Below are positions 1 through 64,000 of a stretch of 64,000 nt of DNA, piece after piece. Positions within the stretch are counted from its first letter, which is position 1. Every line of letters begins with the position of its first letter. The notes below the pieces were generated by a model that worked only from the letters and a program-made list of their open reading frames with translations, had not been told where the DNA came from and did not search any database. Where the stretch lies: positions 248,001 to 312,000 of the forward strand of contig OZ237772.1 of assembly GCA_965178125.1 (NCBI GenBank), read 5' to 3'. The stretch is from Bilabrum cf. latius (lineage: Eukaryota). The position numbers and the translations under genes were made by a program.

Positions 1-824
1 CCCTGCACGTACGGCTTGAAAGCCTCGTACGGGCCCTGTCGCTGGGGCATCTACGGACTCGTGAACCAGCAGCCTGCGGTGTGACGAGTGAATGGCAGGG
101 GTGGTATGTTGTGACGAGTGCGTGGACGCTTCCCATCCCATCAGACTGCAAGAAACGCCAGTCTGGTGGGATGCAGCGATGCAGCGCGTCGCTTTTCAGG
201 AAGCGCGCGCTGGCTATGACCCCAGAGCAGATGATGATAGTCTACACGCGCACATGCATCCAACGTTTTTTTTATAAATTCCCTCTCACCGTTGTGGTAG
301 CCGTTTTCAGGCTTGCATGGGTGTGTCAGATTGCCGGTTGCCTCGCCCAGCTCCGTGTGCCGGTGGCAGTCATCGTAGAGAACAAGACCCACCTTAATGC
401 CGTACTGGCTCGCGATCTCGATGGTCTTGTCGGTGGCCGCAAACAGGGTCTTCCCTTCGTCTTTGCGGAAGATGTGCGAGTGCAGAAAGAGCCGGATGGT
501 GTTGTAGCCCAGGACCTTTGAGGCGGCCGACAGGTCGGAATGTACCTGGTCCCAGAACTGGTCAGGATACGCAAGCCAGGCGTTACCTCCCGCTAAGGAA
601 GGAGTGTATTCGGCTCCAAACCACTGATGGGTGTCGTAAGGAGCTCCTGTTGGGGGGCGAGGAGTGTCGGCGCAGTTGGATCCTCCAACCGTTGCGGTCT
701 CGTACGGGAACCTCCCGTCGGTGGCAGCCGTGTAATGCGCGGCGAATCCAATCAGTCCAATGCATGCGATTGCGTGCTTCACAGACTTCATGATATATTC
801 GAAAGAGACTGCTGCAGTCGACAC
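1..824 (-). CDS. Secreted glycoside hydrolase, GH5-like TIM barrel (3' partial; GT-AG intron 74-289)
   Basis: Signal-like N-terminus; GYNTIRLFLHS and GLVLYDDC motifs; splicing gtgag...cgcag joins HNG to CWFTSP(TAG)MPQRQGPYEAFKPYVQG in frame. Confidence 0.65.
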
Positions 825-1281
825 TGCGAAGAAAGCAACGTTGAACGGGGGCGTGTTAGAGCCGAACTTTGCCAGCCAAATATACTAAAAGTAGTATGCG
901 AGACTCGCTGCAACACATGTCAAGCTACAAGTAGAGGAGCTTTACAGGCCACCAAATATTGCAGCAACCAAACCGATATGGCGCTGCATGCTCTATCGCA
1001 CCAGTCGTACGCAGGTACTAGGTGGTAAGAGAATGCTCGTTGCCCAACAATGAATGCCTCACAGTCTAATTATGCGAACCAGGTGCTATGTGCGACCCTC
1101 GCTGGTTGTGCTGAGCAAGAAATGCATTTTGCGCCCAGTTGCACTAGGCCTACGGCTTCCGGCTTCGCTGCCATCGACGCGCCGACACATTTAACGAACT
1201 TTCTGGCGGCCATTGGCATTGCAAGGCAATCCTGCTTAATTATCACAGTCTTTCTCGTGGTCTAGCGGGCATCGATTGGCA

Positions 1282-3597
1282 ATGCGATCGAAGAAGAGCG
1301 CCCGAGAGCTCGAGTCAGATGGATCCGCACTTCAAGGCTCCATCAACCAGGGTGCAGGATGCCCTCCCTGCTCCCCAGCCAGAATCATTGTTGATATCGA
1401 TGAACCATAGGGTCTGTCGAAGATGGGGTTCGGGGAGGCCATCGCGGACGACTACTAGAGACGGTGTGTTCACTTCGTGTCCGACTACTGGGGTTCGGAC
1501 GTGTGGACAGGGCTGACGGCATCGAGTACCATCACTATATTTCTAGCAACATTTGCGTCTACTGTTGCGCTGAGCGAGCTCGCGCGGTAGACTTGCGGGC
1601 AGTACATTGGGGCCACTGAGTACCTGCTGCTCAACAGCGTGGCTGGTATTATCCATTCAATTTTTGGGTGCCAGCCGTTCCTAGTGCTTCGTCCCACCGG
1701 ACCGATCACTTCGTTTATTCAGGAGATCTACAAGCTCTCCCTGCAGCTGGGCGTTTCGTTCCTGCCGTTCATGAGCTGGATCGGGCTCTTTGTGGGAATC
1801 TACATGTTGCTCGTTGCCGTGTTTGGGGGCTCCCACTACATCACATACTTGACGCGATTCGGTCACGACATGTTTGCTTTTTTTGTGTGCACGATATACA
1901 TCGTGGACGGCGTGCAGAACACGGCGAACCGCTTCGCCGTCGACCCGTTCGCAGAGGCTCTGTTCGAGCTGCTCATCTTTTTGCTCGTCGTGGCACTTGC
2001 TCTGTTTTGGTCGCAAGCCCAGGACTGGTCCACGGGTACGAAGGCCGTCCGCATCGTTACGGTGGAACTGGCGCTCACAGCAGCTGTCCTGGTGGGTGTT
2101 GCCGTGAGCTACTCGACGAATAGAACCGATGTGAACCGAGTGCTGATGCCTTCCTCCTTCTCGCCCACCGGATTCCGAGTCCCTCTGCCCGTCAACGAAT
2201 CGGGATCGGCTCCGAGTCCGCACGACCCCGACCCGGACCCGGACAAAGACTATCATCACATCCCGCGGCCCTGGTTTGTTGGCCTGCAGGCCGGGGGCAG
2301 GTGGGCGCCAGAGTCCGAGGCGGACAGGTGGAGGGGCAACGATGGTCGCGGTGCGGGTGGTGTGACGAGTACTGATGGCGTGACGAGTGAGGTCTGGGAG
2401 GGATTGCCGGGCAGCTCGGCGACGCCCAGCTGGCTGCCGGGCGTGGCGGCAGTTGCGGCCATCCCAGTGGCTGCGTGGTTCTACGTAGACCAGAACATGA
2501 GCAGCCTCTTGACCCAGACGCCCACCAGGGGACTCAGGAAAGGCTCGTACTACTCCTCTAGCTTCCTTGTTATGGCTATCCTCAACATGGTGGCTCCCAT
2601 GTTTGGCCTGCCCTTCGTGACTGGCAGCTTGCCGCACAGCCCCTAGTTCGCCATCGCGCTGACAGATGACCCCAACCAGCACAGGGACGATGAGGACAGC
2701 AAAGCATCGGAACTCGGGCAAGCCGCATCTTTGTCTTCGCATGCTGACAGTGAATAGACCGGTACTATTCGCAAGAGAATCTCAGTGCACGGTACCTATG
2801 AGATGGTGGACGAGCACGGCAAGTGGAGAGATACGGGAGAACCCGCCCCCCAGGGGATTTCACCCCCCGGTGCGGGGGCACCGTAGGTTGCAACCGCAGC
2901 CATCTAGAAGGAGGGAGCACCTCCTCAGAAGCGCGTGCACGAAAACAGGTGGGCGCCCATCCTCATGTACCTTCTGATCGGCCTGACACTCACCGTGCCA
3001 AGCGTGCTCACTGCCATTCCGGACGGGGCTGTGAATGGCATCCTGACGTACGTTGGGCTTGCAGGGCTATTTGTGGACAATGACCTGTACACCAGGATGT
3101 GGCTGCTGTTCGGGACCCCCACTCCAAAGCAGAGGAAAGAGCTCCCTTTCACTGACGAGCGGGTGGTGACCCGCTGGAAGATGCACCAGTTCACGGCCAT
3201 CCAGGTGCTTTTGATCGGAGCTAGCTGGGGCATCAAGGTCAGTCCCGCGGGTCTGGCATTCCCAATTGTAGTGTGCTGTTTCGTGCCGATCCGTGCGTAT
3301 TTGCTCCCGATGCTTTTCTCCGAGGAGGAGCTGGAGGCTCTGGATCGCGAGGGCGAATACGAGGAAATCGTGCCTTCACACCACCACCACAATCATCCGC
3401 AGCAGGATGACATTGGGGACGATGACCGTACTGGTGGGGTCACAGGTCCAATTGATGGCTTGCCCCGCGGTTCTGGTGGGCATGGAAGGCGCGCAACGGG
3501 TAGAGATTGGGTGTCTGCCGGTGATGAGGACGGGGGTCTTGATGACGGTTCAGATGCAAAGCCATCGACCCCGCTGATCTCAAGTAACGGGCGGTGA
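1282..3597 (+). CDS. SLC4-family bicarbonate/borate transporter (771 aa with TAG=Gln)
   Basis: One continuous frame across 7 TAG codons ending at TGA; motifs GCQPFLVLRPTGP, YLTRF, YVDQN, LRKGSYY, FGLPFVTGSLPHSP(Q)F, VHENR. Confidence 0.9.
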
Positions 3598-4067
3598 TTA
3601 GAGCCTAGGGGTTTTGGAAATTTCTTGGCAATTATTTGCATTATTTTCTTGTGTTTCGACTTATGCTTACCTGTAGAGCAAACGTCAAGGCACACGATAC
3701 AATGTACTCTTCGTGCGGCGTCGTGACGAGTGCGGAAGCTTCGCGGAAAGCTCTTCTCAACGGCAAGCATCCCTCGAGCATACACGCGTGCTGTCTGGCA
3801 AATAAGGAAAAAAATGATAACTCCGATTGTTTTTTGCGCTATCCCGGCCCTTGCTTTTCAGTAGCATCTCCAGGTCCTCGAGGAAGCATCGTCACTTATT
3901 GAAGCAAGGGTGAGGCAAACACCAATGCCTGCACTGATGTTCAATTAATCCTATGCTTAACCACACCAGTATAATGAATATATGCCTGTCCCCACGGTTT
4001 ATGGAGATATGGGGCTTGCAATTTTCGAAAACGTGCGATTGAGGTTTGCTCCTTACCCGCTCGCTCG

Positions 4068-4371
4068 TTGCAGATCCTCGATCGAATGCCAGGTTTCTCT
4101 GGCATAGTCTCGAGCAATGCGCGTAGACTTGACCAGCATGTATCTGGAAGTCAGGAGCTCCGCAAACATACGGATCGGGTTGCTGCGCTCACCAAAGACG
4201 ACCCGTCGGCCTACTGCAAGCAGCACCCGGAAGCTGGCTGCTGCAAGCAGCTCCAGCCGGTGCTTGACGAGTGCGCGCCCTACTTTGGCAAAGACCCTAG
4301 CCCGCAGAAACTGTGTCCTTCCGACTGCGCCGCCAAGCTTCGTGTCCTGGCAAAGAGCCTCCCTGCCAGCG
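4068..4371 (+). pseudogene. 5' part of a host Cys-rich protein gene interrupted by the virophage insertion
   Basis: Frame ...KLRVLAKSLPAS rejoins in frame with GERDGVCASAIQG... at 29188 after removing the element and one CAGCG; true start or upstream exon uncertain. Confidence 0.75.
4367..4371 (+). repeat. Target site duplication, left copy (CAGCG)
   Basis: CAGCG directly precedes TG at 4372 and directly follows CA at 29182. Confidence 0.9.
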
Positions 4372-4472
4372 TGTTATCCGCCAAAATGTGTGTAGTTTTT
4401 ATATAAGTAAACTCTATTTCTACTATATAGTAGAAATAGAGTTATCATAACTCCACATTTTGGCGGATAACA
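4372..4472. other. Left terminal 101-bp imperfect hairpin
   Basis: TGTTATCCGCCAAAATGTG/CACATTTTGGCGGATAACA outer stem, perfect inner palindrome AACTCTATTTCTACTATATAGTAGAAATAGAGTT, asymmetric internal loop. Confidence 0.92.
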
Positions 4473-5904
4473 TAAGAGGTCAATATTAACCACTTCACAA
4501 CATCTTAAGCCGTAGTCCTTCATAATGTCCTTCACTTGAACATAATAATTTAATAGCTATTTATTCATATATCTACCTAATTTAATACCTTCGCGCCGTT
4601 AATGTCTATCTGTTAGACCTTTACTTTACTTAATCTGTTGAGTGAATCCCTAGCCTAAGTCTTAGGATATGCCCGCCCGAAATTGCGGAAATATATAGTC
4701 ATTTAAGAATATATGTTCGCAATTCTGGGCGCGTAGGTGTATTGAGTTTTATATTATGATTTGGTTTTAAGTATCAATTGACATTTACCACTTTAGAAAA
4801 TAACTAAATAAATACTTAAAGAGATTGACAGAAGTATTAAAGTCTTTTTAATACTTCCAATGAAAAATTTAAATTAATAAATAAAACTAAACTAATATAT
4901 CAACTTAATTTATCTCTTTTTTTATTACTTGTCAATCTATACTTAAATAATTGAATATTTAAATATAACTAGAAGGAGATATTAATCACTTTATAAAGTC
5001 TTTTATATGTCATCTCTTCAAAACTTCAAATATAAGGGTATCCCCTTAAAAATACATTCTTTTATCTATCGCCCGAAATTGCGGTAATATTATAGCTATT
5101 CAAGATATATTTCTGCAATTCTGGGCGCGTAGGTGTATTGATTTTTATTTTTCATAATTCTTTAAATATGTTAAAGTCCTTTGTTTGAGTATATGATATA
5201 AAGGAATACAAAGCGGGATAACTTAAAAATGATAAATGTTTTGACGATGACTTTAAAATGACTCAATGAACTGGTTTATGTCAAGTGTATTACTTTGAAA
5301 TGATTAATCACTAGATTAAATGGAAAATATAGGATAATAAAATATGGTATAGTATAATACTAGCGCCCGAAATTGCGGTAATATATTAGGATATTAAGAT
5401 ATATTGTCGCAATTCTGGGCGCGTAGGTGTATTGAGTTTTATATTTTGTTAATTTTGACATAGTTATCTTATAGAGGTGTAATTTTGTAATAAAGATATT
5501 TCTAGTATGTGCTATATTAAATGTCCAGAAATGACGGCCCGAAATTGCGGAAATATATTAGGATATTAAGAGATATTGTCGCAATTCTGGGCGCGTAGGT
5601 GTCTTCAATAATTAATAATCAACTACTTCTTTATTTTGATTAATTTTTTTGACTTACCGTTCATTTTATTGACCACTTAACGGGATATCACAAAAAGACT
5701 TAACCACTTGACGAGATATTTTAAAATAACTAATAATAAATATGACCGCCCCAAATTGTATCTCCAGATATGACCGCCCCAAATTGTATCTCCAGATATG
5801 ACCGCCCCAAATTGCGGAAATATATAAGTATCAAGAAAATTATGTTTGCAATTCTGGGCGCTCACCCGTATTCAATTTTACATATTCACTAACTCATACC
5901 ACTT
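4372..5904 (+). repeat. Left terminal inverted repeat (1533 bp)
   Basis: Reverse complement of 27678-29182 apart from the asymmetric hairpin bulges and one extra 28-bp unit. Confidence 0.92.
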
Positions 5905-6095
5905 GAAGTGGTCCATTTGATCTTGTGTTCATATTTAGAATGTCCTTTAACTTGTATCAATGTATTGAGTACTTCTTCTAACTAGTCCTTAACAAATGAT
6001 TTTGTCTTATGATATGTCTTGGTAGTCTTCACCTATTTAATAACTAATTTACAAGTCTTACCGACAATATACTAAGTTAATAAATCTTGTATCAT
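5886..6095 (-). CDS. Small viral hypothetical protein (69 aa, TAG=Gln)
   Basis: ATG in AT-rich context, open through TAG codons to TGA; divergent from the 6104 gene. Confidence 0.5.
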
Positions 6096-6103
6096 AATAT
6101 ATT

Positions 6104-6511
6104 ATGTATGAGATAATTATTGATGGATTCAAATATAAACCCTCTACTCGTAGAAATAAGAAATATGATGTATTCAAAAATGGTAAGTATATCACTAGCT
6201 TTGGTGATGCACGATATGCTCAATACTTTGATTTGATTGGTAAGTATGGAGATAATAACCATATTGACCCTAAAAGACGACGCCTATACTACCGAAGACA
6301 CGGGAAGACTACCGATACTAATAGCTCAAAATATCACAGTCATAAAATCTTATGGGGAAGTGATAATGCTATAAAGGACTACTTAACAAAACTAGCCAAT
6401 GGAGTATTAGATGTAAAAAGGTATGTTAAAGGGGATACTTTGGAAAAATGGTTAGATGACTATAGGTCTAAAGTGGACGCAAGACTGAAACAATTAAAAA
6501 TATTAAATTAA
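6104..6511 (+). CDS. Basic viral protein resembling a small conserved NCLDV/virophage family (DUF5754-like)
   Basis: PSTRRNKKYDV...SFGDARY..Y...H.DPKRRRLYYRRH...ILW pattern recalled from large-DNA-virus proteins; TAA stop. Confidence 0.6.
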   Translation: MYEIIIDGFKYKPSTRRNKKYDVFKNGKYITSFGDARYAQYFDLIGKYGDNNHIDPKRRRLYYRRHGKTTDTNSSKYHSHKILWGSDNAIKDYLTKLANGVLDVKRYVKGDTLEKWLDDYRSKVDARLKQLKILN

Positions 6512-6668
6512 AAAGTCAATACGCCTAAACGCCCAGAATTGCGAAAATATATCTTGAATAGCTATAATATTACCGCAATTTCGGGCGCCCAAATTTGAAT
6601 CGAGCTTAAGACATCTCGTTTAATTAGACTTAAAAATAATATATTATTATAGTATATACTATATTATA

Positions 6669-7202
6669 ATGTGCTATAAATGTCGTAACTTCATAATCAA
6701 TAAGCTAAAGATTAATGACTGGAATAAGATAGCCCCTCTATTAATACCAGCTGGAGAGACTAGAGAAGAAGACGGAAAGTGTATCTGTGATCACCAAATT
6801 AAGGAAGTTCATTTCGTTGAGTATCCCCCAACTGGTGATATATTTAAATTAGGTTCTGAATGTATTAATAACACATTCGAAAAGGATCATGATGTGTATA
6901 AGGCTTGTATGTATAAGACTTGTGATGTATGCTCTTGTGTTGTTAAACGTAGTAGCTGGAAAAGTCATATTAAATCCATTAAACACGAATTAAATAAAGA
7001 CATATTAAAAGATAAGAGTAGATGCACTGATTGCGATGAGTTCATTGAAAAACATCAATATAAAAAGACTTGTCTTAGTTGTTATAATAAAAAGAGGAAA
7101 TACTCACAATGTAAGAAATGTGAAAAGTATCTTATTAAACCAGGAGCCACTTTCTGGTTTTGTTATGACTGTAACTAGAAGAGAAAGAAATATAAGAAAT
7201 AA
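6669..7202 (+). CDS. Multi-zinc-finger viral protein
   Basis: CICDH...GSECI, C2H2-like CDVC...HIKSIKH and several CxxC pairs; reads through TAG 7176 to TAA 7200. Confidence 0.75.
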
Positions 7203-7242
7203 TGTTTAATTTACGCCAACATATTATATCGTCTTTATATAT

Positions 7243-7476
7243 ATGTACGACTTGAAAATTATAATGTCTCCCAAGTTTTTAAAAGCTTGTAAAAATAATA
7301 AAGTTATTGAAAAGGCTATAAAAGCTATAGAGGACAATTTAAAAGATGAAATTAAATTATGTTTTGATGGCAATGAGTGGGATATGTCAAATGGATCATA
7401 GACTCTTTTTTATAATCTTCAAAGTAAAGAAGAACGAGAAGAAATATTAAAGAAAAATGGAACAATTACAGCATAA
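7243..7476 (+). CDS. Small viral hypothetical protein (77 aa)
   Basis: Preceded by CGCCAA...TATATAT motif; one TAG; TAA stop. Confidence 0.6.
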
Positions 7477-7562
7477 ACAACTAGAAGAAATAACAGAAGA
7501 CAATATGTTAAAAAATCGTTTAATTAACGCCAAAATTTATATCTACTATATATATAGTAAAT

Positions 7563-9218
7563 ATGACTAATAAAGGCAAGACATACACTAGAGGTAAAAT
7601 ATCTTACACGTATGGTGATGAACCGACAAAAAATCAAAAAGATAGTGATAATTTAGAAGCCACTATTAAGGGACTACTTGATAAAGGATTTGAAGAGGTA
7701 CCAACTACCAAAGCAAGTATTAAAAAAATACCTTTATATTCTTATGTATCTTATGTAAGTAATATCAAGGGAAAGCCACTATTTAGAAGAGGTGGGGTAA
7801 TTAACTCAATATAGAAGGATGGAGACTATTTCACTTTATATAACTTAGTGAGTCGTGTTCATTTTAGCGTTCAATAGTCTAACCTAGTTCGTCTTTTTTA
7901 TAAGATGACTAAAGCTTAGACGAAAAAACTTAATAAACCAACCGGTAAATTAATTGAAGTAGAAGATGAGGACGACAAAGACAAATTTAATTATAAACCA
8001 ATATTAAAGAAACTATATTATGAAGAAGGTAATGTAGTCAGTCGTGATGCGTTATATGACCTAGCTAGACAAAAAGATAAACGTATTAAAAGACGACAAG
8101 TAGAAAAGTGGTTAAATAACTAGATGCTCCACCAATTGACCAAAAAACGACCTAAACAGTCAGCAGTAAGTTCTTTTGTACCTACTAAGCCTTTCTCAAT
8201 TTACGCCTTGGACTTAATAGACATGCAAAAGTATTCAGACACTAATGACGGCTATAATTGGATATTAAATATAATGGATATATTCACAAAATACCTATGG
8301 AGTATTTCATTAAAAGATAAGACATTAGTTAATATAATTCGTGAGATGAAGAAACTATTTAAGAAACCTAATTGGAGAAAACCGACTGTTATGTTAAGTG
8401 ATAATGAGTTTAATAAAGAGGCATATATTAAATTTATGAATGACAATGACATAAAACCACTATTCACCATCGCAGGAAATCCATAGTCTAATGGTGCAGT
8501 TGAAAGACTTAATAGGACTATAAAAGAATAGATTAGAAAAGACTTTGCTATTAAGAATGACAGTGATGGTGTTTGGCATACGTCATTATAGAGACTAGTA
8601 AGAGCATATAATAAGAGAAAACACAACACTATAGGAATGTCTCCACTAGAAGCAATGAAACCCGAAAATTTAGAAGTAGTTAGATCTAGAATTGAAAATA
8701 AGAAATTATCAAATAATTTTGACGGGAATGATAAAGATCTTAATGTAGGGGATAGAGTTAGAGTATTACTTGAGAAGAACAAGTTTAAAGGAAATTTATT
8801 TAATTGGTCTAGAGAAGTCTTCACTGTTAGATAGAAGACCAAACCAAGAAATCCTAAGTAGAGGATTAAATATAAAGTAATGGACAAAGAGGGAGAACCT
8901 CTTACTGGATTCTTTAATGCTTCACAGTTATAGAAAATAGACAATGTAGAACACGAAGATAAGGTAAATGATGACATAGACAAGGAAAGTGAAGAGCCTG
9001 AAATTGATAATGTTGAAGGTTTAGAAGTAGAACCAGACACAATAGAGAAGTTTTTAGATAAAAGACAAAATAAAGATAGACTTATTGAATACTTAGTCAA
9101 ATATAAGGGATATTCTAATAAGTTTAATGAATGGATTACCCGTAAGAAATTAGAATAGGATTATGGGAAAGACCAAATACGACCACTTGCGAAAGACTAT
9201 TCTGATAGATAGAGATAA
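7563..9218 (+). CDS. Retroviral-type (rve) DDE integrase with C-terminal chromodomain (551 aa)
   Basis: Single frame through ~12 TAG codons; YALDLIDM, MLSDNEF, NP(TAG=Q)SNGAVERLNRTIK; chromo-like IEKFLDKR...EYLVKYKGYSNKFNEW; TAA stop. Confidence 0.95.
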
Positions 9219-9448
9219 TTAATCTAGTAATATACTTTATGGCATAATACCAGCGCCCCAAATTGCGATAATATATTAGGATATTAAGATATATTTCCGC
9301 AATTCTGGGCGCGTAGGTGTATTGATTTTTATAATTTTATCATTTTATGTTAGCCAGTGTATAGATACGACTTTTGAAATATTAATTTTTTCTAGTATTT
9401 ACCATATTAATATAAAACAAAGTCAAAGAAATTATTTATAATAAGTAT

Positions 9449-10129
9449 ATGGAATTGTTAAATATAACAAGATACAAAAATAAAGACCTTCTAAAAAGAG
9501 TAGTCAAGTTAAGTGAAAAGTACAAGTGGTCTCGTGATGACTTAAAAATGTTATGGATTAACAAGCATTATTCAAGTTTATAGGGTGAAATAGATGATGA
9601 AGGGGACGAGATAGCAACTATAAATTTAGTGAGACAACCGTCTAAAATAGAACCTATCTAGTTAAAACCTCCACAATTAGAACGACAATAGGCTATATTG
9701 GAAGATGTTGAATTAGATAGCGAAGACATAGAGGATAATAAAGAGGAAGACTATTTGAATGATACATATAGTGATACAAGTAGTGAAGTAGTGAGTGAAG
9801 TCATTGAAGAGAAACCAATTAAAGAGAAACCAAAACCAAAAATCAATATTAGTGATCTTACAGTGAGTGATAAACCTGAATATGTTTATTGTGTAGAGAT
9901 TAATGATACAAAGGTATATTTTAACAAAAAGAATACATAGACTTATCCTGATGCTTTAAGAAGAGGTAAATCACACGCTGATAAAATGAGAAAGCGAGTA
10001 TTAGGACATATTCATTTTGATGAGACCGATATGTATGACAGCAACTTATGGTATGCTAAAGTGTGCTGGGGTGATAGTGATAAAATTCATGATAACTTTA
10101 CAAAGTTTAAAAATATCTTATTAAAATGA
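9449..10129 (+). CDS. Viral hypothetical protein with acidic central region (226 aa)
   Basis: Continuous frame with TAG=Gln ending at TGA. Confidence 0.7.
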
Positions 10130-10148
10130 CCACTATATATATAGGTAA

Positions 10149-10853
10149 ATGAAAAACACAATTTGGAAGTTTTTAAATGAATACTTTGATGTCTTTAGTT
10201 TAATACTTAAAATACGAGACGAAAACCCTAGTGATGTCATAAGTACTATAATAGCAATGTATGAAGAGAGCGAAATAGAAGACCCAAAAGAGATCCATAA
10301 ACATATGAGTGAAATACGTCATAACTTGGAACTTAGATTTAAAACAAAGTATGTTGAAGTATTAAGCACAGATCACGATGACAAAGCAGAAAGTTATCTC
10401 CATCTTAATAATATATTATGTAATATTGAAGGAGAGCAATATGTGGAGGATAGCAAAATCAAGATGTCCGAGAAAAAACAAGTATTTATAAAGACTTACG
10501 GTGATGTGGATAAATTCAATGACAAAACAACGGCATGAGCCGGAACGGCCACTGCCGCGCTGCCCCGCCCCCTTCCCTAAGGAAGGAGACGAGGGAATGC
10601 CTCGCAAGCTGCTGGTCGCACTGGCGGTTGCAACCTCGCGTTGGTAGACCGGAGCCTGTGTTCGAGTCTCGAACGCATCGCCACATCAACCCCGAACCCC
10701 ATTCGGCGTTAGCATTACGAGACTGTCCAAGAGATGGAACAAGAAGACGAAAAGACTAAAACAGGAGTAGAAAAAGAAATAGATCAAAAGTTAAGTCTAT
10801 TATGTAATACTTCTAAACAACCAGACAATATTTGTCTAGATTATAAATTGTAA
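10149..10853 (+). pseudogene. Viral hypothetical gene interrupted by a GC-rich insertion
   Basis: Same frame resumes after the insert (ETVQEMEQEDEKTK...DYKL, TAA); the insert introduces TGA at 10536. Confidence 0.7.
10502..10717 (+). mobile_element. Short GC-rich nested element, diverged relative of the 14912-15562 copies (left boundary 10502-10527 uncertain)
   Basis: Shares CCGCCCCT, TCGCAAGC, TGGTCGCAC, CGGTYGCAACC and CATCAACMCCGAACCCCATYCGGCGTTAG with the minus strand of 14912-15562. Confidence 0.7.
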
Positions 10854-10965
10854 TATCAGTATGTATTTTAATTATAAAAATACAAATTGACAGGTTAGAT
10901 ACGACCGCCCCAAATTGCGGATATATTATAGCTATTCAAGATATATTTTCGCAATTCTGGGCGTC

Positions 10966-11280
10966 TCACCGTGTTGATTTTTCCACACGTTTTAACTCAT
11001 TCATAATTTCTAAATCAAGTAAGCCATTAATAATACGAAAATCTTTGTAATCTTGCGCCATCTAAAACATTCCTTCATATTTAGGCAACATAGCCATTTT
11101 AAGACCTAGGATAGACTTAATATCTTCGTAGGTAATAATCTAGTCTTTTTCTACTTCTTTTAGCTCTTCAACTTCACAAATACGAAGGTCCTTTCCATCA
11201 AAAAATTGATCAAAAGCTGTCTTTACCTTTTTTAATATATTGTTCAAACTTTTTATGTTATAAATATTATTAAAGTTCAT
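10966..11280 (-). CDS. Viral hypothetical protein (104 aa)
   Basis: CGCCAAAAAATATTTACTATATATATATAGAAATG promoter/start; two TAG; TGA stop; bounded by two palindromic repeats. Confidence 0.7.
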
Positions 11281-11436
11281 TTCTATATATATATAGTAAA
11301 TATTTTTTGGCGGAATAATTAAACTTAGGATCTAACCGCCCGAAATTGCGGAAATATTATAGCTATTCAAGATATATTTGTGCAATTCTGGGCGCGTAGG
11401 CGTATTGACTTTTGTATTATTTTGTATTTATTTGTA

Positions 11437-12075
11437 TTATATTTGGTACCCTAACTAGAGGCAATTCCTCAATTTATCGTGAAGCTATTCGTAAGTATTA
11501 TAAATGTAATAGCTAGAAGGGTTCAACTCTTTGATATAAGAGTTACGGTCTTCTAACATAGACTTCTATTTATCTACTTTCTAATTCTTTAAAGTCTTCT
11601 AGAATAGTGAATTAGATGGAAGACATACAACTATACTTTCTTTTTTAAATAACTCATTAGCTAGACTTAACTCTTTAGTAAAGAATATTACTCTCTTCTC
11701 GCTACCTTCATTCAACCAGTTATCTTTTACCCATTGAAGGGCTTCTTTACTGGCTTTTCTATTAAGTATATTATAATTACCCCAATCACTTTTTAACTTA
11801 CATTCGTCTAGTTTCATAAGTAATTCGGGCTCCTAGACATATACTCCTAGAGTACTATCTAAATCAACAAGTAAACAGTCTTTAGAACTAGACCGTAATA
11901 TTTGACAAGCGGTAGACTTACCACTACCTTCAGGCACACAGATACATATTTTTTTACGTTTATGTAAAGGTTTATCCCATAACCACTACCAACAAGACAT
12001 ACCACCAGAGTATGCTAGAGGTAGTAAGACACTTAAACCTCCTACAACGACACTGCTTGAACTGATTCCATCCAT
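11437..12075 (-). CDS. P-loop NTPase/kinase-like protein with hydrophobic N-terminus (212 aa)
   Basis: ICICVPEGSGKST followed by LLVDLD; continuous with TAG=Gln; TAA stop. Confidence 0.65.
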
Positions 12076-12118
12076 TTTATTATATTAATAAAAAAGATAT
12101 TTCTATAATTAAACTCAA

Positions 12119-12841
12119 TTATCCTGTTAAGAAAATACAAGGTACGACTTTATATTCTACTCCATTAGCATCAGTAGAAGTACCACTTGAAAAGTCTTCA
12201 TCTACTAGAGCTTTTGCTACAATAGTCTAATCAACAGAGACTGGTTGAGGATTAGGCGCGTAGACATATCCACTATCAGAGCTATTTATTAAGTAGTCAC
12301 CCGCACTTACATCTCCTCCATTTTTATTTACTTTCACAGCTCCATCACCTAAAGATGCCACAAGTACTTTACCATCATCATGGTGTTCTCCTACATATAC
12401 TCCAAAAGGTGGTGAATGTTGAGATGCTTGACTTACGACATATTCATTAGTTGTGGGTCCTTTATTAACTACACTATCAAGAGTAACCACTGACCCAATA
12501 CCAGCTGGTAAACTAGAAGCAACATCACTACAAGATGCTACATGTGTACCGGTAAATGATAAGAAGTTGGTTGCTGTCATAGTACTGGTTTGAGTGCCAT
12601 CACCTGCGACATTGATTGAGATAGATGCACCTGCTGATGCTGAGTTTTTACCTATTCTCCATGTGAAAGACTTAGCATCTTCATTAGTACCACTCATAAT
12701 ATAGGGTAGTGATTGACCATTGAAGTTAAGTCCAAAGTTAGCGGCTCCATCAAAGCCTTCTGCTTTAATTGATTCTACTTCAATAGACTTACTCTTTAAT
12801 TCATATTCATTTTTGTTTAAGAGATTGTATATTCCTGCCAT
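12119..12841 (-). CDS. Fibre/spike-like protein with C-terminal intramolecular-chaperone-like (peptidase G2-like) domain
   Basis: Gly/Ser/Thr beta-rich N-half, then SFTGTH...VASLGDGAVKV...GDYLINSS..GY...TIVAKAL..DF...VPCIF, as recalled from virus fibre C-termini. Confidence 0.6.
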
Positions 12842-13084
12842 TACTTATATTATATTAGCTAGACTAGATATTTTTTTTTTAAATTACGAGATTTTAAAAA
12901 GTTAGTAGTATAAGATATAGTATAATACTAGCGCCCCAAATTGCGATAATATATTAGGATATTAAGATATATTTCCGCAATTCTGGGCGCGTAGGCGTAT
13001 TGATTTTTATAATTTAGTCATTTTTAATATAGCCACCTCTTACAATGTAATATTTTTAAATTAAAATATTATAGTATATACCAT

Positions 13085-14527
13085 TTAAAGACTTCTTAAT
13101 CTTGAATCTAACCAAGATATTAGAGTATCAAGTCTCTTATTAAGACCTGAACCTTCACCAGTCTTACTTTCACTTGCTCCACTAGATGATTGACCTTGTG
13201 CTTCTTGTTCTTGTTCTTCCCGTTCTTGTGCTGCTCGTGCTGCTCTTGTTCTTGCTTCTTGACCTTTACCAAGATCTTCACCTGCATCGCTTGCTACAAA
13301 TTCTCCATCTGGTTGTCTTTCTAATAGTGTCCCTTCTGTCTCATCATCTAAAGGTTCATTACCTCTTGCTATCTATTCAGCAGCTTCATTCATTACATCA
13401 CTTAATGCGGCTTCTCTTCGTAAGTCTGGATCTTTTTCCTTAGCTCGTCTAAGTCTTTCTTTAAGTGGAGTTCCTGACGGTTCTGCACGACTAAATGGGT
13501 TTGTTTGTCTTTTTCTAAGTGATAATTGTCTTTCAATATCTTTCTTTGCGTCATCAAACTTGATTCTATTTAAATTTACAAATCTAGTTTTACTGTCAAG
13601 TCCCGATTGTCTTCCAGTCTTAATATCTTGAAATAAGCTCTATAAATCATAATACTACATATCATCTATTGGCACACCATCATATTCATCACCTAATAGT
13701 GCTTTAAGTCTATCTTTTAGTACTGGTGCTTTAGATGTGGCTTTTGTTTTATAAATATCATTTATTGCTTCCATTCTTTTATTAAGTACATCTCTTTTTA
13801 GTTTAACTCGATCAGTTTGGCTTCGTAATCGTTCCAAAGCATAGCCTTTTGACTTTTTATCTCCTAATCTTTCTAATAGAGGTACTATTTGTGTTCCTTT
13901 TGCTCTTTGTCTAACTTTTACAAGTCTTGATGCCATTGAATTAAGTTGAGCCTTAGAGAGACCATTTAAAGTTGAATCACTTACACCTCTCTCTTTAAGA
14001 AACTTCTTCAACTAGTCTACTGTTAAGTCATTCTCTAAGTCTTTGACATCTTTAGGTAAATTGTCTATCTCTTCTGCTTCAATAAATAAGTTATTTAATG
14101 CGTCGTTAAGTTTTGACTCAGCTTTACCTTTTTGAAATAGAGTATTAGATGAGTTCATATATGGAATATTCTATATCATCTTAGCAATAGCTTCAGCATC
14201 TTCATCAAGTAGTTCATTATCTTTAGCTAGTCTTACAACTTGATCTATATCTGCTACTTTATACTTTTTACCTTTCTTACTGTTATCTTTAACTCTTTTT
14301 AAAGTCCTTTTCATAAGATTTGCTATTCTTTTTAATTTTCTCTTTTCTTCTAATGGCATAAAGTCCTCTTCTAATTGAATTTTTTGTTTTCGTTTAGCTT
14401 CTCCTATAGCTGCTCTTATGGCTCTCTCTTCGTTTCTTACCTTTCGTCTTGCTTGACTTGTAGGGGCTCTACTTTCCACAAGTCCATCGAGTAAGTCTTC
14501 CAATACTGCTGTTCTTTTTTTAGACAT
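13085..14527 (-). CDS. Charged helical viral protein with SAP/HeH-like DNA-binding motif (480 aa)
   Basis: Single frame with TAG=Gln joining 14171-14527 and 13655-14011; LTVD(Q)LKKFLKERGV...LSKAQL. Confidence 0.7.
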
Positions 14528-14566
14528 CGTATAATTATATTATGATAATAGATAATATTATTAAAT

Positions 14567-15661
14567 TTACATACCATTTTCTTTTAATATTTTACTTGCT
14601 TCTCCTAGACTTACGCCATACTTCTTCATTACCGCACTCACTAATTTACCTCTTGCTTTAGCTTTTGGATTAGGTTTCCTCTTACGCTTAGCCTTTCCAA
14701 GTCCTACAGTCTTAAGTGCAGCATCAAGAGGGACACCAACTTCAGGGGCTACAAACTTAAGACCTGTTCGTATTGCCTTTCCTACATTACTTTTAATACC
14801 TTTTTTAATTGTTCGCCCTACTTTCTTGAATTTACGACCTACTTTTTTAAAAAAGCGTCCAACTTTTGAACCACCTTGAACACCATTCATTTGATAGTCT
14901 TCAAATAATTCTGATCCTAACGCCGGATGGGGTTCGGTGTTGATGCCAGAGTGGGAGCGCGTGAACGTCTCGTTGGGTTCCGATGGCGGTTGCGACCGGG
15001 AAGGTGCGACCAAGCCAACGGATTGCTTGCGATGACGCGCATACCCTCTCTGTGTTCAGGAGAGGGGCGGAGATTGGGTAATTTTTGGGCGGTAAGATTT
15101 GGCGGAGTAGTGCACGTGCTCTTCCCAGCCCCGGTCAGTCCGGTCAAGGGTCGCGCACAGGCACAGCTTTGTCAGGTCTTGCCATGTCTGATTGTTAACG
15201 AGACTAGGTTGCGCGTACACTCTGGCATCATGATCCTAACGCCGGATGGGGTTCGGTGTTGATGCCAGAGTGGGAGCGCGTGAACGTCTCGTTGGGTTCC
15301 GATGGCGGTTGCGACCGGGAAGGTGCGACCAAGCCAACGGATTGCTTGCGATGACGCGCATACCCTCTCTGTGTTCAGGAGAGGGGCGGAGATTGGGTAA
15401 TTTTTGCCCACCCTCCCAACCCCCTCCTCCTCGGCGGAGTAGTGCACGTGCTCTTCCCAGCCCCGGTCAGTCCGGTCAAGGGTCGCGCACAGGCACAGCT
15501 TTGTCAGGTCTTGCCATGTCTGATTGTTAACGAGACTAGGTTGCGCGTACACTCTGGCATCAAAGTAGTTTTTGCTTAAATTCGTCTTTTAAATTGTTGA
15601 CTTTGGCATTAGAGGGTGATTTACCTAGTTGCTATAGTCTTTGTCTTATGAAATCGTCCAT
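14567..15661 (-). pseudogene. Basic virion core-protein-like gene interrupted by a tandem GC-rich insertion
   Basis: Removing 14912-15562 gives MDDFIRQRL...KQKLL-ELFEDYQMNGVQGG-SKVGRFFKKVGRKFKKV...ARGKLVSAVMKKYGVSLGEASKILKENGM; the insert begins with in-frame TGA. Confidence 0.8.
14912..15562 (-). mobile_element. Two head-to-tail copies (319 + 332 bp) of a GC-rich non-coding element, no TSD
   Basis: Units 14912-15230 and 15231-15562; 13-bp asymmetric inverted repeat TGATGCCAGAGTG/CACTCTGGCATCA followed by a short subterminal hairpin. Confidence 0.85.
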
Positions 15662-15695
15662 TATAATAAAGAACTATAATATTTCTTATTAATAT

Positions 15696-16514
15696 ATGGT
15701 TAAATTAACAAAGTAGTAGCTAAAGTATTATTCACGATTTGATAATAAGATATTCAAGTCTTTTAAAATAAATAGAAGTGATATTTATTTAAATGGTTCA
15801 TATTCATTTACTCATAATATGCTTTCACTTTGGGCTGGAGACATAGACCTATACTCTCCCGTTAAATTGTCTGATGTCAATAGTGTTATAAATGAATTAA
15901 AGACCTTAAGAGGTAGTAGATTAATACATATTTATAACGTTGAATATGATGATAATGGCGTCTCTTTAGATACATTTCTTGATACTAATAGACCTAAAAT
16001 ATTAAAATCTTTAAAATAGTAGAATAATCCTATGATATTCGTTGAAAGTTGGGTCTATACTGGATATATTGAAGAGGTTAGTATATTATATGATATTGGA
16101 GGTAAGATATTGAAAATGAAGCCTAAACAAGTAGCAGATAGGATGATAGATGACATAAAAGACTTACAAAAAGAACGAAAATATTTCAAGATATTAAAAA
16201 GACTAGATGTTATATATGACGAATTAGGGCAAAAGAAGAAACAGGAAGAGATTGAACAACTTATAAAGAATCCCGATGTAGGCTTTCTTTACTTGACTAT
16301 TACAAGATTAAAAAGTTTATTACTTCCAACAGTTCCATTTAAATTAAAAAATAGAGTTATTGATAGACTTAAGAATGATGTACGTAAATTAGGACTTATT
16401 AAACCAGTATATCAATACTTTAATACGTTCAATAGTAAAGATGTAAGTATTATAATTAAATATTTAGAAGACTAGCTCAATAAAAGGGTCGTTAAATTAG
16501 TTTCACATAATTGA
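15696..16514 (+). CDS. Pol-beta-superfamily nucleotidyltransferase-like protein (272 aa)
   Basis: YLNGSYSFTHNMLSLWAGDIDL fits hGS-x(9-13)-DhD; frame continuous with TAG=Gln; TGA stop. Confidence 0.65.
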
Positions 16515-16708
16515 ATACACCTAAACGCCCAGAATTGCAGACATAATTTTCTTGATACTTATATATTTCCGCAATTTGGGGCGCCCTATATTGTGAGATT
16601 TTCATTAGATTGACCCGAAAATGTAAAACCTCTAACAGCCTACGCGCCCAGAATTGCACAAATATATCTTAAATAGCTATAATATTACCGCAATTTGGGG
16701 CGGTCGTC

Positions 16709-17230
16709 TCACCAGTCACTATAAAATAGCTCGTCAATGTCTTCTTCGTTAAGTTTATTAACTTTTTCTGTCGGATGGAGGGGATTATCTGGTCGTATGT
16801 CATGTAAATAGCACTTAAGTCTGAAAAATTTTAGATATTCATAAATTAACTACATTTGAAAAAAGTCTTTTTTAAATAACCTTTCCCACTCAACGGATTG
16901 TTTAAATTGTTCTATACATTCATTTATTTTCATTGAATTAGCATAGTCAAAGTTGAATGTTTTTAAGTGATCAAAAGAAGACGATACATATCCGTTATCA
17001 TTTAACGTAAAGTCCATATCATAATAGTACTTTTTACTGCAATTGATAATACATTCTCTATACTTACGAGCAATTAGAAGACAAGTTATATAATTAGTAT
17101 AGCAATCTACTCTATCAGTTGTCATCATATTACGCTACTCTTCTGCTTTCTTATAGTACTAATTAACTTTACATGAGTACTTATAAAATGATTTAATATA
17201 TCTTTTTGAAATTAGAAGTTTGTGATCCAT
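16709..17230 (-). CDS. Viral hypothetical protein (173 aa)
   Basis: Continuous frame with three TAG; TGA stop adjacent to a palindromic repeat. Confidence 0.65.
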
Positions 17231-17375
17231 AATTCTATATATTTATATGATATTTTAATCATATTCTTAAGACTGTGCACTCTAAAATGAATATTTGAAA
17301 TGGCTACTTCTCACAATATACCTTTTGAACCCACTAATTATTAGAAAAATAATAAATATTAACATATAGTATATA

Positions 17376-18443
17376 ATGTCATTATCATACGATGAAATAC
17401 CAAATAGTCATTTAGTTGCTTTAAGAGAATACAAGCACAAGAAGAGGAACAAAAGCGTCTTTTTTAGTGAAGATGTAGGGGAAAAAGTCATAACTCCAGA
17501 AGATATAAGTGATGATTTACTTGAAGAGTATTATGGAAAGAGAGCAATTAAATATGAGAAGAATAAAAAAGCATTACGTGAAGAGATGTGTAAGCTAGTG
17601 AATGGAAATAAAAAACTAGTTAGAAAGACTAACGAGTTAAGAATAGATGATAAGAGTTAGTTTGAAATAGTCCCATTCTTTGATGATGAGACCAAAAGAC
17701 AAATACACTATTTAAGTGGTTAGGCTGGTGCTGGTAAGTCTTATATTGCTAAGTCTTTACTCAAGTATTATCATATGTTCATTCCAAAGAAGAGGGTTTT
17801 AGTCATTACACCAGTACAGGAAACAAATCCAACTTATTTAAAATATGGTAATTTTATTGATATTGATAAATTAGTAGCAGTAGATAGAAACGATAGTTAT
17901 GATGACTTAATGAGGAAATACAAAGAAGAAAAGATATTCTTTAGGTAGGAAAAGAAGTCATTAGAACCTCATGAATTAATTAAAAGAGAGATAGAGATAG
18001 AAAGAATGAAACCAACAAGTAAAGACAAGACAAAGGCATCATTTACCACTACTCCATTGTATGAAGAATGGGCAAAATAGGGTCCTTCTGTGGTGGTATT
18101 TGATGATTATGAAGCCTTAAACGGTGATAAAAAGTAGAGAGCGTTATTCTTAATTAAGCGTATAGGTGAAGTTGGAAGACATAGCTCAACAAATATGATA
18201 GTTATAAGTCATTTAACGAATGATTATGCGAATACTAGGTCAATAGTCATGGAAAGTCATAATATTATTTTATTTAAGAGAAATCTATGGAAATTTAGCA
18301 AATATTTAATGAAAGCATATTTAGGATTTGATGCAAGTCTTATAAATCGTGTTTATAAATTGTTTGGAGAAGGTAATAGATGGCTATGTATTAATAAGAC
18401 TTATAATTTTATCACTTGTCCTAAATAGATGTTCGTATATTAA
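17376..18443 (+). CDS. FtsK-HerA/A32-type DNA packaging ATPase
   Basis: Walker A YLSG(TAG=Q)AGAGKS, Walker B VVVFDDYE, GRH...IVISH; TAA stop. Confidence 0.92.
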
Positions 18444-18462
18444 TTTTCTTAGTATTAAGTAT

Positions 18463-19011
18463 ATGGATATAACCACTGCATTAAGTCCTGAAGAGGTACA
18501 AAGACTATACTTTACATTTACAAAGTAGCATATACCAGTTATAATGTATGAAGAAATAAGTGATACTAATAACATCAGACAATTTCTAGATGAAAATCCT
18601 TTATTTGTCCTTTATTATCCTAACTTAGTAGAAGGAGCAACAATGAGCGGTCATTATACTGCGGTCATATTTAATAAATCAAAGAATACTCTTTATTTTT
18701 GGGATAGTTATGGTCAATTACCTGATACTCATATTCCAGTCGTAGGAGGAGTCATAGACCCATAGAAGCTATATGATAGAAGTAGTCTTCTAATAGATCA
18801 CGTATTAGATGCTGGTATTAATGTTGACTATTCAAATCAAAAGAATCAATTAATATCAAATAACTCTGCCACATGCGGTCGGTGGAGTGTGCTCAGACTT
18901 CTCTTTCATAATTTAACGAATGATTAGTTTAATAGTCAATTAAAGAAGGCTTTTAAAAAGTATGGAGGAGGACTAGATAATGATGAACTTATTACTTTGA
19001 TAATTAGTTAA
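18463..19011 (+). CDS. Virion maturation cysteine protease (adenain/Ulp1-like)
   Basis: GHYTAV, YFWDSYG and NQ......ATCGRW catalytic motifs; sits between ATPase and penton. Confidence 0.92.
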
Positions 19012-19371
19012 TATGACATATACCATAAATTTTTAGATATTGAAAATTGATATCTATAAGGTGGCCATATTAAAAAGACTAAAATATAAAAATGAATACG
19101 GGTACGCGCCCAGAATTGCGGAAATATATCTTAATATCCTAATATATTATCGCAATTTGGGGCGCTGGTATTATACTATATCTTAAGATACTAAATTTTT
19201 AAAATTTCGGAATATTGGATTTTTTCAATGAGTCAAATAATTAATAAAAACTTTTTCAAAAAGTCAATACGGGTACGCGCCCAGAATTGCGGAAATATAT
19301 CTTAAATAGCTATAATATTACCGCAATTTGGGGCATTAGACAAGACTTATTTTCTTGATAAATGTTATAGA

Positions 19372-20298
19372 ATGGTAGAGATTCAAGAACCAGATATCTT
19401 TTATATTAACTCATAGGATACTATAACATCTATTAATACTAATAGACCAGTATCAATACATGAACAGCGTCAAGGTAATATCTTGACAAATTCACAAAAC
19501 TACTTATTATCACTTGACCGATGGACTCTTAAATGTCGTATTCCTTTATTTGTAGCAAGTAAAGAAGTAAAGAATAGCGATAATTAGTCAATTTATAAGA
19601 TGTCGTTTGTGAAGAAGAGTGATGGAACTACTTACACTCGTAATATTGTCTTAACCAAGTCGTTATATTATAGTCTTAAGACCCTATCTAATGAATTTAA
19701 TAATACTCTTAGTGATTTATGTGGAGATGCTAGTATTCCAACTGATAGTATAGTATTTGAATATCACGGTAAGACTAAAACTTTTAGTTTCACCCGTTTA
19801 GCGGCTTTTACAAGTGCGTGGACTTTAAGTTTTAACTTTCCTTTATTCTCTATATTTGAGACATTTGAATATGACGATGAAGGTAAAGACATCAAGAGTG
19901 ATACTTATATAAATCTATTAGATGGATATAATGAATAGAGTGCTTCTACCTTAGATTAGTTTCCTACTATGGAGTATATTCAAATTATTAGTCCATCACT
20001 TCCAATACTTCCAGAATTTACGCCATCATATAAAAGTACATCTAGTACAGAGATACAAAGTGAAAATATCTTAAGTGATTTCAAGATAGACAATACAACA
20101 GGAACGAGTTTTATTAAAATAAACTTTAGTAGTGGAGGAAATCATAGATGGCAATAGTTCTATAGATCAGCATTTAATAGTTATAGTATAGTACCGTATT
20201 TTAGAGATACTTTTGGAAACTTATACGAAATACCCTTTACTTTTGGACAAGGACTTAATATAAAAGCTCTATTTAAAAGTAAAAAGTTAATAACTTAA
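19372..20298 (+). CDS. Minor capsid (penton) protein
   Basis: YLLSLDRW....IPLF near the N-terminus, LPILPE, ILSDF, C-terminal YFRDTFGNLYEI...IKALFKSK as in virophage pentons; immediately upstream of MCP. Confidence 0.8.
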
Positions 20299-20340
20299 AG
20301 TAAAAAATAAATAAATATCTTTAGTCTTAATATATTTATA

Positions 20341-22227
20341 ATGTCTGATATGGATAATGTACCTGTAGCAGCACAAAGCAAAGTCGTAGATGACGTCTCA
20401 GAACTACCAGTAACTCAAATAGCTGACGAAAAACTCAACTTTGTGGGTGATAGTCAAGCTATTACTCTAGGAACTACCCTTGGATACTCTTCCAAGTTCC
20501 AAAACCACTATGAACCAGATGGTGGTAACTCTAGCGCAACTAATGCATTTAGAAGTAATTACACTTTTGTCGTGCCATCAAATCAAGGAATGACTGACAG
20601 TAATCCCCGTCTAAGAGTTTCATTTGACGTATACATCTATGATAGTTAGAACAATGGAGCAGTAGCTCAAACTGATATCGTCAATAAGGTAGCCCCTTCT
20701 ACATTTATGGTAAATTCAATGATCACAAGTTCCACAGTTAAAATGGGAGACTTATCTCGTAGTTCATCACCTTATCAATTAGTCAATTTAATAGCTAGAA
20801 GTCTTGACCGTGCCACTCTAGCACAAATAAGTCCTGTCTTTTAGGCTGATAACACTTGGGAATTTAATACTGCCGCAAATGGTCTTGCTAAGTCTGTCCT
20901 TCAATGGGGTGTAAATGATGATAGTATTATGGAAGCTCGCGGTCCTGGTAAGAATTACCGCGCAACACTTGAAAAAGTGGATGCTAATACTCCAATACCT
21001 AATAATAATGTAACACCAACTCAAGACTATGTCAAATTACATATTGAAATCTCTGAAGCACTTCTTGCACGTCCTTTCCAATATATGATGGGTGGTAATG
21101 CTAGACCTTTTGTTGATCATCCACAATTAAATGTTAATTTACAAATGAGAAATAACTTAATTGATAAGATGTTTAATACTTCAAGTGATTGGAATGGAGA
21201 CTATGCTTTTGCTTTATCCGATTGCTAGATCCATTTTGATGTCTTTACTTATAATACTCATCTTAACTTCTTGAAGAAAGTACCTAAACAAATATTCTAC
21301 AACTCTGTTGACTTTGAACTACATGAAGAGCCTAAACTTGATAATCCTATCACTACTAAAGGTGTCCATACTTTTAATAATTATCAACTTTAGACTTGCC
21401 CTTCTTGGTTTGCTGTGTGCTTAGTTGATTCTCAATATGGAGAAGCTAGTGGTACACCTCATAGAACACTTGCCATTAACAATATTAAAGTACAACTTAG
21501 GTCTTAGGGTTCTATTTTAGGAGAACTTACACAAGACGATATCTTTAGACTTAGTGAAAGAAATGGATCAAATAGTGAGTATGCTTCTTTTACTAACTTA
21601 GATGTAACTGTAGGAGGTGCTTCTAAAGTATACGGATCTAATGGCTGGCTCTTATTTAGACTTAGTGATTTAAATACTCCTGAAACTATTCAAAGCAACA
21701 GTGCTGACCCTATTAGTATTCGTGTTCAAGTAGCCTATGACGAACCCCCAACCGCTGCTATGTCTCAAGGATATAAAGCTCAATTATTCTGTGCCTATGA
21801 CAAGATTATCGTGAATACTAGAGGTGCCGCTATTGAATGGCGTGAAGATAGTGCTTCTGTTGACCCTGAGAAAGTGGCTAAACCTTCTAATTATACATTT
21901 TCTAATATGAACTACTCTAAGAACGTATTAGGTGGAAGACGTCGTAAAGTGATGCAATTCTTTAAGAGAGCCTTTAACAAAGCTAAAGACTTAGGACGTA
22001 AAGTGGTAGACTTTGGAAAGAAAGCTAAAGCTAAATTTGATAAAGTGAAACCAGCTCTTCGTAAAGCAAGGCAAGCAGTAAGTGAATACTTACCCGATGA
22101 AGTGAATGACTTAGCTGAACGTGTTGGAGCAGGTCTTTTAACTAGTGGTGGAAGTCTTTTGACCAGTGGAGGTAAGAAATTAACTAAGGCTCAACTTATG
22201 AAACTTAGAAAGTAGCTCAATATGTGA
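20341..22227 (+). CDS. Major capsid protein (virophage-type, 628 aa)
   Basis: One frame joining the 20341, 20929 and 21760 fragments with TAG=Gln; beta-rich, ISEALLARPF; di-glycine sites and basic C-terminal tail; gene order ATPase-PRO-penton-MCP. Confidence 0.85.
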
Positions 22228-22384
22228 GTCGTAAATTATTAATTAATATTTAAAAGTTATAAATATTGACTAAATTTAAAAACTCAATACGGGTACGCGC
22301 CCAGAATTGCGAAAATATATCTTGAATAGCTATAATATTACCGCAATTTGGGGCGGTCATACCTTAAGACTAGTTTAAATATTA

Positions 22385-22417
22385 CGCCAAAAAATATCCA
22401 CTATATATATAGTTATG
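22385..22417 (+). promoter_or_regulatory. Conserved viral promoter-like motif CGCCAAAAAATATCCACTATATATATAG just upstream of ATG
   Basis: Related copies precede starts at 7243, 7563, 11280(-), 22415, 23331 and 23921, partially 10149. Confidence 0.7.
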
Positions 22418-22837
22418 GCAGCAGTATCACCGTGTGAAGACTTACTTTATATGGAGTATTCATTCTTATTCTTACCACATAGAGAAGACCCAACACTTAA
22501 ATCTCAAAAGGTTTACTTAGATGATGAACTTGAAGGAGATCCTGAAGACATTGTAATAGATAAAGATTAGATATAGGTAAATAATAGAGGTCATATAAAG
22601 ACATATGTAAGTGAAGGAGGCTTTACAAAGTTAAAGGTAGGATAGATAATTGAAGAGATGGAGCAAGAGGTGCGTAATTAGAATGGTATTCATTATGATT
22701 GTATTTTTTATCATAAAGTTGAACACGACACCAGCACAGATATTTATAAAGTAGTATGGGGGTGGTATCCAGCAGACTTTCCAACAAATGGATGCGACCC
22801 TGCTATCTTGTATAAGAAACCCCCTAATATGGATTAA
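22415..22837 (+). CDS. Viral hypothetical acidic protein (140 aa)
   Basis: Promoter motif, continuous frame with four TAG, TAA stop. Confidence 0.7.
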
Positions 22838-22842
22838 TTATT

Positions 22843-23160
22843 AAAAAAATTCTTTGAGCTAGTAATTATACCGATGGTTTGACTACTTGGCGAAGTCATT
22901 CGTAAGTCATTGTTGTAGCGGAGCCAGAACGTGAACTGATGCACCTGAAACCCTATTAAGTCTTACGACTAAGTCTGCTACAACCACTTACGACTACTTC
23001 TACAGTATCCAAACTCCCTTCAAAGACTTGCAAGACGTGTGCTTTGTCATAAGTATGACTTACAGAACGACTCACGGCGATGTCAGTGGTGGGAATCGAA
23101 CCCACGACCTTGACTTTGTGAAACAATCACGATATCACTAGACCAAGACCACAACGCACC
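22843..23160 (-). ncRNA. Putative Pol III transcript: degenerate tRNA-like head, long imperfect hairpin, oligo-T terminator
   Basis: Minus strand TGGTCTAGTG (A-box-like), AGGTC-GTGGGTTCGATTCCCAC (T-arm/B box); nested pairings across 22851-23026; T7 run at 22843-22849. Confidence 0.6.
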
Positions 23161-23195
23161 AAGAGGTAAAAAATATTATATTCAAATAAATTTAA

Positions 23196-23929
23196 AAATT
23201 CAATACACCTACGCGCCCAGAATTGCGGAAATATATCTTAAATAGCTATAATATTACCGCAATTTCGGGCGGTCATATCTTAAGACTAGTTTATTACTTT
23301 CGCCAAAAAATATCCACTATATATATAGTAATGTCAGATTATTTAGACTTCCATTTAATTAAACAAGTTGATGATATATGTTTCACTGGTGTTGAATTCT
23401 ATTAGGGATATCGAATAACTCAAGGTGAACAGCTTAAACAACTTAATTACTTATTCGTAGATAACAAAAAGGATATTGATAAGTTTGTATCTATTTCATT
23501 TGTAAAAGAAGCAGATAAGGATGAGTTTGAGCTATTACTGGTTAATGAAAATGGAAAATTAGAAGACGACACAGATATATTTAAAACAGAGAGAGACCTT
23601 ATTAAGTACTTGAAAGAAATAGATTTAAACAAAAAAGACTATTCAAATGATGATGTTATGTTGTCAACATTTCCAATTATAATGATGAGCATACGAGATC
23701 TAGTAATCAATAGCAATATTGGTTCAATTGAGAGTATCAAAAAAGGTGATACAGATCAATTTGACCACTTGAAAGATAACTAAATAAATTCAATACACGT
23801 ACGCGCCCAGAATTGCGGAAATATATCTTAAATAGCTATAATATTACCGCAATTTCGGGCGGTCATATCTTAAGACTAGTTTATTACTTTCGCCAAAAAA
23901 TATCCACTATATATATAGTAATGTCAGAT
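23196..23929 (+). repeat. ~144-bp direct repeat (23196-23339 and 23786-23929): palindrome + promoter + ATGTCAGAT
   Basis: Near-identical blocks precede two otherwise unrelated ORFs, both starting MSD. Confidence 0.9.
23331..23783 (+). CDS. Viral hypothetical protein (150 aa)
   Basis: Promoter motif, one TAG, TAA stop. Confidence 0.7.
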
Positions 23930-24271
23930 AAAGAAGATATCAAAATTGAACTATCTCAAAATTTTATAGATGAATGTCTTGTTAAAGGTGTAGGTGTCGA
24001 TGATGTAGTCAGTAGTATAGGTAAAAGTATTGAGAATCACTTTGATAAATATGTATGGATGAAACCAAAAGACAAAGGTGATGGTTATCGTTAGAATGTC
24101 TTTAGTTTTAAATTCGACAATATTATCAAGAAACTCGAAAGTACATTGGAACAGTTAGAATATGAAGAGCAAGTGAAACACGTCTAGGAGCTGATGTATC
24201 GTGTTGAAAGAAGTGAATGTGAAAGGAAGAAGAGAGAAGAAAAAATTAAAAAGACAAAAAGAGACCACTAA
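23921..24271 (+). CDS. Viral hypothetical protein (116 aa)
   Basis: Promoter motif, two TAG, TAA stop. Confidence 0.7.
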
Positions 24272-24333
24272 GTCATTTTATATAAGGTATGTATTATTAA
24301 GTCTTATTAAGTTTTTTATTAATAAGTCATAAT

Positions 24334-27132
24334 TTAATTTTGTTGTTCTAGTGGATCATTATCCTCATCAACAAATAAAGCGGGGTCTAAGTCAACCTCT
24401 ATCTCTTCATCGGGTAATTGAACCTCTTCATCATCAACAAATATATCTACTTCACGAGTCTTTTTCTTGTTAGACCAGATATATTCCATCTCATCAATAA
24501 TATCCTAATTAAATTCTACATCATAGTTAATTTTCTTTTTCTTACAAGTCATAAATATGTCTTTCCCAAACATTGATTTATATACTTTAAGTATTTCGTA
24601 ATAAAGACCTTTATCAGTGGATAAGTCAACTTTACTTCTTCTTTGGCAGTCATACACTGTCCTATATTCATCTGTTAAGTCTTGATCTAATACTTTCTTT
24701 TTGATATTATAATCAAGATTAGTTCTTTTAAGACCTAAAGTATCAATCATCTTATTAAGTAAGACTAATTTTCTAGAACTAGACTTAGCATTGATAATAT
24801 CAAACTCGCCTTTATTAATTGCTTTCACAAGTAAGTGCTTATCATCTTGTCTAAAGAATTTATTGAAATTAAATAAATTAGATAACTTACCTTTATTAAT
24901 AAAGTACTCTTTGTATTTGTCAATATCACCTTCATCTAAGTCTAAATATTTATTAATCTTCTTGACATTAAGACAATTAATATCAAAATTTTCAAGTTGT
25001 TTTTCTTTAATGGTATCTTTGATTTCTTTATCCTTACATCTGGTGATCTTAACAGATAAATCATAAGACACGTCATAACCGGTATCAATTAACTACTTGA
25101 TCATATGTAATTTAGGGTTTGTCTTATAACAATCTACCTTGTAAAGATAATTACGATATAGTTTTTTGAATATGATTTTAACTTTGCTCATTTCTTCTTC
25201 TACTTTGTCTTCTACTTCTACCTCGTTGAAGTCGGGATATGTATCACTGACAAATTTAACTAATTCTTCGTAGTCTTTTAAAGAGGTAGCCATAAAAGAT
25301 TTAACTTGTGAAAGACTTTCATATGTGCTAGATCGTCCTTTCTAGTAATCAAAAAATATAGTGATATGTGATGGGTTTCTACATCTGTTAAGCTATTGAA
25401 CCATTTGGGGAGGTGTGATAGTATGACCTTTGAAATAACCAAAGACTGGTCTAGTCATAGTGCTATCTATCCCGTAAATGACTTTAGGTGAGAAGATAAT
25501 GATATCAAACAAATCCATATCATAGTCTTTGTCTTCGCTTTCTGCTGTAAGTATTAAGATTTTATTTAATTTCTTATCTTTCTCGTTTTCTATTATTTTA
25601 AGACTAATTAACTCATTGATTATATCAGCTTTTGTCTTACTATCACTAGCAAGCATAAATTTCTTGTGTTTCATTAACTCATCTCTAAAAGTCTGTTCGT
25701 CATTAACAAATACAGTTTTGGTGCCCTTGAACCTGTTTCTGTCATTCCTAATATATTGATAATCTAATTTTAATAATTCTAAGAAATATAGAGCATCTTG
25801 AGATAAGTCAGCATCTGCTACTATGAACTACTTACAAGTGGTAAGAGCACGAATAAGAGTAATGAAACTCATTGGTCGCCTACCATATAAAGTCGTAGAA
25901 CTTAAACAGTGTTCTAAGATACTATTAAACTCATCTAAAAAGACAATATAATCCTTAAAGTTATAATTGCTAAGACTAACAATACTTTCAGGAGTAATAA
26001 CAATACTATCACCCTATTTGTATTTATGGTCTTGATAGAATTTAGTTGATTTTGGAAGACTACGCATCTATTGCTTACCTAATAAAATACGACTAACAAC
26101 TGATAAAAAGCTGTCATCTACTCTATTAAATAAATCATTAGCAGCAGTTGTCTTTCCAGAACCAGCCCCCGACTTAACGGCATAGTTGATACCTTTCTTA
26201 AAGAATTTAATATAACGACCTTTGTCGTCAGCAGTCAAATATCTACGGTCAATCTTCTAATTGACTTTCTTGACTACTTTATTCTTGAATATCTTGTATC
26301 GATAATATAGGCTAAGTCGTTTCTTTTCACTATCTAACTAATTAAAGAACCATTCAACACATTGAAAAGTGGAATTTTGTAATAATCGAGTAAAAATTAT
26401 CTTGTTCTTAGTCGACTAATAGCTTTCTACGTCTTGTTTGCTCCATTCATCAAATATATCATATACCTTATTACCATCTACTGGATTTAAGTATTTAGCG
26501 ATATAACTTGTAGCTCTACAAACTAGATGCCAGTTATATGAATTAGAATAATACTCTTTACCTAATTGATATAAGTATTGTTTGTATTCTTCGGGTTTAA
26601 TCATATAACGGTAGTCTTCAGCTGTAAGTTGTGGTGAATAGATATTTTGTAGTATGAACATCTTGACGTCAGTTGGTATTCTTTTCACGGATGTCTTTTG
26701 TATTAGTTCGTATTTCTTACCGTTGATAGAGCTAGGAGGACACATGATAAAGCTATCATTTGTGATCACATCTATATGTTCTTTTCTATTTACTGACCTC
26801 TTACTAAACTCTTCTTCATACTTAAAATACAAATGATATCCATTGGGAGACTTGACAGTGTAAGTATTCATCTCTTGAATAAACTTATCAACACTACCAT
26901 ATTCCGCAATAAACTTACCATTTTGAAATTCAGTTTTATTTTTCTCTTTTTCACAATCTAAGTCAAGGACAAAGAAACCTGCACGTCTTCCAGTAAGTAA
27001 TCCAACATTAAGATTTGACTTTCTGGTGATAAGTTTAGTAGATTCCAAATTCTACCAAGACTTAATAAGTGGTTGTTTAGAGTTGTGAGCTATTGAGAAA
27101 TAAACAGGGTTAGATATGTGTTCGGTCGTCAT
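24334..27132 (-). CDS. Prim-Pol primase/polymerase + PriCT + SF2 (origin-binding-protein-like) helicase fusion (932 aa)
   Basis: SKQPLIKSW(Q), NVGLLTG, FVLDLD, SPNGYHLYF; FDEWSK; KSGAGSGKTT, VVSRILL, FLDEFNS, ADADLS, SPKVIYGID, MVQ(Q)LNRCR; single frame to TAA. Confidence 0.88.
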
Positions 27133-27162
27133 TCTAGTATATACTATACTAAAGATAATTTT

Positions 27163-27375
27163 TTAAGTCATTTTCTAGACGCACTATTTTGGCTTAAAGG
27201 ATTGAGATGGATTTTCGCGCACAACTAGAGTATTTTTAAATTTTTCAATTTCTGCTGGGGATTTCCCGATTAGTAAATAACTTATAGTCTCTTGAAACTC
27301 TATTGGTAAGTCTTGTAATTGATGTATTGGTTTATTGATAACTTGATTATTTGATTTGGTATCTATTAAATCCAT
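27163..27375 (-). CDS. Small viral hypothetical protein (70 aa)
   Basis: ATG in AT-rich context; reads through two TAG to TAA. Confidence 0.5.
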
Positions 27376-27407
27376 TATTAATAATACTATAATAATAGAA
27401 TATATTT

Positions 27408-27617
27408 TTAAGTCTTATTTAATCCTTCTGTATCTGGTTCATCCTTAACCTGTTTTCTCTTCTAATAGTACCCCTTCCATTTCTCTTGATTCTTTTGGTA
27501 ATATTTCTATTTAGCTTTTTTAATAGCTTCTTTCTTTTTGGTCTCCTATTCCTTGAGTCTTTGATAATCTTCCATAATGTCTTGAACCTATTTTAATACA
27601 TCTTTAATATCTGGCAT
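27408..27617 (-). CDS. Small Lys/Gln-rich helical viral protein (69 aa)
   Basis: MPDIKDVLK(Q)...KYYQKNQEKWKGYY; four TAG; TAA stop. Confidence 0.6.
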
Positions 27618-27677
27618 TACTATAGTAATATACTAGATAAATCTTTAAGTTTTTAAAACTAGAAAATGACTTAAAAT

Positions 27678-29182
27678 AAGTGGTATGAGTTAGTGAATAT
27701 GTAAAATTGAATACGGGTGAGCGCCCAGAATTGCAAACATAATTTTCTTGATACTTATATATTTCCGCAATTTGGGGCGGTCATATCTGGAGATACAATT
27801 TGGGGCGGTCATATTTATTATTAGTTATTTTAAAATATCTCGTCAAGTGGTTAAGTCTTTTTGTGATATCCCGTTAAGTGGTCAATAAAATGAACGGTAA
27901 GTCAAAAAAATTAATCAAAATAAAGAAGTAGTTGATTATTAATTATTGAAGACACCTACGCGCCCAGAATTGCGACAATATCTCTTAATATCCTAATATA
28001 TTTCCGCAATTTCGGGCCGTCATTTCTGGACATTTAATATAGCACATACTAGAAATATCTTTATTACAAAATTACACCTCTATAAGATAACTATGTCAAA
28101 ATTAACAAAATATAAAACTCAATACACCTACGCGCCCAGAATTGCGACAATATATCTTAATATCCTAATATATTACCGCAATTTCGGGCGCTAGTATTAT
28201 ACTATACCATATTTTATTATCCTATATTTTCCATTTAATCTAGTGATTAATCATTTCAAAGTAATACACTTGACATAAACCAGTTCATTGAGTCATTTTA
28301 AAGTCATCGTCAAAACATTTATCATTTTTAAGTTATCCCGCTTTGTATTCCTTTATATCATATACTCAAACAAAGGACTTTAACATATTTAAAGAATTAT
28401 GAAAAATAAAAATCAATACACCTACGCGCCCAGAATTGCAGAAATATATCTTGAATAGCTATAATATTACCGCAATTTCGGGCGATAGATAAAAGAATGT
28501 ATTTTTAAGGGGATACCCTTATATTTGAAGTTTTGAAGAGATGACATATAAAAGACTTTATAAAGTGATTAATATCTCCTTCTAGTTATATTTAAATATT
28601 CAATTATTTAAGTATAGATTGACAAGTAATAAAAAAAGAGATAAATTAAGTTGATATATTAGTTTAGTTTTATTTATTAATTTAAATTTTTCATTGGAAG
28701 TATTAAAAAGACTTTAATACTTCTGTCAATCTCTTTAAGTATTTATTTAGTTATTTTCTAAAGTGGTAAATGTCAATTGATACTTAAAACCAAATCATAA
28801 TATAAAACTCAATACACCTACGCGCCCAGAATTGCGAACATATATTCTTAAATGACTATATATTTCCGCAATTTCGGGCGGGCATATCCTAAGACTTAGG
28901 CTAGGGATTCACTCAACAGATTAAGTAAAGTAAAGGTCTAACAGATAGACATTAACGGCGCGAAGGTATTAAATTAGGTAGATATATGAATAAATAGCTA
29001 TTAAATTATTATGTTCAAGTGAAGGACATTATGAAGGACTACGGCTTAAGATGTTGTGAAGTGGTTAATATTGACCTCTTATGTTATCCGCCAAAATGTG
29101 TGTAGTTTTTATATAAGTAAACTCTATTTCTACTATATAGTAGAAATAGAGTTATCATAACTCCACATTTTGGCGGATAACA
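27678..29182 (-). repeat. Right terminal inverted repeat (1505 bp)
   Basis: Reverse complement of the left TIR; lacks one 28-bp tandem unit. Confidence 0.92.
29082..29182. other. Right terminal 101-bp imperfect hairpin, identical on the + strand to 4372-4472
   Basis: Direct comparison of the two sequences. Confidence 0.92.
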
Positions 29183-29187
29183 CAGCG
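29183..29187 (+). repeat. Target site duplication, right copy (CAGCG)
   Basis: Matches 4367-4371. Confidence 0.9.
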
Positions 29188-30536
29188 GAGAGAGGGACGG
29201 TGTGTGCGCCTCTGCCATCCAAGGCATCGCCGTCGTGGACCTGTTCTGTGCGCAAGGGACGGACGGTGGATTCTGTCTGGAGGAAGTTGCAACCGTTGCA
29301 TCGCTGCTGAACGAGTCGCACCCTGCCCCGGCCAAGGTTGGTGAGTCCGTTGAGGCGCTGTGCGGGCCCCCTGGTACCACCGGAGGCTCCTGCTTCCAAT
29401 AGCTCAGCAGGGGTCAGCAGGATATTTACGGCCTAATGGAAGAACTTCTTACGATTGATAACCCGTGGGGAGACACCGACGATCAGTACCCCTTCGACGA
29501 CGATCTCGCCGCAATGGGAGACGATGATGACGAGCTTCCTGAGAACCCGCTGCAGCTGGCGCAGCCCACCATCCGGGGACTGAACCTATTCTGCAACAGA
29601 GTCGAAACGCCCCCGCTGTCACCCAAGCAGCCGTACTGCATCGTGCATTTGATCGAGAACACGACGGTTTTTCACAGCGACGATGACGCCCAGCCTGTCC
29701 CGTCGCACATCGTTGAAGAACTGGCCGACCCTTGCGCTAGGTCCTTCTTCAGCACTGTTTCAGGCACAGACCCCGTGGCGGTGGGTCTGTCTGCGTACGG
29801 CAACGGGAAGAAGGCCGATAACAACTTGCAGTGCGGTGTACTGACCGGCTTTGGTGAAGTCGCGACGAATCTGACCGATTTTTGCGCGAGCGAAGAGGGC
29901 GGCAAATCGACTGTATTCAACGTGCTGATCCCCGACGGGCAGCAGCCCACGTGCGACCCCGCGTGCGCAGAAGCCGTCGCAGCCACCATGAACAGCCTAG
30001 GCTGCTGCGGGCAGGAATCCCTATTTGAGTCTTGGTACCTCGGTGCAGTCCCAGCAGGGAGCATTCCGTCGCAGGTGCGGCCGCCGATGGACGCCTGGAT
30101 CTACCGGATTGCCACCACCTGCACGCTGGACGTAGGCCAGTTCCACCACACGTGCGGTTTCGGCAAGCCGGGGACGGTCGCATCCGCTGACATCGTCCTT
30201 GGCAACGTGAAGCCCGGCCTAGGAAGCCTCAACGCAACAGAGCGCGAGCAGCTGATGCTGCGACTGACGGTGCATGTGGAGAGGACTGTCGGTGCTCCAG
30301 CAGGTGCCTGCAAGGCAACAGCAGCGGCCGAAGAGCTTTCGCCCGGTTCCGCTGGCGTCAGCATCCCGATCAACTGCCAGTTTGAGGACGAAGGGGCGGC
30401 GCGGGCAGCCGAGTCGCTGCTCCTGAATTCGCCCCCTACCGCACGTGCAGCCTGCAAGTACCTCGAGCGCCGAGCTGAGAAGGCTTTGAGGAAGGCTGAC
30501 TAGCCCGTGGCCGTGTACTTCAAGCCGTCCAAGTGA
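29188..30536 (+). pseudogene. 3' part of the interrupted host Cys-rich protein gene
   Basis: ORFs 29202 and 29436 are in one frame through TAG 29400; reads through TAG 30501 to TGA 30534; repeated C...FC and LGCC patterns. Confidence 0.75.
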
Positions 30537-30843
30537 GTCTTTGGCAACTAGGTAGCTAAGTGGCCAGTGCTACCCTACGTAGCCCTACAGCCCTGTGGGT
30601 AGTGAAGAGATTCATTTTATCCATATCTGTAGAGCTGTTGCTGTCTGGCATCAATAGCCGGGGTCTACGGATCTGGGTGCACCGTGGTTGACCATGTGGA
30701 TTATTCTGCTCTTCGCGAAAATGCTTTTGTTCCGAACTTCAGATTTGCAAACTATGTGCCAAAGGGAGCTCACAACACTGGACAGCTGGACCCCAGGTTG
30801 TCCTGGGTCCGACTCAGGCTCAAGCAACGAGCGATCCATCGGA

Positions 30844-33800
30844 TTACCCCCTTCTGCCAGCCGCAGCGTCCGTTTCCTGCCCCTCTGCTGCCCCCAGCTG
30901 CTATGCAGCCTTCTCAATGTTGCTGGCGAACTCGCTCACGACCACTCGCCAATCCGACTTCTTGCGCTTCATGGCGGGACGCCCGCCGCTTCCAGCACCG
31001 CCTGCACCCGATCTGCGGCCATCAGTGCCCTTGGATCTGCTGCTGCGGTCCCGGTCCCGGTCCCGGTCCCTGCCACGTCTCTCCTGCATGTCTACAGCGC
31101 GTTCTGCAAGAGACACCAGCCCTGGCCGCTCCACCGGCTTACGGCCCGGCCTGCCCGCCGCATGTCTGGATGGCATGTCTCTCGCTGTCGAGTCACGGCT
31201 GCCCCGCCGCGCGTATCCTGGTGGCCCGAGCCGGGCCCCGCCACCGACTCGGCGGCCGGCCGACTGCTCCTGGGCCCGTTGGCTCTCGCCCCTGCGTCCT
31301 CCTCGTCCACCTGCAGCGGTACTCGACTGGGCCCCTCCTCGTTGTGTTCCCGCCGGCGGTCTCCTGTGGCCTGGTCGCGGCAGCCTGAGCGGTTCCTGAT
31401 CCTCCTCCTCCTCCCCCTCTGCTGCTGCCGCTGCCTCGGCGCTGTGCTTGCTACGCATTGAGAAGCTCCTCGGCAGGTGCTCTGCTTGGGCCCTTGCTGC
31501 TGCCTTGCTGAGGTTCGGGTCAGACCGGTTGTGCGCGTGGTCACGACCCACTGCCATGATTACCACATCGTCACCGTCTTCCACCAGCTTGCGCCGCAGA
31601 GGCACGCCGTATTTCTCCATGCGCGGGTGCGGATACCCGGAGCTACCAACGTCAGAACCCCGGCTGCCGCTGCCCTCCATCCGCGGGGGGTCACCACCGT
31701 CCTAATACGGGCTGCGGGTGCCGGACAGCCGTCCGCCGAGAATGTCTGCCCCCGGGCTGTGCGGGGAAGAGGAAGACGGATGCTGGTGATACTGGTGCTG
31801 ATGAAGGGGATGAAGAGACCCTAGGTGCTTGTCAATTGGGGGTGTCAGTGCGCTGCCCAGACTTCCAGATGGACTCGCGCTTGATGGGCCCGACCTGTCG
31901 TTGAGTTTGGATGCCGCGCGTGGCGCGTGCTGCTGCTTGCTCTTGTGGTGTCCACCAGTCTCGTCTACCACCATGGCCACCGGCCTGCCGAGCTGCTTGG
32001 GGCTGCCATCACGCCGCTGGGCAAGTGTGAGGATCTGTGGCCCCGGTGAGGTGGCGTGCAGCCGGTGCTTGTCATGGTGATACCCCGAAGAAGGCGTCCC
32101 GTCAGGTGGCGTGATCTCGCCGTCGCTGGGTAAACCGTCCTTGTCGCCGATTTGCTACCTCCGTGGTGTCGTTGCCATCATCTTGGCGGAGGTTTGAAGC
32201 TCGTGCAGCTGAAGCCTAAGCTGGGCGATCAGCCGGTCCTTGGCAGCGATCTCCCTGTCGTGCGCCCGCCGGACCGCCTCTAAATCGGCCAACGCGCTCC
32301 GCAGTTTCTGCTGCAGCTCACGCTCAGCTGCCTCTGATGTCCGCAGAGCATCGCTCAGCTGCTGCACTCTTTGGCTCTCATCCGAGGTGGAACGCCTTGC
32401 GTCAGAAAGCCTGGCTTGGAGTGCTAGGTTCTCCTCCTCTCTGGCATCCAGGGTCCGTTGCGCGCTGTCAAGGCGTTTCCTCAAGTCAGCGATCGCGCCG
32501 TCCTATGCGCTGCTCCTCTTCCTCAGCTCGTCAGCGATGACCATTTGCTCGGATAGAGAGGCACGCAACCTGTCGGCCTCGCCGGCAGTCTCTTGCTTGG
32601 ACTCGCTCGCAGCTGCCACCCGCTGCTGCTCGTGCGCTAGCCGCTGCTGCAAGTCTTGCGCCGACTCGCGCGCAGCTTCCAGGGCAGTCTCTGCAGCGTC
32701 CCTGGCCAGCTTGGTCTTGCGAAGTTCTTCCGCATGCCCGTCTCGCTGGCGGTCCGCCTCTTCCCTAAGCCTCTTCTGCGCGTCGCGAAGCGCCCTGACC
32801 TCTGCTTCGGTGGTGGCAAGCCTCCGTTCGAGGGCGGTCTTCGCGTCCATCACGCGCTGCATGTCCTCGTGAGCTCGCTCCGCGGATCCGCCTACCGCAG
32901 CTTCGCGGGCGCGAGCCTGCTCCGCCTCGCTTCGCACCGCGTTCAGCTCGACGCTAAGCCGAGCAGCCCGCTCCCGTGCAGCGGCGTGATCGGTCCGAAG
33001 TCTGGCGAGATCGGAGGAGGATGCCTCCAGCTACCGTTCGAATGCCTCTGCGCGCTGCTCCATGGAAGCCACCTCTCTGCTGAGCTGCTCTGACTCCTTG
33101 CGAGCTGCATCGGCATGTGCCCGAGCTGTGGCTGCTTCCTCCCGGGCTCGCTGCATGTCGATCTGAAGGCCGTCTGCCCGCGCAGCCAGCAGCCGCTTCG
33201 CCTCGATCGAGTCGGACAGCTGCTTGTTCAGTTCCTCCACACGGGCGCTCAGCTCCGCCCGCCGAGCATCCACGCTGGCCAGCTCATCGGCTGCCTTGGA
33301 TTCAGACTCCTGCAGCCGCCTGCGACCCTCTGCTTCCGCTGCCCGAGTGGCCTCGTTCCGTTTCTCAGCTTCCTGCTCCCACTCGCGGAGCCTTACCTCC
33401 TGTCGCCCCAGCTGGGATCTCGCCTCCTCAAGCTCGCTCGTGAGTCGGTCAACGGCTACTTTCTGCTCGTCCACATCAGCCAAGGCCTTGTCGAGCTGCT
33501 TCTGCAGCTCCCTTTCCGCCTCTGCTTTCTTTCTCTGGGCATCCATGCCCTGCTCCCGAGCATCATCGGCCTCCTGCTGCCACCTCTGCGTCTCGGCTGT
33601 GGCCGTTTCCGTTGCTGCATTTGCTGCCTGCAGCTGTCGCTCCAGAGTACTGATCTTGTTTTCCAGTGCAGATGCATTGTCCGCAAGCACCCCCGACTCC
33701 GCCTGGTGTCGAGCAAGAGCTGCAGACCTCTCTGTGCGTGCTTGCGACAGCTCAGTTCTCAGCTTGGAGGCATCGTCCAGTGCCTTGTCCAGCCGCTCCC

Positions 33801-36800
33801 TCAGCTAAGCAGCCTGCTCATGGCTTTGCCTTGACTGGCGCTTGACTTGCTCGCAAATGGCAGGCACGTGGCCCGCTGCCGCAGCAACCGACTCGGCGAC
33901 GGAACTCGAGTGGGGCCATGCCCCTACAGGCGACGGGATGACCTTGGTGGGATCCAGACCCGCATGGTCTCCCGCCAGAACTTCGCTGGCTAGCTCCTGC
34001 ACTGCGGTCTTCATCTCCTGGATTGCATTTGCAGACGCCTCGTCGTGCGCCTTGAGCTCTGCAAGGACATCTTCAGCTTGCTTCATTGAGGCTGACAGCT
34101 TTTTCTAAGTGCTCTTAAGCTCCATTTCCAGCTGCTTTCCACTCGCAGCTTGCTTCGTCGCAGCTTGCTGCACATATTCAAGCTCGCTTTGGAGCCGACG
34201 CTACTCTTCCGAAGCCAGGCGTAGCGCCTGGTCCGCGAGTGAACGCGATGAACGGGCCTTCTCAGCAGCCTCCGCCGCTGCCTGCCGATGCGACGCACGC
34301 ACCCATCGACCGAATGCAAGACCCAATGACGACCCACGACTGTGACGCAACAGACCGCCCAACACACGCCGGGCAGACCGACGACGCTACGCACCCGCAC
34401 GCCACGCCCCGAACACCTGACCCATACGACCCTGCCGCAAACGACTCACAGCAAGCAAAGCCGCCGCGCGCTTCTGGCCCTGCAAACGATCCGCCTAAGC
34501 ACGCACCGCAGCCAGCTCAGCAGCCTGTGCCTGCAGAGCCGCGCTTGCCTCCTGCTGCGCCTGCGCCCCGCTCGATTCCAGATCCGCTGCCAGCCGCTTC
34601 GCCTCAGCCAGGCTCGCCGACGTCGCGTCAAGCTCCGCCTCCCGACGGGCCTTGTCGTCCCGCAGCTCCCGCAGCTCTGCCTCCATCCCAGCCTTCTGCT
34701 CCGCAAGCCCAGACACCTCCTGCTTGGCCTGACCCAGCTGACGCTCCAGAGCCTCCAGCCGAGCCTGGGACTCTCGCCTGGCCTGCTCTTCTGCCCCGAG
34801 CGCCTTACGCACCTGAGCCGCCTCTGCCTCCAGCTGCTTCCGGGTGGCCGCAGCTTCCTTCAGCGCCTTCCCGCGCCCCTCCTTCTCCGCCTTGCCTTCC
34901 TCCTCGGCCCGGGCCAGCTTCACGCGCACCTCCCCCAGCTCGCGCTCCTTCACAGCCAGTGCCTCTGCCGATGCCTTCTCAGCCTGCTCCAAGGCCTGCT
35001 GCTCCGCATGCAGCGCCTTCTCCAGACCAGCACGCTCCGACTCCTTCTCAGCCAGTGCCTGCGACAGCTCAGATCGAGCCGACTCCAGCGATGCAAGCTT
35101 CGACTCCAGCTCAGACCGAGCGCCACCCGCGTCCCGCAGTCGAGCCGCCTGCTCCTCCAGCGACGCACGCAGGCTCGCGCCCTCCGACCGCACACGCTCC
35201 AGCTGACCCTCCGTCTCCCGATGAGCCGCCGCGTGCTTCACAGCAGCCGCCGCCATCTCCTCCTCCAGCTCGCGCGCCCGCTCCTGCCCGCTGCATCGCA
35301 CCCAGCGCGCGAAGGCAGATCCAAGGGCGCTGTCGCGGCTCTGCCGAATCAGCCGCTGCAGCACACGGCGCGCCACCTTGCGTCGAGTCACACTCGCTCG
35401 CCATCGATCCAGCCACTGACGCAAGCCATGGGACCGAAGCTGACCCACCACACGGAAAGCAAGCGCACGCTTCGACGATCGGGCCTCGGCCAATGCGCCC
35501 TCTGTGTCCTTCAGCTGCGTCCGCAGTGCATCCGATGCAGACCGAAGCGCATCTTGCTCCTGCTGCAGCTCTGTCTCGGTGGCGTGCAGACGAGAAGCCA
35601 ACGCGTCTCGGTCCTTGGTTGTCTTGGCCAGCTCCTTCTGCAGCTCATCCCGCTCTTTGCCCAGCTGAGACAAGGTGCCGGACAGCTCCATCACCTGATC
35701 CGACAGACTGCTGGCCTTGGCAGACTAACTGCTCAGCTCCGCTTGGCTTGCACTATGCAGAGACTCCAGCTCCCGACGAGCCTTCGCTGCAGCCGCATCG
35801 GCCTCCACCGCTGCCTGCCGATGCGACGCACGCACCCATCGACCGAATGCAAGACCCAATGACGACCCACGACTGTGACGCAACAGACCGCCCAACACAC
35901 GCCGGGCAGACCGACGACGCTACACACCCGCACGCCACGCCCCGAACACCTGACCCATACGACCCTGCCGCAAACGACTCACAGCAAGCAACGCCGCCGC
36001 GCGCTTCTGGCCCTGCAAACGATCCGCCTAAGCACGCACCGCAGCCAGCTCAGCAGCCTGCGCCTGCAGAGCCGCGCTTGCCTCCTGCTGCGCCTGCGCC
36101 CCGCTCGATTCCAGATCCGCTGCCAGCCGCTTCGCCTCAGCCAGGCTCGCCGACGTCGCGCCAAGCTCCGCCTCCCGACGGGCCTTGTCGTCCCGCAGCT
36201 CCCGCAGCTCTGCCTCCATCCCAGCCTTCTGCTCCGACAGCCCAGACACCTCCTGCTTGGCCTGACCCAGCTGACGCTCCAGAGCCTCCAGCCGAGCCTG
36301 GGACTCCCGCCTGGCCTGCTCTTCTGCCCCGAGCGCCTTACGCACCTGAGCCGCCTCTGCCTCCAGCTGCTTCCGGGTGGCCGCAGCTTCCTTCAGCGCC
36401 TTCCCGCGCCCCTCCTTCTCCGCCTTGCCTTCCTCCTCGGCCCGGGCCAGCTTCACGCGCACCTCCCCCAGCTCGCGCTCCTTCACAGCCAGTGCCTCTG
36501 CCGATGCCTTCTCAGCCTGCTCCAAGGCCTGCTGCTCCGCATGCAGCGCCTTCTCCAGACCAGCACGCTCCGACTCCTTCTCAGCCAGTGCCCGTGACAG
36601 CTCAGATCGAGCCGACTCCAGCGATGCAAGCTTCGACTCCAGCTCAGACCGAGCGCCACCCGCGTCCCGCAGTCGAGCCGCCTGCTCCTCCAGCGACGCA
36701 CGCAGGCTCGCGCCCTCCGACCGCACACGCTCCAGCTGACCCTCCGTCTCCCGATGAGCCGCCGCGTGCTTCACAGCAGCCGCCGCCCTCTCCTCCTCCA

Positions 36801-39800
36801 GCTCGCGCGCCCGCTCCTGCCCGCTGCATCGCACCCAGCGCGCGAAGGCAGATCCAAGGGCGCTGTCGCGGCTCTGCCGAATCAGCCGCTGCAGCACACG
36901 ACGCGCCACCTTGCGTCGTGTCACACTCGCTCGCCATCGATCCAGCCACTGACGCAAGCCATGGGACCGAAGCTGACCCACCACACGGAAAGCAAGCGCA
37001 CGCTTCGACGATCGGGCCTCGGCCAATGCGCCCTCTGTGTCCTTCAGCTGCGTCCGCAGTGCATCCGATGCAGACCGAAGCGCATCTTGCTCCTGCTGCA
37101 GCTCTGTCTCGGTGGCGTGCAGACGAGAAGCCAACGCCTCTCGGTCCTTGGTTGTCTTGGCCAGCTCCTTCTGCAGCTCATCCCGCTCCTTGCCCAGCTG
37201 AGACAAGGTGCCGGACAGCTCCATCACCTGATCCGACAGACTGCTGGCCTTGGCAGACTGACTGCTCAGCTCAGCTTGGCTTGCACTATGCAGAGACTCC
37301 AGGTCCCGACGAGCCTTCGCTGCAGCAGCATCGGCCTCCGCCGCTGCCTGCCGATGCGACGCACGCACCCATCGACCGAATGCAAGGCCCAATGACGACC
37401 CACGACTGTGACGCAACAGACCGCCCAACACACGCCGGGCAGACCGACGACGCTACACACCCGCACGCCACGCCCCGAACACCTGACCCATACGACCCTG
37501 CCGCAAACGACTCACAGCAAGCAACGCCGCCGCGCGCTTCTGGCCCTGCAAACGATCCGCCTAAGCACGCACCGCAGCCAGCTCAGCAGCCTGCGCCTGC
37601 AGAGCCGCGCTTGCCTCCTGCTGCGCCTGCGCCCCGCTCGATTCCAGATCCGCTGCCAGCCGCTTCGCCTCAGCCAGGCTCGCCGACGTCGCGTCAAGCT
37701 CCGCCTCCCGACGGGCCTTGTCGCCCCGCAGCTCCCGCAGCTCAGCCTCCATCCCAGCCTTCTGCTCCGCAAGCCCAGACACCTCCTGCTTGGCCTGACC
37801 CAGCTGACGCTCCAGAGCCTCCAGCCGAGCCTGGGACTCCCGCCTGGCTTGCTCTTCTGCCCCGAGCGCCTTACGCACCTGAGCCGCCTCTGCCTCCAGC
37901 TGCTTCCGGGTGGCCGCAGCTTCCTTCAGCGCCTTCCCGCGCCCCTCCTTCTCCGCCTTGCCTTCCTCCTCGGCCCGGGCCAGCTTCACGCGCACCTCCC
38001 CCAGCTCGCGCTCCTTCACAGCCAGTGCCTCTGCCGATGCCTTCTCAGCCTGCTCCAAGGCCTGCTGCTCCGCATGCAGCGCCTTCTCCAGACCAGCACG
38101 CTCCGACTCCTTCTCAGCCAGTGCCTGCGACAGCTCAGATCGAGCCGACTCCAGCGATGCAAGCTTCGACTCCAGCTCAGACCGAGCGCCACCCGCGTCC
38201 CGCAGTCGAGCCGCCTGCTCCTCCAGCGACGCACGCAGGCTCGCGCCCTCCGACCGCACACGCTCCAGCTGACCCTCCGTCTCCCGATGAGCCGCCGCGT
38301 GCTTCACAGCAGCCGCCGCCATCTCCTCCTCCAGCTCGCGCGCCCGCTCCTGCCCGCTGCATCGCACCCAGCGCGCGAAGGCAGATCCAAGGGCGCTGTC
38401 GCGGCTCTGCCGAATCAGCCGCTGCAGCACACGGCGCGCCACCTTGCGCCGAGTCACGCTCGCTCGCCATCGATCCAGCCACTGACGCAAGCCCTGGGAC
38501 CGAAGCTGACCCACCACGCGGAAAGCAAGCGCACGCTTCGACGATCGGGCCTCGACCAATGCGCCCTCTGTGTCCTTCAGCTGCGTCCGCAGTGCATCCG
38601 ATGCAGACCGAAGCGCATCTTGCTCCTGCTGCAGCTCTGTCTCGGTGGCGTGCAGACGAGAAGCCAACGCGTCTCGGTCCTTGGTTGTCTTGGCCAGCTC
38701 CTTCTGCAGCTCATCCCGCTCCTTGCCCAGCTGAGACAAGGAGCCGGACAGCTCCATCACCTGTTCCGACAGACTGCTGGCCTTGGCAGACTGACTGCTC
38801 AGCTCAGCTTGGCTTGCACTGTGCAGCGACTCCAGCTCCCGACGAGCCTTCGCTGCAGCCGCATCGGCCTCCACCGCTGCCTGCCGATGCGACGCACGCA
38901 CCCACCGACCGAATGCAAGACCCAATGACGACCCACGACTGTGACGCAACAGACCGCCCAACACACGCCGGGCAGACCGACGACGCTACACACCCGCACG
39001 CCACGCCCCGAACACCTGACCCATACTACCCTGCCGCAAACGACTCACAGCAAGCAACGCCGCCGCGCGCTTCTGGCCCTGCAAACGATCCGCCTAAGCA
39101 CGCACCGCAGCCAGCTCAGCAGCCTGTGCCTGCAGAGCCGCGCTTGCCTCCTGCTGCGCCTGCGCCCCGCTCGATTCCAGATCCGCTGCCAGCCGCTTCG
39201 CCTCAGCCAGGCTCGCCGACGTCGCGCCAAGCTCCGCCTCCCGACGGGCCTTGTCGTCCCGCAGCTCCCGCAGCTCTGCCTCCATCCCAGCCTTCTGCTC
39301 CGACAGCCCAGACACCTCCTGCATGGCCTGACCCAGCTGACGCTCCAGAGCCTCCAGCCGAGCCTGGGACTCCCGCCTGGCTTGCTCATCTGCCCCGAGC
39401 GCCTTACGCACCTGAGCCGCCTCTGCCTCCAGCTGCTTCCGGGTGGCCGCAGCTTCCTTCAGCGCCTTCCCGCGCCCCTCCTTCTCCGCCTTGCCTTCCT
39501 CCTCGGCCCGGGCCAGCTTCACGCGCACCTCCCCCAGCTCGCGCTCCTTCACAGCCAGTGCCTCTGCAGATGCCTTCTCAGCCTGCTCCAAGGCCTGCTG
39601 CTCCGCATGCAGCGCCTTCTCCAGACCAGCACGCTCCGACTCCTTCTCAGCCAGTGCCTGCGACAGCTCAGATCGAGCCGACTCCAGCGATGCAAGCTTC
39701 GACTCCAGCTCAGACCGAGCGCCACCCGCGTCCCGCAGTCGAGCCGCCTGCTCCTCCAGCGACGCACGCAGGCTCGCGCCCTCCGACCGCACACGCTCCA

Positions 39801-42800
39801 GCTGACCCTCCGCCTCCCGATGAGCCGCCGCGTGCTTCACAGCAGCCGCCGCCATCTCCTCCTCCAGCTCGCGCGCCCGCTCCTGCCCGCTGCATCGCAC
39901 CCAGCGCGCGAAGGCAGATCCAAGGGCGCTGTCGCGGCTCTGCCGAATCAGCCGCTGCAGCACACGGCGCGCCACCTTGCGCCGAGTCACGCTCGCTCGC
40001 CATCGATCCAGCCACTGACGCAAGCCCTGGGACCGAAGCTGACCCACCACGCGGAAAGCAAGCGCACGCTTCGACGATCGGGCCTCGACCAATGCGCCCT
40101 CTGTGTCCTTCAGCTGCGTCCGCAGTGCATCCGATGCAGACCGAAGCGCATCTTGCTCCTGCTGCAGCTCTGTCTCGGTGGCGTGCAGACGAGAAGCCAA
40201 CGCGTCTCGGTCCTTGGTTGTCTTGGCCAGCTCCTTCTGCAGCTCATCCCGCTCCTTGCCCAGCTGAGACAAGGTGCCGGACAGCTCCATCACCTGTTCC
40301 GACAGACTGCTGGCCTTGGCAGACTGACTGCTCAGCTCAGCTTGGCTTGCACTATGCAGCGACTCCAGCTCCCGACGAGCCTTCGCTGCAGCCGCATCGG
40401 CCTCCACCGCTGCCTGATGATGCGACGCACGCACCCATCGACCGAATGCAAGACCCAATGACGACCCACGACTATGACGCAACAGACCACCCAACACACG
40501 CCGGGCAGACCGACGACGCTACACACCCGCACGCCACGCCCCGAACACCTGACCCATACGACCCTGCCGCAAACGACTCACAGCAAGCAACGCCGCCGCG
40601 CGCTTCTGGCCCTGCAAACGATCCGCCTAAGCACGCACCGCAGCCAGCTCAGCAGCCTGTGCCTGCAGAGCCGCGCTTGCCTCCTGCTGCGCCTGCGCCC
40701 CGCTCGATTCCAGATCCGCTGCCAGCCGCTTCGCTTCAGCCAGGCTCGCCGACGTCGCGTCAAGCTCCGCCTCCCGACGGGCCTTGTCGCCCCGCAGCTC
40801 CCGCAGCTCAGCCTCCATCCCAGCCTTCTGCTCCGACAGCCCAGACACCTCCTGCTTGGCCTGACCCAGCTGACGCTCCAGAGCCTCCAGCCGAGCCTGG
40901 GACTCCCGCCTGGCTTGCTCTTCTGCCCCGAGCGCCTTACGCACCTGAGCCGCCTCTGCCTCCAGCTGCTTCCGGGTGGCCGCAGCTTCCTTCAGCGCCT
41001 TCCCGCGCCCCTCCTTCTCCGCCTTGCCTTCCTCCTCGGCCCGGGCCAGCTTCACGCGCACCTCCCCCAGCTCGCGCTCCTTCACAGCCAGTGCCTCTGC
41101 AGATGCCTTCTCAGCCTGCTCCAAGGCCTGCTGCTCCGCATGCAGCGCCTTCTCCAGACCAGCACGCTCCGACTCCTTCTCAGCCAGTGCCTGCGACAGC
41201 TCAGATCGAGCCGACTCCAGCGATGCAAGCTTCGACTCCAGCTCAGACCGAGCGCCACCCGCGTCCCGCAGTCGAGCCGCCTGCTCCTCCAGCGACGCAC
41301 GCAGGCTCGCGCCCTCCGACCGCACACGCTCCAGCTGACCCTCCATCTCCCGATGAGCCGCCGCGTGCTTCACAGCAGCCGCCGCCATCTCCTCCTCCAA
41401 CTCGTGCGCCCGCTCCTGCCCGCTGCATCGCACCCAGCGCGTGAAGGCAGATCCAAGGGCGCTGTCGCGGCTCTGCCGAATCAGCCGCTGCAGCACACGA
41501 CGCGCGTTCTACTGTTGCTGTGTTGCCTGCCTCCATTGCATGAAGGTCTGCGATAGGCGCTGCTTCTAAGTGTTCGCCATCCATTTCTTGGCTGCATGTA
41601 GCACTCTCTGGCGCAGTTTGGTTGTCTAGCTGTTTGCTTGTTTGAGTTCGTCCCGCAGCTGCAGCTCCGTGTTGGTCGCGTCGTGGATCTGTTCGTCCTG
41701 CTGGTTCTGCAGCTATCGAAGCGCCTCCATTTTGGCTTGGGCCTCCTTGCGGAACTCTATCGCGCGGTCCTCAGCTGCCTTCACTCGCTCGTCTGCCGAT
41801 TGTTCGGCCGCAGCTCGCATCGCATTGCTGTCATCGCGCTCTTTCCTAGTCATCTCTGCGAGTTTTTCGTACTGCTCCTTGGTTTGCTTCGCTGTCGCCA
41901 TGGTGTCTTGGGCGGCTCTCTCGGCTGCATCGGCTCGTTCTTCCGCTTTCTGTCGCTCCTCCATGGCTGCTTCACGTGCCTACTACGCCTCCCTGCATTG
42001 TTCCACTGCTCGATCGGCCTGCTGCCTCATCCTGTTGATGACATCATCTGCTTCCTGTCGAGCTGCACCAGTCCTCGACTTTGCACGCTCTGCGTCTTCC
42101 CTGGCAGCCTCAAGGGCCCGCTCAGCGTCCTGAAGCTTGAGGGCTAAATCTTGGGCTTCTCGTTCGGTCTCACCAGCTTTTGTGCGACTCTGATCAAGCT
42201 CGCTCTCAGCACGGTTCAGATCATCTTGCAACCTCTACGCCAGCCGATCTGTCTCTTCCTTTGCGTGGGCAACTTCCGATAGTTCCTGTTGTGCCTGCGA
42301 AACGTCTTGCATCAGTCGATCGTTGCGTGCGGTGAGAGCCGCCTCAGCCTCCGCAGCATCGTCCACTATCCTGCGGTTCTTCTGCTGGAGCTCAGCCAGG
42401 GCAACCACTGCATGTTCCGCCCTCGCTTCTGTTTCCTCTCGCCCCTTTGCCTGCGTGCGAATCTGCGTCCTGAGCTGCTCCAGCTGCGCTCTCAGGTTTC
42501 GCTCTTCCTCGAGCACAGCCTCCCGCTACTCCTCCTCCCGCGCTGCCGCATCCTTGGCCTCCCTCCTGGCTTCTCGCGCTAGCCTCTATGCCTCTGTGAG
42601 CTAGCGCCTCAGCTCGTCCCGCTGGCTGTCTGCCTTGGCGACTGCGGCTGCCACCACACCGCCTACATCGACCTTGAGCATGTTGCGCCATTCACCGTCC
42701 ACTGGGGTACTGCTGGGGCTGGCAGGCTAGGACGATGCAGCGGCACGCTGGCCATGCCCGCTGCCCTTGCCCTCATCTTCATCTTCGTCCTCGCCCGGGC

Positions 42801-45384
42801 CAGGCCCACGCAGCAGCTCGCCCGGCACGCTGCCCTCGCCTTGCACTGCGGCCATTGCAGCGCCTAGCTGCCTGCGAAGGGCGGCCATCTGGCGATCCTG
42901 GGACCTGAGCTTTGCCTCCAGCTCATCTGCGTGGGCCGCGTGCTCCGAGCGTGACGCGCTGAGCTCTTTCTGCAGCGCCCGCCGGGCAGCCTCGGCTTGC
43001 TTTGCCGTGGATTCCGATTCGGACAGTCTGGCGACGGCGGCAGACTCTCTCTTCACTGCAGAGTCCCGCTCCACTTCCGCGGCCTGTACCCTGGCCTCCG
43101 CTGCGGATAGCTTGCCCCGCGCGGTAGCAAGGTTGTCCTCGAGCTCCAGGATGCGCTGCCGGAGCGCGCCGCCCTCCCGTGCCGGGGACTCTGCCATGCT
43201 GCCCGCAAGGCTGGTCGCCCTGGGCTTCGGGTACGGGAACGACGCCCCCTACACACGGCCCCTTGCCGCTGCGCTGGAGGAGCTGTTGCCTACGTCGGAC
43301 AGATCGCTGCTTGACATGCCCGAGTATTCGCTCTCGGGGAGCGGAGGGTCCTCCTTGTTCCCTTGCCGGGCTGGTGTGGCACGAGTGCTGAGCCCACCCC
43401 GCTGGTGCACTGGCGGAGACGGCAGTCTCTGCCTAAGCAGCGACTCGCGGTCAGCCTGAGTCCGAGATTGGCCCGGGTGATCCGGTGATGTCCTTGAGGT
43501 GTCGCTGTCGGCGGCAGAGGCAGCGCTGCCTGATTTCTTGCCGCCAGCTCCTCCGCCCACAGTAGACTCCGAGAAGGTGCCCTCGGTGCCCGAAGCAGGA
43601 AGGGTCGGTGGCAGAGTGCGCCTGCTGCCGTGCCTTGTCCTTGCGTCGCTTTCTAACTCGGACGCGCTCGTGGCAGTCCCTTCAAATTCAGACTCTGGCA
43701 GGGCAGGCGGGCCGGAGGCCTTACTGTCAGCCTGGTGGGGCAAGCCTGCTGCATCAGCTGCGGCGCTTACAGGGCCCATGTCTGGCTCGTCGCGGCTCCC
43801 AGGAGACCGCAGCGCCGTGGCCTGCAAGGGCGACGGCAGCTGCGGCTCTTTCCTGTCCGTGTCCGTGTTAGTGGCTGATGCAAGTTCCCTCCGATTCGCT
43901 CCCTCTGGGGTCATCTGGCCGCGCCTCACGGCGCCTGGGCTCGCCATTGGGGAACCTTCTTTCTGGTTCTTCGGAGAGAGGGAGCGCGCCCTTGGCCTGG
44001 ATTCATGCGGTCCAGCTCCTCCGTGCAGGTCAGACATGGCCAGCGGCTGCCCCGCAGTACGTCTGCCCCGGGCACCGAACGGCCCGGCCTGTCCCAGATC
44101 TGCGCTTGCAGACATCATCGCCACACCGCTCGTTGACAGCAACCCGTCGGGGTCCATGCCCGACGCAGCCCCGCCACGCCGGGTAGGAGGTACAACTGGG
44201 GGGCTTCTTGGCGGCAAAGAGGAGGACAGCGACTCCAGGGATGGGCTGCCTCGGCTCGGGGTCGGGCCTTCCAACCCCTCCCCTGTGATGCCGCCCACTG
44301 AGGGGGCTGCCTTCAGCTCCTGCACTCTTCGCGCGCCTGCAATGATGCTAATGGGGTCCGGCGTGCCTGTCAATCCGCCGCCGCTCTACACGCTGGCTTC
44401 GGCACCCTCACCCGCGCCAGCACGATCATCAGCCAAATCAGACCCTCCGGCTCCGGTTCTCGATAGCCCCGACTGCCTGGATTTGGTCTTGCCCATCTTG
44501 CGCCTCTATCGCTGAGCCTTCTTCCACCGTTTCTGCAGCGTTTGTTGCACCACGAAACTGGACACGCCGAAGAGCTCTAGTCCAGAGCGTCGCGACAGGG
44601 CGGCAAGGACGGCAGTGGCACCCTATCCCCCGTCGGCTCCAGATGCGTGACCTGCGACGCTTCCGGGACCCGTTCTGCTGGCCGATAGACTCGCGCGGTC
44701 GTCCTCTATCCCCACGGCGGCCGCCTGGATGGCGCCCTATCGTTGGGCCATGATTCGGTCGACGAGGCTACCGCCGGGGCTGCCCCCAGCCCCAACCCGT
44801 TGAGGGGTCCCGCCTACAGACGCGACATCGCCGTCCGGTTGCATTGTGGCGGCAGAGATGCAGCTGATGGCCTGCCCCCACACCCAGTCTGCGTCGGCTG
44901 GCTCTTCATGCGAGCCTTTGGGGCCGAAATGCCCGAGGATGCGATCTGAGTACGCTAGCGTCCGTCCCGCGAAGCCCCCGCCTGCAATGGATGTACCTGC
45001 CACCGATCCAGCTGCTATTGATTCGCCCGCAACGGAAGCTGCGCCGCCCAGTACGCTTCCTGCCGACCGCTCCCGCCGGAGCACTCGCCTGACGGTAAGT
45101 TCGAAGCCTGGCACCGGACCATCGCTGCTTTGGAGCTCATTGATTTGCCCTTGCACAACAAAACCAAGAACACGCCGTTCCATACTATAACCTTGCGGTA
45201 TCAGCAGCCTAGATACGTGAAAGGCAGGGCCCAAGCCTGGTTGCCCGTAATGCTTTATATGAAGGTCCTAGCCTGCATTGTCTTTGACGACTACCCTGCG
45301 TTTACCTCCACCTTTTGCAATAGATGAAGATGACGACTGCGCGATCATGGAACCTGCATTGGGTGCACTTCGGTGTGGCTGCAT
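30844..45384 (-). CDS. Giant coiled-coil protein with Sfi1-like repeats (~4850 aa; start approximate)
   Basis: About 20 listed minus-strand ORFs lie in one frame and are separated by TAG in the gaps checked; ends at TAA; E/A/R/Q heptads; AFxRW/FxxW motifs. Confidence 0.8.
34273..41500. repeat. Coding tandem repeat, 1533-bp (511-codon) unit, ~4.7 near-identical copies
   Basis: Equivalent ORF starts at 34342, 35875, 37408, 38941, 40474. Confidence 0.95.
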
Positions 45385-45639
45385 CGCAGAAGTAGATTGC
45401 GACAGACCCGAGACTTGATCCGGATGTGCACCAGATTTGGGTGTGCTTCTTTCCTTTAACTCCCAACTCAGGTCTGAAACACACGCTTCGTACCAACTTC
45501 GCAAGGCTTCTGTGGTACAATACCCTACTACCGGCCTCGGGCCTGCAAAATAAGATGGATAAGAAAGCGAGCAAAGGTTTCCACTCGAATTGTAACGTGC
45601 AAATGCAGGCGACTGTCGGTCGCAACGCCACTCTGTTCA

Positions 45640-47982
45640 TCACGAGCCAACAATTGTGCGGGCAAGCCTTCGCATGGACCTTCCCACGTATGCCAGGGAG
45701 CTTACTGTGCGGTCTCTTCGCATGTCTTCCTGTGCGTCTCTATCGTGCGCCTCGCCACACACGCACCTGCAGCCCCTGCCGCAGCCCGAGGGCGACGATT
45801 CCCCATTGCCCGCTATACCATCGCGTCTCCCACTCTCCGCTACAGCCGCCTAGCTTGCCGCAATTTCATTGATTTCGCTGCTCGATACTAACTCCGAATT
45901 TCCAACCGCTGTCTGGTTTCGTACTGCCTCCGCCTCCGCCTCCGCCTCGAATGCACGGCCCGCAGCAGCGCTCCCTTTCCCTCCAGCCGACAGGAGCGCC
46001 TGCGCGGCGCCGCGAAGTTCCGCACGCGTAGCCAAGAAACCGATGCGCGGCGCCTTAGACTCCCTCTCATTTCGATCGTTCCTCTCCTTGAGCCTGTCGA
46101 TTGCCTCCAAATCGGCCCCCTCGGCTGCCATGCCAGCCCTATGCTCCTCTTCCGCGATACCAGCGGCGCGGTCCGCCTCCAGCTCCTCTGCGGATTTTTC
46201 CTATTCCTCCTCGGGCACTTTCGATGCGGGCGCATCGCCTTGCAGCGAATTGCCGCCGCCGTGTCCCAATCGATGGGCAAGTCGCGCTCGCTCTGCCTGC
46301 TCTACCAAAGCAATTGCCTCATTCACCATGCCGGCGTCCAGGCCCTCCCATTGCAGGTGTGACGAGCACTCCGACCCGTAGTCACCGCTGAGCACACCTG
46401 CAGCGGACTGCAGGGCCTGCATGGATCCACTCGTCACAGTGGATTCACTCGTCACACGATCGAGGCACATTCGATAGAGGCGCTCACGGGCTCGCCCAAC
46501 CGCTGGGACCACTGTGAGATGGCCGCCAGCCGGGTCACCCTCACCACCCTACACTCCCTATCCTCCCTACTCGGAGCCAAAATCAACGCTATCGGATTGG
46601 GTGGCGATGGCTCCGCCGTTGGATGTATCGGCTGCCAGTGCGCTGCACGGCTCTGCGTTCCCCTGGAGCTGCCCCAATTGCAACAGGGCATGGCTGGCGG
46701 CTGCAGCCACGTGGTCCGCAAGGTGCATCGCACTGCCGCACAGCTGGTTGCACCCGGCGAAGGTCCTCGCCCTCGCGATGTAGATACATGTCTCCGGCTC
46801 AGACACCGACAGCAGTGCGGGACCGTAGGGAGTCACACGTGGGGCGAACTGGGATGACTCGGCGGCGGTTGCAACCGACACCGCCCTGAGCAGCAGGCCG
46901 GCGGCATCCTAAAGGTGCATTGCACTGCCATGTTCCTCGTGGGGCGGTACCCCTGTGCTTCCGTCATGGTGCCCGCTGTCTGCACTAGCGATTCCGATTC
47001 CGATTCCGAGAGACTGCAGCAAACTCGCAGATGCGGAGGTAACGTCGGCCGAGCCGTGGCCCCCAGCTGAGTGAGGGCCAGTGCTAGAACCAGCAACAGT
47101 GCCCCCCACGGCCATTGGTCGATTCGAAGGAGCGGGTTGAGGGGGTGGTGGTGGAGGGGGCGCGCACACGAAGTGCACCGTGGTGCTCCTCTTGAGGTCG
47201 GGAGAGCACTAGGTCCCGTCGTCCAGGTCCATGCTCGCCCACCACACCGATTGCTTGGCGCCTACTGTTGTCCTGGCCCAAATTCTGCTGCTGCTGATCC
47301 TCCTGCCATGGCTGAGTTGCCCCTAGCCGGTCTCCTGCTCGTGCTCGTCCTCGTGGATCTGGTCTGCCAGAGTATCCAGCTGCTCCGCGGTGTTCCATCG
47401 CGTGGCAACGGTGCTCACTTCACCGCCTTCTGCGCATGCGTCCCCATTTCCAACGCAGTTGCGGCCGCCGAATCGGCTTGCGCGCGGAGTTGGCAACGGT
47501 GGCGGTGCATTCGACGACGAAGTGGCAGTCCTCCAGCCTCGAAAGAGGCCGAGTATGCCGAAGAAGGGGGCCTGCCCCCAGGGAGACGTCCCGCTCACGT
47601 CTAGTTGTGTGATGTTCCGAAATGGACACAGTTCGTACTTGTAAGATCCTTGGCGCAGTGGCAAGCACGTGTCCGCGAGCTCTTGCAGTAGGTCGGCGGG
47701 CCCATGCCTTGGGACTGGATCCCTCTCAGGTTCGGGGATTATCGGAGTCGGCGACGGTACCGGTGTTGGTTTTGGTCTCGGAGTGCCTTCCACTGCCTTT
47801 CCTGGCTTGAACTATGCGCTACGAAGCGCTGCTGCTGATTCACCGTGCAAACTGCGCTAGCGTGAAGCTATCAGCTTTCGAATGCTGAATGAGTGATTTG
47901 CTGCGCTCTAATCATACGCTAAGCAACTTGCAAACAATGTTAGGATGCAAATCAGGATACGTGGGGAGCATTGGGTGCGCAT
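45640..47982 (-). CDS. Secretory-pathway MRH (PRKCSH/GNPTG/OS-9-like) domain protein (780 aa)
   Basis: Signal peptide MRTQCSPRILICILTLFASCLA; CLPLRQGSYKYELCPFRNITQ, DGT(Q)CSPDLKRSTTVHFVC, VSEPETCIY; one frame with TAG=Gln to TGA. Confidence 0.75.
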
Positions 47983-48130
47983 AGAACTAATGAACTGACA
48001 ATCGATTTGCTGCAGCGAACGATTCCCGGTTCCGGTATTGGCATCCGCCCAACCTCGCTCCTGTTATTGAGCCTAAACTGCACAATGGCAATAGCCGCGC
48101 TATTTCAACGCGTGCCAGTTATGCTACTAT

Positions 48131-51100
48131 TTATCCAATTGACCCGGCACCCGCCTGCACACGGCCCGAGCCAGGCCTCGCCACACGTCCACCCTCATGC
48201 TTGTCCTCATGCTCCTGCTGATCGCCTTCGCCTTCACGCTCGTCACAACCATGTTCTCCCGCCTGCTCTCTGTCAAGCGACATGCCGGCCTCTGTGCTGA
48301 TTTCTAGCTCGTCATCGCCTTCCCCATCCCCCCCCTCCTCGTGCTGCTCTGCCCCCTTCGCCTCCTGGCCATGCTCGCCCCACCGCCCGGTCGTCCCACG
48401 GCTCGATGGCCCTGCTCCACCTTGCGCTGCACCCTGCCGCACGGGCCCCGGTGCTGTGGCAGTAGATCCCCGGCTCCGGCGCTCCGATGCGTCGGAGAAC
48501 GAAGCCATTCCGGTTGCTTCGATGGAATTGGAGGCACCCTGCTGCTGCTGTTGCTGCTACTTCTGGCCCGGCAGTGGAGTGGATGAAGCGGGAGCAGCAG
48601 CCGCTACCGCAGGGTCAGCCGCACCCATTGCAGCTGCAGCGGGAGACGGCTCTCGATCACTCGTCACACCTGCTTTGCTGGCGCGAGCCTGGCGCCCCCC
48701 CCTCTGCCGATGGCCCGATAGGCGCCTGGGTGATGCGCTGGAGAATGCCGAGCCGATCGAGGCGCGGCCACTCCCTCCGCTGCCCACGCTCACCGCCCGC
48801 CCCCCCGTCTGGCCCACGCGTCCCGTCCGTCGCAGGGCAGCATCGGTCGCACCCTGCGGCGGACGGATGGTTGCAACCACCGCCCCGTCCGCCGACCCGA
48901 TCGTCGTCACGCCTTCGGCGGCTGATACCGCCAGCTCGCCCGCCGCTGGAGGGACCATCATGCTGCTCCTACTGCCGCCGCTGGAGGTGCCTCCGCGGCT
49001 CGCACCCTGTCTGCCGCGCCGCACCCTGGGCTTGGGCACGAACCCACTCGTCACACCAGCACCCCCCTTGCCGTACCTGTGGCTCTCGAGGGCCGGGTGA
49101 GGAGGGGAGGTGGAGGGCGGGGCGGGGAATGGACCGCCGGGGTGCTGCGAGGCCGCGCCCATGCGCTGGTGCCGGGGGTGGGAAGCAAAGGACTGGCCGC
49201 CCCCGCTGCCCGAGGTTCCGCTGGCGCCGCGCTTGTGACCACCGCTGCCCCCAGCACCTGAGCTGACCCCGGAAGCGCCGCTCCCAGCCGCCACGCGGCG
49301 CCGCGCCGCGGAACCGGAACCGGCCCCTCCCTTGGACGTCAGCGACGTGCGCCGGATGGTTCCGCTGGCGCCGCGACGAATCCCAGCCTGCGCCGAGCCG
49401 GTTCCGGTTCCGCTGCCAGAGCCCCCTCCCGCACGTCGCGCGGCGCCGCTCCCGCCGCGCCGCTGCGACGACCTCTGCGTATAGGTTCCGCTATCAAGCG
49501 CGGCGCCGGGCAGCATGTTGCTCGGCGAGTTACGACCAGCCGCGGCCCCTGGCTGCCTCTTGGCCTAGCTCCCCGTCCGCCTGCTTCCCGCGGTGGGCCC
49601 CTGGACGAGACCGCTTCCGCTGCGGGAATGGGACTGCGGGCGATCGGAGGTTCCGCTCTGGGACTGCGCGGCGCCGGCGAACCCACCACCCATCATCATC
49701 GCCGTTGCGAGGCGTGACTGCCGCGCGCCGCTGCGGCTGCGCATGTGCATCCGATCCGCAGCACTCGTCACACCCGACCCACGACCACTTGCCCCTGGGC
49801 CTCCTGTTGTGGCGGCAGCCGCGGCCGTTGTTCCCTGTTTGTTGGAGTCCTTGCTCCTGCTCCTGCCCCTGCTCGACTTGCGACGGAGAGTACTCACTCC
49901 CACGCCCGAATGCAGGCTGCTGACGTCATCGTCGTCACCTACGTCGGACGGTACGGTGGCCGGTTTGCCCATGGCAATGTGTCGAGGCACTCTGCCTGCC
50001 ATGGATGCGGAACCGGCGCCGCGCGAAGACCGAAGCCTGGATGCTTTGCGCGTTCCTGAGCCGGATCCGTGCGCGGCGCCGCTGCCTGTGGTTCCGCCTG
50101 ATCCGATCCGGTTCCGTCGGGATCCACCGGTGGATGCACCGGAGCTACCAGCCAGCGCTCCTGACCCGGCGGACCCGCTGCTTCCCGCAGCACCGCCGGC
50201 GGACTTGCCCTGCCTCGCGGCAGCTGGCCCCGACACGGTCCGGTGAACGTTCGCCAGCAAACCTCCATCCGAGGCGGCAGCGGGCATGGCCCCGTCCAGG
50301 CTCGTACTGAAGATGGCCTGCCCAGCCAGCACGGGCTGCTGACCCGGCCCCAGCCCGGATCCTGCGCCACCGTTCGCTGCACCCACGCTCAGGGCGCCAG
50401 AGAGGGAATGCGCGTGCTGTGAGTGAGATCCGTGTGACGATTGCGGGATGTGACGAGTGTGTGGGGGGCCGCGTCCCGACCCGGGCGCCCGCCCGCCAAC
50501 GAACCCTGACAGGGAACGTTCGGCTTCGCCCCTCTGGATCCGCTGGACCATGGCGGTTGCAACCGACTGCACGTCGTCGTCATCCCTCAGTCGCGGGTAG
50601 GGGTCGAAATCGGATCTGCGGCTGTCTGTCTCCACGTCTTCCACGGAGGCTTGCGTATGAATAGGCCCTGCCCCTGGCCCTACACCCGCACCCGCGCCAG
50701 CACCCGCACCAGTGCCAGTTGCAGTCGCTGGTGCTGTCGCACGCACCTGTTGGTCTTGCAGTCGATGGATCTGTTCCATACCAGTGTCGGCTCGATGAGC
50801 CAGCGGCGTGCCTTCCTGTGCCTCGGTTGACGATTGCCGCAGCATGTCTTCAGGGGCGCTAATGCTGGGGCGCTCGTGCTGGTACTGGTGCTGGTGCTGG
50901 TGCTGGTCATCGGCGGGATCGGCAGCTCTCGCAGCGCCGGGCTTCGTACCGGCTTGGTACAGATTGCCAGGCGACCCCTCTGTCGCGCCCGGAAGGAACG
51001 GCGGCGCCACAGCCACATCGGCATCGATCACAGGGCCGTTGAGCTGCACCCCTGGGGGTGCCACGAAGGGACGAGGTTCCGCAACGGATTGCGCGGCGCC

Positions 51101-52777
51101 GGATGCCTGGCGGGCCAGCTTTGAGAGGCTGCTGGTGCCTGACGACACTCTCTTCATCTTCGATTTCATCCGACGGAAGGCCGTGTGCCCGCTGCCCACG
51201 CTGTCAGTCCCCGCTGACCCGGCGTGGTGCGAGCCCGGGCTTTGCTGCCCATAGTGCTGTCCCCCGGTTGTTGCTGCTGCTGCTGCTGCTGCGGCTGCAT
51301 ACGACGCGGTTGATCCGTGCGGCGAAGGCACAGCGGCTGCGACAGCCGAAGCGGCCTCACTCTAGTCCTGGTACCCACCGCCGGCCGCGACGATACCAGG
51401 GTGGGTTAGTGCGCCGGTTGCAACCGCCACCCTTGCCTCCGGCCGGGCGTGGATGCTGCCCGTACCCGGCATCAGGCTAGACCCGCCCGACTCGGAGCCG
51501 ATATCATCCCCGCCGTCTCCGCCTCCTGAGCCAGCCGCCCTGCCAGCGCCCGGCACCTCTGGTTCTCGCATCCTCTGAGGGCCCGGCATCGCGGGGTTAA
51601 GGGAGGGGGCGCGGGCGCCGCCGCGTGTGGCGGTTCCGCTGACGTGGGCGGGCGCGGCGCCGCTCTGCGGAACATGTTCCGCTGCGTCAACACCGAGGGG
51701 AGCGTTCCCGTCGGCGTGTTGCGCGGCGCCTGCCTGGTGCACCAGCGATGCTGCCGCGATCCGAGACGACCTGGAGGTTGCAACCGACCGGATGCTGCCG
51801 CGCCCGCTTGCACCACCGTGCAGTGAACCCTCAGGGGAGGGCAGATTGTTCTTTGCAGGTCCCACGGGATTCCCCTGCCAGGTGACTCCCATGTTCTGGC
51901 GCTGCCTCTACAGCTGAGACTGGGCATGAGACTGCTGCTACTGCTGCTGCTGCTTTGCGCGGCGTCTTGGCGGCATGGGTGCAGGGATGCCGTGTGCGCT
52001 TGGTGCTCCAGCACCCGCCGCCTGCATCGCGATGGCATTGAGATCCTCCTGGGACCGACCCCGGCGAGAGGTGCCCCCCGCTCCCTTGGATCCCGCACCC
52101 GCTCTGCGCCTCCTGCGGCCAGACGACGTCCCGGCAGTACCAGCACTGGTGCCGGTGCCGATGCCGGTGCCTCCGGAAGAGCTCGGCTGCTGCTGCCCGC
52201 CCCTGCCCTGTCCTGCGACCATTCCGGGATCGGCTTCCCCCGGAGACTGAGAGGATCGCCCCTCTGATTGCTCCATGCCTTCTCGCTCCAGGACTTCACG
52301 CGCGAACAGTCGAGCCAGGTTGCTGATGAGGTGCTGGGTCGGATCGGCCGGGTCGGCGGCTGGTGGGGCACCGAATGATCCCGGAGCACCGCTCATCGAA
52401 TCGCTCGAAGGGTGCTATCCGGGAATGCCATCAAATGATCCTGGTTCGCGTATTCCGTCCTGCACTGGTACCGGCGGGGATTCAGGACCTGCTCGTTGGC
52501 GAGCGAGCATCGCTTCGCCTGGGCGAGATGAAGTTCTGTCGGCCTGCATCGCCGAATTGCGAGGTCTAGTCATGCCGTGATCGACGGATGGATTAGACCG
52601 CCTTACTCGCTCAGGAATGTTCGGATTGCTGTTGTTCGTGCCCGCAGGTGGAGATGGTGGCGGGGTGCGACCCGGCGCTCGCCTTCCTTGCAAAGCAGTT
52701 TCTGGCGCTGGCCGTCTTCCTCCTTCGGCACGGCTGCCGCGCGGCCTGGTCCTTCCGTCGCTTCTACCTGGTTGCAT
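48131..52777 (-). CDS. Long low-complexity Gly/Ser/Ala/Arg-rich hypothetical protein (~1550 aa)
   Basis: Six listed ORFs in one frame joined by TAG, some inside poly-Q tracts; TAA stop. Confidence 0.65.
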
Positions 52778-53969
52778 GCGAATCGTTGTGCAGCCAGCGC
52801 TCTTGCTAGCAGGACTCTGCTTTATGCAGGCAGAATCGATTCCGACGAGTCCAGTCCACTGCTTCCTTTCTCGAGGTCTGCAAAGAATAAACCTGCGGTA
52901 CGTGATCTAACAACAGTAAATTAAAGTTAGTTGTCAATGGACATGGCTACAATGAGAGATGATGTGCCGCTTCATGCACGGCCAACTAGGAAAATGCAGC
53001 GCTGCTGCACCCTGTTCCAAATGTCGATGCGGCCTGGAACCTTAACTGACGCAAGTATTGCATGCAGTCAAACGAGCCGGTCAGCAGCCAATTGCTCATA
53101 CACACTCCACTTGACTACACGATTATCGGCGCGGGGCACAGAAACCAAGAGGCCAATGGCTGAGCGTCGAGAAAAACGTTGCCAACCAATCGACTTAATT
53201 GTCACTGGCACAACCAAACTACTGGCGAAGCAAATTTTACTGTTCCAGAACATACCGTAACGTACTCTAGTTTCCTTCCAAGCTCTCTGAACACACAACA
53301 TAGGGAATGACAGAATGCAGATAGCAGGCAAGACTCTTTTATAGTTCACAGCTTTCACGACATGAACCACAACAAGAACTGACCAATGCGTGTAAATACA
53401 CAACAACAACCAATTAGGATGGGATCCAGTGACTTCTATGCAATGCATCGTTCAGTTTGCAGGATATGTCTCGGGAGTACTGCAGCGCAGCAGACCGATC
53501 TTTGCACCGATGCCCCATATCTCTCAGTCACTCCTATAACAACATATTAATACCATCCTATTTATAAACAGCATAATATCGTTGGTAATTCAATCCGGCA
53601 AAGGACCAGGATAGAAAACAGCATGGGCAAGGCATCGAGGGATTTCCACCAATAGCTGCTCATGACGCCAGTTCTGTACTAATAGTGCATCCGGTAAAGA
53701 GTTCTCACTTAGATTATAACACGTAAAATATATACCTGAACTAGCGCTTAATATATCGCCTAGCACCCGCACAGTTTGCCAGAGAAGTCGTCGTGTCACT
53801 GGCGAGACAGCGGAACCATTCTTTAGGTTCGCTACGAACCTGTTTTGGCTCGATGGCCCGTCGCCGCGCGCGCGGACAGTTCCAGAACGATCGCACACAA
53901 GTGCCTCTGCCAGCGTGTTGTTAAGCCATTGCGCCAGTATATTTAATTTAGTAATTCTTTTCGTCTAGG

Positions 53970-54896
53970 ATGCCGATCGTGTATTCTGTGATAGCGCGGG
54001 GCAAGGTTGTGCTTGCTGAGTACTCTGCTCAGACTGGCAACTTTCCCACCGTCACTAGGGTACTCTTGGAAAAGATTGAACCCAAAGACTAGAAAATGAG
54101 CTACACATATGACCAGTGAGCGTTCTACGCCGTCCATCCATTCGCATGCCAATCAGTGGATGACATGATGCTGTTGATCACGCGCTGCATGTACAGTCAA
54201 TGCCGTCCAAGGTCTATGTACTGCTGTGGAAAATCGGTTGCTGGCAATGATTTGTATCAGTTCGGCTGCCTGACACTACGGCCCATATGCGTTCGCATTG
54301 GTGCCTTCGAAGCAGACCTGGGACTCGGCACGCACGCCACATACGGATGGACACGGACCGACCCAATTGCTCCCACTCGCAGGTACATTTTCAACTTTGA
54401 GGTGGACGACAATATCACGTACTTGTGCCTGACGGACCAGGACGAGAGCCGAAAGAGGCGGGTGGCCTTCCAATTCCTCGCCGAGATGAAGCAGGCATTT
54501 AGGAGGCAGTTCGGCCAGCGGCCCCACACTGCCATCGCCTTCTCTCTGAACTCCGAGTTCCAGTCCACCATGGCGGACTTGATCCAGCGCTTCAACAGCG
54601 GAGAGGGGGACGCCTTCAGCCGCGTGCAGGGCAAGCTGGACAACGTGAAGGACGTCATGATGCAGAACATCGACAAGGTGCTAGACAGGGGCGAGAGAGT
54701 CGAGCTGCTCGTCGAGAAGACAGACGAGCTCTCCAGGTCTGCGCAGAAATTCCAGTACTCGAGCCGGAACTTGAAGAACGCCATGTGGTGCCGCAACGTC
54801 AAGATGTGGCTGCTCATCATCGGTATCGTGCTCGTCATCATCTACTTCATCGTGAGCTTCATCTGCGGGTTCAACTTCAAGAAGTGCAGGAAGTGA
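53970..54896 (+). CDS. VAMP7: Longin R-SNARE VAMP7 (exons 53970-54115, 54383-54896)
   Basis: MPIVYSVIARGKVVLAEY...GNF..V longin start, PKD(TAG)KMSYTYD, GT-AG intron, synaptobrevin VKDVMMQNIDKVLDRGERVELL, C-terminal TM. Confidence 0.92.
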
Positions 54897-55384
54897 GGGA
54901 ATCGGCTGGTTTGACGACTGCATCGTGTGACGAGTACACTGCGGAGGGAACGATGGTGTGTCCCGGGGGTTGGTCCCTGGAGCGCACCATGTGGATCCCA
55001 ATCTGATCGTGCGATGGTGATGATGATGGTGACGATGATGTCGACTATGCGTGCTGTGACGCGTGCTGGTGGCTGCCTGCGTGCCGCGCTCGGGATTGGG
55101 AATCAAGAGGCAAGAGGGGGTATGGGCGTTTTTGGCTTACCGCTCTTGCCTCTGGGTGGTGATCGCGGCAGGTGGGTGTGGCAAACTACACGCTACCTAA
55201 CCGATGTGTTTTATTCTAGTGTTGGCTGTGACTGAGGTACTGGCTTCTGTCCATACAACATATTCTTGCTTTTGTGCGAAGTAAACCTGCCTTGGCATTG
55301 GTCAGCATGCAAGTCCAGCCCACAGCATGCGAGGTCAGCCCAAAAACTGCTCCTGTGATCGGCTGTCACTGGCACAACATCTGC

Positions 55385-58300
55385 TCAGCGCCCACCCGTT
55401 TGCGCCGCGATCGCCGCCCTGGCCACCTCTTGTTCCCCGCGACCAGCACCCCCGAAAGACCCTCCCACAAGTCCCCTGCCCGACGCCCCCCGAGGCCGCA
55501 CCAGACGCTCGCTCGAACCCACGCGCACGATCCTGCCGGAACCGTTGTTCCCTGCATTGCCAGCATTGCCCTCTCCACTCTTCCCAGAACGGCTCGACGC
55601 CTCCCTATTGTGACTCCGAATCCCGGCACCCGAGACGGACCCCTCGCCCCCTACAGCCCCGGCGCCCCCAGGGATGCCGTCCTCTCCGGTCTACACTTCC
55701 CCTCCCCCTTCCACTTCCCCCCTCACCTCGGATCTTGCACTAGCGCCCGCCCCTGCTCCTGCCCCTGCCCCTGCACCTGTCCCTGTCCCTGCTCCTGTCT
55801 CGCCTCCGGAACCTGCCAAGCCACCCCACGGCGACCCTACGCCGCTGACGGCCTCCCTCTCCCGCTGCTTCTGCTCAAGCTCCGAGGACTGGATCCGGCG
55901 CCGCGCAGCGGAGCCAGATGGAGACATGGCGATCTTCGCTGGGCTAGCGGCACCGGTTGTTCTCTCGACCGCCGGAGGTTCCGCATTTCGACTGCCGCCG
56001 CGCACCGGGGAAGAATCGCCAGACATGCCCGTCACCATGCTCAACGGATAGGTTCCGTCCGTGGCTGCGGAACCTCGTCGCCGCGAGCTTCGGCGAGAGG
56101 GAACCTGCGGAACCATCTGCTGCTCCTTTAAGCCCACCCCCCCTCCCCTGCTACTGGATCTGCCCCTCCCCGCGCCCACCCCGCTGCCCCGGCTGCTCCT
56201 GCTGCCGCTCCTGCTCTCGGACCTCTTCTGCTGCCTTCGCCTCCGCCTCTCCTCGGCGGTTTCGTCCCGTCGCAATCCACCCCTGGACTGGCGACCACGG
56301 TGGTGATCCGATCTCTCGACCCCCTGACCCCCACGCGGGGACAAACCCCCGGGAGCCAAACCCCTCACCCCCCCTCCCCCTCCCATGTGCCTCTGTAGCA
56401 CCTTCGGATCCAGCCCAAGCCCGCCCCCCATCCCGATCGTCCTACCAGACGCAGTGCGGCCGTGCATGCCCCTGCCTCCACCCATGCCCAGCCCCATGCC
56501 CATTCCCATTCCCATTCCGAGTCGGGAGGAGGCACCAGGCAGGGCACCGGCGCGGCCGAATGTGTTGCTGCCACCGCGACGGTGGTCCGTGCTCCGATCG
56601 TCGCCGCGCATTCGAGGTTCCGCAACAGTGGCGCCGCGCAATCCTGGTTCCGCCCCGCTGCTGCCCCTCACGGCAGACCTGCCTGCGCCCACCCACCCCC
56701 TCTCCACCGAACCGCCCATCGTCCCGCCGCGCCCATTCCCGTTCCCATTCGCGAACGATCCGCCGCGGCCGCTTCTTGCTCCGTTGATGTTGCCGAATCT
56801 GCCGCTGGTATCTCCTCCGGCACCATCCTCCTCCACCTCCTGCAGTACCGCCCCCAGTGCGGCCTCGTCGAAGCTTCTGCCCCACCTCGGTGGCCCCCTA
56901 GCTCCACCATTGACCACCCCGACATTGGCCACCCCGCTGGTCCCTGTCCCGCTGCTGCTGCTGCCCGTCCGGAACATCCCCCCCATCCCCATCGATTGAA
57001 CCCCCCTTGGGGTCTGCGAGAAAGAACCCCCGAAGGACCCCCGTCCGCGGGACCATGACCCCCGGGGTGCCCTACCAATCGCACTCGTCACACCAACCTA
57101 GCCACCCATCGACTTTCCTTCCCCCCCGGACCCGTTGCCAGCACCAGCACCAGCACTGATCCCGCCGCTGTATGTGTCACCCCCTGTCAGGCTGTTGTTC
57201 GCCAGGCGCATGTCCGGGGGCTTGTACGCTCCCAGCAGCGGAGTCAGTCCGGTTCGGGACCCTGTGTTCCCTGGACTGTCCTCAACCCACTCGTCACTCC
57301 CTTCCAGAGAGCCCCCCAGGAGTTTCTTCTCGCCCACGCGGCCCCGGCCCCGGCCCCGGCCCCGTACGCAGCAGCAGCAGCAAGTCTGCGCACAGCTGCA
57401 CTCGTCACGTGACGAAACCCCGTCCTCACTCGTCACACCGTCTCTGCCTCCCCCGCAGCCCACACAGGCGCCGACTACAGCGCCCATGAGCATGCCGCCA
57501 CCCGCCGCTATGGCCGCGAAGGGCCACGGCACCTCGTTGTACCCACCAAACAGACCGTGGTGCCCGTTGTTCTCCGGCTCGCAGTCCGCTGGCAGCGCGA
57601 ACACGGGCGAGTCGAGCACCGCGAGTTTCGGGTCTAGTCGATCCAGCCCCTCGTACATGAAGCATTCCGTCCTCCCGCCGCACCCGAACGCGAGGGGTGC
57701 CTCGAGGCACTGAATCGCGAAGGAATCCCCGGTCACGTACCCGGAATTGGAATTGGAATCGGAATTGAAATCGGATCTGCTGCCGGATGAGAGCAGCTGC
57801 CCACGGGCCCGGCCTGCACCACCGTGCAGTGCGCTTGCATCCCGCTGCGCCACGCGGAGCATTACCGGCACTGCCGTGGAGGGGATCGAAGGGTCCTTAG
57901 CACTCGTCACACCTCCACTCGTCACTCCTTTATGGTTCTCGGGCGCGACCCACAGGTCCCTGCAGTTGACCGGGTCCTGCCACCTCGCGGTTGCAACCTC
58001 GTATGTGGCCTCCCCCCGGCCCCCCGCCAGCCCCGTCGTCAGGTTGACCGTCTGGTTGCCCATGAAGGACACTGAAACAGAAGGGTCCCTCAGCCATGCG
58101 AGGTCCGCCCCGGCCACGCCCAGCGACCACGTCCCGGCGGCGCAAGTGACAAACGATCCACCGGTGGATTCCGATCCGAACGCCGACCCGCCAGGGTCGC
58201 CGTCCTTGGTCGCAAACTGCGCGTTGAGGCTGGACGGCCGCTGCGGCGAGAGTGCAGTGAACTGCCGCGCACTGCCGTTCGTGTACTGCACCGACACCGC

Positions 58301-58762
58301 GGATGCCACTGCTGCCGAAGGCTCGCTGGCTCCGACGAACCCTCCCAGTCCGGAGGGCCTAGCAGGAATCGGCTGGCTGCTGTTGTAGGGAACACGAGGG
58401 AACATGGTGTCCACTCTCCATGCGAAATAGCCACCCTGCGGAGCTCCCGGGTACACGCCTCGGTTGCCCACCCACGCTATGTGCCTGGTGTGGCTGTCTG
58501 CCGGCGGCAGTGGCTGCGGGTCACGCAGCCGCTGGGTGGATGTGCTGCTTGCATTGTCTTGTATTATGCCGGACCAAGTGTCGCTTCCATCGATGATGCT
58601 CTCTATGAGCTCGGCCGACCACTGGAACATGTGGTACCTGGCCACAAACTCTGTTGCGATCACCGGGCGATCAGGCGTTAAGTCGCATACTGCTTGCTGC
58701 TGCACTATTACCATAAATAACATGCAAGCGCACCATGCGAATCCTGATCCATGGCATGCCAT
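55385..58762 (-). CDS. Type I membrane protein with Cys-containing ectodomain and Gly-rich cytoplasmic tail (~1125 aa)
   Basis: Signal-like N-terminus, TM WPFAAIAAGGGMLMGAVVGACV; ORFs 57098-58762 and 55691-57091 joined by TAG; TGA stop. Confidence 0.6.
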
Positions 58763-59043
58763 TGATTTCGGTCACGCGCAGTTGCCGTTCAGAGCTCGTC
58801 CAACGCGGGCAAGGTATGGTGTATTGACGGATCCCTTGCGTTAGATTCCCACCGATCAATTATGAAGAAATGAGATTTCCAGGCAGATGTGCGGATATGC
58901 TTGGTTGTGGGCCAGGAATCCGAGAGCAGGCGAAACAAATACCAGACATCGATGATGATGAGCGGCACGCAACAATGGCTCGGAGAGATCCAGCGATCCA
59001 TCGGGGCCCTTACTCGCCGCATTTACAAAAACGTCCACACACA

Positions 59044-61365
59044 ATGATGCGAGCTACATCTGCATTTATGCGCAGATCGGTGCGACTCGCTAGGCATCTT
59101 TCAGCCGCAGTTGGTCGTGGTGTTGCAACCCAGTTCGTCCGGGCGAGCACGCCAAAGGCAATTGCAACCGGTGCTGCAATTGCTGCGCTTGGCTCAGCGG
59201 CATCAACCAACGCATCGACTTTGGAATCAAACGATCTTTCGTCCGCGCCTGCTCGTGCGTTCCACCCGATTGTGGACAAGGCGCGCGACCGTGTCGAGTA
59301 CCAGCGGCCGGTGCCCTCGGACATCGCGGTGAGCCAGAGCGTGACACCTCTTCCCATCCGGAAAGTAGCGGAGGCCGTCGGAATATTGCCGTCAGAACTG
59401 ACCCCGTACGGCGATGACAAGGCGAAAGTGAGCCTCAACGTGCGCGAGCGCCTCTCCGGTGTCCCTGACGCCGACTATGTAGTAGTGACGGGAATCAATC
59501 CCACACCTCTGGGAGAAGGCAAGTCCACGACCGTGCTGGGCCTGGCACAGGCCCTAGCAGCTCACGAGGGCCTGAAATCATTCGCCTGCATCCGTCAGCC
59601 GTCCATGGGCCCCACCTTCGGGATCAAAGGCGGCGCTGCCGGTGGAGGGTACGCCCAGGTGGTCCCCATGGAGACGTTCAACCTGCACCTGACGGGCGAC
59701 CTCCACGCGATCGGGGCAGCCAATAACCTGCTTGCTGCGGCGCTGGACACGAGAATGTTCCACGAGACGTATCAGACGGACGAGCAGCTCTTCAATCGAC
59801 TTCTGCCCAAGCTCAGGGCAGGCGGCGGCTCCAAGTCGGCAGCTGCAAGCAAGGGGGGCAAAGGGGGGAGCGATGACCCCAACGGCGCCCCCGCCTCCTC
59901 GGCCACCCGCACGCGCAAGGTGGCTGAGACCATCCGCCGGAGGATCGAGCGGCTGTTCCCCGACAAACCGGAAGCACAGACCAACCCGGAAGTGCTGACG
60001 GAGGAGGAGCGAAGGCGGCTGGTGCGTCTCGACGTGGATCCATCCACCATCACGTGGCGGAGGGTGGTCGACATCTGCGACAGGCTGCTTCGGGGGATCA
60101 CTGTGGGGCAGGGACCGAAGGAGAAGAAGAGGGGTGTGCGCGAGACCGGCTTCGACATCACGGTGGCGAGCGAGGTGATGGCCGTGCTGGCACTAGCGAC
60201 CTCTTTGGACGATTTGAGGGATCGGTTGGGCCGCATGGTGGTGGGCTACTCCAGAGACGGAGAGCCAGTGACCGCAGAAGACGTGGGCTGTGCTGGTGCC
60301 ATGGCCATTTTGCTCAAGGACAGCATGGAGCCGACGCTCATGCAGACCGTGGAGGGCTCCCCCGTCTTCGTGCACTGCGGGCCCTTCGCTAATATCGCGC
60401 ACGGCAACTCGAGCATCGTGGCGGATCAGATCGCTCTCAAGCTCGCGGGCCAGGAGAACGGCGTGGTCGTGACCGAGGCGGGATTCGGAGCCGATATTGG
60501 CGCGGAGAAGTTCTTCGACATCAAGTGCAGGTACAGCGGGCTGCGGCCCCAGGCGGCGGTCATCGTCGCCACTGTGCGTGCGCTCAAGACGCACGGGGGG
60601 GGGCCTAAGGTGGTGAGCGGCCGCCCGCTGGACCCGGTGTACAAGCAGGAGAACCTTGAGTTGCTGCAGAAGGGCTGCTCCAACCTGGGTAAGCACATCG
60701 AGAACATCCGAAAATTCGGTGTGACGCCCATCGTGGCGGTCAACCGGTTCACCACGGACACAGACGCCGAGGTGGCCCTGGTGCAGGAATTTGCGACCAG
60801 GAATGGGGCAGCCGCCGCAGTGGAATGCAACCACTGGTCGGACGGAGGGAAGGGCGCCAGGGAGCTGGCAAGGGAGGTGAAGAGGGCCTGCGAGACGAGG
60901 CGGGCAGCGGACAAGGCATCTGCCAGCTGGACCAGCAAGAGCAAGAGCAAGAGCAAGGGCGAGGGGGAGGAGACCGACGAGGAAGGTTCCTTCAGGTTCC
61001 TTTACCCCGATTCGATGCCCCTGAAGAACAAGATCGAGACGGTAGCAAAGGAGATCTACGGAGCCGACGGCGTTACCTACTCTGACGACGCCAGCAGGCT
61101 ACTGGACAGCTACCAGGCAGGGGGTCACGGCCACCTGCCCGTGTGCATCGCCAAGACACACCTGAGTCTCAGCGCGGACCCGGCGCTTAAGGGCAGGCCC
61201 ACGGGTTTTAAGGTGCATGTGAGGGATGTGAGGCTGAGCGCCGGTGCGGGGTTTGTGTACCCTCTGCTTGGTGACATCATGACGATCCCTGGGCTGCCCA
61301 CGAGGCCTGGTTTCATCGACATGGAGCTTGACACCAAGACTGGGCGGATGGAGGGGCTATTCTGA
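59044..61365 (+). CDS. FTHFS: Formate--tetrahydrofolate ligase, probably mitochondrion-targeted
   Basis: [56 protein letters not shown]; Arg/Ala-rich presequence from 59044 (frame is open from 58870). Confidence 0.95.
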
Positions 61366-61525
61366 ATCTGCGAGATGTGTGGCCGGTATGGATGGTATCA
61401 AAATAGTGTGCATATAGCATCACGAATCGAATATCACGATTATATACGAAGGTAGGCTAGAGTGTTTGGGCCCAGCAGCTGAATAGCAAGCCACTGCCAG
61501 CCTAGGCGTGATTTTGCCACGCCTA

Positions 61526-62485
61526 TTATCGCGCCTGCATGCCAACTACTAGCACATTTCCTACTATCACCATCGCCAGGTCGTGCAGCGCATTTCGGAT
61601 CATGACACGCGGCACCCAGGACTGAGCCAGGTCAACAGCCATTGGGCGGAGCGCAAGCAACCACGCGACCCAGGTCCCCAATGCACATGCAATACCACCC
61701 AACCACAGTACAACCAGCATCCGTGATTTGGTTGGTTCGCTTGCAGGTGGAGTGCTTTGGCAAGCGGACACTGTCAGCAAGCGAGCAGTGCACTTGCTCA
61801 GCCACGCGAGCACGCCATGCTCCCATGCACTCTCACATCGTAGCAATTGAAGCACTGCCCAAGCCACGCACACAAACGATAAAATTGATACCAAACATTC
61901 TTCGCCCGTGTGGAACAAAAGGCAGGTCGCGGATGCGACGTACGACGCAATGAATTGGAACGTCAGCGGAGCTAGCGAACCCCACACCCTGTGCTTTTCT
62001 TGCGCACTAGCACGCGTATGCTGCACCTAACTCTGAGGTGAAACATCAGGGTTGACTGCAGCAGCGATGCTAGTTTTCCTTGCTGCTTCACCGCTGGTCT
62101 ATGTCTCCATCCTTGCACGCACTGCTGCCAACGCAGCAGGCCACATGCCACAGAACAACACCAACAAGTGTCCAGACGGGTCAAAAACCCATCCAGATGG
62201 ATTATTCAAACGCTATATGTGCTTGATCCAGCGCACAGTTGGGGCTAATACCAAAAAGCTGCCGATCGAGGCCGTAATGTCGTCGCTGGTTATGTTGCCG
62301 CAAGCAGGCAGCGACGCTAGTATCCATGGCAACGGGCCAAAGAGTCCGGTAAACCTGCCGATTAGTAATGCCGCGCTCCAACCGACGTTTGATTCGAACG
62401 AGGCTTGAGAGAATACTCGAAGCACAGACAGCGAAAGTGCAACCGCCGGGAAGATCAACCCAAACTGCCCTTTATACGCCAGCAT
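61526..62485 (-). CDS. FIT (fat storage-inducing transmembrane, FITM2/Scs3-like) family protein
   Basis: With TAG=Gln, ORFs 62213-62509 and 61526-62026 join; motifs GWVFDPSGHLLVL and ATCLLFHTGEE; multiple TM segments; TAA stop. Confidence 0.7.
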
Positions 62486-62663
62486 TGTACGCCACGCCGC
62501 GCTCAACAACTAAACAGGATATTTTACTGTGTACTCATAGTAAAGGTCCCGGTCAACAAACACTTAGCAGTGTGATAGATGACATTTGATTGCTGTCGTC
62601 ACAGCTGCCACTAGCACGCCGCGACTTTGTTGCAGCCTGGCGCAAACTAGTGAGCAAGCAAGC

Positions 62664-64000
62664 ATGGCTGCACGGATGCGACCGGACTATGACGATGATT
62701 TCTTCGGGTCGATGAGTGATGACGATGAAACAAGTGGGAAAGGCGATCTTTGGGGCGCAGATCGCGACAGGCAGGCGGCCACCGCTTCTGCAACCAAGGC
62801 AGCGTACAGAGAAGCAGCCGGTAATGCGAAAGAAAATGGAACCCAAGACGGATTTAATCAAGGATTCTCATCGGGTATGCGTATGGGCTTTGCTCGCGGT
62901 TTCGTACACCAAGCAGCGGTGTGAGAACAAGACGTGGCATTCGTGCAATCGAAAGAAGCATGCCTAGCGAGTTTGAAGTTTGAACAACGTTTCCTGATGT
63001 TCCAACTTGCGCAGATCTATGGCGCTTGCGTTGCGAGAAAGGCGACACTTGCATCCGTTGGCCATCGGGAGGGCGACCGAGCAGCTGCGGGCGCTCATGC
63101 TCGCCACTGCAACGAAGCACCGGTTGGGCACAGAAAGATACCCAGCAGCGGAACACGCCGTGCAATCTCTCATGAAACGATCAGCCCGACCCCCAATGAA
63201 CCTCATTGCGGAGGAAAGGAGGAAAACTGACGCGAAGAGGGAGGCAGCCGCGCTGGCGGGGGAGCAGGACTTCAGCCGGTGCACCGAGGTCGAGGCGGCC
63301 CGACTGGTTCATGAAGGTTCGCTGAAGCGTCTCCGCCAGGTCGCCGAGATGCACATGGAAGCAGTGGAGGAGATGGAGCGACCCGCTGAATCGGTGGCGG
63401 GTGGCGACGGCGCGGAGGCTGTCACCGGGAGTGGCGCACATGCGGCTGCTGGCGATACTGACTCGGCTGGTGCTGCTGCTGCAGATGGCTAGGCAGTGGG
63501 GGGCGCCAGTGGTGGTGCCGATAGTAGTGTGACGAGTGGAGCGGGGGAGGGTCTGGCAGCTCGGAGGGCGGCGAGACGACGGAAAGGGAGGGGTGGCGGG
63601 GCGGTTGCAACCGACGGTTCCGCTGGCGGCGCCGCCGGGCAGGCTACCCTGTCTCTGGATGGGGGTGCGGCGGCCGAGCCGTCAGACCCGGCACAAAGCA
63701 ACCCGCGTGGAAGTGCCAGTGGCAGTGCAGCAGCAGGTACTGCTGATTCTGATTCTACCGGCAAAGATGGGGATACATCGGTTAGTGCAGATGCAGCAAG
63801 TGCAGCTGAAACGGAATTGGCAGTGCCAGCCTCCAGGGTGGAAGCACTGGTCCAGCGGGTCGGTGCGCGGCGCCGCAACGCTGGACCTGCGGAACCAAGC
63901 GACCCACTCCTCCCTGCCCGGCTCGCCGGACTCCTCGCTTCAATACTGCAGCGGCTAGCGGGCGAATTGGTGGAAGACGGGGGCAAAGAGGATGTGTAGA
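62664..64000 (+). CDS. YAE1/LTO1-like (Yae1_N motif) protein, intron 62921-63014, 3' partial
   Basis: AYREAAGNAKENGTQDGFNQGFSSG motif; gtgaga...cgcag intron restores the frame into ORFs 63007 and 63496 via TAG. Confidence 0.6.

Follow-up and report, generated by a model that had tools for sequence, protein, structure and literature searches.

The nuclear code of the organism from which this DNA derives is very probably NCBI translation table 15, in which UAG is an ordinary glutamine codon and UAA and UGA are the sole terminators. A comparison of codon tables gives a single difference between tables 15 and 11, namely TAG=Q. The separation of UAG, as glutamine, from UAA makes this a rare genetic code, and it is used alike by the host genes and by a virophage-like virus inserted among them. 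The initial annotation had proposed that TAG is read as glutamine and that TAA stays a stop, and this is borne out by glutamine-rich homologue columns at TAG, by spliced contigs that keep TAG and by the finding of no internal TAA. The evidence base is the window, the whole 64-kb stretch of DNA that was analysed, and the claim for the genome as a whole is an extrapolation, since 64 kb only was seen.

Gene content of the window

The features on which the analysis rests are collected in Table 1. Host DNA has a GC content of 63% and carries spliceosomal introns. The sequences closest to its proteins, at 36-62% identity, come from stramenopiles and other protists; the formate-tetrahydrofolate ligase (FTHFS) has one much closer relative, P0001, at 96% identity, all others being at or below 62%. 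Seven TAG codons lie in frame in the SLC4 gene (1408, 1456, 1588, 2644, 2755, 2884 and 2905). VAMP7 consists of exon 1 (53970-54115), a 267-nt GT..AG intron (54116-54382) and exon 2 (54383-54896), and its single TAG, at 54090-54092, stands in the context EPKD[TAG]KMSY. The giant coiled-coil gene, whose frame of 4,930 codons is opened solely by reading TAG as sense, is built in part (about 34300-41400) of a tandem repeat with a 1,533-nt period. The Pfam match of the FIT-like protein (20.8 bits) is slightly below the cut-off of 21.4.

Each coordinate of the initial annotation that was checked proved correct, including the gene ends that it had placed at TGA (3597, 54896, 61365) and at TAA (30844, 48131, 61526). 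Its GH5 site stood in part: the TSP[TAG] motif is present on the minus strand, but the GH5 label is weakly backed, with no Pfam match for that frame at E<=0.01.

Table 1. Annotated features of the 64-kb window, in order of position.
Feature	Position	Strand	Matches, in-frame TAG and gene end
TSP[TAG] site, GH5 label weak	51-62	-	PDB GH5_18 match E=0.005 over 54 residues
SLC4/bicarbonate-transporter-family gene	1282..3597 (1240-3597 for the whole frame)	+	Pfam PF00955 HCO3_cotransp E=2e-74; ends TGA
Host gene interrupted by the element	4086..30536 (host parts 4086-4371 and 29188-30536)	+	2 TAG; ends TGA
Integrated virophage-like element	4372-29182	.	24,811 bp, 32% GC; 21 ORFs, 78 in-frame TAG
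rve integrase with C-terminal chromodomain	7563..9218	+	Pfam rve E=9.1e-8 (at cut-off), Chromo E=4.2e-7
Virophage-type major capsid protein	20341..22227	+	Pfam PF22031 MCP_V20_C E=3.2e-7; 6 TAG; ends TGA
Primase-polymerase/helicase	24334..27132	-	Pfam Prim-Pol E=8.6e-14; 11 in-frame TAG; ends TAA
Giant coiled-coil gene	30844..45384	-	4,846 codons from first ATG; 36 TAG; ends TAA
Gene with weak MRH/PRKCSH matches	45640..47982	-	11 in-frame TAG; ends TGA TGA
Low-complexity gene	48131..52777	-	6 TAG, 2 of them in poly-Q tracts; ends TAA
VAMP7 (longin SNARE)	53970..54896	+	Pfam Synaptobrevin E=1.1e-33, Longin E=3.2e-12; ends TGA
Low-complexity gene	55385..58762	-	2 in-frame TAG; ends TGA
Formate-tetrahydrofolate ligase (FTHFS)	58870..61365	+	Pfam PF01268 E=7.5e-241; 0 TAG; TGA at family-usual C-terminus
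FIT-like membrane protein gene	61526..62485	-	3 TAG from first ATG; ends TAA, then TAG

Codon counts and gene ends

The ten host gene models comprise 11,326 codons, among which are 70 in-frame TAG, present in nine of the models, beside 478 CAG and 102 CAA. The 21 ORFs of the element (5,749 codons) contain 78 TAG, in 17 ORFs, beside 130 CAA and 11 CAG. TAG accordingly supplies about 11% of the glutamine codons in host genes and 36% of those in the element, which favours TAG over CAG because it is AT-rich. All in-frame stop triplets inside genes, 148 in host and element together, are TAG, with neither TAA nor TGA among them. The nine host models that reach a stop do so at TAA (three) or TGA (six), codons found there in the last position only, and the element ORFs end at TAA (14) or TGA (seven), so that TAA closes 17 and TGA 13 of the 30 genes whose end was seen.

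The pattern goes beyond chance, as reading TAG as sense also restores long frames to the element. Under the standard code it has a single ORF of at least 300 aa (302 aa), and with TAG as sense it has seven (3,662 aa in all); TAA as sense gives two (695 aa) and TGA as sense one, even though TAA triplets outnumber TAG by 1867 to 972 on the two strands together. In the host part, ORF length on its own discriminates less well: TGA as sense yields 64 ORFs, since that reading too lengthens ORFs in GC-rich DNA.

A code in which UAG is glutamine inside genes yet a context-dependent stop for some of them, akin to the ambiguous codes of Condylostoma and karyorelict ciliates, seems improbable. It gains something from the number of gene ends seen, only 30 (nine host, 21 element), and from the FIT gene, which ends TAA TAG; moreover, since the ORFs took TAG as sense, a TAG terminator would have escaped notice wherever a TAA or TGA follows shortly after it. 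However, the gene ends that homologues support, those of VAMP7, FTHFS, SLC4, the integrase and the primase-helicase, need no TAG. FTHFS and VAMP7 stop at TGA at family-typical C-termini, and the integrase and primase-helicase match their relatives end to end, both closing at TAA: the integrase has 551 aa, as against 554 and 548 aa in relatives, and residues 1-930 of the primase match residues 3-932 of P0160, with distant relatives of 902-958 aa. At its penultimate codon the integrase has a TAG, whose counterparts in relatives of the same length are N and K and not the ends of those proteins.

TAA as a stop

TAA is far from being as common in frame as TAG, since none is internal to the 11,326 host codons or the 5,749 element codons, that is, to 17,075 codons in all. 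Because the ORF definition itself excluded TAA and TGA, the count is partly circular for host genes that have no homologue or contig support. One could suppose that UAA and UAG both encode glutamine and that UAA is scarce merely through the GC-rich genome. CAA makes up only 18% of host CAR codons (102 of 580), from which few TAA would be expected anyway, and in the host a further stop follows within three to seven codons at two of the three TAA ends. Even so, we regard this as very unlikely. The host ratio itself predicts about 15 internal TAA beside 70 TAG, and none was observed. The 32%-GC element is more telling: its codons prefer A endings (AAA 391 vs AAG 223, GAA 271 vs GAG 88, CAA 130 vs CAG 11), so that TAA would be common there if it were sense, and its 78 TAG with no internal TAA are consequently the best evidence that TAA remains a stop. 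Two thirds of its ORFs (14 of 21) end at TAA, and taking TAA as sense fails to open its frames. Furthermore, the next in-frame stop of the FIT gene lies 70 codons past its TAA, at 61313, and contigs end at 61438 and 61449; read-through would overrun these contig ends, which supports this TAA as a stop.

The residue encoded by TAG

Column likelihoods were compared at 23 TAG columns, and the summed log-odds were +11.6 nats for Q and -11.1, -11.2 and -16.8 for K, R and E, respectively. The same test assigned Q to the control codons CAA (+11.2) and CAG (+9.4), and nine other control codons to their own residues. The enrichment for glutamine is plain at individual sites. The TAG at 2644-2646 of the SLC4 gene (LPHSP[TAG]F) aligns with Q in 23/23 homologues; among the other six TAG of this gene, three are in inserts without homologue residues and three in variable columns rich in E or in R/K. 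For the primase-helicase, which has 941 relatives at E<=0.001, the TAG codons at 25393, 26068 and 25828 align with Q in 145/149, 132/147 and 80/148 relatives, against a background of 3% Q, and tblastn on 80 IMG/VR loci gave Q in 76/79, 71/79 and 33/80 at the same columns. In alignment A1 of this protein Q580 is invariant and Q355 at least 90% conserved. In the integrase, GNP[TAG]SNGAVE aligns with GNPQSQALVE of PDB 4pa1_A. The close relatives P0145, P0146 and P0160 have Q at most TAG positions, but they are not independent: the searched database includes, as P0144, the 551-aa integrase of the window itself, and the proteins of these relatives may likewise have been predicted with TAG=Q. The majority of TAG columns are uninformative.

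Two further observations of the initial annotation, which concern the host DNA itself, hold. TAG interrupts poly-Q tracts at 51938-51940 (CAG CAG CAG CAG TAG CAG CAG) and at 48557-48559 (AAG TAG CAG CAA CAG CAG CAG CAG), and in the giant gene one repeat copy has TAG at 35725-35727 where the copies at 37258, 38791 and 40324 (period 1533) have CAG. Two more TAG positions are retained in 5/5 copies of this repeat.

That UAG is sense but stands for another residue, such as Leu, Lys or Glu, is highly improbable. UAG encoding Leu, Ser or Glu is known in other systems (PMC11687900). In the primase-helicase, 8/11 TAG columns are not dominated by Q; hydrophobic residues prevail in two of these, one with I 54 times and L 47 times in 137 and the other with L 69 times and I 58 times in 147. 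The second is hydrophobic by tblastn as well (41 L and 24 I in 78), and several columns are rich in K/R or in E. Against this stand a summed log-odds about 23 nats higher for Q than for K, R or E, the four columns with Q in 23/23, 145/149, 132/147 and 80/148, the exchange of TAG for CAG between repeat copies and the occurrence of TAG within poly-Q tracts.

TAG in transcript-like contigs

Neither splicing nor editing removes TAG in contigs of runs X5-X7, which would represent mature mRNA, although their RNA nature is a guess made by software (X5 is marked 'probably DNA'). The VAMP7 splice joint (54115>54383) occurs in contigs of X5, X6 and X7, from two studies, and not in X1; in the intron-joined contigs of X6 and X7 the TAG at 54090 is intact, with no other letters. 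Between 44001 and 64000, 27 of 30 in-frame TAG lie inside listed contig pieces of X5-X7 with no differing letter, and none was reported anywhere over these 20 kb. An X5 piece covers 45592-47971, at the gene with weak MRH/PRKCSH matches, with neither other letters nor gaps, and pieces from X5, X6 and X7 show no other letters in the low-complexity gene at 48131..52777. Contigs from four runs and three studies are concordant, again without other letters.

It is hardly credible that TAG is untranslated, being pseudogene lesions, assembly errors or sites spliced or edited out, even though stop codons that are assembly artefacts are reported from endogenous viral elements (Bellas et al. 2023, PMC10120064): a single stop triplet is affected (148 TAG, no TAA and no TGA in frame), four runs from three studies agree, spliced VAMP7 contigs retain TAG, and in the element the genes are intact and full-length and the 1.3-kb inverted ends are perfect.

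The inserted virophage-like element

The element is an intact, recent insertion in the host chromosome. It begins with TG and ends with CA, is flanked by a 5-bp target duplication (CAGCG), and has inverted ends that are 100% identical over 1,333 nt or more; excision of the element with one 5-bp copy leaves a single host open frame of 580 codons. The integrase, with 12 in-frame TAG, ends at TAA. The match to the virophage-type double jelly-roll major capsid protein (30.4 bits, cut-off 27) covers the C-terminal domain only, and neither IMG/VR nor the phage collection yielded a close relative of this protein. Matches below cut-off suggest candidates for a packaging ATPase (AAA_10 and AAA_22, about 1e-5) and a maturation cysteine protease (Peptidase_C57, E=0.0058), and the order ATPase, protease, penton-sized ORF and capsid gene would fit the family. 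A Pfam search found no protein-primed polymerase in the element. No in-frame TAG occurred within the primase-helicase match of any of 80 IMG/VR relatives (0/80), and on these sequences the recoding appears specific to this element among its relatives. The element is very probably translated on host ribosomes and adapted to the TAG=Gln code.

Known systems and biological meaning

The mechanism would be that of known codes of this kind. UAG would be decoded by a tRNA-Gln whose anticodon, CUA, is a single mutation from that of tRNA-Gln(CUG) and pairs with UAG and not with UAA, and eRF1 would have lost its affinity for UAG while keeping that for UAA and UGA (PMC5304391). The 64-kb window contains no tRNA genes and no Rfam families; tRNA-Gln(CUA) and eRF1 were not found in it.

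The fornicate Iotanema spirale has UAG=Gln with UAA as main terminator and a reported T32G change in eRF1 (Panek et al. 2017, PMC5304391). The codon table is the same as here and so is the expected mechanism, a tRNA-Gln(CUA) together with an eRF1 that does not bind UAG. Iotanema, however, belongs to the anaerobic metamonads and its code is known from a transcriptome, whereas here the code is read from GC-rich (63%) genomic DNA with spliceosomal introns, and an integrated virus shares the code of its host. The claim of the initial annotation that only a few lineages use UAG alone for glutamine agrees with PMC11687900, which names Iotanema spirale, Protocruzia tuzeti and two phyllopharyngean ciliate lineages. 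The codon table of Protocruzia and the phyllopharyngeans, as given there, is identical to that of the window. In Streblomastix strix, the TAA/TAG=Gln code of the host is also that of endogenous viral elements (Bellas et al. 2023, PMC10120064). The likeness lies in an integrated polinton-like or virophage-like element written in its host's non-standard code, which indicates long association; in Streblomastix both UAR codons are Gln, and here UAG alone is reassigned and the element is of virophage type (MCP_V20_C). Phages, crAss-like and others, have also recoded TAG to Gln under table 15 (PMC9523058). They too are viruses with TAG=Gln, but here virus and host have the code in common.

Like mavirus and the endogenous mavirus-like elements (EMALEs) of Cafeteria, the element is AT-rich, is 20-25 kb long and lies in a GC-rich host chromosome; it shares with them the long inverted ends and the short target duplication, and it encodes an rve integrase and a virophage capsid protein. 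Mavirus uses the standard code. The element of the window differs from them in its primase-polymerase/helicase, with no protein-primed polymerase found. The window itself, a 64-kb stretch of 63% GC with a 15-kb gene, is presumably unlike a ciliate genome.

The wider reading draws a contrast between the 36% of the element's glutamine codons that are TAG and the lack of in-frame TAG in the primase-helicase matches of 80 relatives. It holds that an unreported, deep-branching, GC-rich protist, neither ciliate nor fornicate, uncoupled UAG from UAA independently, and that its virophage and, by implication, the giant virus on which the virophage depends were recoded with it; we advance this tentatively, as a proposal that might almost as well be right as wrong. 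If it is true, the element would be the first known case of a virophage with a code in which UAG alone is reassigned, and the change of code would act as a barrier that locks virus, virophage and host together.

Genes and composition of the window

Host DNA rich in G and C (positions 1-4371 and 29183-64000, 56-63% GC) surrounds a segment, at 4372-29182, with a GC content of only 32%. The genes of both parts are listed in the table. Neither tRNA genes (ARAGORN) nor Rfam families were found in the window. The MRH-like gene ends in TGA TGA (45637-45642, minus strand), after which the frame stays open into the upstream region of the next gene, and formate-tetrahydrofolate ligase (FTHFS) carries an extension of about 150 residues ahead of its Pfam domain, in common with P0001, its database relative of 769 aa.

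Features of the window, with positions and matches
Feature	Position	Match or remark
SLC4-type transporter	end at 3597	Pfam E=2e-74
VAMP7, longin-SNARE, with GT..AG intron	53970-54896	Synaptobrevin E=1.1e-33, Longin E=3.2e-12
Formate-tetrahydrofolate ligase (FTHFS)	58870-61365	E=7.5e-241
FIT-like membrane protein gene		Pfam score slightly below cut-off
Gene with MRH/PRKCSH matches		weak
Low-complexity genes, long (two)		
Coiled-coil gene, 4,846 codons		contains 1,533-nt tandem repeat
Virophage-like element	4372-29182	24,811 bp
rve integrase with chromodomain (element)	7563-9218	551 aa
Virophage-type capsid protein (element)		MCP_V20_C, E=3.2e-7
Primase-polymerase/helicase (element)		E=8.6e-14
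ATPase and cysteine-protease candidates (element)		weak matches
Intergenic repeat copies (element)	5066-5520, 9221-9410, 11317-11437, 12883-13030, 19008-19213, 22258-22375, 23173-23291, 23771-23881, 28079-28488	
GTGACGAGT sites (host DNA)	81, 111, 2362, 2380, 3723, 46429, 46447, 48659, 49046, 49763, 50450, 54927, 57083, 57289, 57400, 57428, 57902, 57917, 63529	

TAG as a sense codon

The initial annotation had proposed that the host nuclear genome reads TAG as Gln and retains TAA as a stop. In ten host gene models, started at the first ATG wherever possible, 70 in-frame TAG occur among 11,326 codons, and TAA (three) and TGA (six) are found solely as final codons. All coordinates first given for this reading proved correct: the in-frame TAG of the SLC4 gene (LPHSP[TAG]F, 2644-2646) and of VAMP7 exon 1 (EPKD[TAG]KMSY, 54090-54092), those within CAG/CAA runs (51938-51940 and 48557-48559), that of one tandem-repeat copy (35725-35727) at which the three sister copies have CAG (37258, 38791, 40324), and the stops, TGA at 3597, 54896 and 61365 and TAA at 30844, 48131 and 61526. 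The motif TSP[TAG] is likewise present (51-62, minus strand); for the GH5 label attached to it, Pfam gave no hit and PDB a weak one (E=0.005).

Under the standard code no ORF of the window exceeds the one antisense to the tandem repeat (2,441 aa), and reading TAG as sense yields a 4,930-codon frame on the minus strand. In GC-rich DNA, ORF length discriminates poorly, because reading TGA as sense also inflates ORFs there. The AT-rich element is a cleaner control than the host DNA: TAA triplets are twice as frequent in it as TAG, and long frames are opened by TAG as sense only, with seven ORFs of at least 300 aa (3,662 aa) against one under the standard code, two with TAA as sense and one with TGA as sense. 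Gene callers using the standard code would fragment these genes, since TAG is present in nine of the ten host models and in 17 of the 21 element ORFs.

The amino acid at TAG

The column of the SLC4 alignment at TAG 2644 is Q in 23 of 23 homologues (36-46% identical); three other TAG codons of this gene lie in variable columns (E-rich, R/K and R/D) and three in inserts that the homologues lack. For the primase-helicase, the best 150 of 941 relatives (E<=0.001) were aligned by MAFFT, leaving out the 87%-identical database protein P0160. Three of 11 TAG columns were Q in 145 of 149, 132 of 147 and 80 of 148 relatives, over a background of 3% Q; the remaining eight are variable, two of them I/L-rich. 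By tblastn against 80 IMG/VR relatives, the same three columns were Q in 76 of 79, 71 of 79 and 33 of 80. In the integrase, GNP[TAG]SNGAVE matched GNPQSQALVE of the solved retroviral-type integrase 4pa1_A.

Log-odds summed over 23 TAG columns, each with an occupancy of at least half, gave Q +11.6 nats, with K (-11.1), R (-11.2) and E (-16.8) behind it, so that TAG is enriched for Gln as first proposed. The same method assigned the control codons CAA (+11.2) and CAG (+9.4) to Q and nine others to their own residue. One C-to-T change in CAG suffices to give the TAG that sets one repeat copy apart from its sisters, and likewise each TAG codon in the poly-Q tracts. When 49 element ORFs were compared by tblastn with 80 IMG/VR loci, five were matched (89 HSPs for the primase-helicase, 4-13 for the others), and therefore the major capsid protein, penton and ATPase gave almost no TAG columns.

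TAA and TGA as stops

The best evidence that TAA remains a stop comes from the element. Over its 21 ORFs (5,749 codons), AAA outnumbers AAG (391 vs 223), GAA outnumbers GAG (271 vs 88) and CAA outnumbers CAG (130 vs 11); TAG occurs 78 times within these ORFs; TAA is never internal and closes 14 of them. The integrase is as long as its relatives (551 aa vs 554 and 548 aa), and residues 1-930 of the primase correspond to residues 3-932 of P0160, distant standard-code relatives having 902-958 aa; matching their relatives end to end, neither protein is cut short by a TAA. For the host, the CAG:CAA ratio (478:102) predicts about 15 internal TAA beside the 70 TAG, and none was observed, a count that is partly circular. 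In-frame TAA is thus not as common as in-frame TAG in either part of the window. In the FIT-like gene, readthrough of the TAA at 61526 would require 70 more codons, to 61313, and contigs of runs X5 and X7 stop at 61438 and 61449. TGA ends FTHFS and VAMP7 at the ends usual for their families, and none of 30 gene ends requires TAG.

TAG in transcript-like contigs

Contigs of four sequencing runs were compared over 44001-64000, X5, X6 and X7 coming from two studies other than that of X1. X1, which covers this stretch in two long collinear pieces, looks like a DNA source. The contigs of X5-X7, RNA only by guess, break at gene borders (e.g. 45592-47971, 59021-61410, 61438-62561), and in all three 54115 is joined to 54383, the exact loss of the 267-nt GT..AG intron of VAMP7; this joint is absent from X1. 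The joined X6 and X7 contigs (about 1,120 nt) span the TAG at 54090-54092 with no other letter, and no differing letters or indels were found across the 20 kb in contigs of the four runs. At least 27 of the 30 in-frame TAG in 44001-64000 lie inside X5-X7 pieces (at least 26 in X5, 10 in X6 and 6 in X7). Since spliced contigs retain TAG unchanged, TAG codons are removed by neither splicing nor editing, the RNA nature of X5-X7 being guessed.

Candidate splice joints between 48.5, 50.9, 51.9, 56.2 and 63.5 kb were rejected, having ends other than GT..AG, sides of 18-25 nt and CAG or low-complexity repeats, some of them also occurring in X1.

An integrated virophage-like element

By its structure and genes, the AT-rich segment is an intact virophage-like element of apparently recent integration. 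It starts with TG, ends with CA and lies between the two copies of a 5-bp direct duplication, CAGCG; its inverted ends, at least 1,333 nt long, are 100% identical, so that the insertion looks recent. Removal of the element with one copy of the duplication restores a single 580-codon host frame (flanks 4086-4371 and 29188-30536), and the element therefore landed inside a host gene. For its capsid protein, neither a pattern search of IMG/VR nor tblastn against the phage collection yielded a relative. None of the 80 IMG/VR relatives carries an in-frame TAG in the primase-helicase match, and the recoding is therefore particular to the lineage of the element, matching its host. The only precedent found is that of the Streblomastix strix elements, described in the accessible text of Bellas et al. 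2023 (PMC10120064) as written in their own host's TAA/TAG=Gln code.

The integrase is already present in the protein database as P0144, where every one of the 12 TAG positions is Q, and some gene caller must therefore have applied TAG=Q to these contigs; its full-length database relatives P0145 (80% identity) and P0146 (76%), and P0160 for the primase-helicase, belong to sister elements in other assemblies. At both ends of the element (4374-4470 and 29084-29180) a 17-nt inverted pair flanks a 62-nt AT-rich spacer, equally oriented at the two ends. The long inverted repeat is therefore broken by this spacer, in the manner of a flip/flop segment or of a hairpin able to fold. Between the element genes, copies of a sequence about 100-190 nt long, 76-93% identical, lie in either orientation and possibly act as a common promoter or terminator.

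Host placement and a repeated 9-mer

FTHFS is 96% identical to P0001 and at most 62% identical to every other relative. A tree of 121 rows places the two on a long branch (0.67), outside but near stramenopile-labelled rows (Peronospora, Ascophyllum and an MMETSP chrysophyte). Among the SLC4 relatives, those with names come from diatoms and Symbiodinium (36-38% identity). A stramenopile affinity of the host is possible on these comparisons.

The host DNA holds 19 copies of GTGACGAGT, with 0.24 expected, and the element none. Sixteen of the copies are on the sense strand of transcribed genes, and 14 lie within coding sequence, 12 of these being translated V-T-S ('GVTS'). They are often paired, 15-30 nt apart, and those of SLC4 fall in a stretch absent from homologues. 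A role as a 5' splice site or intron was rejected, as the X5 contig piece 57040-58885 is gapless through six copies.

Code, mechanism and meaning

The meanings of UAA and UAG nearly always shift jointly, and the usual proposals for this coupling are constraints on tRNA wobble and joint recognition by eRF1. The present observations support the reading of TAG as Gln with TAA as a stop, which is very probably correct; judging from the DNA and its alignments, UAG would be translated as Gln, with UAA and UGA terminating, a codon table identical to NCBI table 15. Following Panek et al. 2017 (PMC5304391), UAG would be decoded by a tRNA-Gln with anticodon CUA: in the accessible text of that paper, reading UAG without UAA is possible only for a CUA-anticodon tRNA, and tRNA-Gln(CUA) is one mutation away from tRNA-Gln(CUG). 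The eRF1 would in addition have lost UAG recognition; that of Iotanema carries the change T32G in its GTS motif (PMC5304391, accessible part). Like tRNA genes, an eRF1 gene is absent from the 64 kb.

UAG-only reassignment to Gln is reported, in the text available of PMC11687900, for Iotanema spirale, Protocruzia tuzeti and two phyllopharyngean ciliate lineages, along with UAG=Leu in a rhizarian and UAG=Ser in Scotinosphaera. The literature covered, lying largely outside subscription journals and supplements, held no UAG-only Gln code beyond Iotanema and ciliates and none in a GC-rich non-ciliate, nor did it describe a virophage with such a code; as the sequencing runs are from 2025, work on this host may already be in progress. 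An added feature here is a virophage-like element in the same uncoupled code as its host.

Each independent UAG-only exception tests why UAA and UAG are coupled. The DNA being genomic here, a tRNA-Gln(CUA) gene and any changes in eRF1 could be read directly from the genome, unlike in Iotanema, for which the accessible part of PMC5304391 describes this as not possible. This intact and apparently recently integrated element shows mobile viruses following the code of their host, and such code tracking is relevant to host range and to judging 'stop-riddled' endogenous viruses dead.

Follow-up and report, generated by a model that had tools for sequence, protein, structure and literature searches.

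The window analysed, a 64-kb stretch of Bilabrum cf. latius DNA (assembly GCA_965178125.1, contig OZ237772.1, positions 248,001 to 312,000), contains a whole integrated virophage of 24,811 bp at positions 4372..29182. The limits of this element, drawn from composition, repeats and flank sequence, are exactly those given in the original prediction. Its GC content is about 30 % (0.29–0.35 over most of its length), whereas that of the flanks is 0.55–0.69. All marks of an rve-type insertion are present: TG at the start and CA at the end, terminal inverted repeats (TIRs) and a short target-site duplication, CAGCG, whose 5-bp copies lie at 4367..4371 and 29183..29187. Repeat comparison places the left TIR (1,451 nt) at 4454..5904 and the right TIR, 100 % complementary to it, at 27678..29100; the left TIR lacks a long ORF and carries an intergenic hairpin repeat five times. 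The outermost sequence at the left end is a 101-nt near-palindrome (4372..4472) with a 63-nt core between two 19-nt arms, and an identical copy is found at the right end (29082..29182) in direct, not inverted, orientation. Folded as DNA, this near-palindrome reaches −32.2 kcal/mol (z −13.3), and none of 200 shuffled sequences folded as well.

The element interrupts a host ORF, the 5′ part of which lies at 4086..4371 on the forward strand (frame open from 3978) and the 3′ part at 29188..30536, also forward; over the reconstructed empty site this ORF is continuous for 544 codons. The window copy was compared with contigs of public runs, including a near-identical high-depth form, and in two public runs the depth of the viral contigs exceeded that of the host flank contig 12- to 31-fold. 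The element is presumably active at present. Two GC-rich host-repeat insertions are private to the window copy, one of 198 nt at 10519..10716 (joint 10518>10717 in contigs X1, X2 and X5) and one of 651 nt at 14912..15562 with the structure A1-B1-A2-B2 (joint 14911>15563 in the same three contigs); the high-depth form has neither. The first insertion shortens the forward-strand ORF at 10149..10538, which has 129 codons in the window copy and 168 in the insert-free form. Due to these two insertions, one of them truncating an ORF, the window copy may not itself be infectious. Its description as complete is qualified by these insertions.

Gene content and virophage affinity

With TAG read as Gln and ATG as the start codon, the element contains 23 ORFs comprising 5,833 codons. 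The morphogenesis genes lie on the forward strand and begin with a 272-aa ORF (15696..16514, 5 TAG) at the MV14 position of the mavirus-type gene order. It is followed by a packaging-type P-loop ATPase (17376..18443, 355 aa, 6 TAG, one within Walker A), a cysteine protease-like ORF (18463..19011, 182 aa, 3 TAG), the penton, or minor capsid, protein (19372..20298, 308 aa, 5 TAG) and the major capsid protein, MCP (20341..22227, 628 aa, 6 TAG); a reverse-strand ORF (16709..17230, 173 aa, 3 TAG) lies upstream of the ATPase. Residues 68–533 of the MCP align to the mavirus MCP 6g45 in a search of PDB sequences (E 1.2e-15), and the protein matches the Pfam family MCP_V20_C (E 3.2e-7, 30.4 bits, cut-off 27). 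Proteins read through TAG had been expected to align with homologues over their length, and many of the 60 metagenomic MCP relatives do so nearly completely (about 28–621 of 628 residues). The MCP is accordingly a homologue of virophage MCPs, and its sequence predicts a double jelly-roll (DJR) fold. For the penton protein, the matches are mavirus 6g41 (E 4.8e-13) and Sputnik 3j26_N (E 4.7e-5). The ATPase ORF, in which both Walker A and Walker B are seen, scores just under the curated Pfam cut-offs for AAA_10 (25.2 bits) and AAA_22 (25.9 bits), and the protease-like ORF scores 16.3 bits with Peptidase_C57, below the curated cut-off; the two match their counterparts on the virophage-like IMG/VR contig L001 with E values of 1e-28 and 1.7e-23, respectively. 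On that contig a homologue of the 15696..16514 ORF directly precedes the ATPase, and the protease, penton and MCP genes follow in the same order as in the element, all of them intact under the standard code. The nucleotidyltransferase (NTase) label, for which the 15696..16514 ORF is the candidate, is unsupported, with no Pfam match and an unusable single-sequence structure model (pLDDT 47.8).

The integrase (7563..9218, forward, 551 aa, 12 TAG) combines an rve core (Pfam, 8.8e-8) with a C-terminal chromodomain (Chromo, 4e-7). The replication protein (24334..27132, reverse, 932 aa, 11 TAG) consists of Prim-Pol (Pfam, 8.9e-14) and helicase parts. A Pfam scan of 20 of the 23 ORFs, covering all but those of 69, 70 and 77 codons, gave no match to a PolB family, and no tyrosine recombinase was found in the element. 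The element has rve, but with PolB absent from these 20 ORFs and a replication protein of the Prim-Pol–helicase type it does not class as a Polinton/Maverick.

The other forward-strand ORFs on the left comprise a DUF5754-like ORF (6104..6511, 135 aa, no TAG; E 5.9e-6, just under the cut-off) with homologues in 7 of 23 IMG/VR loci, a Cys-rich ORF that is zinc-finger-like by eye and has no Pfam match (6669..7202, 177 aa, 1 TAG), and two more at 7243..7476 (77 aa, 1 TAG) and 9449..10129 (226 aa, 4 TAG). A reverse-strand group includes ORFs at 10966..11280 (104 aa, 2 TAG) and 12119..12841 (240 aa, 1 TAG), a P-loop ORF with a weak AAA_18 match (11437..12075, 212 aa, 7 TAG; E 0.0042, below the cut-off), a Lys/Arg/Glu-rich ORF with a weak SAP match (13085..14527, 480 aa, 5 TAG) and a very basic ORF with a partial homologue in L001 (14567..14890, 107 aa, no TAG). 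Downstream of the MCP are forward-strand ORFs at 22415..22837 (140 aa, 4 TAG), 23331..23783 (150 aa, 1 TAG) and 23921..24271 (116 aa, 2 TAG), and two short reverse-strand ORFs lie beyond the replication gene (27163..27375, 70 aa, 2 TAG; 27408..27617, 69 aa, 4 TAG).

Since it possesses its own integrase and replication protein, the element might instead be a transposon or Polinton-like virus able to multiply independently of giant viruses; being self-sufficient, it would then not be a virophage in function. Neither a giant-virus sequence nor a helper was observed, the high depth of the viral contigs in the two runs came with no sign of a helper, and the 'TCTA' late-promoter core of CroV and mavirus shows no enrichment in the upstream regions (6 of 23 genes, compared with 0.30 of random 50-mers). 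On the other hand, the capsid and penton proteins have sequence matches among the mavirus and Sputnik structures, the morphogenesis block follows the mavirus-type order, and cultured relatives of this capsid type need giant viruses, according to PMC8547959. Self-sufficiency is hence regarded as unlikely, although it is the most serious of the alternatives, and dependence of this virophage on a helper giant virus may be presumed from its family membership.

In-frame TAG codons in virus and host

Nearly all viral genes had been claimed to contain in-frame TAG and all to end at TAA or TGA. At least one TAG indeed occurs in 20 of the 23 ORFs, which together contain 85 in-frame TAG, no TAA and no TGA, and which terminate at TAA (17) or TGA (6) and never at TAG. 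As ORFs are free of TAA and TGA by definition, a non-circular control was run on positions 5905–27677, where the standard code gives one ORF of at least 300 codons, TAG as a sense codon seven, TAA as sense two and TGA as sense one; codons in ORFs of at least 200 codons number 953, 4,849, 2,285 and 1,398, respectively. Long genes come back only when TAG is freed, despite TAA being the commonest off-frame stop triplet in the AT-rich DNA of the element. TAG accounts for 85 of the 233 Gln codons in the element ORFs (36 %) and CAG for 9; the synthesis of full-length viral proteins therefore requires a cell in which TAG is decoded as Gln. The three motifs originally quoted in support of this code are present, with TAG (q) at codon 308 of the integrase (NPqSNGAVERLN), codon 116 of the ATPase (SGqAGAGKS) and codon 580 of the helicase (MVQqLNRCR).

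In-frame TAGs could also be nonsense mutations in a decaying provirus, as might be suggested by the two host-repeat insertions with their truncated ORF and by a longest standard-code ORF (5905–27677) of only 302 codons. Decay is contradicted by the identity of the interruptions, 85 of 85 being TAG, although TAA is the more frequent triplet off-frame, and by the variation between copies. Between the public-run contigs and the window, 19 codons differ, 16 synonymously and 3 not, and purifying selection thus operates among copies. In codon 54 of the 22415..22837 ORF, the window has TAG and the high-depth form CAA, one of the 16 synonymous changes when TAG is read as Gln.

Homologues argue in the same direction. 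At the 29 TAG positions of the MCP, integrase and helicase, homologues of less than 50 % identity have Gln in 51 of 233 cells (22 %, compared with a background of 3.5 %), while true CAA codons in the same alignments, used as a control, give 16 % Gln; Gln is thus enriched about 6-fold above background at TAG positions in distant standard-code homologues, which is not expected of decay. Among relatives at 76–87 % identity, Gln occupies 39 of 52 cells at the TAG positions of the element. Distant relatives use the standard code: the helicase protein is a single standard-code ORF of 793–1,106 codons in 22 of 22 IMG/VR relatives, in two of which it stops at TAG. Across the 21 relatives left after one duplicate was dropped, the helicase TAG columns contain Gln in 53 of 220 cells (background 3.4 %), and two columns are invariant in this respect, TAG 355 aligning to Gln in 20 of 21 relatives and TAG 580 in 21 of 21, encoded there by CAA or CAG.

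A different residue (Lys, Glu, Tyr or Leu), or context-dependent read-through instead of full reassignment, should also be considered. Gln is not the commonest residue at many TAG columns, and among distant MCP homologues two of the 6 TAG positions have it in only 2 of 9 sequences each. Lys is second commonest (40 of 233 cells in the MCP, integrase and helicase, 46 of 220 in the IMG/VR helicase relatives; 17–21 %), but its share is likewise high at true CAA codons (15 %), and the BLOSUM62 sum over TAG columns is highest for Gln (211, compared with 131 for Lys and 76 for Glu). No tRNA gene was found within the 64-kb window. Against both readings stand helicase columns 355 and 580, the replacement of TAG by CAA between near-identical copies, a TAG-for-CAG exchange in host paralogous repeats and the fact that TAG ends none of the viral or host ORFs checked. 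This alternative is considered very improbable, and decay even more so.

In the host, TAG is likewise a sense codon, which is a further point against decay. The HCO3−/borate-type transporter gene (1282..3597, forward; PF00955, 1.8e-74) runs in one frame through 7 TAG to a TGA, and Pfam and PDB matches lie before and after the TAGs, which sit at variable positions. A coiled-coil ORF of 4,930 codons (30844..45636, reverse) contains 36 TAG and ends at TAA, and three paralogous repeats have CAG where its codon 3304 is TAG. The stop codon is TAA or TGA in all eight host ORFs checked. The assignment of host TAG to Gln would rest on this one paralogous codon and on the translation apparatus shared with the virus; the proposal that both share a code agrees with these observations. 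Virus and host fit the pattern of NCBI table 15, having TAG in frame in conserved genes and only TAA and TGA as terminators.

On the combined evidence for Gln at TAG and from the host genes, the code is native to the virus and not a product of decay, as originally proposed. The best explanation overall, held with high confidence, is an integrated mavirus-like virophage whose host and own genes both read TAG as Gln. Its genome would encode a DJR capsid, penton, packaging ATPase and maturation protease, and its rve-chromodomain integrase presumably inserted the element within a protein-coding ORF of the host, producing the TG...CA ends and the 5-bp duplication. Replication would be carried out by the Prim-Pol–helicase protein without a protein-primed PolB (pPolB). 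The host reads TAG as sense and terminates at TAA and TGA, presumably by virtue of its tRNA and release factor, and its machinery would translate the virus, which has evolved under the same code. The significance of the locus is that host and virus both appear to read TAG as Gln, pointing to a virus lineage that evolved under a variant genetic code.

Comparison with known systems

Mavirus uses the standard code, whereas the present element carries 85 TAG sense codons. The Tlr1 elements of Tetrahymena are also capsid-encoding and integrated in a host whose stop codons are reassigned (the ciliate code), but they belong to a different group and to a ciliate germline, where TAA is reassigned along with TAG. 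With mavirus, a member of the class Maveriviricetes, the element shares homologous MCP (6g45) and penton (6g41) proteins by sequence, although the identity of the MCPs is low (E 1e-15). Both show TG...CA-type integrase insertion, with a duplication of 5–6 bp in mavirus and 5 bp here, and they differ in that mavirus has pPolB and the element only Prim-Pol–helicase (PMC8547959).

The endogenous mavirus-like elements (EMALEs) of Cafeteria burkhardae (Hackl et al. 2021, PMC8547959) have 30–50 % GC in a GC-rich host, TIRs, target-site duplications of mostly 3–5 bp and an rve integrase, and contain GC-rich host retroelement insertions, preferentially intergenic. The present element resembles them in being AT-rich in a GC-rich host and in its TIRs, short duplication, rve and ATPase–protease–penton–MCP block. 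Some EMALE types, those of mid-GC content, likewise carry a long primase/helicase ORF and no pPolB, so the predicted difference from mavirus is real for replication, but a PolB-less primase–helicase replicon is already known from Cafeteria virophage elements. The differences lie in the TAG=Gln code ('genetic code' is absent from the part of PMC8547959 drawn upon), the lack of a tyrosine recombinase and the 101-nt direct near-palindrome at the termini.

Giant-virus metagenome bins, some best called with alternative codes, code 15 being among those tallied, include one Imitervirales bin whose coding density rises from 13 % to 93 % under code 6 (Nat Microbiol 2026, PMC13524828). This suggests that there are giant viruses whose hosts have stop codons reassigned; these bins differ from the present case in being metagenomic and without a host link, and virophages are unmentioned in the portion of that article considered. 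A parallel in code is Streblomastix strix, in which the MCP genes of endogenous Polinton-like viruses use TAA and TAG for Gln, a shared host–virus code that Bellas et al. (2023, PMC10120064) read as a sign of long association. Both cases comprise an integrated DJR-capsid virus with the non-standard code of its host. The MCP there belongs to the Metamonada/Trichomonas-type group and here to the virophage-type group, and the reassignment there covers TAA as well as TAG, whereas here it covers only TAG, with TAA as the main stop. In the part of PMC10120064 cited, that case occupies one sentence and a methods note, while for the present element amino-acid identity, standard-code relatives and variation between copies were tested.

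Ends, insertion site and gene content

Over most of 4001-28000 the GC fraction of the window is 0.29-0.35, compared with 0.55-0.69 on either side. The integrated element opens with TG at 4372 and closes with CA at 29182, it is flanked on both sides by CAGCG (4367-4371 and 29183-29187), and its terminal inverted repeats (TIRs; 4454-5904 and 27678-29100) are perfect complements, 100 % identical. The TG...CA ends, the CAGCG duplication and the TIRs are the marks of insertion by an rve integrase. When the empty site is rebuilt by coordinates, with the element and one CAGCG taken out, the host frame from 4086 runs for 544 codons; the interrupted frame is open from 3978 and resumes in 29188-30536. 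Since this frame is unbroken across the empty site, the element lies within a host ORF.

The last 101 nt at each end (4372-4472 and 29082-29182) are identical in direct rather than inverted orientation, and each folds into a strong DNA hairpin (-32.2 kcal/mol, z -13.3). With these ends direct and the TIRs inverted, the two ends carry a 63-nt core in opposite orientations relative to the TIRs, 'flip' and 'flop', in the manner of hairpin telomeres. The element has 17 distinct copies of an intergenic repeat of about 70 nt, and the left TIR adds 5 mirror copies, each TIR having five. Outside the TIRs, copies lie at 6507-6606, 9224-9339, 10876-10991, 11307-11422, 12902-13017, 16503-16721, 19084-19354, 22275-22374, 23191-23290 and 23781-23880. 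Each copy has two invariant arms that could pair, CGCCCAGAATTGC and GCAATTT(G/C)GGGC, around a variable loop of about 30 nt. These repeats lie where gene blocks end and occupy the TIRs, which are otherwise devoid of ORFs; they may be hairpins for transcript 3' ends or termination, or protein-binding sites.

With TAG read as sense, 23 ORFs of at least 60 codons that start at ATG were taken as genes. Pfam matches include rve and a chromodomain in the integrase (7563-9218), MCP_V20_C in the 628-aa major capsid protein (MCP; 20341-22227) and Prim-Pol at the N-terminus of the replication protein (24334-27132, minus strand; the helicase protein), as well as weak P-loop matches in the ATPase ORF (17376-18443), and no ORF scanned matched a family B polymerase. 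In a PDB sequence search, MCP residues 68-533 align to the mavirus MCP (6g45, E 1.2e-15), and the 308-aa protein encoded upstream of the MCP matches the penton of mavirus (6g41, E 4.8e-13) and, less strongly, that of Sputnik; the protease had no meaningful sequence match in PDB. Relatives of the MCP number 60 among 1.84 billion representative proteins, many of them spanning residues ~20-30 to ~620 of 628, and the search with the ATPase yielded just one relative, a partial one. A scan of IMG/VR with the MCP sequence alone gave no match, and a scan with the MCP alignment gave one locus, the 17.1-kb contig L001. The gene order there agrees with that of the element for the homologues of ORF 15696, ATPase, protease and MCP, an ORF of penton size separates the last two, and every one of these ORFs is intact under the standard code.

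The element is a mavirus-like virophage whose replicon is of the primase-helicase kind. The original prediction had placed it at 4372-29182, which matches the TG...CA ends and the CAGCG duplication exactly, and was also correct in assigning it a primase-helicase and no PolB. A replicon of this kind is not new for mavirus-like virophages (PMC8547959, available text). The NTase label proposed for ORF 15696-16514 is unsupported; its single-sequence AlphaFold model is too poor to use (mean pLDDT 47.8), and a G-S...D-x-D pattern was seen by eye only.

Reading of TAG in the element and its host

The 23 ORFs comprise 5,833 codons, with 85 in-frame TAG, 0 TAA and 0 TGA; TAG is present in 20 of them, and their terminators are TAA (17) or TGA (6). 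Because the ORFs were defined with TAG read as glutamine, this count is partly circular, and a control was therefore performed on 5905-27677. ORFs of at least 300 codons number 1 under the standard code, 7 when TAG is freed, 2 when TAA is freed and 1 when TGA is freed, and the codons contained in ORFs of at least 200 amount to 953, 4,849, 2,285 and 1,398, respectively. Under the standard code the longest ORF has 302 codons and every large gene of the element is in fragments. TAA is the commonest off-frame stop triplet in this AT-rich DNA, so chance would favour TAA, yet only the freeing of TAG restores the genes. Random decay as the source of the in-frame TAGs is ruled out, since it could not leave TAG as the only triplet whose freeing has this effect.

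Four independent lines of comparison show that TAG encodes glutamine in the element. At 29 TAG positions of the MCP, integrase and helicase protein, glutamine occupies 51 of 233 filled cells (22 %, against a background of 3.5 %) in alignments of homologues with less than 50 % identity; at true CAA codons of the same genes and alignments it reaches 16 %. BLOSUM62 scores summed over the TAG cells are 211 for glutamine, 131 for lysine and 76 for glutamate. Relatives of the helicase protein on 22 IMG/VR contigs (24-31 % identity) are in all 22 cases single standard-code ORFs of 793-1,106 codons without an in-frame stop, two of which end at TAG. Twenty-one were aligned, contig L013 being left out as a duplicate of contig L012 in match, ORF coordinates and length. 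The column of TAG 355 holds glutamine in 20 of 21 sequences (CAA 19, CAG 1) and that of TAG 580 in 21 of 21 (CAA 15, CAG 6), and all 11 TAG positions of this protein together give 53 of 220 cells, compared with a background of 3.4 %. In proteins 76-87 % identical to those of the element (records P0002, P0064, P0065, P0078 and P0079), glutamine fills 39 of 52 cells at TAG positions.

Contigs from public runs differ from the window at 62 sites over 3300-23200. Among the differences listed (40 of 62), 15 fall within intergenic 22924-23073 and 5 in other non-coding DNA, and the 20 coding changes affect 19 codons, 16 synonymously and 3 not. Counted as synonymous is codon 54 of ORF 22415, which is TAG in the window and CAA in the run contigs; the other 64 TAG codons of the interval show no change among these 40 of 62 differences. 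Against glutamine, lysine fills 17-21 % of cells at TAG columns, yet it is also common at CAA columns; furthermore, several TAG positions fall in variable regions, and distant homologues of the MCP have glutamine at only two of its six TAG positions, in two of nine sequences each. The prediction that the TAG=Gln code is native to the element is upheld by the rescue of ORFs through TAG only, the glutamine-rich TAG columns and the change from TAG to CAA between copies.

The host uses TAG in the same manner in the ORFs checked (n=8), all of which terminate at TAA or TGA. A bicarbonate/borate-type transporter (1282-3597; PF00955, E 1.8e-74) keeps a single frame across 7 TAG, and Pfam and PDB matches lie on either side of them; as evidence on the residue these TAGs are uninformative, their positions being variable in the alignment. 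In a coiled-coil host ORF (30847-45636, minus strand; 4,930 codons, 36 TAG), the TAG at codon 3304 is CAG in three paralogous repeats, in a context that is 23-24/24 identical. Summed over the ORFs checked, TAG accounts for ~11 % of host glutamine codons (69 TAG, 460 CAG, 103 CAA), compared with 36 % in the virus (85 TAG, 139 CAA, 9 CAG). These counts indicate that the AT-rich virus has swapped CAG almost wholly for CAA and TAG, which is what long evolution under a TAG=Gln code predicts.

The TAG share varies among viral genes, with 6 TAG, 25 CAA and 0 CAG in the MCP, 12 TAG, 8 CAA and 2 CAG in the integrase (7563-9218), and 6 TAG, 1 CAA and 1 CAG in the ATPase ORF (17376-18443). The lower share in the MCP, as the late gene with the highest expression, would be consistent, as a conjecture, with a scarce TAG-reading tRNA. 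No tRNA genes or Rfam families were found within the 64-kb window. The coiled-coil ORF contains five nearly identical tandem repeats of 511 residues each. The transporter, which carries GVTS-type low-complexity inserts between its conserved domains, and a formate-tetrahydrofolate ligase (58828-61365) are single long ORFs without obvious introns.

Copies, promoters and possible activity

In the search of sequencing runs, the viral stretch was recovered from six public runs belonging to two studies and carrying two organism labels (81-93 % of sampled words). No RNA run carrying the element was found in that search, and run X7 contained next to none of its words, with only 22-33-nt pieces placed. 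A 12,463-nt contig of run X1 (depth 40.6) spans the host flank and 27 nt of the element, and the host-flank bin of run X2 has a mean word depth of 41.6; in run X5 the host flank 3300-3963 is uncovered, which low depth may explain. The depth of viral contigs is ~490-530 in X1 and 1,025-1,296 in X2, or 12- to 31-fold that of the single-copy flank, ratios that are unlike between the two samples, do not represent copy numbers and may partly reflect AT/GC bias. This excess suggests that the abundance of the element greatly exceeds that of this single locus.

The high-depth contigs of X1, X2 and X5 skip 10519-10716 and 14912-15562. The absence of these two GC-rich stretches from them identifies both as host repeats inserted into this copy alone. 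ORF 10149 has 129 codons with the insert at 10519-10716 and 168 without it, and this particular copy may be impaired. Taken together, the complete identity of the TIRs, the overwhelmingly synonymous differences between copies and the insert-free contigs of high depth characterise a recent insertion from a lineage on which purifying selection acts, not a fossil. In an ENA contig of 48,603 nt (protein record P0077), the MCP and integrase are identical to those of the window and the helicase protein differs at three residues (252, 515 and 541); this record is either another copy, an allele or another assembly. As its MCP and integrase are already recorded as readings with TAG as glutamine, at least one gene-calling pipeline has read the element in this way.

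The 651-nt insert is arranged as A1 (14912-15087), B1 (15101-15230), A2 (15231-15406) and B2 (15433-15562). Loose ends at 15087 and 15088 in X1 and X2 mark other copies with extra sequence between A and B, and depth bins over the insert reach 2,460-5,541. It has the appearance of a high-copy host retroelement member with an internal deletion; only a 32-nt end is common to it and the 198-nt insert.

With respect to promoters, TATCT[AT] occurs in 8 of the 23 50-mers upstream of start codons, against a fraction of 0.10 of random 50-mers of the element, and ACTATATA in 6 of 23, against 0.01. The 'TCTA' core of mavirus and CroV (motif as in the available text of PMC8547959) is not enriched (6 of 23, against 0.30 of random 50-mers). 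A helper, if one exists, is probably unlike CroV in its promoter. A near-identical motif, an A-rich run followed by TATC[CT]ACTATATATATAG, precedes the ATG of six genes (7546-7558, 10133-10145, 11283-11297, 22401-22413, 23317-23329 and 23907-23919), at 5 nt for the integrase only and at 1-2 nt for the other five. Eight genes, among them those for the integrase, MCP and helicase, have the looser TATCT[AT] at -22 to -35. This arrangement suggests that the element may have two promoter classes.

The proposed mechanism starts from two demonstrated steps: the integrase placed a linear genome, bounded by TG...CA, in the DNA of the host, and full-length translation of its genes is possible only where TAG encodes glutamine. 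Judging by its family membership, the provirus would be silent until a giant virus infects the cell, whose transcription machinery would then recognise the virophage promoters; the genes of a helper, if any, would have to be translated, along with those of the virophage, in a TAG=Gln cytoplasm.

It is possible, though somewhat doubtful, that the element is no fossil and represents a virophage lineage that is active at present and bound to hosts of one TAG=Gln lineage. This reading draws on the share of TAG among glutamine codons, which is higher in the virus than in the host ORFs checked, on the standard code of free relatives, on near-identical genomes in runs labelled as two organisms, and on the excess depth of viral contigs, with its differing ratio in two samples. 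If it is true, an entire system of giant virus, virophage and host runs under a variant code, stop-codon reassignment would have failed to shield the host from viruses, and the flip/flop near-palindromes of 101 nt would hint at hairpin-type replication of the ends by the Prim-Pol protein.

Discussions of stop-codon reassignment often present it as a barrier against viruses and horizontal gene transfer. The distant relatives of the element all use the standard code, and the element itself is thoroughly in the TAG=Gln code of its host, with TAG preferred over CAG. The barrier can thus be crossed and then acts in reverse, confining the virus to hosts with that code. Since the genes are fragmented under the standard code, surveys of endogenous virophages conducted in that code are predicted to miss such elements or to misjudge them as decayed. 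The element also offers a concrete starting point in the search for a giant virus with a TAG=Gln code.

Relation to known systems

The closest known systems are mavirus and the endogenous mavirus-like elements (EMALEs) of Cafeteria burkhardae, the latter being a close parallel in arrangement. In the available text of PMC8547959, EMALEs are described as low in GC and their host as high in GC; they have TIRs, duplications of 3-5 bp and GC-rich retroelement insertions, and some types have a long primase/helicase ORF in place of pPolB. Ngaro tyrosine-recombinase retrotransposons target EMALEs in Cafeteria, and the A1-B1-A2-B2 order of the 651-nt insert resembles their split direct repeats, A1-[ORFs]-B1A2B2 (same source).

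With regard to the code, a recent catalogue contains bins of giant viruses for which variant codes give the best gene calls, and no giant virus has so far been isolated from a variant-code host, according to the part of that source available (PMC13524828). No report of a virophage with a variant code was found in the literature outside subscription journals and supplementary files, the nearest case being Streblomastix strix, whose endogenous Polinton-like MCP genes share the host code with TAA and TAG as glutamine (PMC10120064, available text). An endogenous DJR virus sharing the variant code of its host is therefore already in print, and the present case is a virophage-type element in a code with TAG only reassigned, for which the evidence on the residue, the standard-code relatives and ongoing selection is unusually complete.

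Follow-up and report, generated by a model that had tools for sequence, protein, structure and literature searches.

A pPolB-less endogenous virophage in Bilabrum cf. latius with directly repeated imperfect palindromes capping its inverted repeats: possible flip/flop ends

Introduction

Virophages are small viruses that parasitise giant viruses. Integrated elements of the mavirus, EMALE and Polinton type are flanked by short target duplications of 3–6 bp, and mid-GC EMALEs are also without the family-B polymerase pPolB and carry a long primase/helicase ORF (PMC8547959, available in part). The string "palindrom" does not occur in the available part of that Cafeteria EMALE paper (PMC8547959). 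Most similar to the locus described here are the virophages and PLVs of Halocafeteria seosinensis, several subtypes of which have palindromes at the extremities of their inverted repeats, beside the target duplications (10.64898/2026.07.28.741278, preprint available in part). These terminal palindromes go preferentially with replication genes other than pPolB, and hairpin-primed replication has been proposed for them; the words "flip", "flop" and "orientation" are absent from the portion of the preprint text at hand (10.64898/2026.07.28.741278). Our keyword search of the literature returned no paper on virophages that also names a terminal palindrome, hairpin-primed or rolling-hairpin replication, or flip and flop.

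Hairpin telomeres are found in ASFV and chloroviruses as well as in poxviruses. Parvoviruses have ssDNA genomes of ~5 kb, encode an HUH Rep nickase, lack long inverted repeats past the hairpin and use rolling-hairpin replication. The incompletely paired hairpins of poxviruses occur in flip and flop forms, which arise when palindromic concatemer junctions are resolved; poxviruses have a documented resolvase and a promoter-like resolution site, which acts as a late promoter (PMC8956199, available in part).

Here we analyse a stretch of 64,000 nt of Bilabrum cf. latius (contig OZ237772.1), hereafter the window, and compare the ends of the element that it contains with these systems.

Results

An integrated virophage that reads TAG as sense

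The window contains an island of 24,811 bp (4372–29182) with ~31% GC, inside DNA of 55–70% GC. The flanks read ...ccagcg followed by TGTTATCC on the left and GGATAACA followed by cagcgg on the right, which gives TG...CA ends and a 5-bp duplication of CAGCG (Table 1). With the standard stop codons no ORF of the island exceeds 302 codons; when TAG is read through, ORFs of 942, 638, 564 and 484 codons appear, and all core genes of the element are open under this reading.

The predicted integrase matches the Pfam families rve (32.8 bits; cut-off 32.6) and Chromo (30.3 bits; cut-off 25.1) and transposase PHROGs (E 3e-11). The P-loop ATPase ORF has Pfam matches to AAA_10 (25.2 bits; cut-off 27.5) and AAA_22 (25.9 bits; cut-off 27), both below cut-off, and together with its position these weak matches suggest that it is probably the packaging ATPase. 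The putative protease call leans also on its place between the ATPase and the capsid genes, and the 308-aa putative penton ORF has no family match in Pfam or PHROGs. The major capsid protein (MCP) matches MCP_V20_C, of the Sputnik V20 type (30.4 bits versus a cut-off of 27; E 3.2e-7). The replicase is recognised by Pfam Prim-Pol (E 8.9e-14) and by phrog_4913 (E 6.9e-25). A profile of the replicase family searched against the PDB matched entries named "Replication origin-binding protein" in the helicase part (9hgj/9hgi/9zgf; E 1.3e-5) and the pRN1 ORF904 Prim-Pol at the N-terminus (E 1.3e-3); by this profile similarity, the helicase resembles the herpesvirus origin-binding protein (OBP).

None of 20 ORFs of at least 104 aa matches a family-B polymerase in Pfam or PHROGs, and the only replicase found is the Prim-Pol–helicase protein. 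With its capsid, integrase and Prim-Pol genes and without pPolB, the island is thus an endogenous virophage that lacks pPolB. A preliminary description made from the sequence had read it as an integrated virophage ending in TG...CA and devoid of pPolB; the 5-bp target duplication, the capsid and integrase genes and the ORF searches all agree with that reading. In Pfam, PHROGs and NCBIfam, the ORFs of the element gave no match to a nickase, an HUH/Rep protein, a Holliday-junction resolvase or a telomere resolvase, and 14 of them have no assignment; a resolvase could be supplied by the helper virus or the host. A 226-aa ORF after the integrase, faintly suggestive by eye of a GIY-YIG nuclease, was dropped as a candidate for want of homologue support: against 1.84 billion representatives it matched only itself and one 30-residue low-complexity segment. 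The GC-rich insert at 14912–15562 is foreign, probably a small repeat of the host that came to lie within the virophage.

TAG is a sense codon in the host too: a host ORF on the minus strand (30844–45636; 4930 codons) contains 36 TAG codons but neither TAA nor TGA. At the six TAG positions of the MCP, the two relatives of 86–87% identity have Q in eight of the 12 aligned cells (in both relatives at three positions, in one relative at two more, as Q/N and Q/E, the last position being R/T), so TAG most likely encodes glutamine. No tRNA gene lies in the window; hence the element bears no suppressor tRNA. The host gene for formate-tetrahydrofolate ligase is 59–62% identical to counterparts in many eukaryotes and equally in bacteria, and so points to no particular lineage. 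A literature search returned no paper on virophages in hosts with reassigned UAG.

Table 1. Coordinates in the window of the features of the element and its target-site duplication.
Feature	Position	Strand	Basis or remark
Left target-site duplication copy, CAGCG	4367..4371		Flank sequence
Left terminal palindrome, begins TG; 19-bp stem, 19/10-nt loop, 34-nt core	4372..4472	+	Repeat search, fold, run contigs
Left inverted-repeat arm, non-coding	4473..5904		Repeats I1, I4
rve integrase with C-terminal chromodomain, 551 aa	7563..9218	+	12 TAG as sense
GC-rich insert, two tandem ~320-nt units	14912..15562		D5, D7 100% copies; GC 0.44 bin
P-loop ATPase, 355 aa	17376..18443	+	Weak Pfam matches below cut-off
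Putative cysteine maturation protease, 182 aa	18463..19011	+	Peptidase_C57 E 0.0043, below cut-off
Putative penton/minor capsid protein, 308 aa	19372..20298	+	Position directly 5' of MCP only
Major capsid protein, 628 aa	20341..22227	+	6 TAG as sense; Pfam and relatives
Replicase, 932 aa; N-terminal Prim-Pol and SF2-type helicase	24334..27132	-	11 TAG as sense
Right inverted-repeat arm	27678..29081		Repeat search and comparison
Right terminal palindrome, ends CA; equal to left copy, equal orientation	29082..29182	+	Repeat search, comparison
Right target-site duplication copy, CAGCG	29183..29187		Flank sequence

Geometry of the terminal palindromes and inverted repeats

The terminal 101-nt sequences form a two-copy direct repeat with 100% identity (family D9 of the repeat search); they match as written, and neither is the reverse complement of the other. 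The adjoining sequence is inverted. Two inverted repeats, 4454–5786/27768–29100 (1333 nt) and 5768–5904/27678–27814 (137 nt), are each 100% complementary, with 4454–5739 corresponding to 29100–27815 and 5768–5904 to 27814–27678. The sole difference found between the arms of ~1.43 kb is an additional 28-nt tandem unit at 5740–5767, which suggests that the ends were homogenised or copied recently. The left arm contains five copies of a ~60-nt GC-armed hairpin motif. At either end the inverted repeat abuts the palindrome exactly.

The 101-mer has an outer stem of 19 bp (TGTTATCCGCCAAAATGTG / CACATTTTGGCGGATAACA), an asymmetric internal loop with 19 nt on the 5' side (TGTAGTTTTTATATAAGTA) and 10 nt on the 3' side (ATCATAACTC), and a core that is a perfect palindrome of 34 nt. 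As ssDNA it folds at -32.2 kcal/mol compared with -5.5 ± 2.0 kcal/mol in shuffles (z -13.3; 0 of 200 as good), and the 19-mer of the stem occurs four times in the window, always in the palindrome arms, compared with 0.00 expected; the folding and the recurrence of the stem are not due to chance. There is no third copy of the 101-bp unit within the 64-kb window. The apex of the palindrome, CTACTATATAGTAG, resembles the motif ACTATATATATAGT, which stands upstream of six genes. Promoter and terminator predictions of the sigma-70 type are no more frequent in the left repeat than in shuffles, and Rfam gave no match.

In this one element, the whole palindrome stands in duplex form at each end of the integrated copy, and relative to the inverted repeat one palindrome is in the flip and the other in the flop orientation. 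An incompletely base-paired terminal palindrome thus adjoins long inverted repeats, as in hairpin-telomere genomes. Writing H for the palindrome, T and T' for the arms, U for the unique part and H' for the reverse complement of H, the observed order is H-T-U-T'-H, whereas a plain element would be H-T-U-T'-H'; to bear a direct 101-nt repeat on inverted arms, a plain inverted-repeat element would need an extra event. The preliminary description had noted this geometry, with one and the same 101-bp imperfect palindrome in equal orientation at both ends and the next 1.4 kb inverted, and had taken it to suggest hairpin (flip/flop) telomeres. The repeat search and the direct comparison bear out the geometry, the loop sequences given in that description are exact, and the flip and flop forms are seen in the assembly, with both junction types present in the contigs described below.

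Contigs from public sequencing runs

The run data consist of de Bruijn contigs over positions 2900–8900 of the window, and the perfect core of 34 nt interrupts contigs of this kind. From each of two runs of organism A came a host-flank contig that is continuous from 2900 to 4398 (X1, 12.5 kb at depth 41.6; X4, 10.9 kb at depth 103.4) and reaches from the host flank through the outer stem to the eighth nt of the 19-nt loop. Since they cross this region unbroken, the left junction between host and hairpin is real; no empty-site allele interrupts the left-junction contig. In X1 and X5, contigs have their first position at 4454, precisely where the 10-nt loop gives way to the stem arm; a graph branch would produce such a start. 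In one X1 contig the stem and repeat at 4454 are preceded by AAAAACTACA, the end of the reverse-complemented 19-nt loop, as in the junction at the right end of the assembled element. The reads thus contain the inverted repeat next to either face of the palindrome, in agreement with the assembly; the geometry of this copy already needs both junction types, so the contigs do not prove that orientation varies among copies. Neither a fold-back nor a head-to-head junction appears among the contigs listed, which, as de Bruijn contigs, are interrupted at the palindrome core. The preliminary description had named an assembly collapse at the right end as a finding that would overturn its reading. On this point the run contigs, over the region 2900–8900 that they cover, confirm the left host junction and contain the loop–stem–repeat junction of the right type.

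Contigs of the unique parts of the element have depths of 781–1025 in X1 (host flank 41.6), 277–527 in X4 (host flank 103.4) and 11.6–13.9 in X5, so that the element stands at ~3–25 times the host flank and its arms at about twice the unique parts, although depth in contigs does not equal copy number and the GC contrast (31% versus ~65%) may bias it. The dominant contigs differ from the copy in the window at four sites (6373, 7056, 7511 and 8207). Depth and variant sites together indicate a family that is abundant, multi-copy and/or extrachromosomal, of which the copy in the window is a minority variant; the virophage family is thus active or recently amplified.

In organism B the element is present and the host flank of this locus is absent. 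Run X7 contains the host flank with a 164-nt GT..AG skip that looks like spliced RNA, and the interior of the element has depth 0. In the same run the hairpin halves (4369–4472) are joined on both sides to other GC-rich, host-like sequence, so there are further insertion sites or solo units.

Relatives and their ends

The 19-mer of the stem has no exact match in viral_contigs or metagenome_contigs, and no close relatives of the replicase or the MCP were found in viral_contigs. The only two relatives of the MCP (86–87% identity) lie on contigs of ~2 kb, too short to show termini. Distant relatives of the replicase were found at 21 loci in viral_contigs and at least 196 in metagenome_contigs, 80 of which were kept. 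A terminal palindrome occurs at one of 27 contig ends of the viral_contigs loci and at none of 133 contig ends in the 80 metagenome loci (scored there when the reverse complement of a 12-mer lying 6 nt or less from the end was found in the last 300 nt), counts that weigh little either way since most of these contigs are probably truncated. Clear inverted termini were seen in none of the replicase-relative loci examined.

The single positive end belongs to L015, an uncultivated viral contig of 25,983 bp with a replicase homologue at 25% identity. Its terminal 98 nt form a perfect palindrome with TG as first and CA as last letters, of which the opposite end of the contig has no copy. The contig extends 49 nt beyond the apex, a length equal to (99-1)/2, so the palindrome may come from k-mer read-through of a fold-back that is longer, or from faulty assembly.

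Comparison with described systems

The element shares with those of Halocafeteria an integrated virophage genome of ~24 kb with GC below that of the host, an rve integrase and a replicase other than pPolB (primase-polymerases are named there), according to the available part of the preprint (10.64898/2026.07.28.741278). As in that description, a palindrome lies at the repeat extremity beside the target duplication, together with a non-pPolB replicase and an rve integrase, the likeness being one of description (10.64898/2026.07.28.741278). The present palindrome differs in being imperfect, with a 19/10-nt loop from which orientation can be read, in standing direct at the two ends, and in its length of 101 nt versus 52 nt in the example given there; the host, with 55–70% GC and TAG as sense, differs as well (10.64898/2026.07.28.741278). 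With mavirus, EMALEs and Polintons the element has in common the rve integrase, inverted repeats, the virophage capsid module and its situation as a low-GC island in a GC-rich protist genome, as far as the accessible text of the EMALE paper describes them (PMC8547959). Unlike the mavirus/Polinton type, it has neither pPolB nor a plain inverted terminus.

Like poxviruses, as covered in the available part of the source, it combines an incompletely paired hairpin of ~100 nt with long adjacent inverted repeats rich in short repeats and with flip and flop forms, has primase-helicase replication genes with no protein priming, and carries a promoter-like element in or beside the telomere, here the apex sequence (PMC8956199). 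It differs from them in being known only as an opened duplex in a chromosome, with no Holliday-junction resolvase gene found, and in its 25-kb genome, retroviral-type integrase and target duplication. As in parvoviruses and AAV, the full palindrome is present in duplex at both integrated ends and each end is flip or flop; in contrast to parvoviruses, no HUH domain was found and the replicase is a Prim-Pol joined to a helicase. Non-coding "flip-flop" loops of plastid and bacterial genomes also present the interior of a stem-loop both ways between short inverted stems. Those inversions are rare, confined to single loci and without a role at genome ends, whereas the hairpin described here coincides exactly with the end of a mobile viral genome whose termini are of the integrase type.

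Discussion

Origin of the direct arrangement

The element is a recently active endogenous virophage of 24.8 kb whose true termini are the 101-bp imperfect palindromes. We consider it about an even bet (probability roughly 0.5) that its ends pass through a hairpin or palindromic-junction stage and that one end was integrated in the flip and the other in the flop form. The palindromes would then act as units separate from the 1.43-kb arms, each end being a folded hairpin or a single palindrome lying between inverted arms, and unfolding or resolving an imperfect hairpin would give two mirror forms, flip or flop. With one end in each form, a single strand reads as a direct repeat capping inverted repeats. 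Replication might be started by the Prim-Pol/helicase of the element, by analogy with the D5 primase-helicase of poxviruses, and hairpin ends would answer the end-replication problem; a Prim-Pol can start synthesis de novo, which makes priming by the hairpin dispensable. The DDE (rve) integrase would act at the CA-3' at the outer edge of either palindrome and insert an opened form, leaving the 5-bp duplication. As derived from the sequence, a repeat-palindrome-repeat junction would carry GGATAACA followed by TAAGAGG at either edge of the palindrome, once per strand.

Three routes could lead to the observed H-T-U-T'-H. In the first, the ends would be closed hairpin telomeres, with flip or flop drawn independently per end when T'-H-T is resolved; a nick at the CA-3' edge of the hairpins followed by fill-in would then give the direct arrangement in half of the integrants. 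In the second, parvovirus-like hairpin transfer on extended duplex ends would likewise give it in half. In the third, a single T'-H-T junction would be nicked at CA on both strands, 101 nt apart, and strand transfer and gap repair would always give the direct arrangement. For all three, the palindrome would have to exist as a hairpin or to stand only once, between the two inverted arms. Such an intermediate, the enzyme that would open it and a redrawing of orientation in each round are what we infer from this arrangement, and covalently closed virion ends and hairpin priming would be further features of the same scheme. With one element and one geometry, random flip-flop is not separable from a deterministic or inherited arrangement.

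The arrangement might instead have arisen in an ordinary inverted-repeat virophage whose palindrome is an integrase-binding or origin structure, if recombination or template switching between the 19-bp stems of one end had once inverted the 63 nt that they enclose and the result had then been inherited, with hairpins having no part in replication. Small inversions of hairpin cores between short inverted repeats are a known mutational class. Consistent with such an origin, Pfam, PHROGs and NCBIfam revealed neither a nickase nor a resolvase gene in the element, and its helicase appears to resemble an origin-binding protein acting on palindromic origins. Such an inversion is nevertheless a rare event for which the otherwise identical 1.43-kb arms leave little time, and the family is abundant and nearly uniform in the run contigs. 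Terminal palindromes also recur in other pPolB-less virophages and PLVs, at least as far as the preprint is available, which suggests a function at the terminus (10.64898/2026.07.28.741278). We therefore regard a one-off inversion as unlikely.

A second alternative keeps the palindromic junction and dispenses with flip-flop: in a circle or concatemer with a single palindrome between the arms, the integrase would nick after CA at both edges, and gap repair would duplicate the palindrome. The integrase-type sequence GGATAACA followed by TAAGAGG on opposite strands at both junction edges, the TG...CA ends and the 5-bp duplication all fit such a staggered cut, and contigs of organism B branch likewise at 4454, which is compatible with an equal arrangement there. 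Retroviral integrases are reported to cleave the palindromic LTR-LTR junctions of 2-LTR circles internally, in the accessible portions of two studies (PMC1905944, PMC1180852). Melting 101 bp between the nicks is demanding, though the palindrome can self-fold, and the model presupposes a palindromic junction, itself implying hairpin-type replication; on these grounds we judge it quite unlikely.

It is very unlikely that the 101-bp unit is itself mobile or solo, i.e., a MITE-like sequence with 19-bp inverted ends that the integrase would recognise or a solo-LTR-like relic, and that the element is of composite or recombination origin. The unit alone has TG...CA ends, and X7 joins hairpin pieces to other host-like sequence on both sides while the interior of the element has depth 0. 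The same junctions are equally expected from other full-length copies (host next to the 19-nt-loop side, and the 10-nt-loop side next to host), and no host-hairpin-host contig is among those listed, which break in the core. The inverted repeat also meets the palindrome exactly at both ends, with no extra copy in the window. Finally, although assembly and polishing are difficult for palindromes that lie within long, identical inverted repeats, a confusion of end reads that hides a right end truly reverse-complementary to the left is highly improbable, because the run contigs contain host-stem-19-nt loop and also 19-nt-loop side-stem-repeat, and the latter junction would be impossible if all copies had host beside the 19-nt-loop side at both ends.

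A broader form of the hairpin reading, which we put forward tentatively and think rather doubtful as it stands, is that pPolB-less virophages of the lineage with a Prim-Pol and an origin-binding-type helicase have linear genomes with pox-like flip-flop telomeres of incomplete pairing, perhaps resolved by the telomere machinery of the helper giant virus, and that the DDE integrase opens the hairpin or junction at CA. We know of no virus for which replication through hairpin telomeres has been described together with integrase-mediated insertion into a chromosome.

Implications for virophage biology

In kind, the element is a palindrome-ended, pPolB-less endogenous virophage, as lately reported in the preprint, so far as its text is available (10.64898/2026.07.28.741278). 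The new part is the flip/flop geometry, i.e., an imperfect palindrome whose orientation can record passage through a hairpin. A practical consequence of the genetic code of element and host, in which TAG stands for a residue, is that standard gene callers would miss every core gene, as these are open only when TAG is sense.

The question touched is how virophages and PLVs without a protein-primed polymerase copy their linear ends, and an imperfect terminal palindrome makes it testable from sequence, as orientation per end and per copy. If the flip-flop reading is true, it would provide a concrete substrate for the handling of hairpin or junction DNA by rve integrases, a reason why some endogenous elements seem to be without clean inverted termini in automated screens, and a mechanistic link between virophages and the hairpin telomeres of the large DNA viruses that are their helpers.

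Genetic code of the virophage and its host

The genes of the endogenous virophage (4372-29182) remain open only when TAG is read through, and the giant host open reading frame, 4930 codons long, contains 36 in-frame TAG codons with neither TAA nor TGA. TAG is a sense codon in virophage and host alike. At six TAG positions of the capsid protein, glutamine occupies 8 of 12 cells of the aligned capsid relatives, and the residue inserted at TAG in both genomes is probably glutamine. Our search for tRNA genes across the window found none. The product of the host frame is a giant coiled-coil protein with long tandem repeats that are near-identical to one another; it had no match in PDB at E 1e-20.

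Table. Coordinates of features in and around the virophage (window numbering unless stated)
Feature	Position	Strand
Host gene around the virophage, with the 164-nt skip	3909-4072 and 4086-4406	
Giant host open reading frame	30844-45636	-
GC-rich insert, between virophage genes	14912-15562	
Extra 28-nt tandem unit, left arm	5740-5767	
Corresponding point without the extra unit, right arm	27814/27815	
GC-armed hairpin motif, range of all sites	4719-28835	
GC-armed hairpin motif, example copies	9253-9312, 19106-19165, 23213-23270	
ACTATATATATAGT motif at six genes	7544-7559, 10131-10146, 11283-11297, 22399-22414, 23315-23330, 23905-23920	
Fixed differences in element contigs	6373, 7056, 7511, 8207	
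Terminal palindrome of L015 (L015 numbering)	13109-13206	

Recurrent motifs and structure of the element

A GC-armed hairpin motif of approximately 60 nt (GCGCCCAGAATTGC ... GCAATTTSGGGC) is present at 22 sites, all confined to the element and all intergenic, with fold z-scores of -3.5 to -5.4. Each inverted repeat arm carries five copies. In the unique part, the polarity of the motif is mirrored around the genome midpoint: four of the five copies to the left lie on the minus strand, and all seven to the right on the plus strand. This polarity is independent of gene strand. Hairpin signals of giant viruses mark 3'-end formation; the motif here could be a marker of 3'-end formation, or of replication or packaging polarity.

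A second motif, the palindrome ACTATATATATAGT, precedes the ATG by 2-5 nt in six genes, including that of the integrase, with 12 matches observed against 0.05 expected. It resembles a promoter or initiator element. The terminal hairpin has a shorter version of this motif, CTACTATATAGTAG, at its apex.

The two 1.43-kb repeat arms differ solely in how often a 28-nt tandem unit is repeated: the left arm has three units and the right arm two. The GC-rich insert comprises two tandem units of ~320 nt, in which blocks of 176 and 130 nt are 100% identical. It probably derives from the host, as a small repeat or transposon that inserted into the virophage.

A homologous Prim-Pol helicase is encoded by L015 (IMGVR_UViG_3300030390_001577), an uncultivated viral contig of 26 kb that terminates in a perfect 98-nt palindrome beginning with TG and ending with CA; this palindrome was absent from the other contig end.

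Insertion site and abundance in sequencing runs

The virophage is inserted within a transcribed host gene for a cysteine-rich protein. Just upstream of the insertion, 164 nt bounded by GT..AG are missing from a contig of the public run X7, indicating a spliceosomal intron. Over 4369-4472, X7 also contains halves of the 101-nt terminal hairpin fused to other GC-rich sequences, and its contigs leave the element interior uncovered. These junctions may represent other insertion sites seen via host transcripts, or solo 101-bp units.

Contigs of three further runs (X1, X4 and X5) were compared over 2900-8900. Depth, which for such contigs does not equal copy number, was 781-1025 for the element versus 41.6 for the host flank in X1, and 277-527 versus 103.4 in X4; the ratio is not the same between samples. 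Because the element contigs are far deeper than the host flank and differ from the window copy at four fixed sites, the virophage family is multi-copy and/or extrachromosomal.

Follow-up and report, generated by a model that had tools for sequence, protein, structure and literature searches.

Several described systems bear on the repeats studied here. In herpes simplex virus (HSV), oriS has a pair of inverted boxes that flank an AT-rich spacer, the length of which is important (PMC12543377). The baculovirus hrs are dispersed, AT-rich imperfect palindromes of ~30 bp, which are bound by IE-1 and have been proposed as multiple origins (PMC6669502). T4-type PeSLs combine a bacterial promoter with a terminator stem-loop at points of gene gain, loss and replacement (PMC2839356). 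As for replication proteins, AEP-SF2 (Prim-S2H) is a minority replicase type in PLVs and virophages (bioRxiv 2026.10.13.758929, PMC12220804), and UL9-related AEP-SF2 proteins are found in mriyaviruses, mimivirus R8 and ASFV pF1055L (PMC11253617); within the accessible parts of these three sources, replicases are described, no origin is assigned and no cis-acting site is named. Endogenous virophages of Halocafeteria with a non-pPolB replicase and rve carry a palindrome at the TIR tip by the target duplication (bioRxiv 2026.07.28.741278).

The window, a stretch of 64,000 nt from Bilabrum cf. latius (contig OZ237772.1 of GCA_965178125.1, positions 248,001-312,000, forward strand; all coordinates below are window-based), contains an integrated element of 28-35% GC in a host of 55-70% GC, with TG..CA ends and a 5-bp target duplication, CAGCG (Table 1). 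The element is a virophage by its major capsid protein (MCP), penton, packaging ATPase, cysteine protease and TIRs, and its penton, ATPase and protease grouped with virophage proteins in small-protein clustering. No viral contig was matched with the MCP as query, and only two relatives of this protein were found outside, at 86-88%. The ORFs appear broken under the standard code and are opened by reading TAG as Gln, which accounts for 85 of the 233 Gln codons in the 23 virophage genes; since this reading opens a host transporter gene too, the element is not decayed. Words resembling E2F motifs were noticed by eye near some promoters. The right terminal palindrome is identical to the left one in direct orientation and is thus the opposite ('flop') isomer, so that the ends are flip/flop hairpins, distinct from the palindromes described below. 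A loose contig end at 29182 was rejected as evidence of a closed hairpin, because the palindrome itself accounts for it.

Table 1. Features of the integrated virophage and its 22 dispersed palindromes (window coordinates)
Feature	Position	Strand	Remark
Integrated virophage	4372..29182	.	Sputnik-type capsid module, rve integrase, Prim-Pol/OBP-like replicase
Left terminal 101-bp imperfect palindrome (hairpin)	4372..4472	+	'flip' isomer
Left TIR	4372..5904	+	five palindromes and a 28-bp tandem half-site array (5740-5814)
Palindrome 1	4674..4731	+	TIR
Palindrome 2	5070..5127	+	TIR
Palindrome 3	5364..5421	+	TIR
Palindrome 4	5536..5593	+	TIR
Palindrome 5	5803..5860	+	TIR inner edge
Palindrome 6	6530..6587	-	209-aa gene in its place in two sibling copies
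rve integrase with chromodomain	7563..9218	+	Pfam scan of 23 ORFs
Palindrome 7	9254..9311	+	36 bp past integrase stop
Palindrome 8	10906..10963	+	left border of 431-bp gene cassette
Palindrome 9	11337..11394	+	right border of 431-bp cassette
Palindrome 10	12932..12989	+	
Palindrome 11	16526..16583	-	
Palindrome 12	16645..16702	-	
Morphogenetic block	17376..22227	+	ATPase, protease, penton-like, MCP
Packaging ATPase	17376-18443	+	within morphogenetic block
Cysteine protease	18463-19011	+	weak Peptidase_C57 match
Palindrome 13	19107..19164	-	~700 extra bp between 13 and 14 in two siblings
Palindrome 14	19278..19335	-	extra 525-bp gene-plus-repeat unit in one sibling
Penton-like gene	19372-20298	+	within morphogenetic block
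Major capsid protein	20341-22227	+	MCP_V20_C, E 3e-7
Palindrome 15	22298..22355	-	followed by common promoter-like block, ATG 60 bp on
Palindrome 16	23214..23271	-	left border of 590-bp gene cassette
Palindrome 17	23804..23861	-	nearest site downstream of replicase gene
932-aa replicase	24334..27132	-	Prim-Pol (res. 13-153), UL9/OBP-like SF2 helicase, helical C-terminal domain (about res. 596-892)
Right TIR	27678..29182	-	five palindromes
Palindrome 18	27722..27779	-	TIR inner edge; nearest site upstream of replicase gene
Palindrome 19	27961..28018	-	TIR
Palindrome 20	28133..28190	-	TIR
Palindrome 21	28427..28484	-	TIR
Palindrome 22	28823..28880	-	TIR
Right terminal 101-bp imperfect palindrome	29082..29182	+	'flop' isomer

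The pattern AATTGC-N32-GCAATT (7-bp arms and a 30-bp spacer) marks exactly 22 imperfect palindromes of 58 bp between 4674 and 28880, against 0.003 copies expected in the shuffled element, in line with the approximately 22 reported in the first-pass annotation. As was also reported there, five lie in each TIR and the others at gene boundaries, all 12 internal copies being intergenic when TAG is read as Gln. Matches at 4681, 5077, 5371, 5543, 5810, 9261, 10913, 11344 and 12939 are forward, and those at 6537 and at all 12 positions from 16533 onward are reverse, which reproduces the described division into a forward left half, with one exception, and a reverse right half. This division accounts for the orientation of 11/12 internal sites and local gene direction for 10/12; a KOPS- or Ter-like left/right polarity was rejected, since gene direction explains the orientations about equally well and sites in relatives are of mixed orientation. 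The host genome holds 313 matches of the pattern, approximately what 14 insertions with 22 copies each would give. An Rfam search at the palindromes gave no match and the exact repeat had 0 matches in IMG/VR, while 11 single exact-repeat matches in JGI metagenomes, without similarity to the element, were taken as chance.

The constant spacer, counted earlier in four copies, is 30 bp long in 22/22 copies of the window and in 268/268 copies from sibling insertions. Its sequence does vary as claimed (different spacers number 12 in the window and 20 over the 268 copies), but not freely: the spacers are 82% AT, fall into a few families and keep invariant inner ATA positions. One inner word shifts by 1-2 bp, its start being at position 16, 17 or 18, while the total length stays constant. 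The arms are invariant; the outer CGCCC/GGGCG box varies in its first base. One arm departs from the other at two constant positions, and this gives the unit a direction. When covariation was compared with sequence conservation over the 268 copies, as the first-pass annotation had suggested, the arm letters proved conserved with this fixed 2-bp mismatch and no compensatory pair, and unpaired substitutions were frequent in the inner stem.

These properties bear on the alternative that the palindromes are transcription signals. Under this reading they would be terminators of the RNA hairpin type, already considered in the first-pass annotation, or polyadenylation signals, with Mimivirus and Sputnik as models, and would be linked to a promoter in the manner of the T4 PeSLs. 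Either strand folds to about -21 kcal/mol with a loop of 8-12 nt, 10/12 internal sites follow a stop codon within ~130 bp, downstream of three palindromes come a common promoter-like block and, at 60 bp, an ATG, and the cassette shuffling described below resembles that of PeSLs (PMC2839356). Against these points stand the fixed mismatch, the unpaired substitutions and the lack of compensatory change, as well as ten copies in gene-free terminal repeats and the 12 of 22 gene junctions without a palindrome, one of which is convergent. In relatives, moreover, divergent and convergent gene pairs flank 22 sites each, which is what background gene directions predict, and site presence tracks the replicase rather than the capsid module or the likely helper. 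Terminators are weakened by this balance as an explanation, and transcription signals in general appear improbable.

Sibling copies differ at the palindromes. The 431-bp cassette between palindromes 8 and 9 is missing from 4/12 copies and the 590-bp cassette at palindrome 16 from 8/12, the insert between palindromes 13 and 14 in two siblings carries an ORF of 221 aa, and three cassettes (431, 525 and 590 bp) each comprise exactly one gene plus one repeat. In this virophage family the site would have spread to a total of 22 copies whose flanks became homogenised, so that the copies could also be crossover points for gain and loss of single-gene cassettes. That the palindromes serve here as gene-cassette exchange points as well is our best reading, and points to a second role of origin repeats in virophages, as joints where accessory genes are exchanged. 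The same three cassettes would suit site-specific recombination sites of the integron attC type or small selfish repeats, and the fixed arm mismatches are reminiscent of attC bulges. However, the Pfam scan of the 23 ORFs detected neither a tyrosine nor a serine recombinase, an attC cassette array having a cognate tyrosine recombinase; a 320-aa recombinase-like family (recognised by eye) occurs in both positive and negative groups of the survey below and not in the element; no target duplication was seen by eye at the repeats; and in relatives the copies are evenly spread without common flanks. We regard such recombination sites or selfish repeats as highly unlikely. As a separate observation, little was found in contigs of four runs except, in one of them, a variant that has 23283 joined to 24303.

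A profile of 20 replicase homologues gave HSV OBP as its first match (E 4e-9), with the sequence match limited to the first helicase lobe, and the top four Foldseek matches of the replicase model were OBP-oriS complexes (E 1e-12, 473-760 columns). By profile and by predicted fold, the closest solved relative of the virophage helicase is HSV-1 OBP; Pfam Herpes_ori_bp was matched by 1/20 homologues. With the C-terminal domain alone, OBP 544-820, the DNA-binding domain, came first of 48,161 chains, weakly (Z 5.0, rmsd 5.0, 162 aligned; unrelated helical proteins Z 4.9). Foldseek with this domain returned nothing at E 0.001 and the ESM Atlas no usable match, and the RVKNL string, looked for as the recognition motif of the OBP domain, was not seen in the window replicase.

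Environmental PLV-like and virophage contig groups of at least 10 kb were surveyed, a group with at least three dispersed sites being scored as positive. The results showed inverted boxes around a fixed-length AT-rich spacer in 46/65 helicase-positive groups versus 0/38 groups without a detected helicase of this kind (0/5 SF3 groups, 0/33 groups without a detected replicase), a comparison in which an alternative replicase is proven in only 5 groups and most site carriers belong to one PLV-like clade. The other 19 of the 65 fail the strict test, and three of these (L042, L101 and L215) show no site in a relaxed scan. In a motif-free scan, the number of sites per 10 kb was 2.5 and 1.3 for helicase-positive groups versus 0.3-0.5 for the others and for shuffles, and three separate SF3-helicase lineages nested among the carriers have no sites. 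Nearly all sites of relatives (141/142) are not inside an ORF; they recur approximately every 3.4 kb, and the spacer inside the site has the genome's modal length in 106/128 sites, with 20 at ±1 and 2 at ±2. In 34/38 groups the replicase start has a site no more than 1 kb upstream. Arm sequences follow the helicase tree, across capsid types too, although vertical descent alone would give the same pattern, which counts against the reading proposed below.

The binding partner might instead come from the host or a helper giant virus, or be the SAP-like protein named as a possible partner in the first-pass annotation. A SAP-like stretch is present at 13085-14527 (Pfam E 0.004, below cut-off), and virophages carry helper-type promoter motifs (PMC8547959). 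Nevertheless, when proteins of at most 400 aa were clustered, none of the 28 largest clusters was common to positive virophages and positive PLV-like groups and absent from negatives, only the helicase tracking the sites, and the arm letters change along with it. Any such partner other than the replicase, the SAP-like protein included, has a very slim chance.

On comparative sequence evidence, we propose that the palindromes are candidate binding sites of the Prim-Pol/OBP-like replicase and act as multiple origins or helicase-loading sites, with a probability of roughly 65%. Within this proposal, binding by the replicase is very probable, and origin function is favoured less strongly. The earlier idea that a dimer binds around an unwinding element, with the OBP-like helicase as a plausible binder, thus gains comparative support. 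Each half-site would comprise an outer GC box, a short A/T tract and an inner box, and two inverted, sequence-specific half-sites would keep a pair of replicase units a set distance apart, flanking the AT-rich spacer; the spacer may then melt and the fused Prim-Pol prime synthesis. Speculatively, sites every few kb would suit a short-reach replicase. HSV has few origins for a far larger genome, which makes 5-22 origins per 25 kb hard to explain, and the closeness of the internal sites to stop codons and the gaps of 4.5-10.6 kb between the sites of family B, from the same host, likewise count against origin function.

It is less probable, and on balance unlikely, that the replicase binds the sites mainly for autoregulation, recombination tethering or an enhancer-like role, while replication starts at the terminal hairpins. 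The flip/flop ends could self-prime, many relatives have a site whose centre is 80-130 bp ahead of the replicase ATG, and cassette borders coincide with sites; UL9 tethers two oriS molecules (PMC13458718) and baculovirus hrs are both origins and enhancers (PMC6669502). On the other hand, family B carries sites and ends in a plain C/G-run with no hairpin, so the sites are independent of hairpin priming; a fixed-length AT-rich spacer suits melting better than an operator; and some sites lie between convergent genes with no promoter near.

Extending the multiple-origin reading, we see an even chance that replication in a widespread virophage/PLV group starts at numerous oriS-like origins, spaced by a few kb and recognised by a primase-polymerase/OBP helicase in a single chain, and that herpes OBP-oriS represents a branch within a mobile initiator-origin system of greater age, as would follow from protein and cognate site co-varying and moving together between capsid lineages. 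If true, this system has dozens of natural specificities, which bears on where the herpes pair came from. For replication start in virophages and PLVs without a protein-primed polymerase, a candidate protein and a defined site are now named, lineages differing in arm letters and gaps being natural variants and SF3 sister lineages negative controls.

Among known systems, the 3'-end hairpin signal of Mimivirus and Sputnik has a long perfect stem and a very short loop and conserves structure, not sequence, whereas the palindromes here have longer loops, fixed mismatches and invariant arms. They share with PeSLs the form of repeated intergenic units where single genes come, go and are replaced, but have a conserved core that goes with the replicase, whatever the gene direction. 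Like baculovirus hrs they are dispersed, AT-rich, intergenic imperfect palindromes; unlike them, their arms are split by a spacer of 17-30 bp and the candidate binder is the helicase itself, Pfam finding no IE-1 homologue among the 23 ORFs. The Halocafeteria virophages likewise have a terminal palindrome adjoining the target duplication, while the accessible part of bioRxiv 2026.07.28.741278 does not report flip/flop isomers or internal fixed-spacer repeats. The domain order of the replicase is that of the AEP-SF2 (Prim-S2H) replicases of PLVs, virophages and mriyaviruses. Compared with HSV-1, sites are dispersed here, 5-22 in a 25-kb genome, a Prim-Pol is fused to the helicase, box letters vary between lineages and binding is predicted; no ICP8-like partner was identified, and no third box or Box3-Box1 (oriS*) hairpin was seen by eye, only the half-site array beside the innermost TIR copy. 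A likeness of the arm core to HSV Box 1 (table in PMC12543377) was not counted, because its direction with respect to the spacer is reversed and the letters differ in other lineages. What the two systems have in common is two inverted boxes around an AT-rich spacer of constrained length, and an SF2 helicase with a helical C-terminal domain.

The AT-rich island of the window (28-35% GC, in host DNA of 55-70% GC) is an integrated virophage, which starts with TG, ends with CA and is flanked on both sides by a 5-bp duplication. Under the standard code its ORFs are interrupted by TAG codons; reading TAG as glutamine gave 23 full genes that stop at TAA (17) or TGA (6), and TAG made up 85 of their 233 glutamine codons (36%). 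Four TAGs are likewise read through in a host transporter gene, and TAG stands for glutamine in the host and in both of its virophage families. Pfam searches revealed an rve integrase with a chromodomain, a Sputnik-type capsid domain, an ATPase, a weak cysteine protease and a Prim-Pol domain. The terminal motif occurs 27 times in the host genome, which corresponds to ~14 insertions.

Features of the window and their coordinates
Feature	Position	Strand	Description
Integrated virophage	4372-29182
Terminal palindromes	4372-4472; 29082-29182		101 bp, imperfect
Tandem repeat	5740-5814		28-bp unit with one half-site; adjoins innermost TIR palindrome
Promoter-like blocks	7198-7560; 11280-11320; 22366-22415; 23282-23331; 23872-23921		small accessory genes and integrase downstream
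GC-rich insert	10519-10717		198 bp; in no sibling copy at that site
Split direct repeats	14912-15562		GC-rich, A-B-A-B; 176 and 130 nt
Two neighbouring palindromes	19107-19164; 19278-19335
Candidate Pol III-type RNA	22845-23150	minus	~300 nt; tRNA-like head, long stem, terminal T run
Two-allele segment	22923-22950		30 nt
Replicase gene	24334-27132		932 aa
Host gene	34263-41444		coiled-coil product; five 1533-bp tandem units, 97-98% identity

The first-pass annotation had described ~22 palindromes of fixed spacing. The element contains exactly 22 (0.003 expected), all with a 30-bp spacer, five in each terminal inverted repeat (TIR) and 12 between genes, mostly forward in the left half and reversed in the right, as had been described. 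The window was then compared with 12 stitched stretches (11 sibling insertions plus a portion of a twelfth) in a scan with lenient arms and gaps permitted from 20 to 42, and the claimed constancy of length with varying sequence held in 268 of 268 copies, with 20 spacer sequences. Within the spacer, an inner word begins at position 18 (195 copies), 16 (38) or 17 (35) while the spacer stays at 30 bp, so that slips on one side are compensated on the other. The copies comprise 31 distinct units, in which ten pairs of the arms and three inner pairs are invariant; 30 of the units have mismatches at two arm positions, the following four positions vary without compensation, and no swapped arm pair was found. 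In the proposed test of covariation versus conservation, letters and distance are thus conserved and pairing is not, although either strand folds (about -21 kcal/mol). The unit number of the 28-bp tandem repeat differs among copies and between both TIRs of one copy.

The replicase joins a Prim-Pol, an SF2 helicase and a helical C-terminal domain. A profile of its 20 matches in the protein collection retrieved OBP (UL9), the origin-binding protein of HSV-1, as the top match (E 4e-9, in the first helicase lobe only), followed by pRN1 ORF904, and one of the 20 matched Pfam Herpes_ori_bp. P0001 is a sibling protein almost identical to the window's replicase; for its model (pLDDT 79), the top four Foldseek matches were OBP-oriS complexes (E 1e-12). 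We regard the kinship of the helicase with OBP as firm. The C-terminal domain, folded alone (pLDDT 86), aligned best among 48,161 chains with OBP residues 544-820 (Z 5.0, rmsd 5.0, 162 residues), but scores up to Z 4.9 were obtained with unrelated helical chains, and a Foldseek search with this isolated model returned no match; the OBP DNA-binding domain comprises residues 536-851 (excerpt of PMC12543377). The modelled fold is suggestive of a relationship between the two domains.

Relatives were sampled by helicase alignment, and the best 80 of 122 IMG/VR loci, mostly PLV-like with about ten virophages, were scanned for any 6-bp inverted arms with a repeated gap and an AT-rich centre. At least three dispersed sites were present in 43 of these 80 loci and in 0 of 240 shuffles. 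The arms vary among lineages and the plan is constant (outer GC box, short A/T tract, inner box, AT-rich centre; 43-54 bp overall). Control loci were drawn by PLV-type ATPase (best 80 of 328, 74 new) and virophage capsid (best 80 of 114), near-identical loci were merged, and groups of at least 10 kb were counted, which excluded smaller groups (eight with the helicase, 33 unknown). Among groups encoding the helicase, 46 of 65 had at least three sites; none of the 5 groups with an SF3 helicase (DUF5906) and none of the 33 in which no replicase was detected reached that number (Fisher test ignoring relatedness: p 5e-14, and 0.004 when compared with SF3 groups alone); the single site-positive 8-kb fragment of unknown replicase falls within a carrier clade. 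By a scan independent of any motif, the number of sites per 10 kb was 2.5 in the 46 strict positives, 1.3 in the 19 helicase groups failing the strict test (no site in three helicase-positive groups), 0.34 with SF3, 0.54 in unknown groups and 0.2-0.5 in shuffles. Three SF3 lineages (L187, L172, L162; 16-20 kb read), each separate in the ATPase tree, stand among carriers there and have no sites; in the capsid tree L270, which has four sites and the helicase, falls in one clade with two site-free SF3 groups. The helicase tree (FastTree), in which the window's branch is long, is mirrored by the arm letters; sister helicases in virophage L113 and PLV-like contig L098 go with similar arms. Family B, found nested in two of the sibling insertions, is a second virophage family; its helicase is of the same type (33% identity, against 22% for the capsids), and it carries five fixed-spacer sites, one arm of which has the inner box of the window's family. 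For smaller proteins, none of the 28 largest clusters follows the distribution of the sites, and service to another binder appears improbable; binding by the replicase is probable. One 26-kb family B virophage (L029:3540 to L031:9500) has 427-bp TIRs ending in C/G runs, a 5-bp duplication and a GC-richer segment close to one end.

Of 142 sites in 28 positive loci (dereplication was incomplete), one lies inside an ORF, and the flanking gene directions (57, 22, 22, 19) match the background (185, 75, 73, 70), so the sites are neither only promoters nor only terminators. A role as transcription signals is improbable, if slightly less so than another binder. Of 128 sites in 22 loci, 106 have the modal gap of their genome, and none deviates from it by more than 2; sites are a median 3.4 kb apart (CV 0.5). 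The replicase ORF is complete in 41 groups. Of the 38 whose flank is long enough, 34 have a site within 1 kb upstream of the replicase start, often at about 100-130 bp; downstream, the count within 1 kb is 27 of 35. Part of this could reflect regular spacing around a 3-kb gene. Regulation or tethering in place of origin function is unlikely. The promoter-like blocks consist of CGCC plus an A run, then an alternating TA run directly before ATG, and their CGCC word recurs in the terminal hairpin.

Ten gene-content differences were counted by eye among 12 copies, nested mobile elements excluded (two seen only as BLAST gaps), and eight have an end that lies in a repeat or no more than about 30 bp away; of the 22 gene junctions, 10 carry a repeat. 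Three exchanged units are exactly one gene plus a repeat (431, 525 and 590 bp), resembling the repeat-bordered gene gain and loss of PeSL shuffling (excerpt of PMC2839356). Such exchange requires only homologous recombination between homogenised repeats, and dedicated recombination sites are quite improbable. UL9 tethers two origins (excerpt of PMC13458718), and similar tethering might, speculatively, assist exchange. Two sibling copies (C16, C6b; L014) carry, between the equivalents of the two neighbouring palindromes, a GC-richer 221-aa ORF with no TAG codons and one hydrophobic stretch, which looks like a recently captured foreign gene. The split repeats, whose structure is that of Ngaro-like elements (excerpt of PMC8547959), are probably a solo remnant of such a retrotransposon; the C22 copy has a 6.6-kb form with a long ORF at the equivalent site. 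The C25 copy has a 4.5-kb insert whose ends are related to the 198-bp insert. The head of the candidate RNA partially matches Rfam tmRNA (20 bits, below cut-off), and its two-allele segment, with unrelated alleles in a conserved frame among 12 copies, resembles a swappable guide.

Each terminal palindrome takes one of two inverse-complement forms, and all four end combinations were seen (4, 3, 3 and 2 among twelve two-ended insertions; three unpaired ends excluded). All ten insertions with both ends displayed have 5-bp duplications. Flip/flop ends are produced by hairpin transfer or concatemer resolution, as established for parvoviruses and poxviruses. This suggests that free genomes are hairpin-ended; the integrase may open the hairpins at the CA. 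Family B lacks flip/flop ends, which are therefore a feature separate from the fixed-spacer palindromes. Terminal palindromes of Halocafeteria virophages are reported, without isomers, in the excerpt of bioRxiv 2026.07.28.741278.

AEP-SF2 replicases of PLVs have been published (excerpts of bioRxiv 2026.10.13.758929, one figure of which marks a palindromic repeat, and PMC12220804), as has the relationship to UL9 of similar proteins from mriyaviruses, mimivirus and ASFV (excerpt of PMC11253617) and in phages (PMC5862659). A literature search, with subscription journals and bioRxiv supplements mostly outside its coverage, returned no report linking such replicases to fixed-spacer palindromes. We put the probability that the palindromes function as origins at roughly 65%. 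Most likely, two replicase units would bind the inverted arms via their C-terminal domains in a phase set by the fixed gap, the AT-rich centre would melt, and the fused Prim-Pol would prime synthesis. By analogy, the palindromes would work like oriS, where Boxes 1 and 2 serve OBP and a 6-bp spacer deletion abolishes replication (excerpt of PMC12543377), the arms likewise serving a bound helicase at each candidate oriS-type origin; their number would offset a short reach of the replicase, as multiple baculovirus hrs may do (excerpt of PMC6669502).

Follow-up and report, generated by a model that had tools for sequence, protein, structure and literature searches.

What occupies the short stretch between two neighbouring genes of a virophage that is integrated in the genome of Bilabrum cf. 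latius? At positions 22843-23160 of the window (the whole 64,000-nt stretch of contig OZ237772.1 analysed here), the letters alone had suggested an RNA with a tRNA-like head and a long hairpin, made by polymerase III (Pol III) from within a virophage, and a tRNA-derived SINE had been named as the alternative. The question raised by this locus is whether a virophage may own an RNA gene that its host's nucleus could transcribe, or whether the stretch is a mobile cassette, a signal of the neighbouring gene or a remnant.

The virophage and its genetic code

The window has a GC content of 55-70% except for an island of ~30% GC, which holds the virophage. Two of its features frame the discussion:

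4372-29182: integrated virophage of 24,811 bp, with 1.5-kb inverted ends and the target duplication CAGCG
20341-22227: major capsid protein of the Sputnik type, a 628-aa ORF with a Pfam MCP_V20_C match

The terminal inverted repeats (1.5 kb, 96.6% identity) have their outermost bases at 4372 and 29182, and the 5-bp duplication, found at 4367-4371 and 29183-29187, brackets them. Given these inverted ends and this duplication, the virophage is an intact integrated copy. With TAG read as glutamine, its other ORFs include an integrase with rve and chromodomain, a Prim-Pol/helicase and an FtsK-like ATPase (all by Pfam match), a penton-sized ORF, and a weak Pfam match to a cysteine protease. The matches to MCP_V20_C, integrase, Prim-Pol/helicase and ATPase, together with the inverted ends, bear out the original prediction that the stretch lies inside a virophage. 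A search of 5.8 billion clustered proteins gave just two relatives for the capsid protein, with 86% and 88% identity and encoded on Logan contigs of ~2 kb; the viral contigs of IMG/VR gave none at any locus. Given these two relatives and the blank in IMG/VR, the lineage is barely sampled.

These hallmark ORFs are legible only when TAG is taken as a sense codon. Under standard stops no ORF of the island exceeds 302 codons, and reading TAG as sense yields ORFs of 942, 638, 564 and 484 codons; reading TAA as sense did not open the large ORFs in a scan of the island, and TAA remains a stop. The 20 virophage ORFs contain 78 TAG codons versus 8 CAG and 129 CAA, TAG amounting to about a third of their glutamine codons, and they end in TAA (14) or TGA (6). 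In the integrase, TAG 308 aligns with the Q of the conserved GNPQS motif in a solved integrase. Host genes use the codon as well, with seven in-frame TAG in an HCO3-transporter gene (1282-3597) and 36 in a 4846-codon ORF (30844-45384). Virophage and host almost certainly both read TAG as glutamine. The long host ORF, which lies on the minus strand, is uninterrupted throughout its 4846 codons, is predicted to be coiled-coil, contains several near-identical repeats of ~500 residues and has no Pfam match.

Our literature search returned no paper on a TAG-recoded virophage or on a virophage with UAG/glutamine recoding. One hit that combined the terms 'endogenous virophage' and 'stop codon reassignment' (PMC12480563) is unrelated and concerns a plastid code. 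Since the virophage is intact and shares its use of TAG with the host, the pair could lend itself well to studies of how an altered code is shared among hosts, virophages and viruses.

The 311-nt unit and its parts

The element of interest and its neighbours lie in the following order:

22415-22837, plus strand: upstream neighbour, a 140-aa virophage ORF of unassigned family with 4 in-frame TAG
22843-22849, minus strand: T7 run (A7 on plus), a possible Pol III terminator, beginning 5 nt after the stop codon of the upstream ORF
22845-23155, minus strand: conserved unit of 311 nt, with a tRNA-like head, a long hairpin body and an oligo-T end
23187-23320, plus strand: downstream neighbour, an intergenic module forming a hairpin with 21-nt arms, which precedes ORF 23331-23783

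The intergenic module is a recurrent component of this virophage. It measures 80-130 nt and has 21 further copies there, in both orientations and mostly just upstream of genes (for example at 22271-22404, 23786-23910, 19255-19334 and 6502-6587, with five more in each inverted end, at 4658-5879 and 27703-28896). Its core is GCGCCCAGAATTGCGG...CCGCAATTTGGGGCG, preceded by AAAAAnTCAATAC, and it is probably a promoter/terminator unit of the virophage that is read by the giant virus's machinery. In other virophage genes only 3-44 nt separate the stop codon from the module, which makes the unit an additional segment in the gap between gene end and module.

Elsewhere in the virophage, a GC-rich (~60%) and foreign-looking insert occupies 14912-15562, in the divergent intergenic region between ORFs 14567-14890 (minus) and 15696-16514 (plus). 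It consists of two tandem copies of ~320 nt that are 93% alike, one of them with an extra 27-30 nt. A 32-nt fragment from its start is seen again, in inverted orientation, at 10684-10715; apart from this the window contains no further copy, and Rfam gives no match to the insert.

The unit stretch has no protein-coding ORF, the longest stop-to-stop frame (TAG as glutamine) being 84 aa with no plausible start, and protein coding by the unit is rejected even under the altered code. Its GC content is 43.1% versus 31.9% for the virophage, a difference of 11 points that fits either a structural RNA or a foreign origin. The description of the stretch as an ORF-free, more GC-rich island was thus accurate on both counts. 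The unit occurs once in the 64-kb window, which includes ~39 kb of host DNA. Searches with a 34-mer and a 32-mer taken from it gave no loci in public viral contigs, and the 32-mer gave none in metagenome contigs either.

We also observed that the unit is assembled from short CGTAAGT/ACTTACG repeats. The hexamer GTRAGT, which has the same letters as the 5' splice-site consensus, occurs four times in 22845-23155 (one plus, three minus) against 0.69 expected, and four or more were seen in 7 of 2000 shuffles.

The tRNA-like part of the unit comprises:

23081-23155, minus strand: degenerate tRNA-like head of 75 nt with tRNA geometry, no D stem and a 4-bp remnant of the anticodon arm
23145-23135, minus strand: A-box-like motif TGGTCTAGTGA, 9/11 against the consensus
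23105-23089, minus strand: perfect T-arm GTGGG-TTCGATT-CCCAC with a 5-bp stem
23102-23092, minus strand: B box GGTTCGATTCC, 11/11, inside the T-arm

From the first conserved base at 23155 to the discriminator at 23081 there are 75 nt, which is canonical tRNA geometry, and five of the seven acceptor positions (GTTGTGG/CACTGAC) are paired. A 6-nt tandem duplicate, TGGTCT, stands ahead of the A-box-like motif, where the D stem would sit. The boxes were scored against consensus sequences (TRGCNNAGTGG for the A box), and the T-arm agrees with the GTTCGAnnC loop of tRNA genes. The starts of the two boxes are 43 nt apart, which is tRNA spacing and falls within the ~30-60 nt of a type 2 Pol III unit. 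The B box alone is unremarkable (one match versus 0.41 expected; at least one in 35 of 100 shuffles), and a perfect 5-bp T-arm alone turned up in 67 of 300 shuffles of the island. The T-arm combined with an A box that scores 9/11 or better and stands at tRNA spacing appeared in 2 of 300.

Database models recognise this head in part. The sole Rfam match with E <= 1 in the 24.8-kb virophage is to the T-arm/acceptor part of the tmRNA model (23078-23138, minus strand; 20 bits, E 1.8e-4, or 5.8e-6 when 801 nt are searched). At gathering thresholds Rfam has no match in the window, and the models for SRP RNA, RNase P/MRP, 7SK, VA and others give none with E <= 1 in 4372-29182. ARAGORN finds no tRNA at default settings, with introns allowed or over the whole window; at an 80% threshold only, it reports an odd 86-nt 'His' with a 3-bp D stem. 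The tRNA likeness of the head is real but partial, and the T-arm/acceptor minihelix is the only well-preserved part of the tRNA fold. The original prediction had seen the A-box-like motif, the perfect T-arm and degenerate acceptor and anticodon arms on the minus strand, all of which are there. Of the tRNA and Infernal searches it had proposed, the latter supplied the partial match to the tmRNA model, and neither ARAGORN nor the Rfam gathering thresholds supplied a tRNA.

Several more specific identities were rejected. Given that ARAGORN and Rfam find none at normal thresholds, the head is not a working tRNA gene. A suppressor tRNA(CUA) for the recoded TAG was dismissed because no anticodon stem closes, with or without an intron, around the sole CTA (23141-23139), which is in the A-box/D-loop position. 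The anticodon loop can be read as TT-TCA-CA (opal-type), a function that we reject given the lack of a D arm and the use of TGA as the stop codon of 6 of the 20 virophage ORFs. A permuted or intron-split tRNA has no matching 5' half downstream, and ARAGORN with introns is negative. On the plus strand, a retroviral-type primer-binding site was rejected, as no TGG precedes the complement of the tRNA 3' end.

The remainder of the unit is a long hairpin with two smaller ones:

22850-23029, either strand: long imperfect hairpin with a stem of ~55 bp in five helices
22851-57 with 23021-27, plus strand: stem helix 1 of the minimum-energy fold
22877-81 with 23010-14, plus strand: stem helix 2 of the same fold
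22892-96 with 22996-23000, plus strand: stem helix 3 of the same fold
22900-07 with 22986-93, plus strand: stem helix 4 of the same fold
22912-22 with 22974-84, plus strand: stem helix 5 of the same fold
22923-22951: hypervariable apical hairpin, with 11 substitutions and 2 indels between haplotypes and 3 compensatory pairs
23046-23059: small 5-bp hairpin, whose 4-nt loop differs at 3 positions between haplotypes and whose stem is unchanged

All five plus-strand stem pairings that had been named from the letters are present in the plus-strand minimum-energy fold. The body is predicted to form one branched stem, and its longest near-continuous duplex has ~19-21 bp (22900-22922 with 22974-22993) below a 51-nt top. 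In comparison with shuffled sequences, the predicted fold is better on both strands, only moderately so: for the unit 22845-23155 the plus strand has z -3.0 (0 of 200 shuffles as good) and the minus strand z -2.1 (4 of 200); for the 318 nt first singled out, z -2.7 (0 of 100) and z -1.7 (4 of 100); and for the hairpin 22845-23035, z -3.0 (0 of 200) and z -1.8 (10 of 200). A foldback or MITE-type transposon was rejected, given that the palindrome (22850-23029) and the conserved unit (22845-23155) have different limits. Among possible targets within the window for small RNAs derived from the hairpin, the top hit spans 19 nt at 89% (E 0.34).

Copies in other runs and the second haplotype

We compared the locus with Logan contigs, all of them short, of four public runs labelled as other organisms, here called X3 (organism A), X7 (C), X8 (D) and X9 (E); as to run type, X7 and X8 were guessed to be RNA, and X7 was marked as probably DNA. 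In X9 a 151-nt contig is identical to 22751-22901. It spans the junction between the upstream ORF and the unit, and the junction in the window is therefore not an assembly artefact. A 280-nt contig of X8 matches 22845-23103 and then continues leftward with 21 unlike, T/C-rich letters, and a 226-nt contig of X7 matches 22953-23155 with four differences and then continues rightward with 23 unlike letters. Nothing else of 22000-24300 is covered in X7 and X8 at 80% likeness or more, a blank that carries no evidential weight. X3, one of the main runs containing the virophage, places the unit on a contig of 630 nt, and the first 243 letters of that contig are not on the window; these at least 243 other bases beside the unit could be a second cassette or another insertion. 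Another X3 contig, covering 22329-22840, likewise continues with unlike sequence, the break falling between the stop of ORF 22415-22837 and the T-run of the unit.

In the runs where its flanks are unlike those of the window, the unit is 94-98% identical, and it is seen in at least three different neighbourhoods. On one side homology ends within the T-run, at 22845, and on the other at the base that opens the tRNA-like head, 23155. Given these two ends, what is conserved is a 311-nt unit with the limits that a transcript from a tRNA-type promoter should have.

A tRNA-derived, SINE-like retroposon or other RNA-mediated mobile cassette could account for such copies. It would have landed between the gene end and the intergenic module, would be of no use to the virophage, and would have kept its shape for mobility. 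This explanation is consistent with the nearly identical units beside unlike flanks, with the agreement between the homology ends and the expected RNA ends, with a GC content that differs from that of the virophage, and with the X3 breakpoint beside the T-run (22840/22843). In X8, moreover, the minus strand carries an A-rich stretch after the T-run, complementary to the T/C-rich letters noted above. An imperfect direct repeat, ATTAAAAAAATTC at 22840-22852 and ATTTAAAAATTC at 23192-23203, could be a target duplication. However, we do not count this A-rich 12-13-mer as one because it forms part of the module consensus and fails to bracket the unit, its right-hand copy lying 40 nt outside 23155. 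The explanation is further weakened by the single copy in the 64-kb window, host DNA included, and by the lack of an A-rich tail after the T7 of the window copy, and we know of no partner LINE. The X3 contig with the unit has a mean depth of 408.7 versus 477-519 for neighbouring virophage contigs (bins with the 22-copy module reach 4000-6200), which, contig depth not being a copy number, is a weak hint against a dispersed repeat. On balance we regard a SINE-like origin as somewhat unlikely. The alternative that the original prediction had named thus gains from the unlike flanks in different runs and loses by the one copy in 64 kb, the missing A-tail and the want of a clear target duplication.

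Three of the four runs compared carry a second haplotype of the unit (X3, X8, and X7 where it overlaps), which differs from the window by 15 substitutions and 2 one-base indels. The hairpin tip, 22923-22950, accounts for eleven of the substitutions and both of the indels. Three more (23051, 23053 and 23054) lie in the loop of the small hairpin, which reads AAGT on the plus strand in the window and GAAA in the second haplotype. The remaining one, at 23073, turns GTGAGT into GTAAGT. There are no differences in 22845-22922, 22951-23050 or 23074-23155, and the tRNA-like part is invariant.

The second haplotype was rebuilt by script from the table of differences, and both haplotypes were then folded. 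The minimum-energy fold of the second haplotype predicts the tip hairpin by itself, and all six core pairs of that hairpin can also form in the window sequence. Six of the 12 tip-stem positions differ between the haplotypes, and they form three fully compensatory pairs: 22925/22947 (C-G to G-C), 22926/22946 (A-U to C-G) and 22933/22942 (G-C to C-G). None of the 15 substitutions breaks a predicted pair in the joint fold, the other nine being unpaired or GU to AU changes on the minus strand. For a 6-bp apical stem, the chance of three complete pairs (20/924) that are all canonical (0.375 cubed) is ~1e-3, which is our own rough count, made post hoc on a single pair of sequences. Given that there are two haplotypes only, the covariation rests on one comparison. 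The original prediction had proposed covariation as a check, and the compensatory changes between these two haplotypes bear on it. The pattern argues for a folded nucleic acid under selection, which may be RNA or single-stranded DNA; compensatory pairs are strand-neutral, and DNA hairpins would show the same.

Could the unit be a dead relic, that is, a decayed virophage tRNA gene or a captured host one that stands beside an unrelated palindrome and has no present function? The head fails all tRNA tests at normal thresholds and contains a 6-nt tandem duplication, and tRNA genes do occur in some virophages (PMC10741620). Yet three compensated pairs with no disruptive change among 15 substitutions would be unexpected of a relic, as would 94-98% identity across runs with unlike flanks and a tRNA-like part (23074-23155) free of differences between haplotypes. 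We consider a relic very unlikely. The finding is real and goes beyond chance motifs: the unit is discrete, conserved, tRNA-derived and under structural constraint. Judging from these features of its sequence, it is probably a structured RNA gene or an RNA-based mobile cassette.

Strand, layout and possible roles

The two strands offer different kinds of evidence. Support for the minus strand and for Pol III comes from sequence features, namely the boxes with their spacing, the ends of the unit, the terminal T7 (at 22849-22843, as the original prediction had it) and the lack of any other run of at least four T, which in the window copy holds for both strands of the unit. In the second haplotype, which is the commoner one, the minus strand reads TTTT at 23054-23051, a run that the putative transcript would meet after ~105 nt. 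TTTT is sufficient to stop Pol III in many eukaryotes. This internal TTTT thus weakens the case for Pol III making the full 311 nt.

The predicted folds, for their part, lean to the plus strand, not the minus. The 11-bp main stem requires a G-U that is found only on the plus strand (A-C on minus), and the GAAA of the second haplotype is a GNRA-type loop on the plus strand. Between the window and the second haplotype, the plus-strand energy falls from -80.3 to -85.2, and the minus-strand energy goes from -88.1 to -87.2. The architecture first proposed (tRNA-like head with boxes, hairpin and oligo-T on the minus strand) stands as a layout, strengthened by the unit ends and the compensatory changes, and its strand is the part that fold significance, favouring plus, does not support.

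These folds raise the alternative of a plus-strand or DNA-level element. It could be a regulatory structure or 3'-UTR belonging to ORF 22415-22837, transcribed by the polymerase of the giant virus, or it could be a signal for replication or packaging; the tRNA likeness would then be a leftover. Besides the more significant plus-strand fold of both unit and hairpin, the plus-only G-U and GAAA loop and the energy change that lowers plus alone, the position directly behind a plus-strand ORF, with both neighbouring genes in the same orientation, is consistent with it. It leaves unexplained, however, why homology stops at the tRNA-like 5' end and at the T-run and why the A and B boxes have tRNA spacing, and the other virophage genes reach their module within 3-44 nt of the stop without such an element. 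A plus-strand or DNA-level role is in our view unlikely.

The reading that we tentatively prefer, as possible though far from assured, is that the unit is a discrete tRNA-derived cassette for a structured non-coding RNA, that is, a Pol III-type RNA gene of the virophage whose layout resembles that of the TMERs of murine gammaherpesvirus 68 (MHV68). TMERs are transcripts of 200-250 nt in which a tRNA-like element is followed by hairpins; Pol III makes them, and tRNase Z and Dicer process them (PMC4838037). The unit has the same order of parts on one strand, the A- and B-box layout and the oligo-T end. Unlike the TMERs, to which it has no sequence relation, it has one long branched hairpin of ~180-235 nt instead of two of ~60 nt, is a single copy rather than one of an array of eight, and has a more decayed tRNA-like part; its host is a protist and its carrier is a virophage.

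Other known systems share some of these features. In tRNA-derived SINEs, a head related to a tRNA contains internal A and B boxes, a body of unrelated sequence (100-300 nt) follows, and the flanks vary from copy to copy. The unit resembles them in its head, internal boxes, unrelated body and unlike flanks, and departs from them in having its own T-run end, one copy in 64 kb and neither an A-rich or LINE-derived tail nor a clear target duplication. Adenovirus VA RNA, for which an Rfam model exists, is a Pol III transcript of ~160 nt with internal boxes and a long imperfect stem, and has no tRNA-like T-arm. The unit shares the boxes and the stem, but it has 311 nt and a tRNA-like T-arm, and no VA match with E <= 1 is found in the virophage. 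In plant dicistronic tRNA-snoRNA genes, a second RNA rides on the tRNA promoter and is freed by RNase Z. The proposed second RNA on a tRNA-type promoter would be analogous, although the unit has no C/D or H/ACA boxes kept in both haplotypes and the only snoRNA-model match to its region (Rfam, E = 2) is on the other strand. The unit is outside every Rfam family tested (tRNA, VA, SRP and others).

Within virophages, tRNA-Met genes were found by tRNAscan-SE in two from Lake Baikal, and tRNA genes are also known from earlier metagenomic virophages (PMC10741620). The unit differs from these in failing ARAGORN and Rfam and in carrying a 235-nt extension. Our literature search returned no report of a Pol III gene, other non-coding RNA gene or tRNA-like hairpin unit in a virophage, PMC10741620 describing ordinary tRNA genes only.

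If the unit is indeed a Pol III-type gene, host TFIIIC and Pol III could transcribe it in the nucleus from the integrated virophage, without a giant-virus helper, and the putative transcript would start near 23155 and end in the T-run. On the assumption that the T-arm/acceptor minihelix (no D stem, 5/7 acceptor pairs) is recognised by RNase P and tRNase Z, a cut after the discriminator (~23081) would free a hairpin RNA of ~235 nt, which may function as a structured RNA or give rise to small RNAs. The hypervariable and always paired tip would then be the part that bears specificity. We can extend this into a more speculative and quite unlikely scenario, in which the virophage would own a host-Pol III gene that a silent provirus could express in cells that are not infected; the gene would need none of the giant-virus promoters on which all the protein genes depend. 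Clipping of the head would free the hairpin and the tip would set its target, the product serving as a small-RNA source or decoy against the giant virus, competing virophages or host silencing, and the cassette itself would pass from one virophage lineage or host to another.

On the prevailing view, the genes of an integrated virophage stay silent until a giant virus brings in its transcription machinery. If true, a Pol III-type unit would provide the first case of a virophage product within reach of the host nucleus alone, and the provirus could act before infection, in defence priming, self-maintenance or competition. Even if the unit is a retroposon, it would mean that RNA-mediated cassettes move between virophages, or between host and virophage.
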